From NCBI GenBank assembly GCA_951406725.2, contig OX597814.1, positions 192,510,001 through 192,574,000 of the forward strand: a stretch of DNA of 64,000 nucleotides. The letters run 5' to 3'. The position numbers were made by a program, and so were the translations under genes. Source of the DNA: Octopus vulgaris (lineage: Eukaryota). Below are positions 1-64,000 of the stretch, one piece after another (within the stretch, counting starts at the first letter, position 1; each line of letters starts with the position of its first letter). The notes under the pieces are model-generated. The model did no database searches. It was given only the letters and a program-made list of their open reading frames with translations, and was not told where the DNA came from.

Positions 1-14
1 CAAAATTTCCCCAA

Positions 15-57
15 GACACCTGAAGAAGGTTGGAGGTTGTATCAGCCGAAACGTGTT
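15..57 (+). ncRNA. Hammerhead-like motif (family A); helix III and cleavage site appear deleted
   Basis: gacac-CTGAAGA-a-ggttgg...tcagcc-GAAAC-gtgtt. Stem II ggttgg/tcagcc, stem I gacac/gtgtt. Confidence 0.5.
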
Positions 58-479
58 AACAACAAACAAAATGAGGACAAATATCTGTCGAATGTAAATA
101 ATGTATATAATTTGTCATCTCTTAAATATAGAACTGGATTGTTATGAGTTGATGCTTTTGTCAAATACAAAGTTTAGTGCCAATGATGATCAACTTTAAA
201 TCTCTCATCCAGTAACATCATGTGCTTATGACTCACCCAGCAACAGAGGTTGGAGGGTAACAGTTAGATACATTTTCAATCAAGATCAGAGCCTAAAGAA
301 TTGTGTTTTGGATCCTCTCTTTTGTGTGAATTTACCCTTTCATGCTTCCAATTTGAATAAAATAAGCAAGAAATTGCTTTCGAAAATGGAAGGCAACTTA
401 TATTAAGGATGTTCAATAGATAAAGCTGTCAATAGATAATTATAGACACCTACAAGACTATATACCATCTTTCCAACAA

Positions 480-850
480 CAACCTTGGGCACCTTTTAGA
501 ATTTGATATAGCTAACACCTGTTGACATGCTTACAAAATCAAAAAACAACACAGGACTCATGACTTCCAGAAGCATCTTTTGACATTAAGAATTGCTGAA
601 GCATGGAATAAACTACCCACATCAGTTGTTAGCTGTTGGGACAATACATCCTTCAAAACTTCCATGCTTCCTGAAATTCACCAACAGTACACCTAATCCA
701 ACCCCAATCTTCCTTTTTTGATGACTCATTCACAGTTCATTTCCAGTGCATTTTGCTATATACTGTTTATGCACTTTTGGCCACCTTTTCTGATGAGTTA
801 TAGTGCACCTGAGCACTATAAACAATAGGGTCATTATTATTACTATTATT
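480..850 (+). mobile_element. CR1/L2-type LINE 3' fragment (other pieces: 15581..15965-, 51340..51577-, 60430..60570+ with 60948..61132+, 62300..62345-)
   Basis: Decayed HAYKIKKQH...FQKHLLTLRIAEAWNKLPTSVV...SFK C-terminal motif, shared 3' UTR (gtgcacctgagcact) and (ATT)n tail. Confidence 0.7.
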
Positions 851-861
851 TTATAACTGTG

Positions 862-1196
862 AAGGCACATAGCTCAGTGGTTAGAGCATCAAACTTACAA
901 TCATGAGGTCGTGAGTTCGAATCCCAGACTGGGCTGCGTGTTGTGTCTTGAGCAAGACACTTTATTTCATATTGCTCCAGTTCACTCAGCTGTAGAAATG
1001 AGTTGCGACGTCACAGGTGCCAAGCTATATCGGCCATTGCCTTTCCCTTGGATAACACTAGTGGCGTGGAGAGGGGAGGCCGGTATGGATGGGCGACTGC
1101 TGGTCTTCCATAAACAGCCTTGCCCGGACTTGTGCCTGGGAGGGTAACATTCTAGGTGCAATCCCACGGTCAATCATGACCGAAGGGGGTCTCAGC
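862..1196 (+). mobile_element. tRNA-derived SINE (related head near 59525..59700)
   Basis: A box tagctcagtggttagagc, B box gagttcgaatccc, followed by ttgagcaagacacttt core-like region. Confidence 0.7.
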
Positions 1197-1203
1197 ATTA
1201 AAA

Positions 1204-1467
1204 CTGTGTCGGTGGCATGTAAAAAGCACCAACTGATCGTGGCCATTGCCAGCCTCCCCTGGCACCTGTGCCGGTGGCACGTAAAAAGCACCCACTACAC
1301 TCACGGAGTGGTTGGTGTTAGGAAGGGCATCCAGTTGTAGAAACACTGCCAGATCAGACTGGAGCCTGGTGCAGCCCCTGGCTTCCCAGACCCCGGTCGA
1401 ACCGTCCAACCCATGCTAGCATGGAAAGCGGACGTTAAACGATGATGATGATGATGATAATGATGAT
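1204..1467 (+). mobile_element. (GAT)n-tailed repeat, the 3' end of an RTE-type LINE. Copies at 5421..5697-, 7841..7980-, 11905..12090+, 12596..12870+, 17848..18026+, 24061..24415-, 52650..53030-, 56373..56852-, 59808..60255+
   Basis: Shared gtaaaaagcacccactacactc...ggaagggcatccagctgtagaaac...atggaaagcggacgttaaac(gat)n, with variable 5' truncation. Confidence 0.8.
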
Positions 1468-1693
1468 ACTGTCATCTTAATCCAGAGAAAACATGTCAAT
1501 TGTCTATTTTATGCTTTTCAGCCTGGTTATGAATCCAATCGCAAACATGTACAGTTAGTTTCAAACATAATTTTAATGTTAAAAATACAAAAAGAAATGA
1601 AGAATTTTTCTTTATTAAAAACAGGAAAAAAATTTATAACATTTTTAATTGCCTGCAATGATTGTTTTTTTTAATGAATTCACATCTACTTAC

Positions 1694-1848
1694 GAACTTC
1701 TCCAACATATTTCAACCATAACAATCGCTTTGGTGGTAAAGGCTTTACTCTGAACAATGTTTCGGGATCAACAGGTCGGAAATCAATGTAAGAGTCTAAA
1801 GGACGACGATAATTTAACAGCTGTTTCAAACGTTTGTCACTCACTTGA
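1694..1848 (-). CDS. ACOT8: ACOT8-like exon 4: (S)QVSDKRLKQLLNYRRPLDSYIDFRPVDPETLFRVKPLPPKRLLWLKYVGEV; gene continues beyond the left edge of the window
   Basis: Acceptor tttattgcag|T, donor GTTC|gtaagt, 155 nt (phase 2 to 1). IxFRPV and LxW.K motifs of the second hot-dog domain. Confidence 0.88.
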
Positions 1849-2066
1849 CTGCAATAAATAAATAAACAAATAAATGAATAAATAAATAAAGGGAAATTTC
1901 AAAAGTACAGTGATTGCACAAGAAAGCATGAGAACTTCATCTATGCATTATTAATTAGTTGGAATAAGTAAAGGGGCTTGGAATCTTACTTCAAATTCAT
2001 GGAACTCACTCCTATAACTTCATAAGGATATTTACTTTCTCTAAGATATTTGAAAAACCTATATGT

Positions 2067-2156
2067 GATTTAGCTGATGAATACTTGACATTATATTTGC
2101 TGTAATATTTGCAGCTTGAAATAAAATGTTTATAGTATGAAACAATTGTACTAATC
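2067..2156 (+). ncRNA. Type I minimal hammerhead ribozyme motif (family B), predicted cleavage after GUA at 2150
   Basis: gatttag-CTGATGA-atact...agtat-GAAA-C-aatt-G-TA-ctaatc. Stem I gatt(t)ag/ctaatc, stem II atact/agtat, helix III with palindromic ACAATTGT. Confidence 0.8.
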
Positions 2157-2704
2157 TACCGATCCGTTCTTGTTGCTTTTTTCTTGGGGCTTATATATAT
2201 ATATATTATTATTATTACTATTATTATTATTATTCTATGTTTGACTTTTGCTTTATATTTGTACAAGTTGGCTCCAAGTCTCACCCAGAGACCTCAAGAG
2301 ACAACAGGTTGGAAGTTCATGTTGTTATGCCTAGTGTGCCATATATTTGTTTTTTTTTTTGGTGTTGTACTAGTGAATATCAAAAAAAAAAAAACCGAAA
2401 TTGTTTGTTTTAAACCCTGTTATTATTATAATAATAAAAATAACAGGGTTTAAAACAAACAATTTCGGTTTTTTTTTTTGATATTCACTAGTACAACACC
2501 AAAAAAAAAAACAAATATATGGCACACTAGGCATAACAACATGAACTTCCAACCTGTTGTCTCTTGAGGTCTCTGGGTGAGACTTGGAGCCAACTTGTAC
2601 AAATATAAAGCAAAAGTCAAACATAGAATAATAATAATAATAGTAATAATAATAATATATATATATATAAGCCCCAAGAAAAAAGCAACAAGAACGGATC
2701 GGTA

Positions 2705-2794
2705 GATTAGTACAATTGTTTCATACTATAAACATTTTATTTCAAGCTGCAAATATTACAGCAAATATAATGTCAAGTATTCATCAGCTAAATC
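2705..2794 (-). ncRNA. Inverted copy of the family B hammerhead (sense to the ACOT8 pre-mRNA, intron 3)
   Basis: Exact reverse complement of 2067..2156 within the 2048..2813 palindrome. Confidence 0.78.
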
Positions 2795-2943
2795 ACATAT
2801 AGGTTTTTCAAATTATTATTATTATTATTATTATTATTGTTTTTATCATGTGCTTTCACTGCACCATCAAGTGCAGCTGTGTGTGCCTTGGATATGTGCT
2901 GGGGTTTGTTGAGTTGTTCTTATTTTTACTGTATTGAAAGTGC

Positions 2944-2984
<41 letters not shown>

Positions 2985-3281
2985 TAGTAGATGTAACAGA
3001 GTGACTCAAGGACTGAGAGTTTCGTGTGTTAGCACTAATGTATGAAACCCTCAGCCGTTGAGTCACTCTGTTACTCCTACCAAATATAAATAAAATATAT
3101 ACATACATACACACTCATATTTTGAGTTTATATTTTCATGTTTGCATCACCAGACTCTTGTTAGTTAGTTAGTTAATTTGGCTCAAAAGCAAATAGCAAG
3201 GCCATGTAGGGGGACATGGAGTTAAGTACAGGGTGGTGTTCATGTAAAGAGTTCAGGCCACTTGAGGTCCAGGGAGGCTTT

Positions 3282-3315
<34 letters not shown>

Positions 3316-3386
3316 TACAGCATAGAAAAGACAAATAAGAAAGTCACCAATACTCATACATATAATATATACAGAAAATGTCCATA

Positions 3387-3551
3387 GGCGCAGGAGTGGC
3401 TGTGTGGTAAGTAGCTTGCTTACCAACCACATGGTTCCGGGTTCAGTCCCACTGCGTGGCACCTTGGGCAAGTGTCTTCTACTATAGCCTCGGGCTGACC
3501 AAAGCCTTGTGAGTGGATTTGGTAGATGGAAACTGAAAGAAGCCCGTCGTA

Positions 3552-3601
<50 letters not shown>

Positions 3602-3822
3602 CGTGTATGTTTGTGTGTCTGTGTTTGTCCCCCCAACATCGCTTGACAACCGATGCTGGTGTGTTTATGTCCCCGTCACTTAGCGGTTCGGCAAAAGAGA
3701 CCGATAGAATAAGTACTGGGCTTACAAAGAATAAGTCCCAGGGTCGAGTTGCTCGATTAAAGGCGGTGCTCCAGCATGGCCGCAGTCAGATGACTGGAAC
3801 AAGTAAAAGAGTAAAGAGAGAG
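3387..3822 (+). mobile_element. Abundant SINE with internal (TA)n(TG)n tract. Copies at 16551..16853-, 29619..30020+, 30515..31196-, 45084..45466-, 53603..54197+, 54704..55100+, 58740..59472-, 61444..61768-
   Basis: Head ggcgcaggagtggctgtgtggtaag...ggttcagtcccactg, ttgggcaagtgtcttct core, tail gaaacaagtaaaagag. Confidence 0.85.
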
Positions 3823-4059
3823 TATAGCTGTTGAATATATGTGGCTTGGTGATGTAACAACACTAAGTACAATGTGTAAATATATCTTAACTGTATATAT
3901 ACATACATGATATATTTGAAAAGATTTGTTTCAATAACTACATGTTTATATGATAAATATCCATCATTCTATTAGCAACAGAAACCTAAATAAATGTTTA
4001 AGATGAAGAAAAAATATTGTGTTTGTAATTACATTTTGAAGGATATATATTATATTGAA

Positions 4060-4460
4060 CTAGCAGTATCGCCCGGCGTTGCTCGGGTTTGTAAGGGAAA
4101 TAACTATATAAGCATTTTTAGAGAGTTATAGCCAAAAAATAGCAAAAAAATGCATTAAAAATGGGAAAAAAATTATGGTAAATTTTTTTTAAATCGTTGA
4201 CTCATCGTAGACATTTTTAGAGAGTTACTTCCCTTATATAATAGCGAAAAAATGCATTAAAATGGAAAAAAATGATGGCAAATTTTTTTTTTAAATCGTA
4301 GACTCATCGTAGATGCGCGCTAATACCCAGAAGGGCTCGATATGAATCACGACTATAGGATACCCGCTTTTGGTTAAACTGCACTGCAAAATGTGGGAGT
4401 AGTTAGGAATCTAAATCGTAGGAGACAGACAGCACACAACCTTACTTTTATATATAAAGA
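4060..4460 (-). mobile_element. Non-autonomous Helitron
   Basis: On the minus strand: 5' TC, 3' hairpin cccgagcaacgccggg plus CTAG, inserted between A and T. Same family as 18521..18829. Confidence 0.8.
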
Positions 4461-4835
4461 TTAAACTGAAGTAATAATTTTATAAACTCTTTTTTCTGAG
4501 GAATCAGGATATTCTTGAAAGATGTTCCTGTATGAATTTTTTTCTCCATAAATGGTGAAAAGTATAAGAATTCAACAGGAAGGAGAGGATACTTATGAAT
4601 ATATAAATGTGTGAGTGTGTGGTGGGTAGACACAGGCATGGCTCTTGGTGAGGGAAGAGCTGAGTAATTGAGATGTTCAACTCCCAACCACATGATAGAG
4701 ATAAGGGTTACTGAAAAGTAAGTAAAGGAGGAATTGGAGGATGTGAAGCTGCTGGAGGGGACAAAAATAGTAGCCCTGGCAGTAAAGATAGCTACATACG
4801 TGCACAAACATATACATAATTACACCCACATACAG

Positions 4836-4891
<56 letters not shown>

Positions 4892-5171
4892 TCACTCACA
4901 CACACACTTATGCACACGTAAATATTATATATAAATTCAAAAGGGTATAAAATACCACATGCTAAAATCAGAGCCAATGCTCCAAAAACGACCATAAAAC
5001 TCACAATAAAGACACATACGAGCAATGCAATGAACATAGGAGAAACAGTAATGGTGTGAACTTGTGAGAAATAACAGTAATAATACTATATATATATATG
5101 TGTAATAATAATAATACTATATATAGTAATAATATATATATATTTATATATATATATATATATATATTGTG

Positions 5172-5221
<50 letters not shown>

Positions 5222-5270
5222 AATAATATATATGTATATGCATATATACATATGTATATGTACATACATC

Positions 5271-5322
<52 letters not shown>

Positions 5323-5910
5323 TATGTGAGCACAGGGTGTCATGAAACATGTACAACAAAAAAGTATGAAGCATGAGTACATGGAACATGAACTATTCTT
5401 TCGAACAACAAAGACACAAATCATCATCATCCTCATCATCGTTTAATGTCTGCTTTCAATGCTAGCATGGCTTGGACGATTTGACTGAGGTCTGGCGAAC
5501 CAAATGGCTGCACTAGGCTCCAATCTTGATCTGGCAGAGTTTCTACAGCTGGATGCTCTTCCTAACGCCAACCACTCCGAGAGTGTAGTGGGTACTTTTA
5601 CATGCCACCGGCACGAGGGCCAATCAGGCAGTACAGGCGATGGCCACGCTCAAATGGTGTTTTTTATATGACACCTGCACAGGAGCCAGACCTCGTTTGA
5701 ATATTTTTAAATGGAAAACAAAACAAACATCATAAAGAACAACCCTTCATCAGTTGTTGGCTGGTTTTCTAACCTTGTATTTCGAGCATTTAACAACAAT
5801 ATATATATATATAATTATTAGTATTATGGAATTTATTTCCGAGTCAACAAGAAAGAGAAATTCAATTTAGTGGTACTAAAATGCATTTCCCACTGTATTT
5901 TAAATACATA

Positions 5911-6089
5911 GATAGGTTTAAGAGACAGAACCACCTTCAAGCAACTCAATCAATATTGAACGACATTATCTATGATAGAGATATATAAGATTAAATATTT
6001 GATATTCAATCGTATATATCTCTATCATAGATAATGTCGTTCAATGTTGATTGAGTTGCTTGAAGGTGGTTCTGTCTCTTAAACCTATC
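5911..6089. repeat. Fold-back palindrome, 77-bp arms (1 mismatch), next to (TA)n
   Basis: gataggtttaagagacag...gagatatata and its reverse complement; coordinate sum 12000. Confidence 0.9.
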
Positions 6090-6093
6090 AATC

Positions 6094-6126
<33 letters not shown>

Positions 6127-6175
6127 AAGAAAATGAGATGACAAAGGAAAAGATGATTATCTTATGAACTTCATT

Positions 6176-6258
6176 AGCTTACAACTGTTTCTGCAATAAG
6201 ATGCAATGGATTCGTAGTTGAGTGCTTGAATAACACCCCTTATAGCTTCATCAGAACC
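6176..6258 (-). ncRNA. Type I minimal hammerhead motif (family E), slightly degenerate
   Basis: Minus strand ggtt-CTGATGA-a-gctataag...cttattgc-a-GAAA-C-agtt-G-TA-agct. The element is bounded by (TA)n on both sides (about 6093-6119 and 6325-6362). Confidence 0.65.
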
Positions 6259-6320
6259 TTGATTATGAAGTGTAATTTATTTGGGAAAAGAACTATGTTT
6301 ATGCATATATAGGGGTATGT

Positions 6321-6368
<48 letters not shown>

Positions 6369-6379
6369 TATATAGAAGG

Positions 6380-6430
6380 AGCTTCTACAGGACTAGAACT
6401 GTTTCATTCAAGAGAAATCTTCAGGAAGCT
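6380..6430 (-). ncRNA. Type I hammerhead motif (family F), sense to the ACOT8 pre-mRNA
   Basis: Reverse complement of the 51-nt motif at 7667..7717. Confidence 0.8.
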
Positions 6431-7036
6431 AGTTAACAAGAATTGTATTGGCATTTATACATTTAGGCAGGTTTATAGGGGTGGTGGTGGGGGACTTTTT
6501 GGGGGTAGGCATAGCGCAAAAAATCATACTTGGGGGAGTGGTCAAGGAGTCAGTGGTAAATTAGATAGAAGAATAAATAAAAGAATAAAAAAAGAATAAA
6601 AAAATATAAAATTATATAGAAGAATAGAGTTTTAGGTAAATAAGGAAATTCTCAACACACACACGTATGTGTATATACGTGTATGTATGTAGATGTATGT
6701 ATGTATGAATATAATGCGTGCGTGCGTGTATGTGTATGAGTGTATGAATGAGAGTGTGTGTGCGTGCTAATGAGTGTGCGTGCGTGAGTGAGTGCTTGTG
6801 CTCAAGTAGAAAGATAAAAGGGACTAGCCAAGATGTTTGTGACCAGCGGTCAAAGATAACAAAAGTAATAAATGAAGATAATAAAATTAAAATTAGGGAA
6901 TGGGTTTGTAATTGTATGTATATATGTGTGTATGTGTAGGTATGAATAGGTACACATATGTATGTATGTATGTGTATATATGTGTATGTGTGTGTGTGTA
7001 TACATACATATATGTGTATGAGTGGGTACACATATG

Positions 7037-7097
<61 letters not shown>

Positions 7098-7301
7098 ATA
7101 CATACATATATGTGTATATGTATATATGAGTATATAGGGACTTGTGTGTTGTGTGTGCATGTGTGTATGTGGATATGTGTGTGTATGTGAGTATGTGTAT
7201 GTGTGTGTATGTATATATTTCTTTGTGTGTATGTGTGGTCGTGTGTGTGTATATATACATGTGTGTGTGTATATGTATATGCATGTATATGTGTATGTAT
7301 G

Positions 7302-7332
<31 letters not shown>

Positions 7333-7357
7333 ATATGTGTAGATATATGTATGTATA

Positions 7358-7400
<43 letters not shown>

Positions 7401-7666
7401 GTTGTGTGTGTATGTATGTGTGTATGTATATGTGTGTGTGTTGAGAATTTCCTTATTTACCTAAAACTCTATTCTTCTATATAATTTTATATTTTTTTAT
7501 TCTTTTTTTATTCTTTTATTTATTCTTCTATCTAATTTACCACTGACTCCTTGACCACTACCCCAAGTATGATTTTTTTGCGCTATGCCTACCCCCAAAA
7601 AGTCCCCCACCACCACCCCTATAAACCTGCCTAAATGTATAAATGCCAATACAATTCCTGTTAACT

Positions 7667-7717
7667 AGCTTCCTGAAGATTTCTCTTGAATGAAACAGTT
7701 CTAGTCCTGTAGAAGCT
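7667..7717 (+). ncRNA. Type I hammerhead motif (family F), predicted cleavage after GUA at 7711
   Basis: agcttc-CTGAAGA-t-ttc-tctt-gaa-t-GAAA-cag-ttctagtc-ctg-TA-gaagct. Perfect 6-bp stem I, 3-bp stem II, helix III cag/ctg. Confidence 0.82.
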
Positions 7718-7800
7718 CCTTCTATATAATAAATTAATTTTACTCTGCTATGTATTGAGTACCTTATTTACTGTGGTTAACCCCGAATCAACCCGGGACC

Positions 7801-7843
<43 letters not shown>

Positions 7844-7976
7844 TCATCATCATTTAGCGACCGCTTTCCATGCTAGCATGGGTTGGACGGGTCAACTGGG
7901 GTCTGTGAAGCTGGAAGGCTTCGTCAGGCCCAGTCAGATCTGGCAGTGTTTCTACGGCTGGATGCCCTTCCTAACG

Positions 7977-8016
<40 letters not shown>

Positions 8017-8245
8017 GAGGCGCAATGGCCTAATGGTTAGGGCAGCGGACTCGCGGTCGCAGGATCGCGGTTTCGATTCTCAGACCGGGCGTTGTGTGTG
8101 TTTATTGAGCGAAAACACCTAAAAGCTCTATGAGGCTCCGGCAGGGGGTGGTGATCCCTGCTGTATTCTTTCACCACAATGGCGGTGCCCCAGCATGGCC
8201 ACAGCTCAAGAGCTGAAACTGGAAAAACAAAAACAAACAAAACAA
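8017..8245 (+). mobile_element. tRNA-derived SINE. Copies at 11302..11680+, 23395..23580-, 46750..47046-, 60770..60946-, 62950..63227-
   Basis: A box tggcc(c/t)a(g/a)tggttagggc and B box ggtttcgattc(c/t)c, with a shared body. Confidence 0.8.
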
Positions 8246-8319
8246 TATAATATATATATGTATATATATATATAAATATATATATGTATGTATATATATT
8301 CACACACATGCACTTACAC

Positions 8320-8354
<35 letters not shown>

Positions 8355-9095
8355 TCAAACAATGATATAGTCATAAACATGTGTGCATGCACCCCCCCCC
8401 ACACACACACACACACAGGTATGCATGCATAGTTAAGAAGTCTGCTTCACAACTAAGATTTCAAGTTCAGTCCCACTTCATAGAAGCTTGAGCAAGTATC
8501 TTTTACTATAGACCTGGACTGTCTAAAGCCTTGTGAGTAGATCTGATAGACAGAAACTGAAAGAAGCATGTCATGTGTGTATGTAGAAGTATGTATTCAA
8601 AACTGTCCAAGGGTGGTCGTGCACATCTTTACATTTCCTCAGTCACCCCGCAAAGCCATTAAAAAATCAATAGAAGTGACTTTTTTGTGAATTTTCTATC
8701 CATAACCCAATCAAAATGCCCGAAACTTGATACACCAATTGAATGCCAGCTAGCTGTATGTGATTGGTCAGAGATTTGGACAGTACTCGCATGTATGTGC
8801 ACACACACGCAGCTGTATATGGATGCATTAGCACTATGACCCGGCGTTGCCAGGTCATAGTGCTAGTATCAGATAAATTAGTAAGAGAATGGCCCATAGC
8901 AAAATGTCAGCAGTTTGTATCCCACTGCTAGTAGATCACTATGTCTATAGCAAAAAGACTTCAATTTCAAACAGCATATTCCACACAACTATAAATACAT
9001 AGCAAGGTATAGCACACCAGAGTACACTACTGCAGGCAGTGCATGCACTAACTATTTGATGTTTTGTTAACAAAATATTAAAAGATTATATAAAC

Positions 9096-9318
9096 CTCAA
9101 TTTTGAATCAAAATGTTCTTTTGCTGAAGTAAGATCTTCTGGAAGAGGGCACTCGGGCATTTTCCACTGGTGTTGAATTGAGTCGAGTTCTTTCCGTTTG
9201 AATGAAAGCTGCATGTTGAGGAGGGTCTTTCCATTTTGGGTGGCCTTTACAAATCGGTTGATAAATGTTTTACCATCATGCATGAGATCCACATGATACG
9301 TAACAGGATCCTCAGATC
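9096..9318 (-). CDS. ACOT8: ACOT8-like exon 3: (G)SEDPVTYHVDLMHDGKTFINRFVKATQNGKTLLNMQLSFKRKELDSIQHQWKMPECPLPEDLTSAKEHFDSKL(S)
   Basis: Acceptor tttctactag|GA, donor TGAG|gtttat, 223 nt (phase 1 to 2). P..YxV...DG.TF..RxV.A.QxG, SF and HQ..MP..PxPE are TesB/ACOT8 motifs. Overlaps ORF 9086..9292. Confidence 0.92.
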
Positions 9319-9392
9319 CTAGTAGAAAAATGAAAAGAAAACTGAATTCAACTTACATATTTATCATGTGAACTATATTTCAAAACTGTAAC

Positions 9393-10099
9393 TTAACCTT
9401 TTCATTACCAACTCAGCTCTGGCTTTGGCTCTGTAGTACTAATGCCTTGTTTTCATAAGTTTGAATTAAAATCTTCCACCAAAACTTAGTCACTATGTAT
9501 GTTCCTAACACTAACTTAATGATATTTAAGTTATTTTACTAAATTCTTTGTTATATTTAAAATTAATCACAAAGCATCTCAACAGAAATATGGTAACAAA
9601 AGGGTTAAGATATATAATAGAGAAACAATTTTTAACATTTTTGAAACCAACCCAGCTAAAACTGCCTCTGGCTCTGTGGTACAAATGTCTTGTTTTCATA
9701 AGTTTGAATTAAAATCTTCCACCAAAACTTAGTCACTATGTATGTTCCTAACACTAACTTAATGATATTTAAGTTATTTTACTAAATTCTTTGTTATATT
9801 TAAAATTAATTGAAAGAAACACAAAGCATCTCAACAGAAATATGGTAACAAAAGGGTTAAGATATATAATAGAGAAACAATTTTTAACCCTTTTGAAACC
9901 AACCCAGCTGAAACTGCCTCTGGCTCTGTAGTACAAATGTCTTATTTTCAAAAGTTCTGAATTAAATCTTAGTCACAATTTATGTTCGTAACACTAGCTT
10001 AATGATAACTAAGTTATTTTAATAAATTCTTTGTTATATTTATATTAATTGAAAGAAACACAGAGCATCTCAAAATAACTATGGTAATGAAAGCGTTAA
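9393..10099. mobile_element. Three tandem piggyBac-type MITEs
   Basis: Units of about 210-220 bp bounded by TTAA with CCC(TTT)...(AAA)GGG-like ends (9393..9608, 9632..9860, 9884..10099). An identical 23-bp spacer lies between units. Confidence 0.7.
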
Positions 10100-10429
10100 A
10101 CACTTTGTAAAATACTTTGAAAAATCAATAATGCCCAAAATTTTAATTTTGAGTTAGAAGCTGCCTTTTAATGTAAACAATACAGACACTAGCTCAAAAT
10201 TAAAATTTTGTTTTACTTCTGTGGCACTGTTGCATATCATTAAACAGATTTTTACACTATTTGTAAATACTTTGGGTCAGTGATCTGAATTTGTTTTGAA
10301 GGTGAATTGAGTATATTGCACCAATGAGCTGAAATAAACAATGGTGAAATATCAATATCATTTTCGTTTATTTTCAGAGTGATTCATTTTACCTGGCTTT
10401 GAAGTATACTGTGTTTCACAACACAGTCT

Positions 10430-10612
10430 TTAACCCTTTAGCATTCAGATTATTGTATTGAATTAATCATGCATCATCTTGTAGCTTAAAGATTTTAATA
10501 ATATGATTGCTTCTTTTTACAGTGACATTGTGAGGTAGGTGTGAGAAGCCACGTCTGGTCAATTTGACCATAAAACAGGTAGATATGGCCGGTTTAAAAA
10601 CTAAAGGATTAA
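10430..10612. mobile_element. Second piggyBac-type MITE family (also about 14236..14473, 47187..47583, 63534..63759)
   Basis: ttaaCCCTTTAGCATT...AATGCTAAAGGGttaa-like ends with a shared internal sequence. Confidence 0.6.
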
Positions 10613-10643
10613 ATGGCTAAATTTCCTGGTTGAAATATCATGA

Positions 10644-10953
10644 CAAAATTTCGTATCTTAGAAGTTATTGCATGTTAAAGATGTCGTATTTGGGTAATTT
10701 TAACCAATCAACAATTTCCGGGTCATCTCTACTAAATGTAGTTTTCAATCAAGTGTGGATTATTCGGTGTGTTCTTTAGCTAATCCACACGTAGGTGGAA
10801 AATACATTTAGTAGAGATGACCCTAAACTCATTGCTCTTCGATTACTATTGCAAACAGCAGTAGCTTTCCTCAGCTGAATACACGTCGTTGATTGGTTAA
10901 AATCACCCAAATACGACAACTTTAACATGAAATAACTTCTAAAATACAAAATG
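10644..10953. mobile_element. Hairpin MITE containing a nested 104-bp MITE (10720..10823, TIR gggtcatctctactaaatgta)
   Basis: Outer imperfect inverted repeat of about 65 bp; inner perfect 21-bp TIR. Confidence 0.6.
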
Positions 10954-13900
10954 TCAAAAATGTTGAAAGTAAACCATGTTCAGTGTGAAGAAGTTACACC
11001 AATATAAGAAGTTTCAAACTGTTTAGTTAAAAAAATTAATTAAAAAATCTGTGAACAAAACTGAAGAGACCCAAAAAATCACACATATACTACTAGATGC
11101 TGTTGGCTCTCTTGAGTTTCCAAAGACAAGATGGTGAGGTGATCTTACCTGCTACCTGGAGCCTTCATGGCGACTACTGGCCAGAGACAGACAGCAGTGG
11201 AAGGAGTCTAGAGAGAGGTTTCTCGTTCAGGAGTGATGATACCCCAGTTGAGGTTGAGGCCAAGGAAGGCAAAATAGGAAGAAAGCAACACCAGCAGCAG
11301 TGGAGGCACAATGGCCCAGTGGTTAGGGCAGCGGACTCATGGTCGGAGGATCGCGGTTTCAATTCCCAGACCGGGTGTTGTGTGTGTTTATTGAGCAAAA
11401 ACACCTAAAGCTCCACAAGGCTCCGGCAGGGGGTGGTGGCGACCCCTGTTGTACTCTTTCGCTCCAACTTTCTCTCACTCTTTCTTCCTGTTTCTTATCC
11501 TCGACTTCCTACGCAACCGCTGAGCCTGGATGCACATTCGTCCATCCGTCGATGCTCTCGGTGTCGGGGGTTGACCTGCTTTCTCTTCTGCGGGTCTTAC
11601 GAATAGCAAAGGACCACGTTTCGGACTTCTCCCACTAATGGGATGAAGACCGCTTCGCTCAACAAACAAACAAACAAACACCAGCAGCAAGGACCGAAGT
11701 GGTTCTTAACTAAGATCCATATGGCCCCTGAGGGGCCGTATGGACCTCAGTTAAGAACCACTAAATGTTGACCACCACATGTACAACCGGTGGTTCATTC
11801 TCACACAACTACCATATGCACCACTGGTGATATATTTTAATAATTTGAGGAAATATTTTATTTTGTATCTTTGACATGGTTTCGAGGATATTTAAATAAC
11901 ATGAGTAAAAAGCACCCACTACACTCTCAGAGTGGTTGGCATTAGGAAGAGCATTCAACTGTAGAAACATTGCCAGATCAGATTGGAGCCTGGTGCAGCC
12001 GTTGGCTCTCCAGACCTCAGTCAAACCGTCCAACCCATGCCAGCATGGAAAATGGAAGTTAAACAATGATGATGATGATGATGATGACGATGCTGAGTGC
12101 TTAACATTAAAGTTTAATTATGAAATACTGTAAAAATGCAAAAAATTTACATTTCCTTGTAATCAAACAGTATGCAGTTTGCTGGAAATACATGTCATAT
12201 GGTAAGTTCCAGTATCAGACCTTAGCAGTTAATCTGTTGAGTGATCCTTACATATCCCACTTTGTCATATATTTTGAGCAACTCAGTGACTATTCCTACC
12301 CTCACATCCTTAATCACCAACTTGAATTACTCATCCCTCTGTAGGGTCAATATAAAGCAGCTCTTCTTTAACACACACATTCTCCTCCTTTAACAATCTC
12401 TAATAATTACACTTCTGTGCCTCTTTCTTATCATCAGCAGTAATGGCAGGTAAAAACTACAAACCACATTCCAATCTATGCACCCGTCTCCACATGTGTG
12501 CCATTTTTCACATGAATCCACCCAGCCGTTTGGCTGTGAACCTCAAAACAAGAAAGAATACAACGATTGCCCATGTCCAATTTAAATTATAGATAGGCCA
12601 TTGCCAGCCTCGCCTGGCCACCGTGCCGGTGGCACGTAAAAAGCACCATCCGATCGTGGCCGTTTGCCAGCCTTGTCTGGCACCTGTGCTGGTGGCATGT
12701 AAAAAGCACCCACTACACTCATGGAGTGGTTGGCGTTAGGAAGGGCATCCAGCCGTAGAAACATTGCCAGATCAGACTGGGCCTGGTGCAGTCTTCTGGC
12801 TTCCCAGACCCCAGTTGCACCGTCCAACCCATGCCAGCATGGAAAGCGGACGCTAAACGATGATGATAATTACTTAACTCCTTCTCCCGACAGTCATACA
12901 AATCAAATAGAATTTCTATAAACTTGTGGCTCACAATAGGTTCTTTTAGCTTCAATATCTTTCTTTCCCATATTGTTTTCTATTTCAGAGTCTGCCTAGC
13001 CCAAACTCCGAGGTCATCAGCCTCTAATCTATGTTGGAAAATGCACTTTTAACAAGGGAAGTGTCTGGTATTTACAATGCTCTGCCTATCCTATTTCCTG
13101 GTAAGGTGGAAATCTATCTGACTCCTATGTTCACCAGATTGGTATGTGATGATGTGGCCGGTTGATATCTTGAAGTATGAATTGCAAATTGTGAGATTAA
13201 TTGCATAACAGAACCCCTATAGCCTTAAAAGTCCCCATTCCTTGTACCAAAACCATAGCATTCACGGACAATACAGACACCACCATGGTGCTAATAAATA
13301 TGTCTGTTAAAGTCACCAGACACTCTGATTAAGTTACAGTTCATCCTTGTCACATGACTAAACTGAATATAGGGAGGGGAGAGATCAGAGTCCTAATTTT
13401 TACTCCCTGGCAAGTTTAAATTTCTATTAAAAGTTTTAAACATAAATATTAAATGTTTTATTGTTTTAAACTCAAATGTTTAAACATGAATATTAAATGT
13501 TATAAATATAAATATAAATATAAATACTATTTATATATTGAACTAAATATTTTCAATGCTTTATCTAAGTTAATTTTTTTTCTTTGCGCTTCATCTCTTC
13601 AACAATCCAATAGTTATTTTAACCAAGAGTTCTGAAAATTTCTGAGATCATGTAACCAAAACAAAAATATATCAAAACCACACCCAACATTTTTTTTTTC
13701 GTCACTTTTACTTGGGTTCAGAATATCACAAAATAGGTTAAGAAACAGTATTGAAGGTTTAAACATTAGCAGTCAATATCTTATTGTATGCAACTCTTTC
13801 TCACAAAAATCATAAGCAAGTTCTCTTAAAACTCTTCAGTCAGTAAAACAAAAGAACCTTGGAAGCTACTCATTAGGTGTAAGCACAAGGCTTTTATTAT

Positions 13901-14157
13901 TATGCTATGGCTACATACAAAGAAAATTTGTTCATTAATTAACTTCTAATTAACAAGCAGTCATTAAGTTTTTAATTCAAAGATTAGATGATGTTTAGCA
14001 CTGTGGACATTCACCCTTTTTTGTCCTGTGTCTAACACACTGAAGCTCAGTGAAGTCCTCTGGCTTGCCAGTTCCTGTTGAACCAACCAAACCATACCAG
14101 TATAGAAAACAGACATTAAATGATAATGATGTTGATGATGACGATGTTGATGATGAC

Positions 14158-14190
<33 letters not shown>

Positions 14191-14661
14191 AGTGGTGGCA
14201 TTGGCGGTGATGGTGATGATAACGATGATGATGACTAAACCCTTTGCATTTAAACTAGCCATATCTGACCCAAATATTCTACTTGTTTTTTGTTGAAATT
14301 GGCCAGATTCAGCCTCTCACACCTACCCAACAATGTCATTCTTAAAAACAAAAAATCACATCATTGAATTCTCAAGGTTATAAGGTAACATAATTAATAC
14401 ATAATTAATTCAAAACAATTTGAATAAATAAGCATTACATTTGATAGAGTAATCTGAATGCTGAAGAGTTAAATACATTTACTAAAATGACCATTGTTTT
14501 TTAAGTTGACAGTATATAATTGAAAGGGAATTTGGTTGCTATTTCTAGCAGGTTGATTGGATGAACACAGAGAGGTGTTGTCATGAGCTTTACTAAAAAA
14601 AAAAGGTTTTTATGCAAAGTAATGACAAGAAAAGTGAATAGAAAATAAATTGATAACATAC

Positions 14662-14801
14662 CAGGAGAAAGAAAATAGTTGTGCATACTGTTTACATAAT
14701 ATTCTTTGGGTACAGTAGAAATAGCAGCACTGATTGCCTGCAGCATGAGATGCCCTCCAAAAGCAAATTTAAAATAGGAATGGACATGTAGTTTATTTCC
14801 T
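14662..14801 (-). CDS. ACOT8: ACOT8-like exon 2: (R)GNKLHVHSYFKFAFGGHLMLQAISAAISTVPKEYYVNSMHNYFLSP(G)
   Basis: Acceptor aattttag|A, donor CCTG|gtatgt, 140 nt (phase 2 to 1). FGG..QA..AA..TV and SxHxYFL.PG are hot-dog thioesterase II motifs. Confidence 0.9.
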
Positions 14802-14927
14802 CTAAAATTGATAAAAAACAGAAAGGAAAAATAAAATTTCTTAATAAATGTCTGAAATTAAAAAATATGTTAAATAACAGAATATTCTTGATAGGCAAAA
14901 AAAAAAAAAAAATTTTTTTAAATGGTT

Positions 14928-14968
<41 letters not shown>

Positions 14969-14969
<1 letters not shown>

Positions 14970-15533
14970 GCCCTGATGCAGAACCAGGCAGTGGCTCTCA
15001 TGGCTTCTGATCTTAACTGATTGGAAGTGTTATCATGTACATTGTTTTGTCTTGGTATAAAAGATGGGCTACAGCAAATATTCTGCTCAATACCACAGAT
15101 TTGCTTGTCAGTTGTTTGACCTTAACCACCAGTTGAGCATGTCCCTTAGTGGCTGATGATATGTGCATCTCTGATCACGAGCTTAAGTAGTGGGGGAGCA
15201 TCAGAGCCATGTGTTGAGAGGGATTCTTTGGGGTTTGAATAATTCACCTTGCAAAACATGGGTGTTTCGTTCAACATCCTTAAACAAGCCTTATTCAGGG
15301 ACCTTTTGAGAGGGATGAGTTACTCGACCAGAAGAAAATTCTAACAGGGGCCCCACCTGCAAGGTCATGTGCTATTTATCTTGATATGAGAACACCATGT
15401 CACGCACACATGGTTGTGATGCATGTTGCATGTGCCTAGTGTACCCTTATCAGACGGGTAGTCATGATGAGTATACTGGGCTTCGTATATTTTACCCAGT
15501 GTCACTTTGATGGCATGCGCTGCTCTCTCACTC
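14969..15533. mobile_element. Element inserted in (AAT)n; a fragment of the same family at 46111..46220 lies in (ATT)n
   Basis: (AAT)n on both flanks. 15430..15533 is the reverse complement of 46111..46220. Confidence 0.65.
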
Positions 15534-15583
<50 letters not shown>

Positions 15584-18520
15584 AATTATTGTATACAGTG
15601 CTCAGGTGCACTACAACTTGTCAAAAGTGCGTATAAATCATATGCAGTAATGTACAAATGTCTGGAAAGTGAACAGTGTATGAGTCAGATACATGCTTGC
15701 GTGTGTATGGAAGGGAGAAAATCAGGTGTAGTGTTGGCAAATCTCAGGAAGCATGGAAGTTTTGAAGGATGCAGTGCTCGGACAACTAACAACTGATGCC
15801 GGCAGTTTGTTCCATGCTTCAGTAACTCTTAGCGTGAAAAAAAGGTTTCCGAAAGTTATGGGAGCTGTGCTGTTTTCTGACTTTGTAAACATGTCCACGG
15901 GTGTTAGACAGGTGGAGTTTGAAAAGGTGCTCAGTTATTGTTAGTAAGATTAATTAATAATTTTATGGTCAAGAAGTTAGTTTTCTAATCATGTGGTCCC
16001 ACTGTGCAACACCTTGAACATGTGTCTTCTGCTACAGCCCGTTGTGAGTGAATTTGGTAGATGAAATATGTTATTCATATTCTGATATTATCATAACTGA
16101 GAAGGATGTTGTGTAAGAAATAAAACTCATTTTTTACCAATTGCACAATTTTCTGAAATGTACATACTAAATGCATTCAAAATAGCAATGCTTAGTTTGA
16201 CTTCATTGTATGTGTGTGTATGTACACATGTGCACACACACACACACACACACAATGAAGTAATTTAATATGTACATTTTAGATAACTTTGCAATTGAGA
16301 AAAAATGAGTTTCATCTCAAAATGAATGAGTTTGTTTGTCCCCAATAACTATTTGACAATTGGTGTTTGTTTGTTTATGTCCCTGTAACTTAGTGGTTTG
16401 ACTAAAAGAAGCTGATAGTACAAGTACCAAACTTTAAAAAAAAGTACTGGGGTTGATTTGTTTTTGATTAAACCTTTTAAGGTGGTGCTCCAGCATGGCA
16501 GCAGTCCAATGACTAAAACGAGCAAAGGATAAAAGATAAAGATTTATTTATTTATCTTTTGTTTCAGTCATTAGATTGTGGCCATGCTGGAGCACTGCCT
16601 TTTACTGAACTGTTAAGTTACAGAGATGTGAACAAACCAACACCAGTGGTGGAGGAAAAACACAGACACAAACATACACACACACACACATATACAATGG
16701 GCTTCTTTCAGTTTCCGTCTACCAAATCCACTCACAAGGCTTTGGTCAACCTGAAGCTATACTGGAAAACACTTCGCCAAGGTGCCAAGCAGTGGAACTG
16801 AACCTGGAACCATGTGGTTAAGAAACTAACTTCTAACCACACAACCACACTAGTGCCTTTGAGAAATAATACAATTTTCAATTTTCTTTTTTGAGATAAG
16901 AGTCATATTCTACAAGACATTATAATTTCCATTACTAGCATATCTAATTCTTAATACATTCCAACAGATTCGAACATGAATATGTTAATTACAGCTGTAT
17001 TTTGTTAGAGGAGAACAATTTCTGTTATGACAAAACTCTGATCCATTAGAAGTTGATTCATTAGCACTTGCTGATGAATCTTCCAGAATGCATCAGGAAT
17101 AAATATGCTGTTCACTGCTCATAATTTATTCATAATTTATAATTTCTAAAAACTTTTGTATTTGGTTTGTAAGATTTTTATATGTAAAATGCATTTTGTT
17201 TTATCATATGAGGATTATTATGCCAAATATTCTTTGCTTTTTTGTTTTGTTTTAGAATACTCTAAGCTTTGATCTAAGTAGTGGAAAATGTGCCTTCTGC
17301 TTTATCATCTGAATTTGGCAAGATTCAGACTCTTTCATTAAACATTGTATGTATAATGATCCATTCAAGTTAGAAACAGAATTCTTGTAAGCTATAAACA
17401 TATAAGTTTTTAATTGGTTGAAATTGAAACTTTTAGGTGAAGAAAAGTAATTAGCGCTAAAGAAAATTGTTTTCAAGGCGGGAAAGGGTGAGAACACACA
17501 ATATTCCAATCAATAAATAATTAAGTGTAAATATGCAGCAGGGGAATGAACCTGTTCTCTGAGGACATGGTTCAGTTATATTTGACCTTTTCAACATGTA
17601 TATGTGTGTGTATGTATACATACAAATATATAGATGTATATACAGATTAGGAAATAATTTTATTCTTAAACACAGGATAATGCTAATAATATAGCACGAA
17701 CAGGATAAACTATACATATTTTGCATTGTACCAATGTATGAAGTTTATGAACTATGAGCAATAACAAACCTTGAACTTCATACATTGCTATGCATTTCTC
17801 TACATCAGATTCTCTGTACATCTCCACATAAAATTTTCCTACCTATACGTAAAAAGCACCCACTACACTCACGGAGTGGTTGGCGTTAGGAAGGGCATCC
17901 AGCTGTAGAAACACTGCCAGATCAGACTGGGTCTGGTGCAGCCTTCTGGCTTCCCAGACCCCAGTTGAACCGTCCAACCCATGCTAGCATGGAAAACGGA
18001 CGTTAAATGATGATGATGATGATGATATTCTCTTACTTATATGCTTTATATTTGTCTCTGATGATGGAATACCCAGTATATGTAAATGTGGATCAACATT
18101 TTGATCCATTATCCCAGAAACAGCTGTAAGACACTGTTATTTTTATGTTTGCTTACTTTGCTTCAGCATTAAATTAATCTAAATGAACTGATAAGCTTGT
18201 CTTGCCTTGATTTTGTCTTCCTCTTCTTTAAATTACACTTACTGACTTGAAGGTAGGTTGCAGATCGCTGGTTTTCTCCCTACTGGACTGTGGCTACCAC
18301 AACTCCAGCCCCCCACCCCCTTGTGAACTTGGGTCCTAGTAGCTTATCAACTGGAGCACTCACACTGCATACCTATTAGTTTAGGTTACCAGTGACCTAA
18401 ACTCTTCTTCTATATATGTGCATGTGTGTGAGATATATGTATATACATTTATATGGTGATTCCCATCATGAATCAGAGCTGAAATACTTAAAATATGTGG
18501 TGGTGTGGGTTATTGTCTTA

Positions 18521-18829
18521 TCTTTATATATATAAAACTAAAGTTGTGTGTGTGTGTATCTGTCTACTCCGATTTAGATTCCTAACTACTCTCACATTTT
18601 GCGGTGCAGTTTAACCAAAAGCGGGTATCTTATGGTCGTGATTCATATCGAGCCTTTCTGGGTATTAGCGCGCGTCTACGATGAGTCTACAATTTAAAAA
18701 AAAATTTACCATCATTTTTCCGCATTTTTAATGATTTTTGCTCGGGTTATATAAGGGAAGTAACTCTCTAAAAATGCTTATATAGTTATTTCCCTTACAA
18801 ACCCGAGCAACGCCGGGCGATACTGCTAG
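18521..18829 (+). mobile_element. Non-autonomous Helitron
   Basis: a|TCTTTATATA...cccgagcaacgccgggcgatactgCTAG|t. Confidence 0.8.
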
Positions 18830-18849
18830 TCACCTATATAGTTAACCAG

Positions 18850-19421
18850 GTGGCACATGTGCTAGAGAGACAACTGCACTTGTATGGTCATGCGATGCAT
18901 ATAGACGAGGACAGCTGTGTAAAGAAGTGCTGATCTCTAACTGTGGAGGGAATCTGTGGAAGATGTAGACCCAGTGAGACATGGGGGTGAGGTGGTGAAG
19001 TATGATCTTCAAACATTAAGACTCACGGAAGTAATGACTAGTGACTGAGACCTTTGGTGATATGCTGTACTTGAGAAGACCCATTAAGCCAAGTGAAATC
19101 ATAGTCATGGACGATGCTGGGGTCATGTAACTGGCACCCATGCCAGTGGCACGCAAAAAGCACCATTCAAGCGTTGGGCCTCACAGAGGCAATTTGGCTG
19201 ACATCGGTGTCACATAACTGGCATCTGTGTCACTGGTACATAAAAACGCCCATTACACTCTGAGAGGAGTTAGCATTAGGAAGGGCATCCAGCCATAGAA
19301 ACCATGCCGAATCAGACTGGAATCTGGTGCAACCCCTAAGCTTACTAGCCCTGGTCAAACCATCCAACTCATGTCAACATGGACAACAGATGTTTGATGA
19401 CGATGATGATGATAATGATGA
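18850..19421 (+). mobile_element. RTE-clade LINE 3' fragment with the (GAT)n tail family attached
   Basis: Decayed RQLHLYGHAMHIDEDSCVKKC..VEGICGRCRP.ETW (RTE C-terminal GHV.R...GRP..TW motif) running into the tail repeat. Confidence 0.7.
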
Positions 19422-19459
19422 TATATATATGCACACACACACACACACACATGTATATA

Positions 19460-20533
19460 CAGGGGTGGGACAAAATAATGGAAACACCTAGTATCATAGC
19501 ATCATAGTTTTGAAATACCTATAAAACCATCAAAAGCTTGTTTATTTTTATGTTTTTTTAATTATTATTAGTGTTACTTCAGATTTTTTTGCTAAAATTG
19601 CTGTTTCTTTTCAGATATCATCAGAAAAAGGTAATTAAAATTCATTAAAATGACAGATCTATCGAACTTTCAAAGAGGTCAAATTGTTGGTGCTCCTAGC
19701 GTAATGAAAATAGCCAAAATGTTTGGTGTATGAAGAAGTACTGTCTCGAAAGTAATGACAGTCTTTGAGAAAGGGGGAAAAACCTCTTCATTAAAACAGA
19801 ACTCCAGAAGAAAACCAAAACTTTCATATAGGGACTGTTGGGCTTTTACATGAATTGTTAGAAAGGACCACAAAAGTACAGCTACCAAAATTACTGCAGA
19901 CCTTAACGATCACCTCGAGAACCCAGTTTCCACAAAAACTGTTCACTGGGGGCTGCACAATGTCAGATTTCACAGGAGGGCTCTAATCAGTAAACCACTA
20001 CAAAAACAAAGATTACAAGGCATTTAGAGAGGAGTAAAACCCTACTGAATTGGTCCCTGGAGCAGTGGAGGAACATTTATTTTCTCGGACAAGTCATCCT
20101 TTACCCTATTTCCAACCACCGGCTGATTATACGTATGGAGACAGCCAAAAGAAGCATTTGACCTAAACTGCCTTCTTCCAACTGCTAAACATTGAGAAGG
20201 ATCTGTGATGATCTGGGGGACTATAACTTGGAAATTTGCCAGCTCAATGGTTTCCCTTCATGGCAGAATTAATAATAAAGACTGTTTAAGCATTTTGGCT
20301 GATCAAATTCATCCTATGGTTGCAGAACTGTTTCAAGAGAGAAACACAATCTTTCAGGATGATAATGCACCAATTCATACAGCTAAAGTTGTTACTGAAT
20401 GGCACGAGGAACGTTCTAGTGACGTTGAACATCTTATCTGGCCACCACAGTCAATATTATTGAACATTTATGGTGCATTTTAGAAAAACAAGTAAGGAGT
20501 CAATATCCTCCACCATCATCACTACAAGAACTG
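19460..20533 (+). mobile_element. Decayed Tc1-like transposon (transposase pseudogene from 19650)
   Basis: ta|CAGGGGTGGGACAAAATAATGGAAAC end. MTDLSNFQRGQIVGA, FSDKS, MIWG, IFQDDNAPIH and WPPQS motifs with stops and frameshifts. Confidence 0.88.
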
Positions 20534-21176
20534 AGGAGGGAAGAAGGAGGGAAGGAAGGAAAGAAAGAAGGGGAGGGATGGAAGGAGGGAGAAAGGAGGG
20601 AAGGAGGGAAAGAAGGAAGGGGAGGGATGGAAGGAGAGAGGGAGGGAGGAAAGAAGGCTGTTGTTTCTAGTTAGTCAAATGACTAAAAGCTTAAAAGCTT
20701 CCTGGTTTGCTCCAGCAACTATATATAGGCTCCTTCATTAGCTCAAGCATCTTGGTACAAGTATCTGTGGAATACTCAGCCACTTATACTGTAATTGAAT
20801 AATTAAGTAGTCCCATTAATCAACACTGATTGAGATGTGTTTACCAAAGAGTAAGGGTTACTAACTACATCATGTTCCTAAGTTCAAACTCACTGCAGAT
20901 AGACATTGTAGTCCTCTGAAGGAGAGCATTGCTTCAGTTTGACTGTGTTATAAAATCAATCAAGCTCCCACATTTGATGAATTGGGAAATTGGTGTGTGT
21001 GTGTGTGTGTGCATGTGGTGGGGTGAGAAGTGGAGAGAGGGAATGTTGGCCGTTAGTACAGAGTGATGGTTGGGTGCTTTGAGCACAAGATGAAGATAAG
21101 GTGGATTGAGTACTGGTAGGTCTTATAGGTCATCTCTCGTCATATGGGCTGTTATGGCACAGTGGATGAATGTTAG

Positions 21177-21362
21177 GGAGAGAGAGATGAGAGAGAGAAA
21201 GAGAGAGATGAGAGAGAGAGAAAGAGATAGAGATGAGAGAGAGAGAAGTGATGAGAGAGATGAGAAAGAGAGAGAGAGAGATGAGAGAGAGAAAGAGAGA
21301 GAGAGATGAGAGAGAGAAAGAGAGAGAGAGATGAGAGAGAGAAAGAGAGAGATGAGATAGAT

Positions 21363-21402
<40 letters not shown>

Positions 21403-21407
21403 CAGAA

Positions 21408-21459
<52 letters not shown>

Positions 21460-21503
21460 GAGAAAGAGAGAGAGATGAGAGAGAGAAAGAGATTGAGACG
21501 AGA
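21177..21503. repeat. (GA)n-rich microsatellite
   Basis: Direct reading. Confidence 0.95.
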
Positions 21504-23578
21504 GGGTTAGGCAGGTTCATTGATACCCCCTACAGGGGCAGCATCATACAGTGAATAGGAAAGCTTCACCTGTGGTCTCTGCAACATATGCAGTATAACA
21601 GAGTGAATGGAATAGAAAGGGAGTGGTCAGAGGGTGAGTGATAGAGATGAATGATGGAAGTTGAGTGATAGAGAAAGGAATGATAGAAAATGAATGATAG
21701 AGAGATGAATGATAGAAAGATGAATGACAAAGAGATATGTTTCTTTATTAGCCACACAGGGCTGCACACAGGGACAGATTACAAAGTAGAGCTTTTCTTT
21801 TTGGGGAGAAAAAAAAAGTGGGGTAGGTTTTCGATCAAAAGGGATCGTAAAAGGGAAAGTAAAAAAAAAAAAAACGATCAATAAGGATCGTGTATCACAG
21901 AAATGTCATGATGTAAAGTGTAAAGGGGGAAGCAGATAAGGTTTATCATGGAAAGAAAAGCCTACGGAAAAGACCACGGTAACCTCGTAGATAATAGAGA
22001 GGTGAGAGGGTACCAAGAGTCTCAACAGGGACACATAGAATGAGACCCAAATATAAATATTTCTCTCTCTATCCCCTTCTACTCCTTCTATACTATTTAT
22101 ATTCCCCCCTCCCAGTTTCCTGTAGATAGGCCCCCAACACCATCTATTTTTCTCTCTCTCACTCTGACTATCTCTCTACCTCTTTTTAACTCTCGCACCC
22201 GTTTCTTTCTTTCCCTAACCTACTGGGGTAGCCAAATATCTCCTAGTATAATTAGATAACTTTCTCTGTCCCTCTATTATACACTAACCCCTTCTAGCTC
22301 ACAGCCACATCCCTCAATTCCATCCCCTCTCTCAAATGAGAAGTCTTTGTCTTGCAAGCTATTTGGTAACTCTGTTGATGCCACATAAGTTGGTGTTAAG
22401 AAGGGCATCCAGCTGTAGAAACAATACCTATTTATTTACTACCCACAAGGGGCTAAACACAGAGGACAAACAAGGACAGACAAAGGGATTAAGTCGATTA
22501 TATCGACCCCAGTGCGTAACTGGTACTTATTTAATCGACCCCGAAAGGATGAAAGGCAAAGTCGACTTCAGCGGAATTTGAACTCAGAACATAACGGCAG
22601 ATGAAATACCTATTTTTTTACTACCCACAAGGGGCTAAACACAGAGAGAACAAACAAGGACAGACAAAGGGATTAAGTCGATTATATTGACCCCAGTGTG
22701 TAACTGGTACTTATTTAATCGACCCCGAAAGGATGAAAGGCAAAGTTGACCTCGGCGGAATTTGAACTCACAATGTAATGGTAGATGAAATACCGCTAAG
22801 CATTTCGCCTGGCGTGTTAACGATTCTGCCAGCTACCGAAATAGACAAATGGAGCTTGGTGTAGCTCTCCAGCTTGCCACCTCCTGTTGAACCGTCTAAC
22901 CCATGCTGACATGGAAATCAGATGTTAAATGATGGGGATGATATCTCCAGCCTTTATCACTACCACCATTTCAATGTTCCCCATGCTTGTACACCAGGGT
23001 GAGTCTTCTCCACCACTGCTTGTTGCCAATCCGTCATTTCTTTTAAGAGACCCAACATCCTCAGATCAGTCTTCACCACTTCATCTAATGTCTTCAGGGG
23101 TCTCCCTCTTTGATAAGCTCCAGTAAATTTGAATGCCTTACACTTTTTTTATAAAACTGACATTCTCATCACCATATGTCCATACCAGCACAGTTTTCTC
23201 TCTTGCACAGTGAATCTAATTCCTCTTATACACATCCTTTCTCACAGTTCATTAGTATGCTGTTATATATATATCACCGTGACCGACCAGGCTATCAGAT
23301 GTTGTTATACATCGCTGGTCACAATGTGCTTAGCATTGTTTGAGCCTTCAAATGACGCCACCCTACTGGCTAAGCGAGCAGGCCAACAGAAGAAAGAGTG
23401 AGAGAAAGTTGTGGCAAAAGAGTACAGCAGGGATCGCCACCCCCCACCCCCCTGCCAGAGCCTTGTGCTGCTTTTAGGTGATTTCACTCAATAAACACTC
23501 ACAACTCCCGGTCTGGGAATTGAAACCACGATCCTACGACTGCAAGTCCACTGCCCTAACCACTGGGCCATTGCGCCT

Positions 23579-23621
<43 letters not shown>

Positions 23622-23928
23622 CCCATGCCAGCATGGAAAGCAGACGTTAAACAATGATGATGATGATGATGTATATGTATATGTAGGTATGTATATATAT
23701 GAGACCATGACCTGTTCGCTAACAACACAGAATTTTGTCAGTGAACAGGATGTGGTCTCAAAGCAACAAAAATATTTTGACAAATTAAATTTAAATGTTG
23801 AAGTGAATCAAACGGTTTTTGTGTTTTTAATGGCTTATAAGCACCTTCTATGCTGCAATTGATTTTGTTTCAACACATGATCTCAGATCAGGTCACTTGC
23901 TATGCAAGTACATCTCCGTAATATACAT

Positions 23929-23963
<35 letters not shown>

Positions 23964-24841
23964 AATATATATATATATACATACATACATATATACATAT
24001 ACATATACATACATAGAGACACACACACACACATATATATATATACATATACCCATATATCATCATCATCATCGTTTAACGTCCACTTTCCATGCTGGCA
24101 TGGGTTGGATGGTTTGACTGAGGTCTGCCAAGCCAGTGGGTTGCACCAGGCTCCAATCTGATCTGGTAATGTTTCTACAGCTGGGTGCCCTTCCTCACGC
24201 CAGAGAGTATAGTGGGTGCTTTTTACATGCTACTGGCATGGGAGCCAGTCAAGGGGCACTGGCATCAACTATGTTTAGACGGTGCTTTTTACATGCCATT
24301 AGCACGGGAGCCAGTCAGAGGGCACTGGCATCGACCACATTCAGTTGGTGCTTTTTATGTGCCACCAGCACAGAAGCCAGTCAGGCGGCAGTGGCCACAG
24401 CTATGATTTCAAGATATATATATATATGTATGTATGTATATATATACATACACACTCACACAAACACACACATATCATCACAATGTATCATAATTCTGGA
24501 AAAGAAGAACACTCTAAAACAGGCAGAAGGCCCGAAACTTTTTGGGAGGTGGGGCCCCCACTCGATTAGATTAACCCCAGTACACAACTGGTACTTAATT
24601 TATCGACTCCAAAAGGATGAAAGGCAAAGTCAATCTCAGTGGAATTTGAACTCAGAAAGTAAAGACAGAAGAAATACTGCTAGCCTGGTGTGCTAACGTT
24701 TCTGCCAGCTTGCCACCTTAGAGCAGTAAAGTAATAAAGTTAATGTCGGGCCATAGTGTGACCAATGGTTTCGCATCCACAAAGGCCTTAGCCTCACAAA
24801 CATCTCAGCAGATTCTAAAGAGTTGAATTTGTCTTCAGCTT

Positions 24842-24905
24842 TAGAGTCTGATGAGACATCTGTGAAGCCAAGGCCTTTGTGAATACGAAACCGTTGGTCA
24901 CTCTA
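24842..24905 (+). ncRNA. Type I hammerhead motif (family G), predicted cleavage after GUC at 24899
   Basis: tagagt-CTGATGA-g...c-GAAA-cc-gtt-gg-TC-actcta, with a perfect 6-bp stem I. The inverted partner at 24754..24817 has a mutated core (CTGCTGA). Confidence 0.75.
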
Positions 24906-25521
24906 TGACTCGACATTTACTTTCTAACTTTAATACACACACATACACGTGTGTGTGCGTGTGTACACATACAGGTTTTACATTTGAGTGAGAAAAAGTA
25001 TCTTAGACACAACAGGAAGGTCAGATATGATGGGCCTATTATAAAGAGGGGTCAAGAACAAATATAGTCATCAGAACTCTTAGTTTACAAGTATATCACT
25101 CACATCGCCTTTGTAGTCTCTATCCTGACAAGTACATTTGGTTTTCTGAATTGGCTACTGCAAAAACTTATCAAGATGAATGTAAGAACTTAAAACCTGC
25201 TCAGTGTTAGAGGAATTTTGAATATACTTCAGCCAAGGTAACTCAGTTAGGAATGGCAGACAGACAAGATCTGGTGACAAAGAAGTGGACAAGGAAACAG
25301 AACACAGTAATACGTTGATGTCAGGCACGATTCAGTATCAGATGAGTTTGTCAGCCAGGCCTACCAAATACTAAGAATTAACAGCACGGACGACCCAACT
25401 CCTAGTAGCTGACACTTAGATTCACTCACTTTTCTCTGTCTCTCTGTGTAGATCTTTCTCATTTGCACATAACTACAGAATCTGTCCAACCAAACCACTG
25501 CACAGGAAAAAAAAAACTTTC

Positions 25522-25554
25522 GGCGATCTTACGGTTCTGAACCGTAAGATCGCC
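25522..25554. mobile_element. 33-bp TIR-only mini-element with 8-bp TSD
   Basis: aaactttc|GGCGATCTTACGGTTC-t-GAACCGTAAGATCGCC|aaactttc. Confidence 0.75.
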
Positions 25555-27239
25555 AAACTTTCTTGCGCAACTCTTTCGTTCCTCATAGGGTTTTCGTGTT
25601 CGATACATTTGACAATAAACTTATGAATCGAATACAACTCCTCTTATCCATTCATCTATCTTTCCATTCACCTCATTGTTAACGTAGTAACTCCACACGT
25701 TTATTCATGTCTTAAGTTGGTGACCATTTCATATTCATGCCATATGTTAAATAAGTTTTAAAAAACTATATATGTGGTGGCCTACGAATGTTATCGCGTT
25801 AAACGAGTTAAAGAATAAACACATTTAATAATGAATGGTGTGCTGCTATCTACCATGTTAAGTTAACTTACAAAAAATAAATTGAATTACAGCGATATTC
25901 TATTTTAAGGTTCATAATCGCGATACAAGTTTCTTATTATACTCTGCAGAAGAAGAAAAAATAAACTTAATATATAAGAAAGTTTAGAAATGTCAGGACA
26001 CTTCAATATACTTATTCAACAGACATTCTGAGTAATGATGGGGAAATTTAGAAGTTCAAAACGTATTTTCCTTATTTATTTAATATTTCACAATAACTTT
26101 CTGTTGAGTAATAAAGATGGGGTCATTTTGAAGTGAAAATTAGGAACACTTTCAAAGAACATGTTTCTTTCTTTCTGGTTCTGGAGTTTTATGGTAATTC
26201 TGTTATTAAGTTTTTGTTTTTTTTTAAAGATATTTCGGGATATTCCTTGTAAAAATTAGAACAGAAACTGTATTTAGTAAATAAACAATAATATAAAGAA
26301 TTTTGTCATAGTATTTTAAAAACGACTAACACGAAATTTAAATAGTGCCTGCGTGTGCGTGTTTTCTAGGGTTACATGCAGACTCGAGTATTCTACAGGT
26401 CCCATTTTAATTATATTTAATCCTGAGAGTTATAATTATTAAAGACCATACAGTTTTTAAGTTGTCCCGAAAACGTAATTGTACTGACTTTTATTTGAAA
26501 TACAACATAAGAAAAAAAGTATAATCTATTTCTAAACGGTAGTATTTAAGAAAACAAAAAACAAACAAAACAATAAATGTAAAATGACTGTGAGAAACTA
26601 AGATTCGTGGCATTTTAAATTCCAGATACATCGCTGAGGGGAAAAGAATATATATACACACGCACACATGCAATCCAAATAAACTGAATACACGTTTGTG
26701 CTGATGTTCATCCAAAAGTTCGGATTCATTCATAAAACGGCCATTCACTAAATTGAATCACTACAAAAATTGCTTTACTACCCCCCATCTAAACGAACTT
26801 ACAAGTCGATGCGGGAATCCCCATGCGTGCAAGAAATAGCAGCCAAATTTCTATTAACTTACACTAACCGTATTAAAAACTGAAGATGAATTAGATAATA
26901 TAGAATTAAATATAGAATGCTGAAAAAAAATTAATGACGAACTGAACAAGGTTGGCACGTTTTTTATCATAATCTGACTCGGTCACGGTTGACCTGGGGC
27001 TAAAGAATAACAACAACACGTGAACTTTCGAGTTTACATGATTGTAATCCAACGTACAACAGAAATTGCATAAACACATTTAAATAAAACTCATCCGATA
27101 ACATAAACAAATATATATAAATATTTAAGTCGTACGTCACTATGACGTTTACAAGCAGGAGTATATGTATAAATAGATATAGATATAAATATAAAGATAG
27201 ATAGGTAGATATAGATAGATACATGTTTAAAGTTCATAC

Positions 27240-27319
27240 CTAAAGACATTAGGTTCCACACATGTCATCGCCAACAACTCATCAAGATACTTCTCTGGAT
27301 CGAATCCTTGTATATCCAT
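27240..27319 (-). CDS. ACOT8: Acyl-CoA thioesterase 8-like (TesB family), coding exon 1: MDIQGFDPEKYLDELLAMTCVEPNVF(R)
   Basis: ATG at 27319 with an in-frame upstream TAA. Exon ends TTTAG|gtatga (80 nt, phase 2) and joins exon 2 in frame to give FRG, matching the ACOT8/TesB N-terminal LxLExLxxxxFRG pattern. Confidence 0.8.
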
Positions 27320-28164
27320 GGACTCAGCGTGTACTGTTGGTGACGATACCACTTCTATTACTGTTAATATTATTATGAAGTATTCCGTTTAATAACAACG
27401 ATCGAGCGATGTCGGTTCAGAAATATGAAAAATGATGATAATTTTCGCTAGTAACAAGAAATGACATTTAAATGTGCAATGGCCGACGCTGCAGTAAACA
27501 TTATATTTCGCTGTCAGATGGAGGATGTGCTGAGAGCTGATCTCGTTAACATGTACAGCTTGCGAACACAGAATCTACCGTCAGTAGCAACATAGCGAGT
27601 AAAAGATATTCAGCTATGTAGTTAAGATATTGCCTACTTGCTGGGAACATACAATTAGTTTCACTGGCAAATACAAACATAACAGCTTACGATATTTCGC
27701 CTACAGAGATTCAAGTTTGAAATAAGGGGTGGGTAGCCTATGACCTACAAAATCTAAATATGACCTACCGCGTGAAGCGCTTCTAAATTACACATAAATG
27801 GTATATAAATACATATAGAGAGAGAACACAGTATGTGATGTAATGTGATGTGTGCATGTGTGTGTACATGTGTGTATATGGGTGTGTGTGTGTGTACGCG
27901 TATTTCTACGCCTACATGGAGATACGATCGTATGGGTATGCATGTATGTATGAATGCACGTATGTATGTGCGTAAGTGTAAGTGTAATATATACTTACAC
28001 ACACATACATACATACATATATATTCCTATCATACACATACACACACAACACATATATACAAATATATAGATATATACATATATATATGTGTGTGTGTGT
28101 GTGTGGTAAGAATTCATACATATGTATATGGTAAGAATTTAAATATATGTATATTTATACATAC

Positions 28165-28648
<484 letters not shown>

Positions 28649-28653
28649 GAAGG

Positions 28654-28749
28654 AGCTTCTACAGGACTAGAACTGTTTCATTCAAGAGAAATCTTCAGGA
28701 AGCTTCCTGAAGATTTCTCTTGAATGAAACAGTTCTATCCTGTAAAGCT
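28654..28749. ncRNA. Two family F hammerheads back to back (28654..28704 minus, intact; 28701..28749 plus, two 1-nt deletions) sharing the AGCT pivot
   Basis: Same 51-nt motif as 7667..7717; palindrome centred on gaagcttc. Confidence 0.75.
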
Positions 28750-28832
28750 CCTTCTATATAATAAATTAATTTTACTCTGCTATGTATTGAGTACCTTATT
28801 TACTGTGGTTAACCCCGAATCAACCCGGGACC

Positions 28833-28863
<31 letters not shown>

Positions 28864-28909
28864 GGTAAGAATTTAAATATATATATATTTATACATTCTT
28901 ACATATATG

Positions 28910-28944
<35 letters not shown>

Positions 28945-29385
28945 GTGTGTGTATGTGTATATATATATATATATATATTTATGTATATATATGTATATAT
29001 ATAAATGTATAAATGTGTGTCTTGTATGTATGCATGTATATGTATGTATGCAAGTATTTAAATGTGTGTGTGTGAGTGAGTGAGTGCATGTGTGTATGTG
29101 TGGATGTTACATGTATATAGAATCATTATAAGTATACACTTAAATAGATATATACATAATATTTGTGTAGATGTGTATGTATGTATATATTCTTTTACTT
29201 GTTTCAGTCATTTAACTATGGCCATGCTGGAGCACTGCCTTTAATAGAAGAAATCAACCCCAGGACTTTTTCTTTGTAAGCCTAGTACTTATTCTATCGG
29301 TCTCTTTTGCTGAACTGCTAAGTTACAGGGACATAAACACATCAACATCAGTTGTCAAGCGATCGTGGGGAGGAGGGACAAACAC

Positions 29386-29427
<42 letters not shown>

Positions 29428-29575
29428 TCTACATACATTTATTTTAAACTAATATATGTATGTGTGTATATATACAACCGGGTTACACATTTATCTATGC
29501 ACATATTACACACAACACACCCAGACACACACACATATATGTATATATCATGTATATATCATGTATAAATGTATA

Positions 29576-29619
<44 letters not shown>

Positions 29620-30338
29620 TGCAGGAGTAGCTGTGTGGTAAGTAGCTTGCTTTCCAGCCACATGGTTCCGGGTTCAGTCCCACTGCATGGCACCTTGGTC
29701 AAGTATCTTCTACTATAGCCTTGGGCCAACCAAAGCCTTGTGAGTGGATTTTGTAGACGGAAACTGAAAGAAGTCCATCGTATATATGCATATATATATA
29801 TGTGTTTGTATTTGTGCGTTTGTGTTTGTCCCCCCAACATCACTTGACAACCGATGTTGGTGTGTTTACATCCCCGTACCTTAGCGGTTCGGCAAAAGAG
29901 ACTGATAAAATAAGTACTAGGCTTACAAAGAATAAATCCTGGGGTCTATTTGCTCAACTAAAAGCAGTGCTCCAGCAATGGCCACAGTCAAATGACTGAA
30001 ACTAGTAAAAGAGAGAGAGAGTATTCATATAAATTGTACTTTGTTAAACAACTCGATGTAAATACAATGTAAAAAAGTAGTCAGTTGTAGAAACTTTAAA
30101 CAAATAGAATTAATGTTTGACATCACCCCTTCCTTCCTTATTCATCTATCACCCCTTCCTTTCTCATTTATAAACACAAGAGTATTATTATAGTAGATTA
30201 TCTCGGACAGGCAAGCCAGGAGGCTGCATCAGGCTCCAATCTGATTTGGTAAGGTTTCTGCAGCTGGATACCCTTTCTAATGACAATCACTCTGAGAGTG
30301 TAGTGGGTGATGATGATGATGATGATGATGACGATGAC

Positions 30339-30376
<38 letters not shown>

Positions 30377-30704
30377 GTTAAGTGCTGAACTGAAAATAAT
30401 TGTTAAGTTATAAAATGAGAAGAAATATAATTAACATTCATCATAATAGGTCTCAAAAAATGCAAGAACACCACCACACTCTTTACCTTTTTGCTCTTTC
30501 ACTTTTGCTCCATTCTGGAGCACCGCCTTTAGTCGAGCAAATCGACCCCAGGACTTATTCTTTGTAAGCCAAGTACTTATTCTATCGATCTTTCTTGCTG
30601 AACCACTAAATTATGGGGGCGTAAACACACCATCATTGGTTGTCAAGTGATGTTGGGTGGACAAACACAGACACACAAACATATACACACACATACACTT
30701 TTTA

Positions 30705-30740
<36 letters not shown>

Positions 30741-30750
<10 letters not shown>

Positions 30751-31012
30751 TTCGAGACAAAACCACTATTTTGCAAAACAAACAAGGAAAGACTTAATCA
30801 ATGCATAAAAATTTTTAATATAAAGAAATTTAATATAAGAAATTTCTTTATATTAAAAATTTTTATGTATTGATTAAGTCTTTCCTTGTTTGTTTTGCAA
30901 AATAGTGGTTTTGTCTCGAATTAATATTATATAATATTTTACTATAAAATTGGATTTAATCCTAAATCTGATTTTTTCCCTGTAAATTTGGATTTATTCC
31001 CTAATATTTATT
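30741..31012. repeat. Fold-back palindrome (91-bp arms 30741..30930, 1 mismatch, 8-nt loop) plus one-sided tail, inserted in the (TA)n tract of a SINE
   Basis: Coordinate sum 61671; (TA)n on both sides. Confidence 0.9.
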
Positions 31013-31286
31013 ATATATATATATACATACATATATACGACGGGCTTCTCTCAGTTTTCGTCTACCAAATCCACTCACAAGGCTTTGGTTGGACGGTGGC
31101 TATAGTAGAAGACACTTGCCCAAGGTGCCATGCAGTGGGACTGAACCCAGAACCATGTGGTTGGTAAGCAAGCTACTTACCACACAGCCACTCCTACACA
31201 CAAAGTTAAAATTTTATTTATTAAGAATGTAAATAGTGTTCCGTTGGAGAGACTAGTGAGTCTGATTTATGGCAGTTATGATAACA

Positions 31287-31329
31287 ACTCCAGACATGTT
31301 TCAGGCTTATAGATTTTCTTCAGTGAAAC
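31287..31329 (-). ncRNA. Degenerate minimal hammerhead motif (family J)
   Basis: Minus strand gtttca-CTGAAGA-aaatctataagcct-GAAA-C-at-G-TC-tggagt. Helix III is the palindrome ACATGT (dimer type); stem II is poor. Confidence 0.5.
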
Positions 31330-31413
31330 TTAGGTCGCACAGTGGCTACAGTAGTCTTAAACCAATAATGATCTGTTATGATGAAGAGACTGAGTGAGGA
31401 GCCCATTTGTGGT

Positions 31414-31455
<42 letters not shown>

Positions 31456-31481
31456 TGTGGTTATATATATATACATTTGTG

Positions 31482-31521
<40 letters not shown>

Positions 31522-31823
31522 AATTATTTTGGTAGTTTTGACTTTAAGAGTCCCTCCTAGTGTGTATAGTAATGCCCTCTATATAATATAAATAAATATA
31601 TTTAAGAGAAAAATTTGTAGATCTTTCTCTTATGAGGTTTTTCACACTAACTACTTGATAAATTCTTATAAAGATTTTATTCTATTTTTAAATTATATAT
31701 ATATAAAGAGAGAGAGAGAGAGAGAGAGAGATAATATACCATGTACTCACAGTGTATCACCAGACATCCCAGTGCTTTGCTATCTCTTCAGAGATACACA
31801 ATACACACACATACACACACACA

Positions 31824-31875
<52 letters not shown>

Positions 31876-32381
31876 ATGCACTCACATACATGTGCGTGTG
31901 CACATGCATACTTACACGCCCCCGCACACACACACAGACACATTTATATGACAAACTTCTTTCAGTTTCCATCTACCAAATCCACTCACAAGGGTTTATT
32001 ATTCTACCAAATATATACGTTTTATTTTTTTTTTTGCACATTACTTAATCATTGGTATATTTTTTATCTTATATTTAATATTTCTATTATATGTAATTTT
32101 CTAGATGGTGTAATTTAATTTTTCATTTTGAATTGATAAAAGGTGGTTTTTTTTCTAATTTATATATATATATGTATGTATATATAATATATATATACCC
32201 GTGTAAGCACATAAATGTGAAACAAGGTGAGGAAAATAGTACTCGAATTTTGGAGGTAGAGTAATATGATTTATTATTAAAGCTGCAAAAACATCACAAA
32301 AAACTGCTACTCAGAGTTTCATATTCCTGTCCATCGAGCAGTTGTAATCAAGAACTGCTTAATGAATGGGAACATGATTGC

Positions 32382-32423
32382 AACTGCCCGGTGAACAGGA
32401 AGGTGAAATTCTGAGTAGCAGTT
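32382..32423 (+). ncRNA. Decayed hammerhead motif (family I); inverted partner at 32302..32343
   Basis: aactgc-ccggtga-acaggaaggt-GAAA-ttctgag-TA-gcagtt. Perfect stem I, core mutated in both copies, plus a third partial copy aactgc-ttaatga near 32353. Confidence 0.5.
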
Positions 32424-32467
32424 TTTTGTGATATTCTTATGACATTTTTGCAGCTTTAATAATAATG

Positions 32468-32521
<54 letters not shown>

Positions 32522-32693
32522 TGTATGTATGTATGTATGTATGTATGTATGTATGTATGTATATGAAAAAAATTCAGAACAAGTGAGAGATAAAGTATTT
32601 ATTCCATATGTTTACAGCTGTTTCATAATCTGTATTCAGTTATATCATCGATGCTAAAGCACCCCCCACACACACACACGCACGCATGCACTT

Positions 32694-32732
<39 letters not shown>

Positions 32733-33073
32733 GCAAACATACACACGCGAGCACACACATATGCAAACATACACACATGCATATACCCATATAAATATAC
32801 TATGGAACACCGCTAAGCATTTCGCCCGGCATGCTAATGATTCTGCCAGCTCACCACCTTCTCATTCGATTATATTATGGGCATTAAAAGATTTGCTTTT
32901 AACTAAATATTTTAGGATTTTGAGGAGGATGGTGACGTTAATTATGTACCCTAAACTCAATTACTGTTTTATTTTGATAGATGTACACCCAGCGGAGAGC
33001 CTACTGTGAATATTACTTGATTCTTAGAATCCCTATTCGAGTTAAATATATGCATGTCTACAAATGTACATCC

Positions 33074-33184
33074 ATGTATGTATGCATGCATGTATGTATG
33101 TATGTATGTATGTATGTATGTATGTATGTATGTATGTATGCATGCATGTATCCATGGAATTATGTATGTATGTATGTATGTATG

Positions 33185-33216
<32 letters not shown>

Positions 33217-33288
33217 CATACATGTATCCATGCAATTATGTATGTATGTATATATGTATGTATGTATGTATGTATATATATATGTATG

Positions 33289-33322
<34 letters not shown>

Positions 33323-33421
33323 TGTATGTATGTATGTATGCATACATGTATCCATGCAATTATGTATGTATGTATATATGTATGTATGTATGTATGTATA
33401 TATGTATGTATGTATGTATGT
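33074..33421. repeat. (TATG)n microsatellite with higher-order catacatgtatccatgcaatt units
   Basis: Direct reading. Confidence 0.95.
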
Positions 33422-33559
33422 AAATATACATATTTTTTTGTAACTAGTTTCAGCCCCTAGAGTGAGATGTTGCTGGAGCACCATCATCAATGTTACCCTA
33501 GCCATGTTTCTGTTGTTGACTTTTAGTGAGGGTGGGAGTCTGATATCGCTGTCATTATA

Positions 33560-33870
33560 TGTATCAGCTACAAATCCTGTCGTCATGAGTTTTGCATGAC
33601 AATTCTTGATCGTCTTTGCATCAACTTGAGCATGTCTTCCTCTAATGGTCCTCTACTATCTTTGCACTTGAACGACTGATCTCCAAACTTCGTAACATGC
33701 AGCCAGCTGGGCACGCTCCTGCAGAGTAAGACATCCAACTATGTTTGTAGGACTTCTAAATTTCAAACAAAATAATTGATCTGAAAAAAAAAACAAATTT
33801 GAGAAAAAAATTGTAATAAATAAATAAATTATAAGTATTTTGAAATAGGAAGTTACTTTTCAATCATCCT
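33560..33870 (-). mobile_element. Tc1/mariner-superfamily 5' fragment (HTH N-terminus)
   Basis: Minus strand ta|CAGGATGATTGAAAAG end. LTLQERAQLAACYEVWRSVVQVQR...AKTIKNCHAKLMTTG resembles DUF4817-type transposase N-termini. Confidence 0.6.
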
Positions 33871-34479
33871 GTATATATATAATCAACTAACACTGCAGAA
33901 TTCTTGAAGAAAATATACCCCAATTGCAGATGCCATCAGGTAACCCAAACTGTACCGGTGCTTTACTCAACACATCAACACACTAACTGACGTATACTTA
34001 TTAGTCCAAAGTATTACACACACAGACGCACACACACACACACGTATATATAGTGATAGATATTCATTATTATTATTGTTGTTTTTGTTGTTGTTTAGGT
34101 GGCAAGCTGGCAGAATCGTTAGCACGCTGGGTTAAATGCTTAGCGGTATTTCACCCGTTGCTATGTTCTGAGTTCAAATTTCACTGTGGTTGACTTTGCT
34201 TTTCATTCTCTCGGGGTCGGTAAATTAAGTACCAGTGAAATACTAGGGTCGATGTAATTGACTAATCTCCTTCCACCAAGTTTCAGGCCTTGTGCCTATA
34301 GTAGAAAGGATTATTGTTGTTGTGGTTGTTGTTGTTTACATTTAATCTGCATGTTTGCTGCAATAACATACCAAATCACACCCAGCATCCTAGGGCAAGT
34401 GAAGGATAAGAGACGTTACAGTATGACTGAAAGCTTGGAGAGGGGAAGTGGCAGGGGCAATAGCGAAATATCTCCACAA

Positions 34480-35290
34480 CACAGACATTTAAATTTATAG
34501 GGGTTTTCTGAGGATGTGAGCAGAACTTGTTAGCACAATCTTTTGGATTTCTCTGAGCCATGGTTTTCCTGGGATGTTGTCTAGATGTTTCTGACATCCC
34601 TTTTTTTTATCATAACAAGAGTATCTACAATAATAGGAACAGTTCTTGCTTTGAGATGTCACATCTCTGGTGTTTCAATTTCTAGGTTCTTATATTTACT
34701 CAATTTGTCAAATTCCTTTACAGTTATATTTTTATCAATGTGAACACTAACATTTATTAGTCTACAGCTCTTTTCTTCCTTGTTTTTAATGACTATGTCT
34801 GGTCGATTAGCCTGGATTGTTCTGTTGGTGTTGACTAGAAAATCCCATAGGATGGTGACATTTTTACCTTCACCGACTATCTCAGGATGACGTTCATGTC
34901 ACTAAGCAGGAATGCCGATTTTGTAGTGTCTACATATTTTCCAACGTAAATACTGTCCTACACTAACGTGACGATTTTTGTATTCATTTGTTGTCAGTAC
35001 AGGACATTCTGAGACGAAATGGTCCACTGTTTCATCAGATGTGTCGCAGAATCTGCATTTAGGGTCAGTACCGTTTTGAAGAACGTTAGCCAGGTAGTTT
35101 CTGGTAAGTAGGCTTTGGTCTTGTACTGCCAGTCTGAAACTTTTAGTCTCTGCTATCAGTCCTGAACTTCTCGGTCACTGATGGGTTGTTACTTGGTCTA
35201 CATCGGCATTTTGACTTCAAAGAATATACTGTCCAGTCCATGCAGAGGCTTCTGATTCCACTACCCCTCAATTTGTTTCTGCTCGTTCTT
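34480..35290 (-). mobile_element. R4/Dong-clade non-LTR retrotransposon 3' fragment (restriction-like endonuclease)
   Basis: AVQDQSLLTRNY, CRFC...ETVDHFVSEC (CCHC knuckle), RH, ILWDF, NRPDIV and KY motifs. Confidence 0.82.
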
Positions 35291-36029
35291 TTTTAATTCT
35301 TTTTTGGTTCTTTCTTGTTTGTTATTATTATCATTATTATTAGTATTATTATTATTATTCGCAAGCAGGGCAAAATGCTTAGCGGTATTTCGTTTTCCTT
35401 ATGCTTGTCTCTTTTTTGTTATGGGAATGTTTTAGCAGAAAATTGCGTTAAAGACAAAATATTACGTGCAAAACCCCCAAAATGGACAAACAAATACAAA
35501 CAGCGAAATAAATATGTGTGATTTAATCCTCTTCCATAGTACAAATGTTATTTATAACATTGAAAAAATGTTTCTAGACCTAATACATAATAATTTCTTT
35601 AGCTTACACTGATACGCAAAGACTTTAGTAAAAATACAGTAAAAGTTAGTTATCAGTGCTTCGAAAAGTTTGGTATCCTAATGCAATGAATTAATAAAAG
35701 AAATTGTTCGAATGCAAACTCAACTCAAAAGCAAATACAAACACATTTCGGAGTCACTGTCAAAAATATTCAAGTTTAAGAATAATAAATATAATCTGTG
35801 TGCGTGCATAAAGCTTCAAACTTAGTCATCACTCACAAGTGAGTGGTACCTGATAGACAGACATTCTAGACACTAGTGTAGCTAGAGTGTGTGCCGCCTG
35901 GGGCGGCCCTTCCGTTTGCCGTCCCTGGGCCCCACAAAAAACACATATTGCCAACAGCAAACCCCAAAATGCTCACCCTCCCCAGCTATGCTAATGATTC
36001 TCGACCTTCCTATTCTTAGTCCTGCTCTG

Positions 36030-36449
36030 GGATCTTTTCGGTTTGAACGGCAGTTTTTAACATAATTTCTAAGCAACTAAAAAATTTTAAACTTCGTATA
36101 CTGGTAGAATGTGTTTATAAAACATCTTTTTCTCTTGGCTTTATTGAGAAAATTCTATAGTTTGTAAGATATTTGTCCATTTTTTTTCTTCAATTTCTTC
36201 AATTTCAACCAATCAGCGACGTCTATTGAGGTAAAAAAATGCATTCTGTGCCGTATGAATATGTTCCTCGTTTAAGAAACAGATTGGGTTTATTTACATT
36301 TGTGAAGAAAAAAAGATACCCTTCCCCCACTCCTAACCCTAACCCTAAAACAGATTGAAATGCAATAGATCGATACTAGGGTCATAATTATGGGTGACAA
36401 TTTCATATGACACTGCTAGAAAAAACTGCCGTTCAAACCGAAAAGATCC
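36030..36449. mobile_element. Merlin-type MITE with 8-bp TSD ctgctctg
   Basis: TIR GGATCTTTTCGGTTTGAACGGCAGTTTTT; TSD at 36022..36029 and 36450..36457; internal cctaaccctaaccctaa. Confidence 0.8.
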
Positions 36450-36854
36450 CTGCTCTGCAATGGTGCTCAGCTGGTATTCATTTGCAGTTGAGTAGACTGG
36501 AGTAGCGTGAAATGAAGTGCCTGTTGAAGGGCAAAACGCACCGCCTCATCAAAGAGTCGAACCAATGACTTTAAGACCGTTAGATATTACCCTAAAAACT
36601 CGGCAATGAACCTCGCTCTACATATACAAATACGCATACACATGCATCTATATACATGCACATACGTATGTACGTATGTACACTAGCGTAACTAGAACGT
36701 GTGCCGCCCGGGCGGCCCTTCAGTTTGCTGCCCCCGGACTTCATAGAAGACACATATTGCCTAGAGCAGACCCGAAAGTGGTTTCCCTTTAAAAGTGCCG
36801 CCCAGGGTGGACCATCACTACTGATCCCCCCACCTCACCCCCAGTACGCTAGTG

Positions 36855-37388
36855 CGTACATATATACATACACACACATATACATACATACATACACACA
36901 TAGATACATACATAAATACATACATACGTACATACATACATACATACATACATACGTACAAACATGCACGCACGCATACACACACATATATACTCATACA
37001 TGCATGTATGCACGCATACACACACGCTCACATACATACATACACATACATACATACATACATACATACATACATACATACATACATACACACATGCATG
37101 CATGCACGCACGCACACACACACACACATACATACATACATACATACACATACATACATACATACACACATGCATGCACGCACGCACGCACATACATACA
37201 TACATACATACATACATACATACATACATACATACATACATACATACACACATGCATGCATACACGCACGCGCGCGCACACACACACACACATACATACA
37301 TACATACATACATACATACATACATACATACATACATACATACATACACACATGCACGCACGCACACACACACATACATACATACATG
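36855..37388. repeat. (CATA)n/(CA)n microsatellite
   Basis: Direct reading. Confidence 0.95.
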
Positions 37389-38776
37389 CAAACCACAGCT
37401 GCATTAGACGAAGATTACCAATACAAATTAGTCCCATAAATGGAATCAGTGATGTGCGTCAATGTTATGAATACATTATTAATCATAAAAATACTGTATT
37501 AGTATTATAATTAACAGCGCATTCATAACAAGAAGACTCAACTCATTTATTTCTGCATTAATTATATTAACAATAACGTGCATACGAACAAAGCCAAACT
37601 TAGAAAAATCAGTTTGTCAGCAAATGTCATTTGTATTAAAACTATTATAACTACGAAGTACATTGCTCTCTGTTACTTGTTTAGCCAATTTTTGCTTTGG
37701 TGATGTACCATCCATAAATCAGGATTAAAAAAAAAATTGATGTTTCAATAATATAGAAATTCATCAAAAGGTCAACAAACTTTAAATCACTCTTTTTGCT
37801 TTTGCTGTGTAGATGACTAATGGTGACTAAACTACAGCGCAGACAGAAGTCATCACTCAACAACTATTAATAAAGATACAAGTGAACTACGCAAATACGT
37901 TATAGTACATCGTATATCTTTATTTGACTACGTCACTGGAATGAATATCTGAGAGATCAGAAGCTTTCTTTGCTATGGTTAACTATGAGGAAGAAGATTG
38001 TCATAGCAACAACACATTCAACAACAACAGTCCTTGGCATTTGCTTGAAATTATAAGCCTTAGCTTGTTATGCAGCCTCTCGCTATAGCGAGGAAAGTTT
38101 ATAGTTTGATCGCCTTTCCTTATAATCCTTCTAAGTTCCTTCGAAATTCTTTTGAAAATATGTGAATTTCCCGTTGTGCGCTTCCTGTTTTATAGAAAGC
38201 GAGCATATTTTTAAAGGAGCAATTTAAAAGGAACTCATAAGGAGTAAGAGTTGTACTGAAGAATTGTGGTGGCCACTGGTGGACTCTCCTGCCGTAAATG
38301 ACTGATGAGGGGTTCTGCAACTTGTGTGAACAACCTGTGAAGATGATTTGTTTCTGGAGATCAAAATGTTTGTGCTCTACATTGGGTCATTCCACCCATC
38401 AAATCGACATTATCTGTACAGCTGCGCCTTGTGCAACATGTCAGATGTCGAAGTGATTGCAGAGCAATAAGAAATTAGGGGTTTTGCAACGAGAAATGAA
38501 ATATTTCCCGGTCGGGAATCGAAACTACGATCCCGAAAGGGTGAGTGCAACACCCGAACCACTAGGCTGCCGCACGCCGTTACAACTGAAGGATTATTAG
38601 GAAAAGAGATCAACAATTTACTTTACTCGTTTTAGCGAGATGATGCGTGACAACCTAAAGTCTGCAATTAGAATTTTATACCAACGGCTATTATTGAATG
38701 TTTTGTTGTCGTGACAAACTTTATCCTTGTTGTCATGTTCACACTGCTGAAATCCTCCAGAAATCAGAGACTGTTA

Positions 38777-40055
38777 TATGAGCGTGGGCTGAAAATTCGT
38801 GGGATGACTGTGAAGGAGTGATGCTAGAGCTGTGAAATCTTGCATGCATTAATTTCAGCCCTACTTACTAACCCCGCCTTAGCGTAGGCGGAGGTATTGT
38901 TTGTTTGTTTGTCCATGGACAAGATATCTCAAGAACCGCAGGATGGATTCGGACGAAACTTTCGGGAATGTTTGGCCTCATGACTGGCACAAACTGATTA
39001 GATTTTGGGATCAATCCGGTACCGGACAAGGATTCTGGATTATTTTTCCGATTTTTTTACTTAATTTTTGAGAGCAGTCGGGTTCATTTTTAGTATTCTC
39101 GTTTGTGAGAGCAGTCGAGTTCATTTCAGTATTCTCATTTGAAAAATCATCTCCGTCTAATCGCTGAGAGGACGTTGATGTTGCCTTGGCGGAGGTTTGC
39201 GCTTTCTGAGTGCTCTTGTTAATAATTGCATTGTTTCTTTCCAAGTTAACTGACATCTGACTGTTCAAAGACTTCGAAAGTAACAAGTAGCAACTTCGCT
39301 TGAAAATCGACAAAATTTGGCATCATGGTGTTATCAAGTAATTGTAGGAAAAGGGTTTAGCTCAAAACGACATTCAGGCTAACATGGTTGCTACACTAGG
39401 GAATGACGCTCCAGCTTTATCAAAAGTGTACAAGTGGGCAGCTGAATGTAAGAGGGGAAGGGAGAGTCTTGAAGATGACCCAAGGTTTGGACATCCTGAA
39501 ACCGCCACCACCAAGGAAAACATTGATCATGTTCACCACATGCTGAGGGATAACAGGCGATTGGCTATAAATCAAATAATCAATGCTATTAGCATATCCC
39601 GTGAGAAAATTGAGAATATTCTGCACAATGAGTTTGGCATGACGAAGGTTTCAGCTCAGTGGGTCCCACGTCTTCTGATACCTGATCAAAAGCACACCAG
39701 GCTGATCGTGTCACAAGAAAATCTGACATTATTTCAGGTAGATCCAGCTGGTTTCCTTGAACGTTTCTTAAGCCAGGATGAGTGCTGGGTTCTACACTTT
39801 TTGCCAGAGACAAAAAAAATAATCAGTGCAGTCAAAATACTCCTCCTCACCTGCTCCAAAGAAGGCCAAGATTGTTTCAACAGTAAGGAAAGTGATGGCT
39901 TCAGTTTTTCTGTGATGCAAAAGATGTGTTTATTGACTATCTTCAAAAAGATCACATCATCAATTTTATGGGGTAGTTATGAAAGGCTATCAAGACCAAA
40001 TGCCCAGGGAAAATGATGAAAGGGCCTTCTTTCATTAGAACAATGCTCCAGCATG
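38777..40055 (+). mobile_element. Decayed mariner transposon, interrupted at 38868..39221
   Basis: ORF 39384..40016: HTH region KVYKWAAECKRGRESLEDDPR.G, WVPRLL and QDECWV; decayed H..NAP near 40030. Confidence 0.88.
38868..39221 (+). mobile_element. Helentron/DINE-1-like non-autonomous element nested in the mariner
   Basis: 5' stem-loop ccgcct...aggcgg, a (TTTG)n tract, and a second ggcggagg subterminal repeat near the 3' end. Confidence 0.55.
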
Positions 40056-40057
40056 CA

Positions 40058-41392
40058 TGCGCTTCAGTGTGAATTCCACAAAGTCTGCAACGGTTGTCAT
40101 ATTTTACGGCTTTTCCTGCATCTCTGTCTCTTTTGTGCATCAGGTACTTGGTTGATATTTCCAGTTCCTGGATTACAAACGCACACCCTTCAAAGTGAGA
40201 GGTCGTAACCCGGCAATTGGTCCATGATAAACTGTTTTTATGATCGATGTTACTATCATCACGGAGCTTTCTACTAACATATCCATGCATAGTCTACTGC
40301 TCATATAGGATATCCTTTCATCTGATAATACGTTGCGGTAGAGTCGTGCGGCTTCTTTGGGTATATATTCTAGGTTATCAGATAAAGAGTGTTGCTCAAG
40401 GAGCTGCCTGCCAAGTCTTATGATGTTATCAGCCTCATGTATGCAAACTTGGTCAAGGAGTGCACTTCGACACTTGGTGGTTAAAAGATATTGCCGAAGA
40501 TATTGCGACATTCAAAGTCATTTTGGATCGATGTTAAGCCTCTGCCGCCTTGTTTTCGTTTTAGATAGAGGCGGTCTACGTCACTGTTTATGTGAAAATT
40601 GCGTACTTGTTTGTATTTTTAGGGTTTTCACATCAATGGCTCGGATATGATGAAGCGTCCAATCAAGCAGCCCAAATGTTGATATGTCTACTGGCACTGC
40701 AAACACATTGTGGTCCACTGTTTTATTGAATGCAGAGAGTTCTGAGGTCCAAATTTTCTTTATTCGGCTGTAATATTCTTTAGTGACATGTGTTTTGTTA
40801 CAGGTGCCATCGTAAGATATGTTTTCGTCCACCCCTAGGTACCTGTAACATTCCTCGTCAGATACAAGCGAAACAGTTAAATCATTGGTGGAGATATTAC
40901 TAGTCTGGTTTATAGTTTTCCTCCTTTTCACAACCATATTACAACACTTATCCTGACCGAACTCCAACCCTACATACTTTGAGAATGTTGTAAATAGGTC
41001 AAGGCTCTTTTTCATCTCATGCATATTCTTTGTATAAAGTTTTAAGTCACCCACAAAGAAACAGTGTTTATTTTTGGTATTTCTGTTTCCTTGTGAACCA
41101 GTGAGATATCCTTCAGACTTGCCTAACATGAATGACAAGGAGTTTATAGAAAGTATAAACAACATCACAGAGAGGCTGTCTCCTTGGAATATGCCTTTGG
41201 CAATACTGTATTCTATCGGTGGTGATACAGTCACTCTTTGAGTTTAATTTCAAGATGGTGGCCCACGATGAAGTCAGGTCAGCTATGGCTTTGACTATTC
41301 TCACTGGAACTTTAGCAAGTTGAAGGGCTTCTAGCATCCATGAGTGGGGAATAGAGCCAAAGGCTTTCTTGTAGTCTAGCCACAAACTTTCC
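40058..41392 (-). mobile_element. R4/Dong-like LINE reverse transcriptase fragment
   Basis: WLDYKKAFGSIPH, GIFQGDSLS, FFVGDLKLY (decayed YMDD), YRYLGV and a CRLC knuckle; frameshifted. Confidence 0.88.
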
Positions 41393-41589
41393 GAGTGTAA
41401 TCGCATGCAGAGAGTGAATGTGTGTTGTTCTTTGCTGTCACATCTCACGAATGAACCTTTTTTGGACAAAATAGTGATTGGTGATGAGAAATGGGTTCTC
41501 TATAAAAATGTTAAGCCTCTGCTGCCTTGTTTTAGGTTTTAGGTACCTTGGGGATGATAATTAGCTGGCCAGTCTGTTCCCGAGACAGC

Positions 41590-43192
41590 CAGATTGTGGA
41601 TAGTCGGTTTCAGCGTACGCGGACGACATCACCATCATCGTAATCGAAATGGATGACCTACAGATGGTAGGCAAGGCCATTGAAGAATACGAGACGGTGG
41701 CAGGAGCAAAGGTTAATCGTGAAAAGTCAGTCGGCTTGTAGCTCGGCACCTGGAGCGGCAAGTCGATGCCTCCTGACAGCGACGTGGGATGTTGGATGGA
41801 GAGTCCGATTAAATTGCTAGGAGTCTGGTTTGGATCAGGCCTCCAAACAGAGAAGAACTGGGCCGAGGTAGCGAATAGGGTGGCTCACATAGCCAAGACC
41901 TGGTCTTGGCGGTGGCTATCCCTGAAATGGAGGGCGGAGGTGGCCAATGTGTTCATCGCATCGGTCTTCACCAACCGCCTAACCGTCGTTCCTTGCCCTG
42001 ATTCGTGGTTGAGCAAGCTGGAAAGACAGCTCTTCTGCTTCTTGTGGAAGGGCTCGAATCCGCTTGTGAGACGCTCTATTTGCTGCCAACAACCGTTAAA
42101 GGATGGGCTAGGGATGCCTTGACTGATGATGTACAGGCACGCGCTGAGGTTGAGGCATCTGTGGCTCCATCTGGATGGTGATCGGGTGTGGTCTCCGCTA
42201 GCGAAACAGATGTTTCCCAAGTTCACTTGTTTCGGTGGACTGGATACCTGGTTCTATCGTAGATCAAAGTTGGGTAAATGGTTCACGGAGTGTCGTAAGA
42301 CCCTCCGGATATTCTATCTCTCGGGCGGCGCCTGCGGTAGTGGTCCTACCACATTCTTTTATAGAGAGTTGGGAGAGGAGAAATGTGACGATACCTTGGG
42401 GAAAGCCCTAGGTCTCGATGATAATTAGCTGCCCAGTCTGTTCCAACGTACATTCGGGCCGAAGACGATGGATAACTTCCAGAAGTCTTTGGCATGGCAA
42501 TGATACCGAGGAGCGTTACTTGTCCGGGACAAGCTCGCAAGGCATGGTGGCCCTGGCCCACTGACCTGTCCAAGATGTGGGCGGGACAGGGAAACCGTTC
42601 CGCACGCTATTGTTCAGTGTTCGGAGGTGGCAGATGTGTGGGTTTATGCCGAACAACTGTTGTCAAGTACAGGAAGAGTACAGCTATCGACTGAGTCAAT
42701 AGTAAAAATTGACCCACTGGATTTCCTATCGAAAGAAGGTAAGAATTGCTTTCTCATCGTAGTAGCAATTGCGAGAGAGGTGATTTGGAATACTCGAATG
42801 AAAGGGTTAATAACAGGCATTTTTATCTCTGGCCCTGGTTTGGTGAATTTTTTCACCTTCCACGTAAGAAGGAAAATAGGGTTAGAGAAAAAATAACTGT
42901 CCGCGAAAATGTTTCAAGATCGATGGAAGAATGTCGCGTATGGATGAAACTGCATGAATACAACGCAGGACGAACCCAAAGCATCAGTGGTGAGACGGGG
43001 CTCGTGGGGTCCGAGCATATCCCGCCTCCCCACTCCATTCTGTATTGTTGTCTTGCATATGTTATACTTCGAACTATTCATATTTATATAAAATTTTTAA
43101 ATTCATCTTTTTGTTAACTCATACAATAAATCTGACCCCATATCAGATTGTACTGTCCCCTCTTTGTTGTCCCCTTGTGGGAAATAAAAAGT
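41590..43192 (+). mobile_element. L1/Tx1-clade LINE 3' portion
   Basis: SAYADDI, GAKVNREKS, KLLGVWF, FLWKG, GLGMP and a CPRC-type knuckle; aataaa at 43183. Confidence 0.85.
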
Positions 43193-43560
43193 TTGCGAAA
43201 TTCCTAGCGGTATTTCGTCTGTCTTTACGTTCTGAGTTCAAATTCCGCCGAGGTCGACCCTGCCTTTTATCCTTTCGGGGTCGATAAATTAAGTACCAGT
43301 TACGCACTGGGGTCGATGTAATCGACTTAATCCCTTTGTCTGTCCTTGTTTGTCCTCTCTGTGTTTAGCCCCTTGTGGGTAGTAAAGAAATAGGTATTTC
43401 GTCTGTCTTTACGTTCTGAGTTCAAATTCCGCCGAGGTCGACTCTGCCTTTCATCCTTTCGGGGTCGATGAATTAAGTACCAGTTGCATACTGGAGTCGA
43501 TCTAACTGACTGGCCCCCTCCCTCAAAATTTAAGGCCTTGTGCCTATATTAGAAAAGATT
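43193..43560 (+). mobile_element. SINE with tandem-duplicated body. Copies at 22420..22833-, 24510..24718-, 34097..34310+, 45857..46013+, 58885..59095-
   Basis: Shared ttctgagttcaaattccgccgaggtcgac...cctttcggggtcgataaattaagtaccag. Confidence 0.8.
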
Positions 43561-44172
43561 ATGTTAGTGCAGTGGTAATCCGAAAATTTGACAGGACTGA
43601 CTATTCAACCAATAATAGATTATTTCTATCTACCAATTAAATAATTGTGCTCTATGTTAAACCATTTTATAAAGAAGATTTGTCTTGCTTACGTTCAACC
43701 AAAAATAGCTCTAATATTACCTCAATGATCACTGGCTTCAAGCTAATGAAACGTAAAGGGACGGGCACAGAGCATGTTTGAAATATGCATATCAAAATTT
43801 ATGCTCTCTTCAACTCTCTTATACAGCAGACTGCTTGTTTGTTTACGTCTAAGGTCAAATGTCACCTGATTTTACTCGTGGGTGGATTGGTGTTATTTTT
43901 CGTGTAGTAATTGCTATTGGTATACGTTGTTACTTTGTGAAATAGTTTCTAGTAATTCTGGGAAGCAAATTTGTGTGACATATACAGAGAGAGAGGGTGG
44001 GATAGGGAGAGAGATGCTTGCATTTCATTTATATGTAATAGTGCAAATCAAGGTTTCGTTGTCTGTGCAGCAGACAATTGTTCGTCAGTAGCTGAGACCT
44101 TGATCTTGAGTTCAGAAGACTGGCTGGTTTATTTGGGCAGATATAATAAAGGACAAGAGAGCTTTGTTTGTC

Positions 44173-44692
44173 ATGTATGTATGTATGTATGTATGTATGT
44201 ATGTATGCATGCATGTATGTATGTATGTATGTATGTATGTATGTATGTATGTATGTATGTATGTATGTATGTATGTATGTATGTAGATGTATGTATGTAT
44301 GTAGATGTATGTATGTATGTATGTATGTATGTATGTATGTATGTATGTATGTATGTATGTATGTATGTATGTATGTATGTATGTATGTATGCATGCATGA
44401 ATGCATGTATGTATGTATGTATGTATGTATGTATGTATGTATGTATGTATGTATGTATGTATGTATGTATGTATGTATGTATGCATGCATGCATGCATGC
44501 ATATGTATGCATGTATGTATGTATGCATGTATGTATGTATGTATGTATGTATGTATGTATGTATGTGTGTATGTATGCATGTATGCATGTATGTATGTAT
44601 GTATTATGTATGTATGTATGTATGTATACATATGTGTGCGTGCATTTGCTGCACGTGTGTGTATGTGTGAGTGTGAGTGTGTGTATGTATAT
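44173..44692. repeat. (TATG)n microsatellite
   Basis: Direct reading. Confidence 0.95.
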
Positions 44693-44861
44693 ATTCTTTT
44701 ATTCTTTTATCCTTTTACTTGTTTCAGTCGTTTGACTGCGGCCATGCAGGAGTACCGCCTTTAGTCGAAGAATTCGACCCCAGGACTTATTCTTTGTAAG
44801 CCTAGTACTTATTCCATCGGTCTCTTTTGCTGAACCGCTAAGTTATGGGGACGTAGACGCT

Positions 44862-45857
44862 TATTTACTGGTCGTACTTCAAGGACCCGGCGAAGAATTC
44901 TTGCAGTTCCAAGCAATGCTGATTTTTGTAGGTGTTCTGCCTTCACACTTGCACCAGTCTTTTTCAACCATGCTGGCAGTCGAGTGCTGATACTTCCAAG
45001 TGTGCCAATTACTATTGGTATCACATCTACTCTCCTCATTGATCACAACCTTCGTATTTCCCATTTCAAATCGTCATAGTTACTCCTTTACTCGTTTCAG
45101 TCATTTGACCGCGGCCATGCTGGAGCACCGCCTTTTAGTCGAGCAACCGACCCCGGGACTTATTCTTTTTATAAGCCCAGTACTTATTCTATCGGTCTCT
45201 TTTTGCCGAACCGCTAAGTGACGGGGACGTAAACACACCAGCATAGGTTGTCAAGCAATGCCAGGGGAACAAACACACACACATACATATATATGTATAT
45301 ACATATATACGACAGGCTTCTTTCAGTTTCCGTCAACCAAATCCACTCACAAGGCATTGGTCGGCCCGGGGCTATAGCAGAAGACACTTGCCCAAGATGC
45401 CACGCAGTGGGACTGAACCCGGAACCATGTGGTTGGTTAGCAAGCTACTTACCACACAGCCACTCCAGTTTTTCTTCTTCTTTCTCTTTGATCCTGTTGT
45501 CAGCAGAACATGCTATGTCGATTATCATACATGTTTTTTGTTTTTATTCACCACAGCAATGTCCGTTTTCCGATGTCTGGTCAGGTGATTGCACTGAATC
45601 ATTGCATCCCACAGGATTTTCCAATTTTCAATCTCGGTGACTCCTTTTGGGGTTTTCTCATACCACGTCTTTGCTCTTTGTAGGCCGTGATTTCCATAGA
45701 GCTCCCAAAGGATCATTCTTGCCACATTGGCATGCCGTCTTTCGTATTTGCGTTGTGCCAATTTCAGGCATTCACCACACATTCTGCATTTGTCACGGTC
45801 GGTAGTGTTGTCGATTCTTTACTTCACATATTTAGTCCTTAACGCGCGTTCTTGAGA
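44862..45857 (-). mobile_element. R4/Dong-clade endonuclease fragment split by a SINE (45084..45466)
   Basis: CRMCGEC..LAQRKYERRH, ILWD, VIPIVIGTLG and LQKSALLGTARILR motifs. Confidence 0.8.
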
Positions 45858-46012
45858 ATTTCGCCCGTCGCTACGTTCTGAGTTCAAATTTCGCCATGGT
45901 TGACTTTGCCTTTTATCCTTTCGGGGTCGATGAATTAAGTACCAGTGAAACACTGGAGTCGATATAATCGACTAGTCCCCTCCTACCAAATTTCAGGCCT
46001 TTAGTAGAAAGG

Positions 46013-46111
<99 letters not shown>

Positions 46112-46223
46112 GAGTGAGAGAGCAGAGCAGTGCATGCTATCAAAGGGACTCTGGGTTAAAATATACGAAGCCCAGTACATCCATCATAACTACCCGTCCG
46201 ATAAGGGTACACGAGACATACTA

Positions 46224-46284
<61 letters not shown>

Positions 46285-46295
46285 TATTATTATTA

Positions 46296-46344
<49 letters not shown>

Positions 46345-46424
46345 TACTATTATTATTATCATTATCATTACTATTATTATTGTTATTATTATTATTATTG
46401 TTATTATTATTACTATTATTATTT
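46013..46424. repeat. (ATT)n microsatellite interrupted by a 110-bp element fragment
   Basis: Direct reading. Confidence 0.95.
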
Positions 46425-47715
46425 AGTTCATGCCATCGAGTGATGTGTTGACGGTTAGCCTATTAAAAATTAGATAATACTTTTCATTTGTTTTATCATT
46501 ATTTACATATGAGTAGTTGTAAATAGTCTGACAGAAACTATCGATGATTTTCATTTGAAGTTCTGTGCATCCAAGGAGTGGCAGAGCCTCGTCAATTATT
46601 CACTTAAACACACACACACACACATTGTCATGTTGCCTGGTAATGAATTCAAGACAAGGAATTATAATCTCTTAAGAAAGATAAAACGATTATAATAGAT
46701 TTTTCCTGCTTTTCGGTTGTGATAACTTCTGAAGTAGTTATTTTTTTCGTCTCCCTTTTCAAGCCTACCCAGGCTGATGGGCCCGGTTTCCCGGTTTCTG
46801 TGGAGTATGTGTTCCCCCCAGCTGGACGGGACGCCAGTCCATCGCAGCGTTACTCAAGAAACAGGAAGAGAGAGTGAGAAAAAGTTGTGGCGAAAGAGTA
46901 CAACAAGGGGCGCCACCACCCCCTGCCCGAGCCTCGTGGAGCTTTTAGGTGTTTTCGCTCAATAAACACACACAACGCCCGGTCTGGGAATCGAAACCGC
47001 GAGCCTCCGACCGCGAGTCCACTGCCCTAACCATTTGCGCCTCCACGAAGTAGTTATAATAGAGAATTTTGTCTTAGATTTCCACGCGATCTAACCAAAA
47101 GAGTCAATTGGTTAAAATGAATGTGTCTGCTTTTGAATAGTGTCCATATAATGTATATATAGACTGCATATATTCAGAAATTCTTTTAATCTTTTAATAT
47201 TCAGATTACTCTGTCAACTGTAACGCTTTTTTAGTCACATTATTTTGAATTAATCCTGCATTATCTCATAGCTTTGAGATTTTAATGATGTTATCACTGG
47301 CCCAGGCAGAGTGTGTGCCGTTCGGGGCAACTCTTCAGTTTGCCGCCCCATGCCCTCCACTAAAAAATACATATTTTCTACAGCAGACCCAAAAGTAGTG
47401 CCGCCCCCTTAAAAGTGCTGCCAGGGGTGAACCGCCCCTCTCTTGTTACGATAGTGGGTGTGGTTATTTATTTTCAGAATGACATTGTAGGGTACGTGTG
47501 GGAAGCCGGAATTGGCCAGTTTGAACATGAATCAGACAGAATATTTGAGTCTAATATGGTGGGTTTAAATTCTAACGGGTTAAACATAGAGGCCTATACA
47601 AGATTTTTTTTTCTGTGCGTGAAAAACTAGCATATATCATGCAGGCAATCTCTCTCCCTTTCTATCTTTCTTTTTTTCTTTCTGTCTTTCTTTCTTTCTG
47701 TCTTTCTTTCTTTCT

Positions 47716-47759
<44 letters not shown>

Positions 47760-47989
47760 ACATCTTACAACTGGACCAGGGAGTCAGAGTGAGGTTGCTC
47801 ATCTAGCGCGATTCTCTATGTATCTGACCACAGTCTATCGTGAGTCTAGAAAAGTCTTGTAACGATGGTGGAACAGCCAGCTCGTGAAAGTGGATAGCTG
47901 AAGCTGCAGCTGCAAACCTATACATAGGCAACGCAAGCCATAGAGTTGCTTTCCAGTAGATTGCCTTGTCCAGCGCCGAATGCAGGGTA

Positions 47990-49130
47990 AATCATTACCT
48001 ACTCGTGATGAAAATGTACCCGAGCATCAAAGACCTGACAATTTTGACCAACTGCCTCAAAAACATAGATTACAGAATAAGTCAAATTCCATCAGAATAA
48101 GGCAGTAAAGATGAAGAGTCGGTCTCCCTCAAGACTGTCTGCCGAACAGCTCTAGAGCACGGCGGACCTGCCATTCGCAACCACCAAGACTAATTTGATA
48201 AAAATGCCAAGGAAATACAAGTTGTTTTTTTTTATGAGATGAATCAGCGTCTTTGATCCCACCAAAATGATCGATCATCATCATTTAAAAATATAGCCTT
48301 CTCACAGATCCGCCATACAGAGCAAGAAAAGCTCGTAGAGATAGAAGGTACATAAAACAAACGAAATTCAGAACTGTGTAGAAAACTGGGACCCGAAAGG
48401 AATCTACGATATTCCGAAATTCGTCTATGGATTTCGTTAACGGGCAATTGCTCACTGAGAAATGATTGAAGAGATGGCCAAAACACTTTCATAATGTGCT
48501 CAAACGGCCAACTTCAATAAAAAATGATGCTATTACCTACCTAGCAAAGGAAATTGTGAATTACGAGCTTAACTTCTCACTGACACTCGCAGAAGTCATG
48601 AAAAAAATCTCTCAGATGTTCAGAGGTAAGGGTAATTTCTTTCGGAAGTGTACAAAGCAACTCGGACATTAATCCTTGCACTGCTGTCAGACATCTTTCA
48701 GTTCGTTAGGAACAAAGGAAAAATTCTCCGGGACCTCAAAAGTGTCAACATTGTCTTCATCACAAGATCAAAAGAAAAGAGAACAGCTGGACATGCAACC
48801 ACCATAGAGAAATCTCCTTCCTTTCTGTTGCTAGGAATAATAGGTCCCCGTATCCTGTACAACTGTCTCCAGGGTAATCAATATGGCTTCTGTGACAGTC
48901 ATAAGAAATCGGGCAAGAACTCCGCAGCCCACCAACTCTTACAAAATAATTCCCACAGTCCTCTGACATGCCCGAGTCCTGGACTGTCTATAAAAGACAT
49001 GTAACACATCTCAACCATTTCAACATGAGGTGTCATCGTAGTATCTCGCACATTTGCTGACGGAACAACATACCTAACATCGAGGCGTTTCGTCAAGCCG
49101 ACATCCCAAGCGTGCCTACACATTTTGCAT
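47990..49130 (+). mobile_element. Highly decayed RTE (BovB-like) LINE fragment
   Basis: RW.KHF.NVL.RP, I......K..R..C.N.R.ISLLSV.G and QYGF remnants. Confidence 0.55.
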
Positions 49131-49331
49131 TAGAGTGTGGAATCACGACTGTGGTTAGATACTTAAATATTTCCAGCCATCTAACAGTGACAGTGATTGG
49201 AAATGACTCCATAAAACATAAATGCTATAATACTTTGCATACATGATACTATATTGTAATATAACGCTATATTTTCATCATCAACACATTTAGAACTAAA
49301 GCTTCGTCCAAAACATTGTGGGAAATTACGC

Positions 49332-49752
49332 GGATCTTTTCGGTTTGAACGGCATTTTTTTCTAGGGTGTCATGAAATTGTCACCCATAATTATGACCCT
49401 AGTATCGATCTATTGCATTTCAATCTGTTTTAGGGTTAGGGTTCGGGTTAGGGGTGGGGGGAAGGGTATCTTTTTTTCTTCAGAAATGTAAATAAACCCA
49501 ATCTGTTTCTTAAACGAGGGACATTTTCATACGGCACAGAATGTTTTCACCTCAATAGACGTCATTGATTGGTTGAAATTGCAGAAATTGAAGAAGAAAA
49601 AACAACAAATATCTTACAAACTATAGAATTTTCTCAATAAAGCCAAGAGAAAAAGATGTTTTATAAACACATTCTACCAGTATACGAAGTTAAAAAGTGT
49701 TTAGTTACGTGGAAATTATTTTAAAAAACTGCCGGTCAAACCGAAAAGATCC
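49332..49752. mobile_element. Same Merlin-type MITE, opposite orientation
   Basis: Same TIRs and interior. No 8-bp TSD; flanked instead by a 122-bp direct duplication. Confidence 0.8.
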
Positions 49753-49957
49753 AGTAACTCCATAAAACATAAATGCTATGATACTTTGCATACATGATAC
49801 TATATTGTTATTAACGCTATATTTTCATCATCTCCACATTTTGAACTAAATCTTCGTCCCAAATATTGTGGGAAATTATGTACATCTGGCGACATCTGAT
49901 AATCTAGAAACTCATCGTGAAGCATTTTCAATTACATCGCTGAATAAAACAAATAAA

Positions 49958-50389
49958 GGATCTTTTCGGTTTGAACGGCAGTTTTTTTAAAATAATTTCC
50001 CCGTAACCAAACACTTTTAAACTTCGTATACTGGTAGAATGTGTTTATAAAACATAATTTTCTCTTGGCTTTCTTGAGAAAATTCTATAGTTTGTAAAAT
50101 ATTTGTTGTTTTTTTTTCTTCAATTTCTGCAATTTCAACCAATCAGTAACGTCTATTGAGGTGAAAACATTCTGTGCCGTATGAATATGTCCCTCGTTTA
50201 AGAAACAGATTGGGTTTATTTACATTTCTGAAGAAAAAAAGATACCATTTCCCCCACCCCTAACCCTAACTCTAACCCTAACCCTAAAATAGATTGAAAT
50301 TCAATAGATCGATACTAGGGTCATAATTATGGGTGACAATTTAATATGACACCGCTAGAAAAAAACTGTCGTTCAAACCGAAAAGATCC
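49958..50389. mobile_element. Same Merlin-type MITE with 8-bp TSD caaataaa, 248 bp upstream of the TSR3 ATG
   Basis: TSD at 49950..49957 and 50390..50397. Confidence 0.82.
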
Positions 50390-50637
50390 CAAATAAATAA
50401 ATCACAGAATCTTTAATAATATGTATTTTAACTTAATAGGAGATATATTGCACTAAACACTTGATCAGTAATGAGCTGTGAACAGTCAATAACACTGTGA
50501 CCGTCTCAATTCAGCCAAGTTATATCAGAGTTATCTCCCCTCCGTTTTTAATAAGGGAGCATTTAGTTATTTACTTACATTTTGTATACCGTTTATATCG
50601 TAGTCTCTTAAGTTATCTTCGACAGCAGCAATTTATT

Positions 50638-50782
50638 ATGGGTAAACAAAATACCCAGAAATCTCGAAAGAAGGCTAAAAATCCAGTTGAAACACCGCGA
50701 TCGGCACATAATCGTAAAAAACTCCGGCAAAACAAAAATGACGGCGTCAAAGTTAATGAACTCGGAGCAACTTTTGACAATG
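50638..50782 (+). CDS. TSR3: TSR3 exon 1 (basic N-terminus MGKQNTQKSRKKAKN...)
   Basis: ATG at 50638, donor AATG|gtaagt, 145 nt (phase 1), in frame with exon 2. Lys/Arg-rich leader as in eukaryotic TSR3. Confidence 0.85.
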
Positions 50783-50849
50783 GTAAGTAATGTTTTTTTT
50801 TACGGTCTCCTATTCTACGGTCGTAAAATAGATTAAGGAAACAATTTTG

Positions 50850-51060
50850 TTGAATTCATACCCACTCCACTATCGATCACTTCGTGAACTTCGTTGATCC
50901 GAATGATCTAGAAATACATACCCAACAAATTGTAGGTTTGTGGGACCACGCTAAAAAAGAAAATTGGTCGTCGGTGTAGGACGAGCCTAGAATTATTTCA
51001 CTCGTGTCTTTCAGAATTTATTTGGCTGAGTTGAACATTTTTCAGTCGAATATTACTAGC
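50850..51060 (+). pseudogene. Merlin/IS1016-like DDE transposase C-terminal remnant in TSR3 intron 1
   Basis: YTHSTIDHFVNFVDPNDLEIHTQQIVGLWDHAKK resembles the H.TVNHS.NFVDP...HTQ.IE..W...K motif. Confidence 0.65.
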
Positions 51061-53195
51061 AATTCGTGAACAAGATCCCTAATAATTTATATTTGGTGAT
51101 AAACTTCCTGGTGGTGGTAAAGAATACGTACATCACAGGTTTTCGGCGTTTAGGGTTAGGGTTACGCTGAAAACAGGAGGTATGCATATTCTTTTCCTCC
51201 GCCCAAAGTTTGTTTCTAGTATGATCCCTAAAATCCGTTTCTAATATTCGCAATTAACTCAGTCTGTGATACCATTATTGTGCTAATGTTGACGTTGCAT
51301 TCTTCGTGCATACTTGCACATGGATATAACTATATATAATGAAATTATTGTATACAGTGCTCAGGTACACCACAACTTGTCAGAAAGTGCGTATAAAGCA
51401 TATGCAGTAATGTACAAATGTCTGGAAAGTGAACAGTGTATGAGTCAGATACATGCTTGCGTGTGTATGGAGTCTCGACCACGGTCGAACAATGATGATG
51501 ATGATGTGTATGGAGTGGGGAAAATCAGGTGTAGTGTTGGCGAATCTCAGGAAGCATGGAAGTTTTGAAGGATGCAGGGAAGTACCAGTTTGAAGTAAGT
51601 ACAGTAGCTACTTTGGAGTAGGTCTGTATATTACCGTATTTATTCGTGTTTAAGGCACACTCACCACCCCTTGAATTTCTAAACCTTAAAATTAAGAGTG
51701 AGTGTTATACACGTGAACTAGCTCCGGGCAAAAAATATTGTGGATTTTGTCTTGATATATCTACTTATCGACCGATTTATTCATCCATCTGGCCATACAG
51801 GATGACAGTGCTGAGCAATGATGTGTGTAAATACAAACTTGTTACCAATTCAAATATGCTTGGGGTATATTCGAACTGCTTAAGAAAGCGATTCTCTGTA
51901 TTTTGTACTCTGATACCACAGTGTATATAAGGCAACATTACTCTATGGTGATGTGTTACTTGTTTTAGACAATCAGCCTGAGGAAACGTATTGAGTCACC
52001 ATTGTAAACAACAGCTGCACTTTACATTTGATAAATGTTTCTTTGGATTCCAATACACTTGAGTTTCATTCTTCTGTTGGATGTAACTCAAACAGGGATT
52101 AGATTTCATTGATTAAAGGTAGTTGAGTACAATGGCTCTGATCAAGAAAAAGGAAGTATTTTTTTTTCTGTCTTTTAGGCAGGGGAAAATGCAGTGCTCA
52201 TGACACTTTTCAGAGCCTCTGAGACTTTTGGAAGAGAGGGAGGAAGGTGTCCTTAAAGTGGAGACCTGGCCTGGGTGTTTGCACCAGAGTGGACTCTGCT
52301 TCAAGGCTCCAAGAGACCAAGTAATGGTATTAAACCAAGCAGTAGATCCAGTCTACCACCCAAATAATTGAATTATTCATTTGATTGTGAGTCCCATGAG
52401 TCAGAGTAGCTGTGTCCAGCTCATCTCCCTCACCATCCTCCAAGACATCTTTTCTGTGAGGCAGTCTGAATTAGAGGAAATTGTTCATTCAACTCCTTAA
52501 TGTAAAGTTACTCCATATAAATTGGTCTGTTTCTCTCTAACATGCTAGAAATATAAAGAATAAAGAAAATGGTGGAAGAGAGAGAGAGAACAGTTTAATA
52601 GTTCCGTGTTGGTGCTTAGAGCGGAGATATCTTTGTAATTGCATGGATATCATCATCATCATAATTTAACGTCTGTTTTCCATGCTAGCATGGGTTGGAC
52701 GGTTCGACTGGGGTCTGGGAAGCCCGGAGGCTCTAATCTGATCTGGCAGTGTTTCTACAGCTGAATGCCCTTCCTAACGCCGACCACTCTTTGAGTGTAG
52801 TGAGTGTTTTTTACGTGCCACTGGTACAGAGGCCAGAGGAGGCTGGCAACAGCCACGACTGGTTGGTGCTTTTTACATGTCACCGGCATGGAAGCCATTC
52901 AAGGCAGCGCTGGCATCGGCCACATTCGGATGGTGATTTTTACATGCCAACGGCACAGGTATCACAACTACAATTTCCATTTGATTTTTATTTTGATGTT
53001 GATGTACTTGACTCAATATGTCTCCTCAGGCTGATTGACTAAAACAAGTAACACACCACCATAGAATAATGTTGCCTTATATACACTAAGCCAGAGAGGT
53101 AAATGACAAGGTAATTACAACTGAGCATTTTTGGTCATAGATTTGCTGTGTTAAAGCTGACCTGAGGCTTAAACTTGTTTCTATTTTCGTTTCAG

Positions 53196-53406
53196 AAGAA
53201 AATACTTCTCAATGTTCATCAAATTCTGCTGAAAACAAAATACCATTTCCTTTGGCCATGTGGGACATGGAGCAATGTGATCCAAAAAAATGTTCTGGCA
53301 GGAAGTTAGTGCGATTAAATTTGGTTAAAACTCTTAATTTACACCAAAGATTTTCTGGTATCATTTTGACTCCAGAAGGGAAAAAATGTGTTTCTCCTGA
53401 TGACAG
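53196..53406 (+). CDS. TSR3: TSR3 exon 2: ...IPFPLAMWDMEQCDPKKCSGRKLVRLNLVKTLNLHQRFSGIILTPEGKKCVSPDD(R)
   Basis: Acceptor tttcag|AA, donor ACAG|gtaagt, 211 nt. LAMWD...CDPKKCSGRKL is the TSR3 N-terminal signature. Confidence 0.96.
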
Positions 53407-53822
53407 GTAAGTTTTGTATGATTCTTAAAAATTAACATATTGTAAACATGTAAGTATTTTACTGAGAAAAGTTACAAACTTATTGGGTTTCACAATATCC
53501 CTCTCACATACTGATTATTCATTATTGTCATGGAATTCCTCATAATGTATCCATTGGGTGTTGTATGCCTGTGTTTGTTCACAGAAATAAAAAAAACCTA
53601 CTTAGGTGTAGGAGTAGCTGTGTGGTAAGTAGCTTGCTTACCAACAACATGGTTCCGGGTTCAGTCCCACTGTGTTTCGCCTTGGGCAAGTGTCTTCTAC
53701 TATAGCCTCAGGCCAACCAAAGCCCTGTGAGAGGATTTGGTAATTGGAAACTGAAAGAAACCCATCATATATATGTATATATATATATACTCAAAATAAG
53801 CAACAAGGATATCCAAAGGTAG

Positions 53823-53910
53823 TGTAGTACAATCGTTTCATGCTACTTCATTTAATTAAACAATGTAAGTAATGCATCAGTTTTAAAATGTAGAGCAATC
53901 TTCAGCCACA
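53823..53910 (-). ncRNA. Type I minimal hammerhead motif (family M) in TSR3 intron 2, antisense to TSR3
   Basis: Minus strand tgtgg-CTGAAGA-t-tgct...agca-t-GAAA-C-gatt-G-TA-ctaca. The element (53790..53956) sits in the (TA)n tract of a SINE. Confidence 0.72.
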
Positions 53911-56900
53911 TATGGAATTTTAAAATTAAATTGACAATGTTCATCTGAATCTAAATGTATATATATATATGTATGTGTGTGTATACGTTTGTGTGTCTTT
54001 GTTTGTCCCCTGAACATCGCTTGACAACCGATGCTGGTGTGTTACGTCCCCGTAACTGAGTGATTCAGTAAAAGAGACCAACAGAATAAGTACTAGGCTA
54101 ACAAAGAATAAGTCCTGGGGTCGATTTGCTCGACTAAAGGCGGTGCTCCAGCATGGCCACAATCAAATGACTGAAACAAATAAAAGAGTAAAGAGAGTAG
54201 TCATCTTTGGAAGTACTGGCAAAGATTGTGTACCACTGGAACATGTCCAGAATTGTCACTGCTCTATCAAGACCACATTCACCACAACATTGCCCTCGTG
54301 TTACTTTTGAATAAAATTCTGAAGTTGTCTCCCTTGCTATTTCTTGATCAAAATTCATAATTAAGCTAATGACTGTTTTTCCTTATTACTATCTATGTAA
54401 TTTTAATTAGATATATTTCTTGACTTACTGTATTACGTATGTCAACACTTACCTTTCCATTTGGTTTTTCGTGCAGAGCATGTCTGTCCCTAGGTATTTT
54501 TTGACTAGTCCTTTACTAAGGGCTACACTCTTGCTTACTGGTCATTGCATATAGCTTAACAATAAATATATGTTCAACGGTGTAGGTGACAAAGCTTAAT
54601 GGGAACTCTGGTCTGAGGATAATAACTGCTTTCTTTTAACTTGTGTAAGTTTTTTAAAGGACTTGAATTCAGTATTGCATGTTGAAATATTTGTCAATTA
54701 TACAGGCACAGGAGTGGCTGTGTGGTAAGTAGCTTGCTTACGAACCACATGATCCAGGTTCAGTCCCACTGCGTGGCACCTTGGGCAAGTGTCTTTTACA
54801 ATAGCCTCGAGCTGACCAAAGCCTTGTGAGTGGATTTGGTAAACGGAAACTGAAAGAAGCCCATCGTATATATGTATATGTATATATATGTGTGTATCTG
54901 TGTTTGTCGTCCCCCCCCCCCAACATTGCTTGACAACCAATATTGGTGTGTTTACGTCCCCGTAACTTAAAAGAGACCAATAGAATAAGTACTAGGCTTA
55001 CAAAGAATAAGTCCTGGGGTCGATTTCCTCGACTAAAGGCGGCGCTCCAGCATGGCCACAGTCAAATGACTAAAACAAGTAAAAAGAGTAAAAAAGAGTA
55101 TACAATGTTGTTGTTGTTTGTTCCTTCTCGAGCCATGCCTGGCTCATAAGGGCCGGTTTCCCGGTTTCATTGGAGTATAGGTTCCCCACCTGAATGGTAC
55201 GCTGGTCTGTTGCTAGTGAGCTGCTAGATGCAGGAGGAAAGAGTGAGAGAAAGTTGTGGTGAAAGAGTCAGCGGAAGTTTGCCATTACGTTCTGTCAGAG
55301 CCGCATGGAGCTTAGGTTTGAACTCACGGTCCCTCTACCGTGAGTTCAAATCCAAATGAGTTCTATGTAGGCATGGGTTGGATAGACCATCATGATTTGA
55401 GTCAGCTCTTATTCAGTGTTACTCTTTTCAAAGTCCAATCAGAAGACCATGTCTTGCTCATACCTTTCAGACATGTTCTCATAACCTGTCTAGGAGAGCA
55501 CATATGTGAGTATGTGCGTGTGTGTGCATGTGTGTGTGTGTGTGTGTGATCATCATCATCTACTTCATTGTCATCGTCATTTACCATCCACTTTTCATGC
55601 TGGCATAGGCTGGATGGTTTGACAGGAACCAGCAAGTTAGAAGACTATGCCAAGCTCTACTGTCTACTTTGGCATGGTTTCTGTGATTGGATGTCCTTCC
55701 TATTGCCAACTGCTTGACAGAGTGTACAAGGTGCTTTATATATGGCACTAGCACCAGTGAGGTCACCAAATGACTTGCAAGGCAAGGACCCCTCAACACA
55801 GTAGTGTTGGGAGAGGTGGTTTCATGCCGGATGATGACAGGTTCAAGTATGATAGAGGGACAGAACCCAAGTATCTTGCAGTAGAATGAGATACATGGTT
55901 ACCTCAGTTGGAAAAGAAGACAGAAGAGGGGGAGAGAAAGAAGATGGTAAAGATGTGTCGGGGGCATACCCCCAAGTTATAGGGAAGTGTATATAAGTGA
56001 AATGATACAAAGGTTTGGATAAAGTGAGTGAGCAAGTAAGTGCGTGAGAGTGGGATATATAGAGGGGAGGGGGATGTAGTAAGTTGACAGGTGTGATGGG
56101 AGGGGGTGTTTGGAAGATATGTTGTAGAAGAAGGTAATGTTAGGAAGATGAATTGTGGGGGGGAAAGATTTGCCAGGGAGAGGGAGATGTGTGTTTTTTG
56201 CCGACTTATATCAATGAATGATATAAACATCCACAAGAAATTGGTAAACTTGTGCTTTATAACAGAGATACATTGTGTTGTATTTGTTCCCACTGAATTA
56301 CAGACCCTTGTTATTCTTGATACGAATGCAATGAACCAGAGGTTGGGCTATTATAAATCTGTTGCCAACAACATCATCATTTAACATCCGCTTTCCATGC
56401 TAGCATGGGTTGGACGGTTCGACCAAGGTCTGGGAACCAGGAGGCTGCACCAGGCTCCAGTCTGATCTGGCAGTGTTTCTACAGCTGGATGCCCTTCCTA
56501 ACGCCAACCACTGTGAGTGTAGTGGGTGCTTTTTATGTGCCAGGGGAGGCTGGCAACGGCCATGATTGGTGCTTTTTACGTGCCACCAGCACGGAAGCCA
56601 GTCAAGGTGGCGCTGGCATCGGCCACATTCAGATGGTGCTTTTTACATGCCACCACCAGCACAGGTATCACAGCTACAATTTCCATTTGATATTTATTTT
56701 CATGTTGATGTACTTGACTTAATAGGTCTCCTCAAGCACAGCAAGTCACGTGCCACTGGCACAGAAGCCAGTCAAGGCGACGCTGGCATCAGCCATGTTC
56801 GGATGGTGCTTTTTATGTGCCACCGGCACAGGTATCACAACTGCAATTTCCAATAAACAGCCACAAGAAATTGGTAAACTTGTGCTTTATAACAGAGATA

Positions 56901-57072
56901 CATTGTGTTGTATTTGTTCTCACTGAATTACAGACCCTTGTTTTTCTTGTTACGAATGCAATGAACCAGAGGTTGGGCTATTATAAATCTGTCACCAACA
57001 ACTTTTTTTATAAAATGCAATATAAAATATATGAAAATAAACATTTATTGTATTTTTTTATTTGTTCAACAG

Positions 57073-57266
57073 AGATATTATATCAAAGCATGGGATTGCT
57101 GTAGTAGATTGCTCTTGGGCTAAATTACAACAGACACCATTCTCCTCAATGAAAGGAAACCAGCCACGACTTTTACCTTACCTTGTTGCTGCCAACCCTA
57201 TCAACTATGGCCGTCCTTGCAAACTGTCTTGTGTGGAAGCTTTCGCTGCTACACTTTATATTGCAG
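57073..57266 (+). CDS. TSR3: TSR3 exon 3: [64 protein letters not shown](G)
   Basis: Acceptor caacag|A, donor GCAG|gtaaga, 194 nt. DCSW and [24 protein letters not shown] are TSR3 core motifs. Confidence 0.97.
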
Positions 57267-57278
57267 GTAAGAATATAA

Positions 57279-57784
57279 CCATAAATCTTCGAGTATAATC
57301 CGCATTTTTTTCCAAAAATTTAAAGGTCAAAATCCCTAGTGTGTACTATATACGAGGTTAAAAATGAAAATTATTTTTTAAGCAAAGTTCAAGTCTATTT
57401 GCTGTCCGGCAATGTTTATTCAGACGCATTTTTGATGTCGGGCGGGAAAATACCTTAAGCTAAGCCTGAAAGCAAAGTCATAAAAGAATCATCCATAACT
57501 TGCAGTAAGCAACATTTATTAAACGTTATTACTGTTATTTCTTTATTTTCTGCAAACAAAATGGACAAAAAAGCTACACGTTTGCATTATGTTATATATA
57601 CAATAATAATAAAGGACATTACCGTATACAGTTTTACAAACCAAGGACGTTATATAGACGTCCTTGACTCAAGTTAGAGAAGGGGTGCGTATTATACACA
57701 AGGTTTAGGTTTCTCAGAGGTACAGCCCCCTAAAAATCCTCTGCGTATTATATTCAAGGGTGGACTATACTCGAGGATTTACGG
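57279..57784. mobile_element. Tc1/pogo-type MITE starting 13 nt into TSR3 intron 3
   Basis: TIR cc(a/g)taaatc(t/c)tcgagtata ... tatactcgaggatttacgg|ta. Confidence 0.7.
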
Positions 57785-57946
57785 TATTACCATTAATTTA
57801 GAAATAAAGGTTCTTTGTTCAAATCTAGACTTGTGCTATTGATACATTCAGCAATAAGACATCTATTGACAATTGAAATGTAAGGTAGGTGCAAATATCT
57901 TATATCTATAAAGATAAGGTAAATTGTACTTGTCTGAATAATTATA

Positions 57947-58449
57947 TCTCTCTCTATATAAACGGCAGTTTGTCTGTCAGGTTGTACCCTCACCCTGACC
58001 ACGGCTTTCAACCGATTCTGATGAAACTTGACACACACATAGCCCAATGTCATAATTCAAAACTAACGCAGCGAAAAGTTTGAAAAGTTCCCCCAGTTCT
58101 GAAAAAAATCAATAAATTCGACATGGGGTCGAGAATCTAAGCTTTTTATTTGCAACACATTTTCTGTTGTAGTTTTCGCAACTTGCAATTGATTTTCACC
58201 AAACTCATGGTGAAGCTTAATGTTACCCTAAGAAACGTAATTCTGACGTTAGTTTTCCATGCAATACCTTACCATCAGAAAAAATCGATAAAATCATGCC
58301 ATTTTGGGAAATCGCGTTGAAATTCAAGATGACATATTTTCGACAATATCTTTCACAAATCGGCAGGAATTTTTTAAAAATTCACAGCGAGCATCATGTC
58401 TGCTCCAGGGGCTCTTACATACCCGGACAATGCCGGGCTATGCTGCTAG
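57947..58449 (+). mobile_element. Non-autonomous Helitron (second family), ending 53 nt before TSR3 exon 4
   Basis: a|TCTCTCTCTATATAAA...cccggacaatgccgggctatgctgCTAG|t. Confidence 0.72.
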
Positions 58450-58502
58450 TTCCTATATATAACAATTCATGTCAGAGATTATATGGGCTTTTTCTTTTGT
58501 AG

Positions 58503-58682
58503 GTTTCTCAGAACTAGGTAAAATATTGCTACGGAAGTTCAAATGGGGGCTAAATTTCTTCACCTTGAATGAAGAATTACTAGATCTCTATGCAGCCTGT
58601 AAAAACAGCACCGATGTGGTTGAACTGCAGAATTCTTATTTAGAGAAAATTGAACTCGAAAAAACACAGCGGAATGATGCGG
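58503..58682 (+). CDS. TSR3: TSR3 exon 4: FSELGKILLRKFKWGLNFFTLNEELLDLYAACKNSTDVVELQNSYLEKIELEKTQRNDA(D)
   Basis: Acceptor ttttgtag|GT, donor GCGG|gtaagt, 180 nt. FKWG..F..LN.ELL..Y..C motif. Confidence 0.96.
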
Positions 58683-60332
58683 GTAAGTTAGCTCTGTTTT
58701 ACTTTTACGTTATTTCTTTTCACACTTTTCTGTTTATATCTTTTACTTGTTTCAGTCATTAGACTGCGGCCATGCTGGGGCTCTGCCTTGAAGAACTTAA
58801 GTTGAGAATCGACCCCCATGGTTTTTTTGTTTTTTTTAAAGCTTAGTACTTATTCAATCAGTCTCTTTTTTTTTTTTGTCTTTTTCTACTCTAAGCACAA
58901 GGCCCGAAATTTTTGGGATGGTGGGGTCAGTAGATTAGATCGACCCCAGTACACAACTGGTACTTAATTTATCAACCCTGAAAGGATGAAAGGCAAAGTC
59001 GACCTTGGTGGAATTTGAACTCAGAACGTAATGGCAGACGATATACTGCTAAGTATTTTGCCTGGCATGCTAACGTTTCTGCCAGCTTGCCACCTTTTTT
59101 TTTTCTTTTTCATCAGTTCATGCGGATAGTCATGCTTTTTTGCGTGGAGCTTAGGTGTTTCGCTCATAAACACACACATCACCCGGTCTGAGATTTGAAC
59201 CCACAATCCCTCAACTGCAAGTCCGCTGCTCTAACCACATGTGCCTCCACAATCAGTCTCTTTTACCAAACCTAAGTGATGAGGATGGGACAAATGCATA
59301 CTTATCACACACACACACACACACATATATACGACAGTCTTCTTTCAGTTTCCATCTACCAAATCCACTCACAAGGCTATAGTAGAAGACCTTTGCCCAA
59401 GATGCCATGCAATGGGACTGAACCTGGAACCATATAATTGAGAAGCAAACTTTTTACTACACAGCCATGCCTAAAATATTATCTGAAAATATATTCAATA
59501 TATTTTCCTAGCTTTTCACAAAAGCAAGTGGATCAGTGGTTAGAGTATACCACTCACAATTACAAGATTGTGGTTTCGATTCCCGGACTGGGTGGAGTGT
59601 TATATTCTTGAGCAAAGGATCTTCATCCCACGTTACTCTTGTCCACTCAACTGCAAATGAGTAACTCAGTGTCCGACTGGCTTCCCATTCAGAAGAAATG
59701 TGATGCTGGTCACTTATGCACCATGGCAACCGTGTAACCAGCCCCATGAATCCCAGGACTCAAAGACAGTAATGTTCACAGGAATTACTATTGAAAACAA
59801 ATTCGATGACTGGCATCCATGCTAGTGGAGTGCTAAGCGTACCATACGAGTGAGATCGTTGCCAGAGCAACGAGCTGGTCTCCATGCCGATGGCACGTTA
59901 AAAACACCGTGATCGTTACCTGCGTCGCCTTACTAGCACTTGTGCTGGTGGCATGTGAAAAAACATTCGAGGTCGTTGCTGGACTGACTCCTGTGTAGGT
60001 GGCACATAAAAAGCACCACTTGAGTGTGGCCATTGCCTGTACCGCCTGTCTGGCCCTCGTGCCGATGGCACGTAAAAGTACCCACTACACTCTCGGAGTG
60101 GTTGGCGTTAGGAAGGGCATCCAGCTGTAGAAGCTCTGCCAGATCATATTGGAGTCTGGTGCAGCCATCTGGTTCGCCAGACCTCAGTCAAATCGTCCAA
60201 CCCATGCTAGCATGGAAAGCAGACGTTATACGATGATGATGATGATGATGATAATGAGGATTTTCTTGCTTTGAAAATCAAATAGTTTTACATGCACTTA
60301 CACCCTTATTTTCCTTTTCCTTTCTTTTTTAG

Positions 60333-60396
60333 ACATGTTTGATACTTCTTTGGAATACTATAACCCTAACCGAATGGACAGGCAAGAAGATATAAG
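60333..60396 (+). CDS. TSR3: TSR3 exon 5: (D)MFDTSLEYYNPNRMDRQEDI(S)
   Basis: Long polypyrimidine tract then ag|AC, donor TAAG|gtaaat, 64 nt bridging phase 1 to 2. Contains the NPNR motif seen in eukaryotic TSR3 C-termini. Confidence 0.85.
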
Positions 60397-61969
60397 GTAA
60401 ATAGTTAACTGTTGATCTCACTTCTACTTCACTATAGATTCTTCTCTTTTTTATCTTTATTGCAATCAAACCTGGACACAATGCAGCAGTGGATCATGGA
60501 CTGGCAACTCAAGCTGGCTGTGGACAAATGTGCCACCATGCATTTTGGGAGGAAAAACCCAGTGTCTACTTGGATGGAAGCACTCCGTCGGTTACGACGA
60601 TGAAGGTTCCGGTTGATCCGATCAACGGAACAGCCTGCTCGTGAAATTAACGTGTAAGTGGCTGAGCATTCCACAGACACGTGTACCCTTAACGTAGTTC
60701 TCGGGGATATTCAGCATGACACAGAGAGTGACAAGGCCGGCCCTTTGAAATACAAGGTACAACAGAAACAGGAAGTAAGAGTGAGAGAAAGTTGTGGTGA
60801 AAGAGTACAGCAGGGATCACCACCACCCCCTGCCGGAGCCTCGTGGAGCTTTTAGGTGTTTTCGCTCAATAAACACTCACAACGCCCGGTCTGGGAATCG
60901 AAACCGCGAGTCCGCTGCCCTAACCACTGGGCCATTGCGCCTCCACAGTGTCTACTTACTCCCTCCACAACACTAATCTCAAAAAGTCTTCTTGTGAACG
61001 TGACCTGGGCACATATCTGACTCATACACTGTTCACTTTCCACACATTTGTACATTACTGCATATGCTTTATACACACTTTTGACAAGTTGTGGTGCACC
61101 TGAGCACTATACAACAATTTCGTTATTATTATTTTTAAAAGTGGCATGAGTGCTTCTTCTCAGCAACAGGAGTTCTTTTGCTAGCAACAGTTTGAACATC
61201 AGCGTGAGTGACATTACCCCATGTATTGGCTCAAGGCTAGATCCCAGGGATCTAACCCATAGTTGAGGCCTTTTACAGATGCTTTTAAGCGCACCTCAAA
61301 CCACTGTTTCTATCTCTATCAGTGCACATTCTCTGACAGATTTCACTGTAGAAAAGCTGTTTTAGGTGGGTGAGATTTGCAAGAGAGTTGGCTGTTATTT
61401 CTAGCTGGTTGAGCATTCTGAGTGGAGGCTGTCTATCAGCTTTACTCTTTTACACTTTTACTTGTTTTAGTCATTTGACTGTGGCCATGCTGGAGCACTG
61501 CCTTTAGTCGAGCAAATCGACCCCAGGACTTATTCTTTGTAAGCCTAGTACTTATTCTATCAGTCTCTTTGTCAAGTGATGTTGGGGGGACAAACACAGA
61601 CACACAAACATACATATATATGACGGGCTTCTTTCAGTTTCCGTCTACCAAATCCACTCTCAAGGCTTTGGTCGGCCCGAGGCTATAGTAGAAGACACTT
61701 GTCCAAGGTGCCATGCAGTGGGACTGAACCCGGGACCATGTGGTTTGTAAGCAAGCTACTTACCCACATCTCAGTGGTTAAGAGTAATAAATTTCTCTTA
61801 GTTGCTAAAGTGATTGCTTCAATGAAGACCATCCTCTTTGTTCTAATACAGGTATAAAACAAAAGAAAAACAAATAGATATTACACAGACATTCACACAT
61901 GGGTGCACACACATTTTGTTACATTAAAAAATGTCTTAACTTTAATAACGTTCATTTTATTTATTGCAG

Positions 61970-62237
61970 TGTATCAGAATCTGATGATGATGAGGATGAT
62001 GAAGATGACGATGAAGTCAGTGAGGATGAAGACAATGATGATAGTGATAATAATGATGATAATGATCATGATGATGTTGCTGCTGATGATGGGGACAAAA
62101 AGAGAGAGGAGGATGGAGACATTCGGACAGATTGTTCTGGAAGAATTCAAAACATGAAGTGTAGTCACGTAACAGAAAGAAACAAAGATGCAGAACTAGA
62201 AACAGAATTCAAAAAGTTCTCTCTGAATCCATCTTAG
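61970..62237 (+). CDS. TSR3: TSR3 exon 6 (acidic tail, stop TAG); assembled CDS 1062 nt = 353 aa
   Basis: Acceptor ttattgcag|T, phase 2 consistent with exon 5. Asp/Glu-rich tail ending FSLNPS*; matches the 3' part of ORF 61899..62237. Confidence 0.85.
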
Positions 62238-64000
62238 GACAGATGTTTAATCCAGATATTCTATGTAATTTGAAAATATATTAAAATTATTTAAAATACT
62301 GAAATTATTGTATACAGTGCTCAGGTGCTCCACAACTTGTCAAAAAGTTATATTTATACAATTTGTCCAAAAATTATATTTATATAATTAAATCAATTTT
62401 TTAAAGAAATAAAATGTTAAAATGATAGCAGACATTATAAGAATCATTTTGAGACAGAAAGGAACAACAGGTCTGCTTGACAGGATTTGAACTTCGTTTC
62501 TAACATTTGCCAACTGGCTGTGTTGCCGTTTATGCCCCAGAACACCTGCTAGTCCTTCATCTGAATTGGTTAAGTTGGTATTTACATCTATTGTTTGTTT
62601 TTTGGGTTTTTTTTTATTTTTATTTTTTCCTCCAAACGATATGTCCTGTGGTTCTGCACTTTGAAAGATTAATGAATAATAAAGAAAAACCCCTTACTTG
62701 AAAAATTTGGGAGGTTTAGCAATAGAAAGGGCATCTGGTTGGTCAGTTACTTAGCAAAACAACAAATTAAACTCCATACCCTATCACTTATAATGATGAG
62801 CTTGTGTGTAAGTTTGTCCCAAATCACACTAGGAGAAGTAGCAGAGTAAGTGAAATGAATGTTGAATGATGATAATGATGCCCATATATTAAATATTATA
62901 CATTATACACCAATGTCCATATATAAATATTATTATTTTTTTTATTTATGCGCCCTTTTCAAGCTTAGCCAGACTCATGGGCCTGGTTTCTATGGCATAA
63001 GTGTTCACCCCAGCTGGATGGGACGCCAGTCCATTACAGCGTTACTCAAGAAACAGGAAGAAAGAGTGAGAGAAAGTTAGGCGAAAGAGTACAACAGGGG
63101 TCGCCGCCCCCCTGCTGGAGCTTCGTGTAGCTTTAGGTGTTTTCGCTCAATAAACACACACAACGCCCAGTCTGGGAATCAAAACCGCGAGTCTGCTGCC
63201 CTAACCATTGGGCCATTGCGCCTCCACATATAGATATTATATGTAATATATATGTCTATATATTGTAAGGATTGTAATTCAGCCCAGTTCTTTTCTGTCT
63301 CAAATTTGTTTCTGGCAATGTCTAATGTCATTTTACACAAGAAATCTGATGAATTAATTGAATTAATTTCTTCAAAATGTATTTTTTAGAAGACATTTGA
63401 ACCCTATTTTTGTAATTAATAAATGTAAGAAAAAAACCCTACCTCACAGTTCACTATCACTTCGATCAATTTTTTTATATTATGTCTTTGTGCAAACTTT
63501 TGTAGTTATTATAACATAAATGTCTGTGAGGTATTAACTCTTTAGCATTTAAACTGGCCATATCCGGCCCAAATATTCTACCTGTTTTATGCTCAAACTG
63601 ACCAGATCTAGCTTTTCACACCAACCCTACAGTGACATTCCAAAACTAAATAATCACATCATTGAAATCTCAAATCTAAAAGATAATGCACGATTAATTC
63701 AAAACATTGTCAATAAATAAGCATTACAATTGATGGAATAATCAATACTAAATGGTTAATGTAAAAAAAACGGCAGTTCTGTTGGAACACCATCTAATTT
63801 TAGTGCCTTGCTGTTATTCATCTGCTTAACTGCCAGAACTATCTCTCTGTACACTTACAATCCACACAGCGCGACTGAACCCAGAACCATGTGGTTCTGG
63901 GTTTGTATTGTGACTGAACCAAGAACCATGTGAGAAGCAAACTTCTCACCACACAGCCATGCCTGCACCTATTTGTATATATAATGGGATGAAGTGGTGA

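Follow-up and report, generated by a model that had tools for sequence, protein, structure and literature searches.

Known Penelope-like Systems

Penelope-like elements (PLEs) of the Hydra clade have DKT instead of DKG, an RWK-type motif, no GxKF/Y, a CxCx5C linker, and CxxC and CxH flanking the conserved E and N, and lack CCHH. Hammerheads and (TA)n targeting are already described for the clade, Octopus included, and its elements are generally <3 kb, a size that is descriptive rather than diagnostic (Craig et al. 2021, PMC8557442; here and below, sources are cited for the portions available). In metazoan PLEs, minimal or type I hammerheads reside in the pseudo-LTRs (pLTRs), with many sequence families per genome, mostly as single truncated copies, and with a palindromic helix III and opposite-strand pairs 100–700 bp apart (Cervera and de la Pena 2014, PMC4209133). 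Such pairs and one-sided tails are already published (PMC4209133, PMC11167929).

In vitro, the Poseidon element PAc of Anolis cuts and extends both strands of AT-rich targets, copying an uncut RNA template from two RT start sites, by which the tail is delimited; ribozyme cleavage is unneeded, and a dimer is predicted (Frangieh et al. 2024, PMC11167929). The Penelope of Adineta vaga has head-to-head inverted pLTRs, junction palindromes and, optionally, a tail at one of its ends (Arkhipova et al. 2013, PMC3846280). The PLE hammerhead is conserved, yet dispensable for insertion in vitro.

The motifs in the window, i.e., the whole 64-kb stretch of Octopus vulgaris DNA analyzed here, resemble the metazoan pLTR hammerheads in family number, truncation, pairing and palindromic helix III. 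Their helix III is longer (up to 16 nt) and helix II is often long, and the octopus genome holds an estimated ~110,000 copies versus the 2,000–9,000 of PMC4209133, counts made with different descriptors. Non-LTR retrozymes likewise have type I hammerheads in many copies (as many as 120,000 in axolotl), and one of their families has a U-U at the helix II base, as in octopus family A (Cervera and de la Pena 2020, PMC7229834; Li et al. bioRxiv 10.64898/2026.07.22.740005). Their units are repeated in direct tandem, whereas the window elements are single or inverted.

Hammerhead Motifs in the Window

A relaxed type I descriptor, demanding exact CUGANGA, GAAA and UH, a stem I of at least 4 bp and a stem III, gave 11 matches in the window, against an average of 0.17 (maximum 2) over 100 local dinucleotide shuffles, so that the motifs exceed shuffled DNA in frequency, as originally predicted. 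All eight decoy cores gave 0 matches in the window, and a strict descriptor gave 3 matches versus 0.01 in shuffles. The original prediction placed hammerheads at 14 sites. Nine pass the relaxed descriptor (2070+, 2707−, 6176−, 6380−, 7667+, 24842+, 28654−, 31286− and 53823−), but five fail as written: 15+ through a 3-nt loss, 24754− and 32302− through core changes, 28701+ through two single-base losses, and 32382+ through a CCGGTGA core. Each of these five is a damaged member of a family that reads as a hammerhead in other copies. One motif had been overlooked (18053–18133+), and a weak match at 52965− (score 12) is probably due to chance.

The claim that stems differ between families yet still pair is borne out by 106 distinct matches from all fetched loci, which fall into 34 clusters with different stems. 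Stem pairing was itself demanded by the scan; C15.2 and a palindromic helix III were not, and these occur in 28 and (perfectly palindromic) 15 of the 34 clusters, respectively. Rfam named no hammerhead among the 150 of 182 matches listed. None of nine window monomers folded has a significant z-score, and in 11/11 matches the constrained hammerhead fold lies 1.2 to 13.6 kcal/mol above the MFE, values for monomers only, PLE ribozymes being known to fold as dimers or with protein assistance. The motifs are genuine as hammerhead-ribozyme sequences, putatively self-cleaving.

Nine good matches in 64 kb amount to 1 per 7 kb. A genome sample of 43 stretches, not counting one with a 7-copy tandem array, gave 17 matches in 430 kb, or ~1 per 25 kb. 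The value of one motif per 5 kb first noted includes damaged copies, and density in the window is roughly 3-fold that of the genome sample. The microsatellite association is real: (TA)≥5 lies within 150 nt downstream of 6/9 window matches (background 10.7%, p = 9e-5) and 7/17 genome-sample matches (background 12.4%, p = 0.003), though this is short of the "almost all" proposed. The microsatellite within 6363–7803 is the element's own 3′UTR, not host DNA.

Table 1. Hammerhead-bearing features of the window.
Feature	Positions	Strand	Details
Family I Penelope-type 3′ end	1..135	+	Damaged hammerhead 15-57 (3-nt loss at helix III/cut site)
Family B 3′ end	1976..2187	+	Hammerhead 2070-2154, predicted cut after 2150, then (TA)n
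Family B end, inverted copy	2671..2813	-	Hammerhead 2707-2791
Family G 3′ end	6128..6311	-	Hammerhead 6176-6258, stems weakened
Family A short-tail arm	6363..6668	-	Hammerhead 6380-6430; ends ~23 nt past cut site in (TA)n
Family A long-tail arm	6663..7803	+	Microsatellite-rich 3′UTR remnant, hammerhead 7667-7717, predicted cut after 7711
Family C 3′ end, old	18047..18233	+	Hammerhead 18053-18133
Family D head-to-head pair	24727..24937	.	Hammerhead 24842-24905 (+), damaged partner ~24754-24817 (-)
Family A ~200-bp palindrome	28638..28835	.	Two hammerhead arms joined at stem I AGCT, in (TA)n
Family E remnant	31276..31333	-	Hammerhead 31286-31330, stem II broken
Family H head-to-head pair	32198..32472	.	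In (TA)n; both hammerheads damaged (32302-, 32382+)
Family F 3′ end	53786..53944	-	Hammerhead 53823-53910, then (TA)n

All five inverted duplications predicted for the window were confirmed (Table 1). Four are head-to-head. The fifth, 2048–2813, is tail-to-tail for the hammerhead family and contains non-element flank; its 345-nt halves (2048–2392 and 2469–2813), flank included, are 100% identical, and it may have arisen by local duplication or assembly error. In the family A pair the long tail reaches 7803 and is followed by (TA)n, and in the family H pair the left tail is long and the right one short. The ~200-bp palindrome has an intact minus arm (28654–28704) and a damaged plus arm, and its predicted fold is a single long hairpin (−90 kcal/mol, z −19.7). 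The family I end runs ~40 nt into the upstream neighbor stretch and adjoins (AAT)n.

The families differ in how many copies pass the scan: 20/25 in F, 7/20 in G, 3/12 aligned copies in I, 5/25 in C, the cores of which are a mixture of CTGATGA, CCGATGA and CCAATGA, 2/20 in H, with CCGAYGA as the commonest core, and 1/7 in E, for which seven matches were found in all.

Coding Elements Linked to Several Families

The window copies of families A, B and F, and of D at one locus, are, on sequence grounds, 5′-truncated 3′ pLTR ends of elements encoding RT and GIY-YIG. A tblastn search agrees with the original prediction that the window itself lacks a Penelope ORF. A full-length relative with both domains was found elsewhere for family A (L183); the others are linked by fragments, with RT and EN upstream of family B (L193, L197), EN upstream of F (L199) and an EN fragment upstream of a D copy (L207, E 1.8e-6). 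An EN fragment was also found near family G, but downstream of the copy, and no ORF link was found for families C, E, H and I. Descent from PLEs, as first proposed, is thus supported, and for A, B and F can be narrowed to the Hydra clade. The further notion of non-coding ribozyme cassettes mobilized by Penelope is unneeded for most copies, as the window copies of the traced families A, B, F and, at one locus, D are truncated ends of coding elements.

In the family A relative (L183, 5745–7910), an open frame of 722 aa contains YRDD and YIG motifs. Pfam called neither GIY-YIG nor RT on the full protein, and RVT_1 on a partial protein reached only E = 0.025; two homologs (P0001 and P0040) score above the Pfam threshold for GIY-YIG, and the domain calls rest on the motifs plus these homologs. 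Among 12,390 first-look candidates for family A RT, the 150 matches scored are 80–100% identical. The unit, ~5.2 kb, consists of a hammerhead, a single RT-linker-GIY-YIG ORF, a ~3-kb 3′UTR that is ~65% microsatellite, and a second hammerhead; 5.2-kb tandems are found on C1 and C8.

The Hydra-clade assignment of A, B and F rests on protein motifs, together with the hammerhead and (TA)n target for A. Family A has RWR at 38, DKT at 116, CxCx5C at 567, CxxC at 667 and CxH at 695, and lacks GxKF/Y in a GxK[FY] motif check and, as judged by eye, CCHH. CxCx5C is also present in families B (L197) and F (L199). Like Hydra-clade PLEs including Hydra-1_Obim of Octopus bimaculoides, family A combines a single ORF with RT and C-terminal GIY-YIG, DKT, RW(K/R), the CxCx5C linker, CxxC/CxH, a canonical hammerhead and (TA)n targets (PMC8557442). 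Unlike the clade as described in the available parts of that source, family A reaches ~5.2 kb because of its 3′UTR, the microsatellite content of which also sets it apart, as do its clear tandem pLTRs, and Asn-rich (AAT)n inserts are present in B and F. Identity of family A with Hydra-1_Obim was rejected: three exact motifs are absent from the available supplement of PMC8557442, and the hammerhead listed there differs.

As in the penaeid shrimp Penelope, in which young copies take the microsatellites inside them to new locations (Yuan et al. 2021, PMC7878876), family A spreads microsatellite, ~2 kb per full copy; the ~65% share of its 3′UTR is the point of difference.

Tails and Ends of Family A

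Family A offers thousands of young, near-identical insertions with countable ends. A 32-nt motif has 7,648 exact copies, and one exact palindromic junction is common to 673 loci; controls gave 0 for both. At the 3′ ends, (AT)4 follows in 92/94 arms. Inverted pairs join one long (+93) and one short (+23) tail in 41/44 cases (p = 2e-9 against 0.5). The short-tail arm is the longer by >100 nt in 5/18 long inverted pairs, which cannot be made by one cDNA folding back on itself.

Among 100 arm 5′ ends, 58 lie 35–49 nt upstream of the cut site (−35 to −49), divided equally between the tail types (29 and 29), 9 at −24 to −34, 7 at −50 to −99, and 26 are longer, a distribution drawn with a motif that is blind to primary arms shorter than −24 and to tail-only insertions as primary arms. 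One arm of the palindromes often has single-base losses; these may be read errors at palindromes, in which case junction variety is possibly overstated.

That truncated, inverted Penelope ends in (TA)n carry hammerheads is already known. The fresh detail concerns one young family, whose insertions are for the most part ~200-base hairpins halting at the outer edge of the ribozyme. Our literature search found no prior account of the clustering of 58/100 arm ends, of one exact palindromic junction at 673 loci, of the 41/44 long-plus-short tail pairs, or of a ~3-kb 3′UTR of such microsatellite content.

A Proposal for the Inverted Insertions

We propose, with good confidence, that the motifs mark the 3′ pLTR ends of 5′-truncated, often head-to-head insertions of endonuclease-bearing PLEs, with Hydra-type proteins in A, B and F, likely made by two reverse transcriptions on both strands of a cut (TA)n target. 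The enzyme, a predicted dimer, would nick both strands. With the ribozyme uncut, one cDNA would begin at each of two start sites on the RNA downstream of it, and both would copy through the ribozyme, usually halting at its 5′ edge (core and stem I). The two cDNAs would then be joined, often via AGCT, which is self-complementary. Selection likely acts on the ribozyme in source elements, most genomic copies being passengers, and folding predicts that palindromic copies are locked in the hairpin with the ribozyme inactive.

PAc is the precedent for extension of both strands, two start sites, an uncut template and AT-rich targets. For PAc, no difference in start site was seen between the strands, whereas 41/44 family A pairs have one of each, and the halt at the ribozyme 5′ edge, which we infer for family A, is not described in the available parts of PMC11167929. 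The Adineta vaga Penelope shares the head-to-head architecture; there, self-priming on an antisense template was proposed, copies are few, and the available text draws no link to ribozyme position (PMC3846280).

The ~200-bp double-hammerhead palindromes may alternatively be a self-propagating non-autonomous element, in which a palindromic copy is transcribed, twin priming regenerates the exact junction, and the ribozyme fold is a stop and joining signal, with a structural rather than a cutting role. This is unlikely, though it deserves weight. It would account for the 673 identical junctions, the scarcity of ends at −50 to −99, private variants common to both arms (L405, L412, L418, L341), left arms ending a few nt beyond the center in a few outer-truncated mini copies (L404, L381, L214), and the shortness of nearly all CTGATGA-type arms (2 long and 26 short versus 24 and 36 for others, p = 0.002, the arms not being independent). 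However, this junction is found in at least three subfamilies, with diagnostic bases matching long copies, and a long CTGATGA copy exists (L399), which together argue that the junction arose repeatedly from parents. Moreover, stubs that are not inverted have their ends at about −29 to −59 as well, some retaining parent upstream sequence, and the RNA would be a −90 kcal/mol hairpin across the very stretch to be copied. In the window, the only candidate for such a cassette is the palindrome 28638–28835.

That self-cleavage sets the ends, the template being cut at the hammerhead and copies beginning there, is improbable. The core and stems are conserved in young families, and a few extra bases in L031, L214 and L361 are possibly the reverse complement of the post-cut strand. 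Nevertheless, 0/94 arm ends at 50 short-insertion loci lie within 5 nt of the cut site, nor does any end among copies reaching the ORF start, which either continue across the upstream ribozyme or start at +25, −63 or −80, and all 3′ ends are 20–95 nt past the cut. A cut-and-religated circle may be compatible with these ends.

Still more doubtful is an origin of the palindromes by collapse of longer inverted insertions, or as long-read or assembly artefacts. The single-base losses in one arm fit this, as does the fully identical 2048–2813 duplication, which was not confirmed in contigs of other runs. Read chimeras, in contrast, would not be expected to give strict long/short tail asymmetry with both ends in (TA)n, the architecture recurs in old, diverged pairs (24727–24932, arms 83% alike), and deletion gives no reason for halting at the ribozyme edge.

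Very improbable is that the motifs are retrozymes, tandem non-coding repeats whose hammerheads yield circular RNAs: a 359-bp tandem array whose hammerheads are canonical lies elsewhere in the genome (L219), and retrozymes are argued to derive from pLTRs (bioRxiv 10.64898/2026.07.22.740005), but none of the window motifs belongs to a direct tandem array, coding elements stand behind A, B and F, and the pairs are inverted, so that no transcript has two same-sense ribozymes close together.

The family A ends speak for a template copied uncut, for use of both start sites in each pair, and for copying that halts at the ribozyme 5′ edge. These counts make the twin-priming model and a structural ribozyme role directly testable with the intact 713-aa natural ORF. 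If transcribed, the family A hairpins would be perfect double-stranded RNA, which could matter in the octopus, an animal known for heavy RNA editing.

Hammerhead Motifs in the Window and in the Genome

Type I hammerheads are far more frequent in the window than in shuffled sequence, as the original prediction held. A strict descriptor gives three matches versus 0.01 in shuffles. A relaxed descriptor gives 11, whereas 100 local dinucleotide shuffles average 0.17 and never exceed 2; all eight decoy cores give none. Nine of the 14 sites first proposed pass the descriptor; the five that fail (15+, 24754-, 28701+, 32302-, and 32382+) are damaged copies belonging to families whose other members read as hammerheads. 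An additional hammerhead was found at 18053+, and a match at 52965- is regarded as chance. An Rfam scan of the window yielded no hammerhead among the 150 of 182 matches listed, with miRNA-like noise arising from repeats.

The 106 distinct matches in all fetched loci form 34 clusters, among which features outside the descriptor recur, i.e., C15.2 in 28 and a palindromic helix III in 15. The motifs were sorted into families A to I, the hammerhead-bearing 3′ ends defined in the window. In family A, the 16 nt of helix III consist of 4 bp and an 8-nt loop that contains a CTAG palindrome, helix II is closed by U-U, and two subfamilies differ by one helix III loop base. In families C and H, the core is often CCGA(T/C)GA, with CTGA and CCAA variants besides (10 of 20 in H, 6 of 25 in C; 18053 and 32382 in the window). 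Because these variants follow a CpG-decay pattern, they suggest that the source elements carried a U4C core.

To place the window in its genome, 44 systematically placed 10-kb stretches were scanned, with eight shuffles as the control. There were 24 good matches versus 0–1 per shuffle, seven of the 24 lying inside one tandem array. With the array's stretch left out, the remaining 17 matches in 430 kb correspond to about one per 25 kb, which extrapolates to ~110,000 hammerheads in the 2.8-Gb genome (Poisson range 65,000–175,000). At nine good matches in its 64 kb, the window exceeds this density about threefold. Axolotl has 120,000 hammerheads, according to PMC7229834. No report of octopus hammerhead numbers was found in a search confined largely to literature outside subscription, and the main text of an octopus repeat-annotation paper (PMC13282606) contains neither "ribozyme" nor "hammerhead".

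The proposed association with microsatellites is real, though "almost all" was too strong: (TA)n lies within 150 nt downstream of 6 of 9 window matches and 7 of 17 sample matches, versus a background of 11–12%. All five predicted inverted duplications are present, four of them head-to-head. PMC4209133 describes Penelope-like element (PLE) hammerheads as diverse, mostly truncated, and including opposite-strand pairs.

Coding Parents and Clade Identity

As had been stated, the window contains no Penelope ORF; long copies elsewhere supply it. Family A has many genomic copies that are 99–100% identical, the long ones with an ORF. At one locus, L183, an open frame of 722 aa starts 106 nt downstream of a hammerhead, and units of ~5.2 kb occur in tandem. 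In the RT search, the best 150 of 12,390 candidates were scored, at 80–100% identity. The protein contains RWR, DKT, YRDD, CxCx5C, YIG, CxxC, and CxH motifs and is without GxKF/Y. These marks are those given for the Hydra clade in PMC8557442 (section 11), which also ascribes hammerheads and (TA)n insertion to that clade; Hydra-1_Obim, from Octopus bimaculoides, is listed there. A Neptune-type identity was dropped when the motifs were checked against the same text. Pfam makes no domain call on the full protein, and NCBIfam assigns no family; Pfam calls GIY-YIG on two homologs, P0001 and P0040. The pseudo-LTR (pLTR) and ORF of family A are represented in contigs from four sequencing runs, tentatively taken as RNA; these contigs are uninformative on strand, ends, and level.

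The search for coding relatives further links family B to RT and endonuclease (EN) at L193 and L197, family F to EN at L199, and family D to an EN fragment at L207. In family G, the EN fragment seen lies downstream. To date, no ORF is linked to families C, E, H, or I; none was found upstream of family C (25 loci and three 10-kb extensions), family E (7 loci), or family H (20 loci, 1.5 kb). The window hammerheads, in particular those of families A, B, and F, appear identifiable as Hydra-type Penelope ends, an already known kind, to which countable mechanistic detail is added below.

RT fragments unlike family A were seen at L194 (2959–3699), L203 (978–1433), and L220, close to B or F copies without clearly belonging to them; we take them to be of a different Penelope type, Poseidon- or Naiad-like. 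Separately, families B and F (L193 6465–7337, L197, and L199) have (AAT)n inserts, rich in asparagine, that separate RT from endonuclease and resemble those of Adineta Penelope in PMC3846280.

The microsatellite within 6363–7803 is element cargo. In four full copies, the family A 3′UTR is 2.9–3.3 kb long; simple repeats make up 65–70% of it, compared with 11% of the genome sample, and its unique islands keep the same order. Penelope elements carrying SSRs are described in PMC7878876.

Ends of Family A Insertions

The exact 32-nt ribozyme motif of family A has 7,648 genomic copies, and its exact palindromic junction occurs at 673 loci; controls gave 0 for both. Arm ends, an arm being a single copy with or without an inverted partner, were counted at the first 100 motif matches on the window's contig, all fetched, with a motif blind to primary arms shorter than −24 (positions counted from the predicted cut site). 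Fifty-eight of these arms, the two arms of one insertion not being independent, have their 5′ end 35–49 nt upstream of the cut site, in the core and stem I; 9 end at 24–34, 7 at 50–99, and 26 further upstream. The 58 divide equally between long tails (29) and short tails (29), so that both tail types behave alike.

When 50 loci with short insertions, 44 of which have an inverted partner, were re-mapped with gaps allowed, 62 of the 94 ends obtained lay at −35 to −50. Of 94 3′ ends, 92 run into (AT)n. One tail ends near +93 and the other near +23 in 41 of 44 inverted pairs, a set including some loci that earlier queries had picked. Read errors may account for the single-base losses seen in one arm. 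Family A insertions pair one long with one short tail, end in (TA)n, and have clustered 5′ ends. Five of the seven shorter arms measured in family D end at 60–75 (ribozyme 58), near the edge, and family H does so in part; this clustering is not counted as evidence because the loci were chosen by query.

Inverted pLTRs, junction palindromes, and a tail on one side have been described (PMC3846280 and PMC8557442). An edge hotspot of breakpoints and strict start-site pairing were not found in a literature search that covered few subscription papers.

A Model for Paired Insertion

According to PMC11167929, AT-rich DNA is cut on both strands by a Penelope-type enzyme, which then extends each of them; two internal RNA start sites define the tail, the template is uncut RNA, and a dimer is predicted. 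In our most likely working model, each target end would prime one cDNA, one from each RNA start site. Both cDNAs would usually stop at the 5′ edge of the ribozyme, perhaps owing to folding of RNA or cDNA there, and would then be joined, often at AGCT. In 5 of 18 long pairs, the short-tail arm exceeds the other in length, which rules out a single cDNA folding back on itself as the general mechanism. L333/L334 hinted at two different RNA molecules per insertion, an idea dropped because the odd arm of these loci has the same subfamily tail base. Since the palindromic product is predicted to fold into one hairpin of −90 kcal/mol, such copies are predicted to be inactive as ribozymes; the monomer hammerhead folds computed lie 1.2 to 13.6 kcal/mol above the MFE.

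It is possible, if rather doubtful, that the ~200-bp double-hammerhead palindromes of family A propagate themselves. The exact junction recurs, outer-truncated arms occur, and the subfamilies are skewed (2 long and 26 short arms of the CTGATGA type versus 24 and 36); however, the palindromes arose from parental elements at least three times, and one CTGATGA copy is long. That cleavage defines the element ends is unlikely and fits worse: none of the 94 re-mapped ends lies within 5 nt of the cut site, and no copy reaching the ORF start begins there. Palindromes produced by collapse or as artefacts also fit worse and are quite improbable. That the window motifs are retrozymes fits worse as well and can hardly be credited.

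Neighbouring Features

Features of the window and of one genomic locus are collected below.

Features in the window and at locus L219
Feature	Position	Strand	Description
Family A copy	6363–7803
Family A copy	28638–28835
Inverted duplication	2048–2813		Perfect, 345 nt; copies family B end and flank
Inner fold-back	2235–2626		Core of the above; very abundant repeat, in (ATT)n
Fold-back	5800–6099		Head-to-head, one long and one short tail, in (TA)n
Fold-back	30738–31015		Head-to-head, one long and one short tail, in (TA)n
Broken ORF	39348–40016	+	By eye
Broken ORF	40581–41499	-	By eye
Broken ORF	41742–42896	+	By eye
MITE-like element	49372–50345		~970 bp; terminal inverted repeats 92–95% identical, with CCCTAA runs
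Tandem array	L219 ~2270–4763 (G000:C2:10.0 Mb)		359-bp unit, 7 copies with canonical hammerheads, partly inverted

The inverted duplication is either a local duplication or an assembly error: no source locus appears among the top matches, and no contig of four further runs (three guessed DNA, one of unknown kind) spans it. No hammerhead was found in its inner fold-back, nor does the MITE-like element show a match. The two head-to-head fold-backs lack an internal ribozyme; a hammerhead further upstream occurs in relatives of the second (L105). The L219 array is a typical non-LTR retrozyme. The three broken ORFs presumably represent a mariner-type transposase and two non-LTR retrotransposon RT fragments.

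Follow-up and report, generated by a model that had tools for sequence, protein, structure and literature searches.

The insertion at positions 6363-7803 of the window (the whole 64,000-nt stretch of the Octopus vulgaris genome that was analysed) is very probably a recent non-coding insertion made by the machinery of Penelope-like elements (PLEs), in which two start sites of reverse transcription give a head-to-head pair of copies and a hammerhead motif is carried along as a passenger. We call the family F, this insertion copy 1 and a second insertion in the window copy 2. The insertion pattern is already published, and family F is a clean cephalopod example of it. Recently active Penelope elements have been reported from Octopus vulgaris (30 families, 329 insertions; PMC13282606) and activity in octopods also in PMC8967140; a description of octopus PLE hammerheads was not found in the literature.

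Copy 1 lies between two (TA)n runs, to which no strand is assigned. The left run (6326-6362) is 39 nt long if the 2 nt are counted with which it overlaps the arm at its end, and is followed by the left arm (6363-6664, minus strand), an inverted tail-less copy of the 3' region of the element whose outer end is 23 nt downstream of the predicted cut. Then come a spacer (6665-7431, plus strand), the right arm (7432-7734, plus strand), which is a direct copy of the same 3' region, and a one-sided tail (7735-7803, plus strand) of 69 nt which stops 92 nt past the predicted cut and borders on the right (TA)n run of 38 nt (7804-7841). The original prediction had described arms of about 300 bp with two substitutions and one indel, an intact 51-nt hammerhead in each arm, and a 69-bp tail on one arm only, ending in (TA)n, and in all these points it was correct. 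Global alignment of the arms (302 and 303 nt) gives two substitutions (6439/7658 and 6536/7560) and one additional A in the right arm (6518/7579), the identical motif is found at 7667-7717 and in mirror image at 6430-6380, and the tail passes into 38 nt of (AT)n. The prediction had mentioned (TA)n only at the tail, but the left end adjoins such a run as well. At the inner end the match between the arms frays in (CA)n/(TG)n, with a third mismatch at 6665/7431. A target-site duplication cannot be read at copy 1 or copy 2, being masked by the (TA)n.

The spacer is rich in (TG) and (TA), 84% of it alternates between purine and pyrimidine, and it has no coding frame. Its sole non-microsatellite stretch (6790-6912, plus strand, 123 nt) matches the rest of the 64-kb window over no more than 12 nt. 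The spacer may be upstream sequence of the element itself or captured host DNA; for capture from nearby, no donor is present in the window, of which 6.3 kb is available on the left side. A reverse transcriptase (RT) or GIY-YIG endonuclease frame is absent from 6363-7803 and from the 1.1 kb upstream of the tail. Upstream of the right hammerhead there are two TATAAA boxes (7620 and 7638), which are weak, the background in the window being about one per kb per strand. A TAG at 7666-7668 is a possible splice acceptor at helix I, for which there is a precedent in Drosophila virilis (PMC4209133), but such a triplet is too frequent to weigh; the promoter and intron of the Drosophila element are treated in PMC2377424. 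It should be noted that a 12-nt motif at the tail-less end (7719-7730) recurs within the arm 245 nt upstream (7474-7485), perhaps left over from an earlier tandem junction or serving as a recognition motif. The right flank (7836-7978) belongs to an abundant dispersed repeat which starts with (CAT)n and has more than 10 similar copies in the window.

Copy 2 (28638-28835, no strand assigned) consists of (TA)n, a 67-nt inverted tail-less arm, an AGCT centre, a direct arm, the tail and (TA)n. The direct arm carries the hammerhead and a 69-nt tail identical to that of copy 1, and the AGCT centre, common to both arms, is at the 5' end of helix I. Compared with copy 1 it has three single-base deletions and no substitutions; two of the deletions fall within the direct hammerhead, and errors of the consensus, to which a perfect hairpin is prone, may account for them. 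Both copies have the same outer ends, at 23 and 92 nt past the predicted cut, and (TA)n of 22-39 nt is found at all four junctions, whereas the inner junctions differ, the arms being 302 nt in copy 1 and 67 nt in copy 2. Within a copy the two arms begin at the same place: in copy 1 at the same (TG)n edge, in copy 2 at the base that opens helix I, which comes 29 nt behind the position of a TATAAA in copy 1. Priming from two fixed RNA sites yields this combination of fixed asymmetric outer ends and a variable inner truncation. Copy 2 is laid out as a hairpin without a loop, and it is situated 1.3 kb upstream of the exon with the ACOT8 start codon.

Insertions of this type are described for PLEs which carry an endonuclease: inverted truncated copies, a one-sided tail of 30-40 bp and a bias for (TA)n (PMC8557442; PMC8969392). 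Family F resembles the insertions presented by Craig et al. (2021, PMC8557442) and Arkhipova et al. (2013, PMC3846280) in the head-to-head inverted truncated copy (two of two insertions), the tail at one end only (two of two), the junction palindrome (here in copy 2), the (TA)n target and the hammerhead near the 3' end. It differs from them in having no open reading frame, no direct pLTR and a tail of 69 nt, about twice the usual length. These points stand against the PLE reading as far as the two copies go: neither has an RT or GIY-YIG frame, and a direct or partial-tandem pLTR is absent from both, inverted copies being the only ones found. Because the reading frame is lacking we have not filed family F as an autonomous PLE or assigned it to a clade (Penelope/Poseidon, Neptune, Nematis or Hydra). 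The Naiads, which likewise have (TA)n as their target and are present in Octopus, have no canonical hammerheads. Three probe strings of family F gave no match in the supplement of Craig et al. (2021), and exact and gapped searches of metagenome contigs and a gapped search of viral contigs also gave no match, nor an RT-encoding partner with the same 3' end. The original prediction had taken inverted pLTRs and a short extra tail as hallmarks of Penelope. Its anatomical part holds (inverted truncated copy, one-sided tail, hammerhead, (TA)n), but the 300-bp arm need not be the pLTR; its inner end is simply where the inverted copy stops, and in copy 2 the arms are 67 nt.

A close mechanistic parallel is PAc, a Poseidon element of Anolis carolinensis studied by Frangieh et al. 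(2024, PMC11167929). A predicted dimer of the PAc protein cuts both strands of AT-rich DNA and extends them, reverse transcription has two internal start sites whose spacing corresponds to the tail, one of them 85-92 nt past the hammerhead cut, the template is uncut RNA, and the hammerhead needs protein. Family F has the same two fixed ends downstream of a hammerhead, one of them at 92 nt past the cut, an AT-rich target and inserts which span the cleavage site. Feature by feature PAc is paralleled in family F except for the start of the reading frame. In PAc this is in stem II of the hammerhead; for family F a start inside the motif was rejected, as the ATG at 7690 meets a stop after 4 codons. 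The tail of copy 1 terminates at the foot of a weak stem-loop whose loop is A/C-rich, but in contrast to PAc this hairpin is not significant (z -1.24), and we have rejected it as a real structure because it is not above the shuffles. The model of two start sites was shown in vitro for one lizard element, and the two fixed ends of family F match it.

On the pattern of PAc, family F would be inserted as follows. A dimer of a PLE RT-endonuclease would open a (TA)n run on both strands, and each broken end would prime one cDNA. One cDNA would start from the distal RNA site (+92 from the cut) and keep the tail, the other from the proximal site (+23) and have no tail; these steps are modelled on PMC11167929. 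Both cDNAs would stop early and then be joined head-to-head by microhomology or snap-back, with (CA)n as the joining sequence in copy 1 and AGCT in copy 2. The templates would be uncut RNA, and the hammerhead would be a passenger of the terminal repeat. An older model (PMC3846280) explains the junction palindromes by reverse transcription which starts by self-priming on an antisense template; the two copies are compatible with both models and do not tell them apart.

A different proposal for the origin of family F is a dedicated non-autonomous unit of about 140-380 nt, like a retrozyme or a SINE, which is mobilised in trans by a PLE and whose spacer is captured host DNA. It is compatible with the main mechanism too, and we regard it as a possibility to be taken seriously but would not choose it. 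In its favor are the lack of coding sequence in the 1.1 kb upstream of the tail and the coinciding arm starts, at the (TG)n edge in copy 1 and, in copy 2, where helix I begins, 29 nt past the TATAAA; capture between pLTRs is, moreover, known (PMC3846280). However, the head-to-tail tandem which defines retrozymes is found in neither insertion, the window holds no donor of the spacer, and symmetric stops are also given by snap-back or palindrome annealing. Retrozymes are considered PLE derivatives (bioRxiv 10.64898/2026.07.22.740005). The axolotl hammerhead HHR_Amex2 (PMC7229834) and the non-LTR retrozymes resemble family F in being non-coding and PLE-dependent and in having a firmer helix III together with a U-U where helix II begins, but retrozymes form head-to-tail tandems which make circular RNA, whereas family F is head-to-head with its motifs on opposite strands.

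We give very little credence to the reading as a TIR DNA transposon or a MITE which went in at TA and has its hammerhead by chance or by capture, which the original prediction had named as the alternative that would refute it. The long inverted repeats and the fixed outer ends do suggest such an element, and a TA duplication could hide in the TA flanks. A transposase, however, requires symmetric termini. Both copies have 69 nt beyond the repeat on one side only, the arm length is not constant (302 and 67 nt), and a true TIR element in the window (36029-36450) has symmetric ends of 30 bp and an 8-bp duplication. That copy 2 has the same outer ends but a different inner junction fits the PLE pattern and not that of a TIR transposon. 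It is just as improbable that the fold-back is an artefact of sequencing or assembly. Perfect hairpins are prone to error and copy 2 differs from copy 1 only by three single-base deletions, but neither flanks nor spacer are mirrored, the arms of copy 1 differ at 3 sites, and the same pair of ends is present again at a distance of 21 kb. Furthermore, 11 of the 23 public sequencing runs listed contain at least half of the sampled words of 7428-7803; these 11 come from 6 studies with 4 organism labels, one of them possibly the source, and the rows below half were not used. Part of 7428-7803 is contained in 20 of the 23 runs listed, which attests the sequence of the arm and not its arrangement. 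No RNA run is among those listed, which has no bearing on expression.

The consensus of the type I hammerhead consists of C3 U4 G5 A6 N7 G8 A9, G12 A13 A14, the pair A15.1-U16.1, H17 and three helices. The family F motif has this core and the three-helix layout (numbering scheme as in PMC4209133). In the right motif (7667-7717, plus strand) helix I is 7667-7672/7712-7717 (6 bp), the core CUGAAGA is 7673-7679 and GAAA 7692-7695; helix III is 7695-7698/7707-7710, with 4 bp and an 8-nt loop centred on CUAG. N17 is A7711, the last base of a GUA triplet, and the cut is predicted after 7711. The left motif (6380-6430, minus strand) is in the sense of ACOT8, with C3 at 6424 and N17 at 6386. The helix II region of 12 nt begins with U10.1-U11.1, followed by a 3-bp stem; the G10.1-C11.1 pair, highly conserved but not obligatory, is thus replaced by U-U. 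A scan for the core with helix I (at least 6 Watson-Crick pairs) and helix III (at least 2 pairs) gave 3 matches in the window and none in 200 dinucleotide shuffles. The core pattern alone gave 5 matches, compared with a mean of 0.00 over 100 shuffles; four of the five belong to family F, and the fifth (19601-19624) is without helix I. Rfam gave no hit at the gathering threshold in the whole window, and no hammerhead was among the 97 matches at E<=10 in 5800-8400. The metazoan PLE hammerheads of type I (Cervera and de la Peña, 2014, PMC4209133) have the same topology, an intact core, a palindromic loop III and opposite-strand pairs; in Schistosoma such pairs of minimal hammerheads are 100-700 bp apart. 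They differ in that helix III ranges from absent to 2 bp, compared with the slightly unusual 4 bp and the 8-nt loop of family F, and in that helix II is long, with G-C and a bulge, compared with a short helix II with U10.1-U11.1 and a 6-bp helix I.

The question whether this hammerhead would act as a monomer, as a dimer or not at all was analysed with a nearest-neighbour model at equilibrium, which has no Mg2+, tertiary contacts or proteins. The exact active fold at 37 C has a probability of 0.018 for 7667-7717, 0.0035 for 7660-7725 and about 1e-4 with longer flanks. In the competing folds the AAGA of the core pairs with UCUU of loop II, and flanking sequence intrudes into helix I and loop III. 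For the 51-mer without flanks the probability of formation is 0.93 for helix I and 0.53 for helix III, and some cutting as a monomer is therefore plausible. Helix III is worth -1.4 kcal/mol as a hairpin and -12.8 kcal/mol as an intermolecular duplex through helix III and the centred CUAG. When two molecules are folded together at 37 C the structure of minimum free energy (MFE) is a swapped double hammerhead, 10.0 (7667-7717) and 6.8 (7660-7725) kcal/mol below two monomers. For 7667-7717 this holds at all three temperatures and for 7660-7725 at 37 and 25 C, but no longer for 7650-7740 or for 7660-7725 at 18 C. Since 105 of 840 permutations of the loop dimerise equally well (p 0.125), the dimer signal in this model is modest.

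The original prediction had held family F to be the best candidate for cleavage as a monomer on account of its 4-bp helix III. The 4 bp are there; the ranking as monomer is not supported, given the fold probabilities, the U-U, the CUAG, the flanks and the pairing with the complement. That the hammerhead is an efficient protein-free monomer by virtue of its helix III, whatever its role at the locus, is in our opinion unlikely. The intact core, the 6-bp helix I and the 4-bp helix III, as well as their formation in the 51-mer, speak for it, and so do two precedents: the axolotl hammerhead, in which helix II likewise begins with U-U and helix III has 2 bp, cuts alone at 22%/h (PMC7229834), and hammerheads of fungal PLEs with a long helix III cut as monomers (PMC4209133). 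Against it are the low probability of the active fold, which falls further as flanks are added, the sequestered AAGA, the centred palindrome of loop III, and the cut site being copied through in all four arms. That axolotl motif, however, cuts much better when dimeric (PMC7229834), and the Anolis PLE hammerhead requires protein (PMC11167929); dimer dependence of PLE hammerheads is treated in PMC4209133 and PMC6765202. All four arms extend across the scissile bond and no tail-only fragment is present in the window, but arms spanning the cut would equally result from a circle closed by re-ligation or from an antisense template. Most likely the hammerhead works weakly by itself and better as part of a dimer or with help from the element's own protein. 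Weak cutting at high Mg2+ appears likelier than efficient cutting by a protein-free monomer, and a silent or partner-requiring motif looks more likely than a sole cutter. The variant sits between the dimer-only and the monomer types, and is a cheap construct for the question of what role PLE hammerheads have.

Copy 1 is inserted in a 7.2-kb GT-AG intron (1849-9095, minus strand) that separates coding exons 3 and 4 of an ACOT8-like gene. The coding exons, found with tblastn on the minus strand, are at about 27319-27239, 14801-14661, 9319-9096 and 1848-1689. A 48-aa exon (14803-14660) used as query retrieved 7 proteins, the best of them 94% identical, named ACOT8-like and coming from Argonauta hians. 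With this protein tblastn gave 76-85% identity on three exons, and it has thioesterase II domains (Pfam PF02551/PF13622). The claim that the minus-strand copy of the motif is in the sense of ACOT8 is borne out by the four minus-strand coding exons and the intron 9095-1849. The element had also been called young, and it is: 2 substitutions in 302 nt between the arms correspond to about 0.9 My (range 0.1-3.3) at a rate of 0.09 substitutions per 25 My (PMC13282606). Gene conversion between the arms could make the apparent age of copy 1 too young.

The arms being head-to-head, transcription of either strand reaches the antisense arm before the sense arm, and the motif should therefore emerge into a 300-bp duplex. 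In growing minus-strand transcripts the MFE structure has all 51 nt of the hammerhead paired with the earlier arm, and the plus strand gives the same 51 of 51; about 235 nt of the sense arm emerge ahead of the motif, and the duplex of the two arms amounts to -526 kcal/mol. With the two motifs on opposite strands there can be no dimerisation in cis. Judged by these folds, the hammerhead at the ACOT8 locus is probably silent, shielded by its complement, and the main RNA consequence for the ACOT8 pre-mRNA is likely to be an intronic dsRNA hairpin, which may undergo editing or give rise to small RNAs, and not a cut. An exapted intronic ribozyme which regulates ACOT8 by cutting its pre-mRNA could be imagined from the sense orientation and the 7.2-kb intron. 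We find this hardly believable: the insertion is young (2 substitutions in 302 nt), one of the two orientations in a fold-back is sense by necessity, and the complement is transcribed before the motif.

The shielding suggests a more general idea, namely that a hammerhead capable of acting as a monomer, and also of dimerising, has in the head-to-head insertion a safety catch, so that it is tolerated in introns. Fold-backs would be tolerated where a lone sense copy would cut because the complement always precedes the motif. As a general rule we consider this rather improbable, and no report of hammerhead shielding by head-to-head insertion was found in the literature. If it were true, cephalopod introns should contain an excess of fold-backs relative to lone sense copies, and every fold-back would offer A-to-I editing a dsRNA substrate of 300 bp. 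Family F might in addition be a short TATA-driven non-autonomous RNA beginning at helix I, with two RT starts 69 nt apart. The idea of shielding opens the way to a genome-wide test of orientation.

The window contains further fold-backs and repeats. A fold-back at 5813-6099, 260 nt from copy 1, has arms of about 98 nt (93%) and an 88-nt one-sided extension and lies between two (TA)n runs; its anatomy is that of family F but it has no hammerhead, and a second copy is absent from the window. In the same ACOT8 intron there is a near-perfect palindrome of 766 bp (2048-2813, 99%) with a hammerhead-like motif about 25 nt inside each outer end, which has a long helix II region and a palindromic CAATTG helix III. 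These motifs read inward, opposite to those of family F, and because the motif precedes its complement on the ACOT8 strand it is a better candidate than that of family F for cutting during transcription, provided that it folds; the MFE structure does not give the hammerhead fold. In a diverged palindrome (24727-24932, 79%) the plus strand holds an intact hammerhead-like motif (C3 at 24848, helix I of 6 bp), located in the first coding intron of ACOT8 and antisense to the gene. A palindrome of 206 bp (30733-30937, 96%) adjoins (TA)n and has no detected hammerhead, and a lone minimal hammerhead-like motif on the minus strand (31293-31330) has a 7-bp helix I and a palindromic CATG helix III. Decayed fragments of a non-LTR RT (PF00078; 40581-41499), a mariner-like HTH (39348-40016) and a zf-RVT (34902-35174) are unrelated to family F. 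The TIR element at 36029-36450 is 422 bp long and presumably hAT-like, and a 1-kb palindrome at 49332-50390 consists of two inverted copies of it.

Follow-up and report, generated by a model that had tools for sequence, protein, structure and literature searches.

A spacer-free head-to-head hairpin with hammerhead-like motifs in an Octopus vulgaris (AT)n tract, very probably the end-piece of a Penelope-like element

Penelope-like elements (PLEs) that carry an endonuclease have been described as inserting in a characteristic manner, in which a copy typically lies next to an inverted, 5'-truncated copy, the tail is present on one side only, and the target is biased toward microsatellites (PMC8557442). 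Palindromes are reported to be abundant at the inverted junctions of PLEs, where they have been interpreted as products of self-priming (PMC3846280), and truncated PLEs are known in which pairs of hammerhead motifs lie on opposite strands, 100-700 bp apart (PMC4209133). A purified PLE protein has more recently been reported to cleave AT-rich DNA and to extend both strands, with two start sites that bound the tail, and ribozyme cleavage was described as dispensable for it (PMC11167929).

The window analyzed here, to which all coordinates refer, is a stretch of 64,000 nucleotides from Octopus vulgaris (assembly GCA_951406725.2, contig OX597814.1, positions 192,510,001 to 192,574,000 of the forward strand), and it is dense in repeats and short hairpins. 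One of these hairpins, at 28638-28766, has arms of ~66 bp each and zero spacer; together with its tail we call it locus 2, as it shares its sequence with a second inverted pair in the window, locus 1, the two making up what we call family F. Locus 2 is composed as follows.

28500-28637, no strand: (AT)n target, left flank of locus 2; a target-site duplication is unreadable inside (AT)n.
28638-28702, minus strand: tail-less minus arm of ~65 nt, whose outer end runs into (AT)n at the element position where the locus 1 minus arm also stops (6363).
28654-28704, minus strand: intact type I hammerhead-like motif of the minus arm, with helix I of 6 bp, helix II of 3 bp closed by U.U, helix III of 4 bp with an 8-nt loop, and a GUA triplet.
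28701-28704, no strand: AGCT pivot common to both arms, a native 4-nt palindrome with which stem I opens.
28701-28749, plus strand: the motif as it occurs in the plus arm, lacking one G after 28737 and another after 28744 by alignment to locus 1.
28750-28766, plus strand: remaining part of the plus arm with a mirror image in the minus arm.
28767-28835, plus strand: one-sided 69-nt tail, identical to 7735-7803, with a small predicted stem-loop at its end.
28836-28864, no strand: (AT)n target, right flank of locus 2.

The center of symmetry lies between 28702 and 28703, with 35 bp of perfect palindrome on either side, and the AGCT at 28701-28704, common to both arms, forms the opening four bases of stem I on its 5' strand. 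The claim of the earlier note on this DNA that the inversion pivots, with no spacer, on the AGCT opening stem I is thus borne out. The "back-to-back hammerheads" of which it spoke exist at the DNA level but not per transcript, where there is a single sense copy and a read-through RNA would fold into a long hairpin; the predicted fold of 28640-28770 reaches -89.4 kcal/mol (z -17.5), and none of 200 shuffles folded as well.

It had also been noted that the same sequence and tail recur at 7667-7803, 21 kb away, and the alignment agrees: the plus arm of locus 2 matches 7667-7828 at 98.8%, and the tail, present on one side only, is equal to 7735-7803 at all 69 of its bases. Between the two loci there are no substitutions and three single-base gaps. 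Two of these are the 1-nt deletions previously recognized in the plus arm, both of them Gs that appear as gaps against locus 1: the one after 28737 falls in loop III of the motif, and the one after 28744 removes the base immediately 3' of the predicted cleavage site. The third is at the outer end of the minus arm. The earlier reading did not include the counterpart of the copy at 7667-7803: this copy belongs to the plus arm of another inverted pair (6363-6668 / 7428-7803).

6363-6668, minus strand: tail-less minus arm of locus 1, 306 nt, with a hammerhead-like motif (core at 6424).
6669-7427, no strand: spacer of locus 1, 759 nt, mainly TG/TA microsatellite, with no coding frame.
7428-7803, plus strand: plus arm of locus 1, containing the motif (7667-7717) and the tail (7735-7803), beyond which lies (AT)n.

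The arms of locus 1 are 98.7% alike, differing by two substitutions and one homopolymer gap in 306 nt, and lie 759 nt apart; the spacer between them is probably the upstream sequence of the plus arm, as its strand bias suggests. Both family F loci, 21 kb from one another, have the same outer ends, with the minus arm stopping at an AT-rich place and the plus arm closing with its tail. Their inner junctions differ, that of locus 2 being on stem I and that of locus 1 ~240 nt upstream in a TG/CA tract, and the pivot is therefore at stem I in one of the two family F loci of the 64-kb window. Anatomy, common outer ends and junction geometry can all be read directly from the two loci.

When set against the PLE insertion unit (PMC8557442; PMC3846280), locus 2 has the same head-to-head arms, one-sided tail, AT-rich microsatellite target and junction palindrome, but it lacks an ORF, its tail is 69 nt rather than 30-40 bp, and its junction is spacer-free and positioned on stem I of the motif. 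Across the family, an adjacent, inverted and 5'-truncated head-to-head copy, (AT)n flanks on both sides and an identical one-sided tail (69 nt, versus the 30-40 bp of described families) are each present at two of two loci. Locus 2 is very probably a heavily 5'-truncated, non-coding stub of a young PLE in (AT)n, of which only the pseudo-LTR end is left. This PLE origin is proposed from the anatomy, by which membership had to be judged because no PLE frame is attached to either locus: there is no RT or GIY-YIG frame at either family F locus, both being truncated stubs, and a Pfam search of 16 frames from the window returned no PLE protein, the matches being a LINE-type RT fragment and a weak thioesterase match (E 0.024, below the cut-off). 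Read in this way, locus 2 is one example of an already described by-product of PLE insertion, a dead end-piece, with a zero-spacer junction. As family F is young, with fixed outer ends and variable junctions, it provides a test case for how head-to-head copies form and for the role of the hammerhead in PLEs.

The occurrence of the hammerhead-like motif in the window is not due to chance. Its core has the CUGANGA, GAAA and NUH boxes, a helix I of 6 bp, a helix III of 4 bp with a partly palindromic loop, and a GUA triplet. A strict descriptor of this arrangement finds three sites in the window (7673 on the plus strand, 6424 and 28698 on the minus strand), all of them in family F, and none in any of 60 block shuffles, and a loose descriptor finds eight, against a shuffle mean of 0.03; the plus-arm motif of locus 2, at 28707, fails the strict descriptor because of its deletions. 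Minimal type I hammerheads of PLE pseudo-LTRs (PMC4209133) are alike in the core boxes, the unpaired U after position 9, helix I, the partly palindromic loop of helix III and the pairing of motifs on opposite strands. In those motifs, however, the G10.1-C11.1 pair that closes helix II is described as conserved and helix II is long in most (PMC4209133), whereas in family F helix II has only 3 bp, U.U replaces G10.1-C11.1 in all four arms, Rfam gives no match and activity is only putative. At the gathering score, Rfam reports no hammerhead in the whole window, and none of the 14 matches obtained up to E 10 within 7560-7830 is a hammerhead. The hammerhead shape is calculated at -7.3 kcal/mol, against -8.5 for the minimum-energy structure, and plain folding of the monomer motif is no better than that of shuffles (z -1.1 to 0.2), so that folding energy is no evidence for a ribozyme. 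Because of the U.U in place of G10.1-C11.1, we call the motif hammerhead-like, a label that describes its letters, and do not file it as a working ribozyme. An ATG lies inside helix II and its frame stops after four codons, in contrast to Anolis Poseidon, in which the ORF begins inside the ribozyme (PMC11167929).

Poseidon is otherwise alike in its AT-rich target and in the two fixed 3' ends that bound the tail, and priming from both strands, as described for it, would account for the two arms of family F (PMC11167929). Non-LTR retrozymes are also similar in being non-coding, PLE-related and equipped with a type I hammerhead, but they are described as head-to-tail tandem arrays, whereas family F consists of single head-to-head pairs (10.64898/2026.07.22.740005). 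A non-LTR retrozyme was ruled out as the identity of locus 2, the family F copies in the window being only inverted pairs, with no tandem copy.

How, then, did the fold-back form? The earlier note had proposed that the self-complementary stem I helix (AGCTTC/GAAGCT) served as the priming or template-switch site. A short self-complementary word probably did mediate the join, but it was not that helix: the simulated product of stem I priming first differs from the observed sequence three bases past the center, whereas the product of a join on AGCT matches it. Stem I pairing, considered as a primer, would have recopied only the sequence downstream of the ribozyme; as the whole ribozyme is duplicated at locus 2, the stem I helix was not the primer. 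Words of the AGCT kind are plentiful, as there are 21 native 4-mer palindromes within 7428-7734 (five of them within 7655-7720, where the AGCT at 7667 has palindromic neighbors at 7660, 7665, 7701 and 7714), AGCT being one of the 21. With so many available, one event on AGCT is no evidence of a hotspot, and a single pivot on the ribozyme or next to it is not surprising, especially since the family F stubs are short.

As to the route, we infer, on balance, that locus 2 most likely arose by priming on two strands followed by microhomology joining. A PLE protein would nick both strands of the AT-rich target, and each nick would prime a cDNA on the element RNA, one starting from the tail end and the other 69 nt upstream, thereby generating the two fixed outer ends. 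Both cDNAs would terminate early and, as they are of identical sequence, could anneal only by inverted microhomology; a palindromic word, such as AGCT, would then give a spacer-free join, and a non-palindromic word would give a spacer, as at locus 1. The ribozyme motif would have been a passenger in the copied end, and stem I pairing would not be what folded the DNA. L1 inversions mostly span different parts of one RNA, whereas both family F arms copy the same end. L1 twin priming is nevertheless comparable in that the inverted segment is primed by the second target strand (PMC10191854). A blunt join of two ends that both start at the C would give the same letters as the AGCT join, and the sequence alone, being compatible with a two-strand microhomology join, with self-priming or with later loss of a spacer, cannot separate these.

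The alternative to two-strand priming that survives best, although we consider it doubtful, is a self-primed fold-back, in which a single cDNA (or an antisense template) would turn at AGCT and be recopied, after which a nuclease would trim the second arm at a fixed site and leave the tail on one side. Such a route yields an identical sequence; it is, moreover, the published explanation for the palindromes at PLE inverted junctions (PMC3846280), and the PLE tail has been attributed to nuclease resolution (PMC8557442). When a single strand folds back on itself, however, a loop normally remains (41 nt in the yeast case of PMC11724301), and locus 2 has none, and the in vitro work links the tail to two RT start sites (PMC11167929).

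It is improbable, but consistent with the letters, that locus 2 is what remains of a longer, locus 1-like inverted pair whose center was later deleted between two copies of AGCT, which form a direct repeat across the arms. Deletion of locus 1 in silico between the AGCT at 6427 and that at 7667 indeed gives locus 2, with no substitutions and three gaps. The collapse would nevertheless have made a perfect palindrome out of a spaced inverted repeat, usually the more stable form; it would also have had little time in which to occur, as the copy is young, and no longer allele was seen. Microhomology-mediated deletions have, for their part, been described as common in PLE copies (PMC3846280).

For the position of pivots relative to the ribozyme, no published mapping of PLE inversions was found in the passages of the literature examined, and a comparison is offered by an analogue set from metagenome contigs. 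The exact family F core has no match in these contigs, and a looser hammerhead core gives at least 113 loci. A search of sequencing runs with 33 sampled words lists 23 runs, all of them as contigs, of which nine contain at least half of the words and none is an RNA set, a result from which no conclusion is drawn. Among the 119 matches listed for them, 63 were kept by a filter for the canonical PLE-type helix pattern, corresponding to 43 distinct contexts, and 56 were dropped as probable chance. A back-to-back upstream partner motif is present in 20 of the 43 contexts among the matches listed; these represent ~17 distinct pairs, as three were seen from both sides, and two more share a junction. 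The distances from stem I to stem I range from 33 to 966 nt, none being 0 among the matches listed, with 171-1598 nt of upstream sequence available. By eye, two of the 48 listed copies (L019+ and L094+) lose the family-type upstream sequence at about stem I. Nothing beyond the core is common to these loci and family F (best E 0.12), hence they serve as an analogue only, and neither a GIY-YIG motif nor a PLE frame is found in the 33 loci translated. Belonging to another family, and coming from assemblies that may break at perfect hairpins, they are weak evidence on the pivots of family F. At L036 and L079, as at L009 and L026, hammerhead pairs sit in different flanks with the same spacer. An inverted unit can itself multiply, and a pivot shared by several copies need not represent independent events.

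Within the window there are four head-to-head pairs with hammerhead-like parts. The junction of one falls on stem I and that of another next to it, a third pair joins within helix II and the fourth far upstream. The pair at 24727-24932, which is decayed and belongs to another hammerhead-like family, has its junction ~2 nt before stem I on one arm and a 20-nt spacer. The short hairpin at 2969-3097 has only the 3' half of a hammerhead-like motif in each arm, with its pivot, by eye, inside the apparent helix II and a 2-nt loop.

In a modified form of the earlier note's proposal, the 5' edge of the ribozyme would be a favored site for cDNAs to stop or switch, owing to a defined RNA end, a splice acceptor or the RNA fold, such that pivots accumulate there. 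We rate this as about as improbable as a later collapse. The pivot of locus 2 is exactly on stem I and that of the pair at 24727-24932 is ~2 nt from it, the native sequence has an acceptor-like AG just before the center, the intron of Penelope in D. virilis is reported to end at the 5' end of helix I (PMC4209133), and there are the two of 48 listed analogue copies whose upstream similarity, judged by eye, is lost at about stem I. The literal form of this proposal, stem I pairing, gives the wrong product, however, the junction of locus 1 is ~240 nt away, a distance of zero occurs in none of the 20 analogue contexts with a partner among the matches listed, and cleavage by the ribozyme would cut the sequence short on the opposite side of the motif rather than at its 5' edge.

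A related and slightly less probable reading takes the 5' edge of stem I in hammerhead-bearing PLEs as a preferred place for cDNAs to stop and join, and the G missing 3' of the cleavage site in the plus arm as a real scar left when the RT crossed self-cleaved RNA held together by stem I. The exact pivot, the second family whose junction is ~2 nt from stem I, and the deletion on the very base of the cleavage site all point this way. The loss of that G was noticed post hoc, though, each lost G comes after TA, a pattern expected of a systematic sequencing error, no stem I peak is seen at locus 1 or in the analogue set, and ribozyme cleavage is reported to be dispensable in vitro (PMC11167929). 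If the reading were true, the genome itself would document in vivo cleavage by the PLE hammerhead and its effect on insertions.

That a chimeric long read or a consensus error produced the hairpin is very hard to credit, for although three single-base deletions without any substitution relative to locus 1 resemble uncorrected long-read errors, and base quality may be low, the symmetry ends at the element boundary with flanks that are not mirrored, the minus arm and its locus 1 counterpart have a common outer end, which no artefact would bring about, and the arms of several further short hairpins in the window have diverged (75-96%), hence such structures are genomic. The hairpin is therefore unlikely to be an artefact, and the three deletions of locus 2 may well be sequencing errors.

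One probable coding exon is a neighbor outside the element.

27240-27319, minus strand: probable first coding exon of an ACOT8/TesB-like gene, with an ATG at 27319, a 26-codon frame and a splice-donor-like end.

The hairpin had been said to lie 1.3 kb upstream of the ACOT8 start codon. The distance stands, the ATG at 27319 (minus strand) being 1321 bp from 28640, while the gene call is only plausible and is made by way of a downstream exon, 14660-14806, which matches acyl-CoA thioesterase II (E 1.8e-5); the frame at 27319 would be the first exon of that thioesterase gene. A cis-regulatory role of the hairpin for the gene was considered and rejected, as nothing ties the one to the other. Double-stranded RNA or a fragile site could in principle arise from a 66-bp hairpin situated 1.3 kb upstream of a gene.

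Several other elements in the window have a fold-back or hammerhead-like character. At 2048-2813, a young palindromic element sits in (TAA)n with 345-nt arms that are 100% alike; its hammerhead-like motifs (2074 on the plus strand, 2787 on the minus strand) are near the outer ends and face inward, giving a tail-to-tail layout that is opposite to that of family F and is the rarer one in PMC3846280. Single hammerhead-like motifs with a long helix II and a palindromic helix III are found at 18058 (plus strand), 53905 (minus strand) and 6254 (minus strand). The one at 53905 is ~70% like the family of 2048-2813, and there too U.U closes helix II; the one at 6254 is ~110 nt from the minus arm of locus 1. 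Three 200-bp fold-back elements that lie beside (AT)n (5901-6099, 30733-30937 and 32271-32465), the first two with similar outer ends, have no hammerhead core and could be ribozyme-less PLE ends or miniature inverted-repeat elements. A decayed mariner-like transposase frame (by eye; Pfam recognizes an HTH only) and LINE-type RT fragments (RVT_1, zf-RVT) occupy 39348-40016, 40581-41499 and 41742-43117. Finally, an element at 49332-50389 has long terminal inverted repeats together with a few units of a telomere-like repeat, and one of its arms recurs at 36030-36450.
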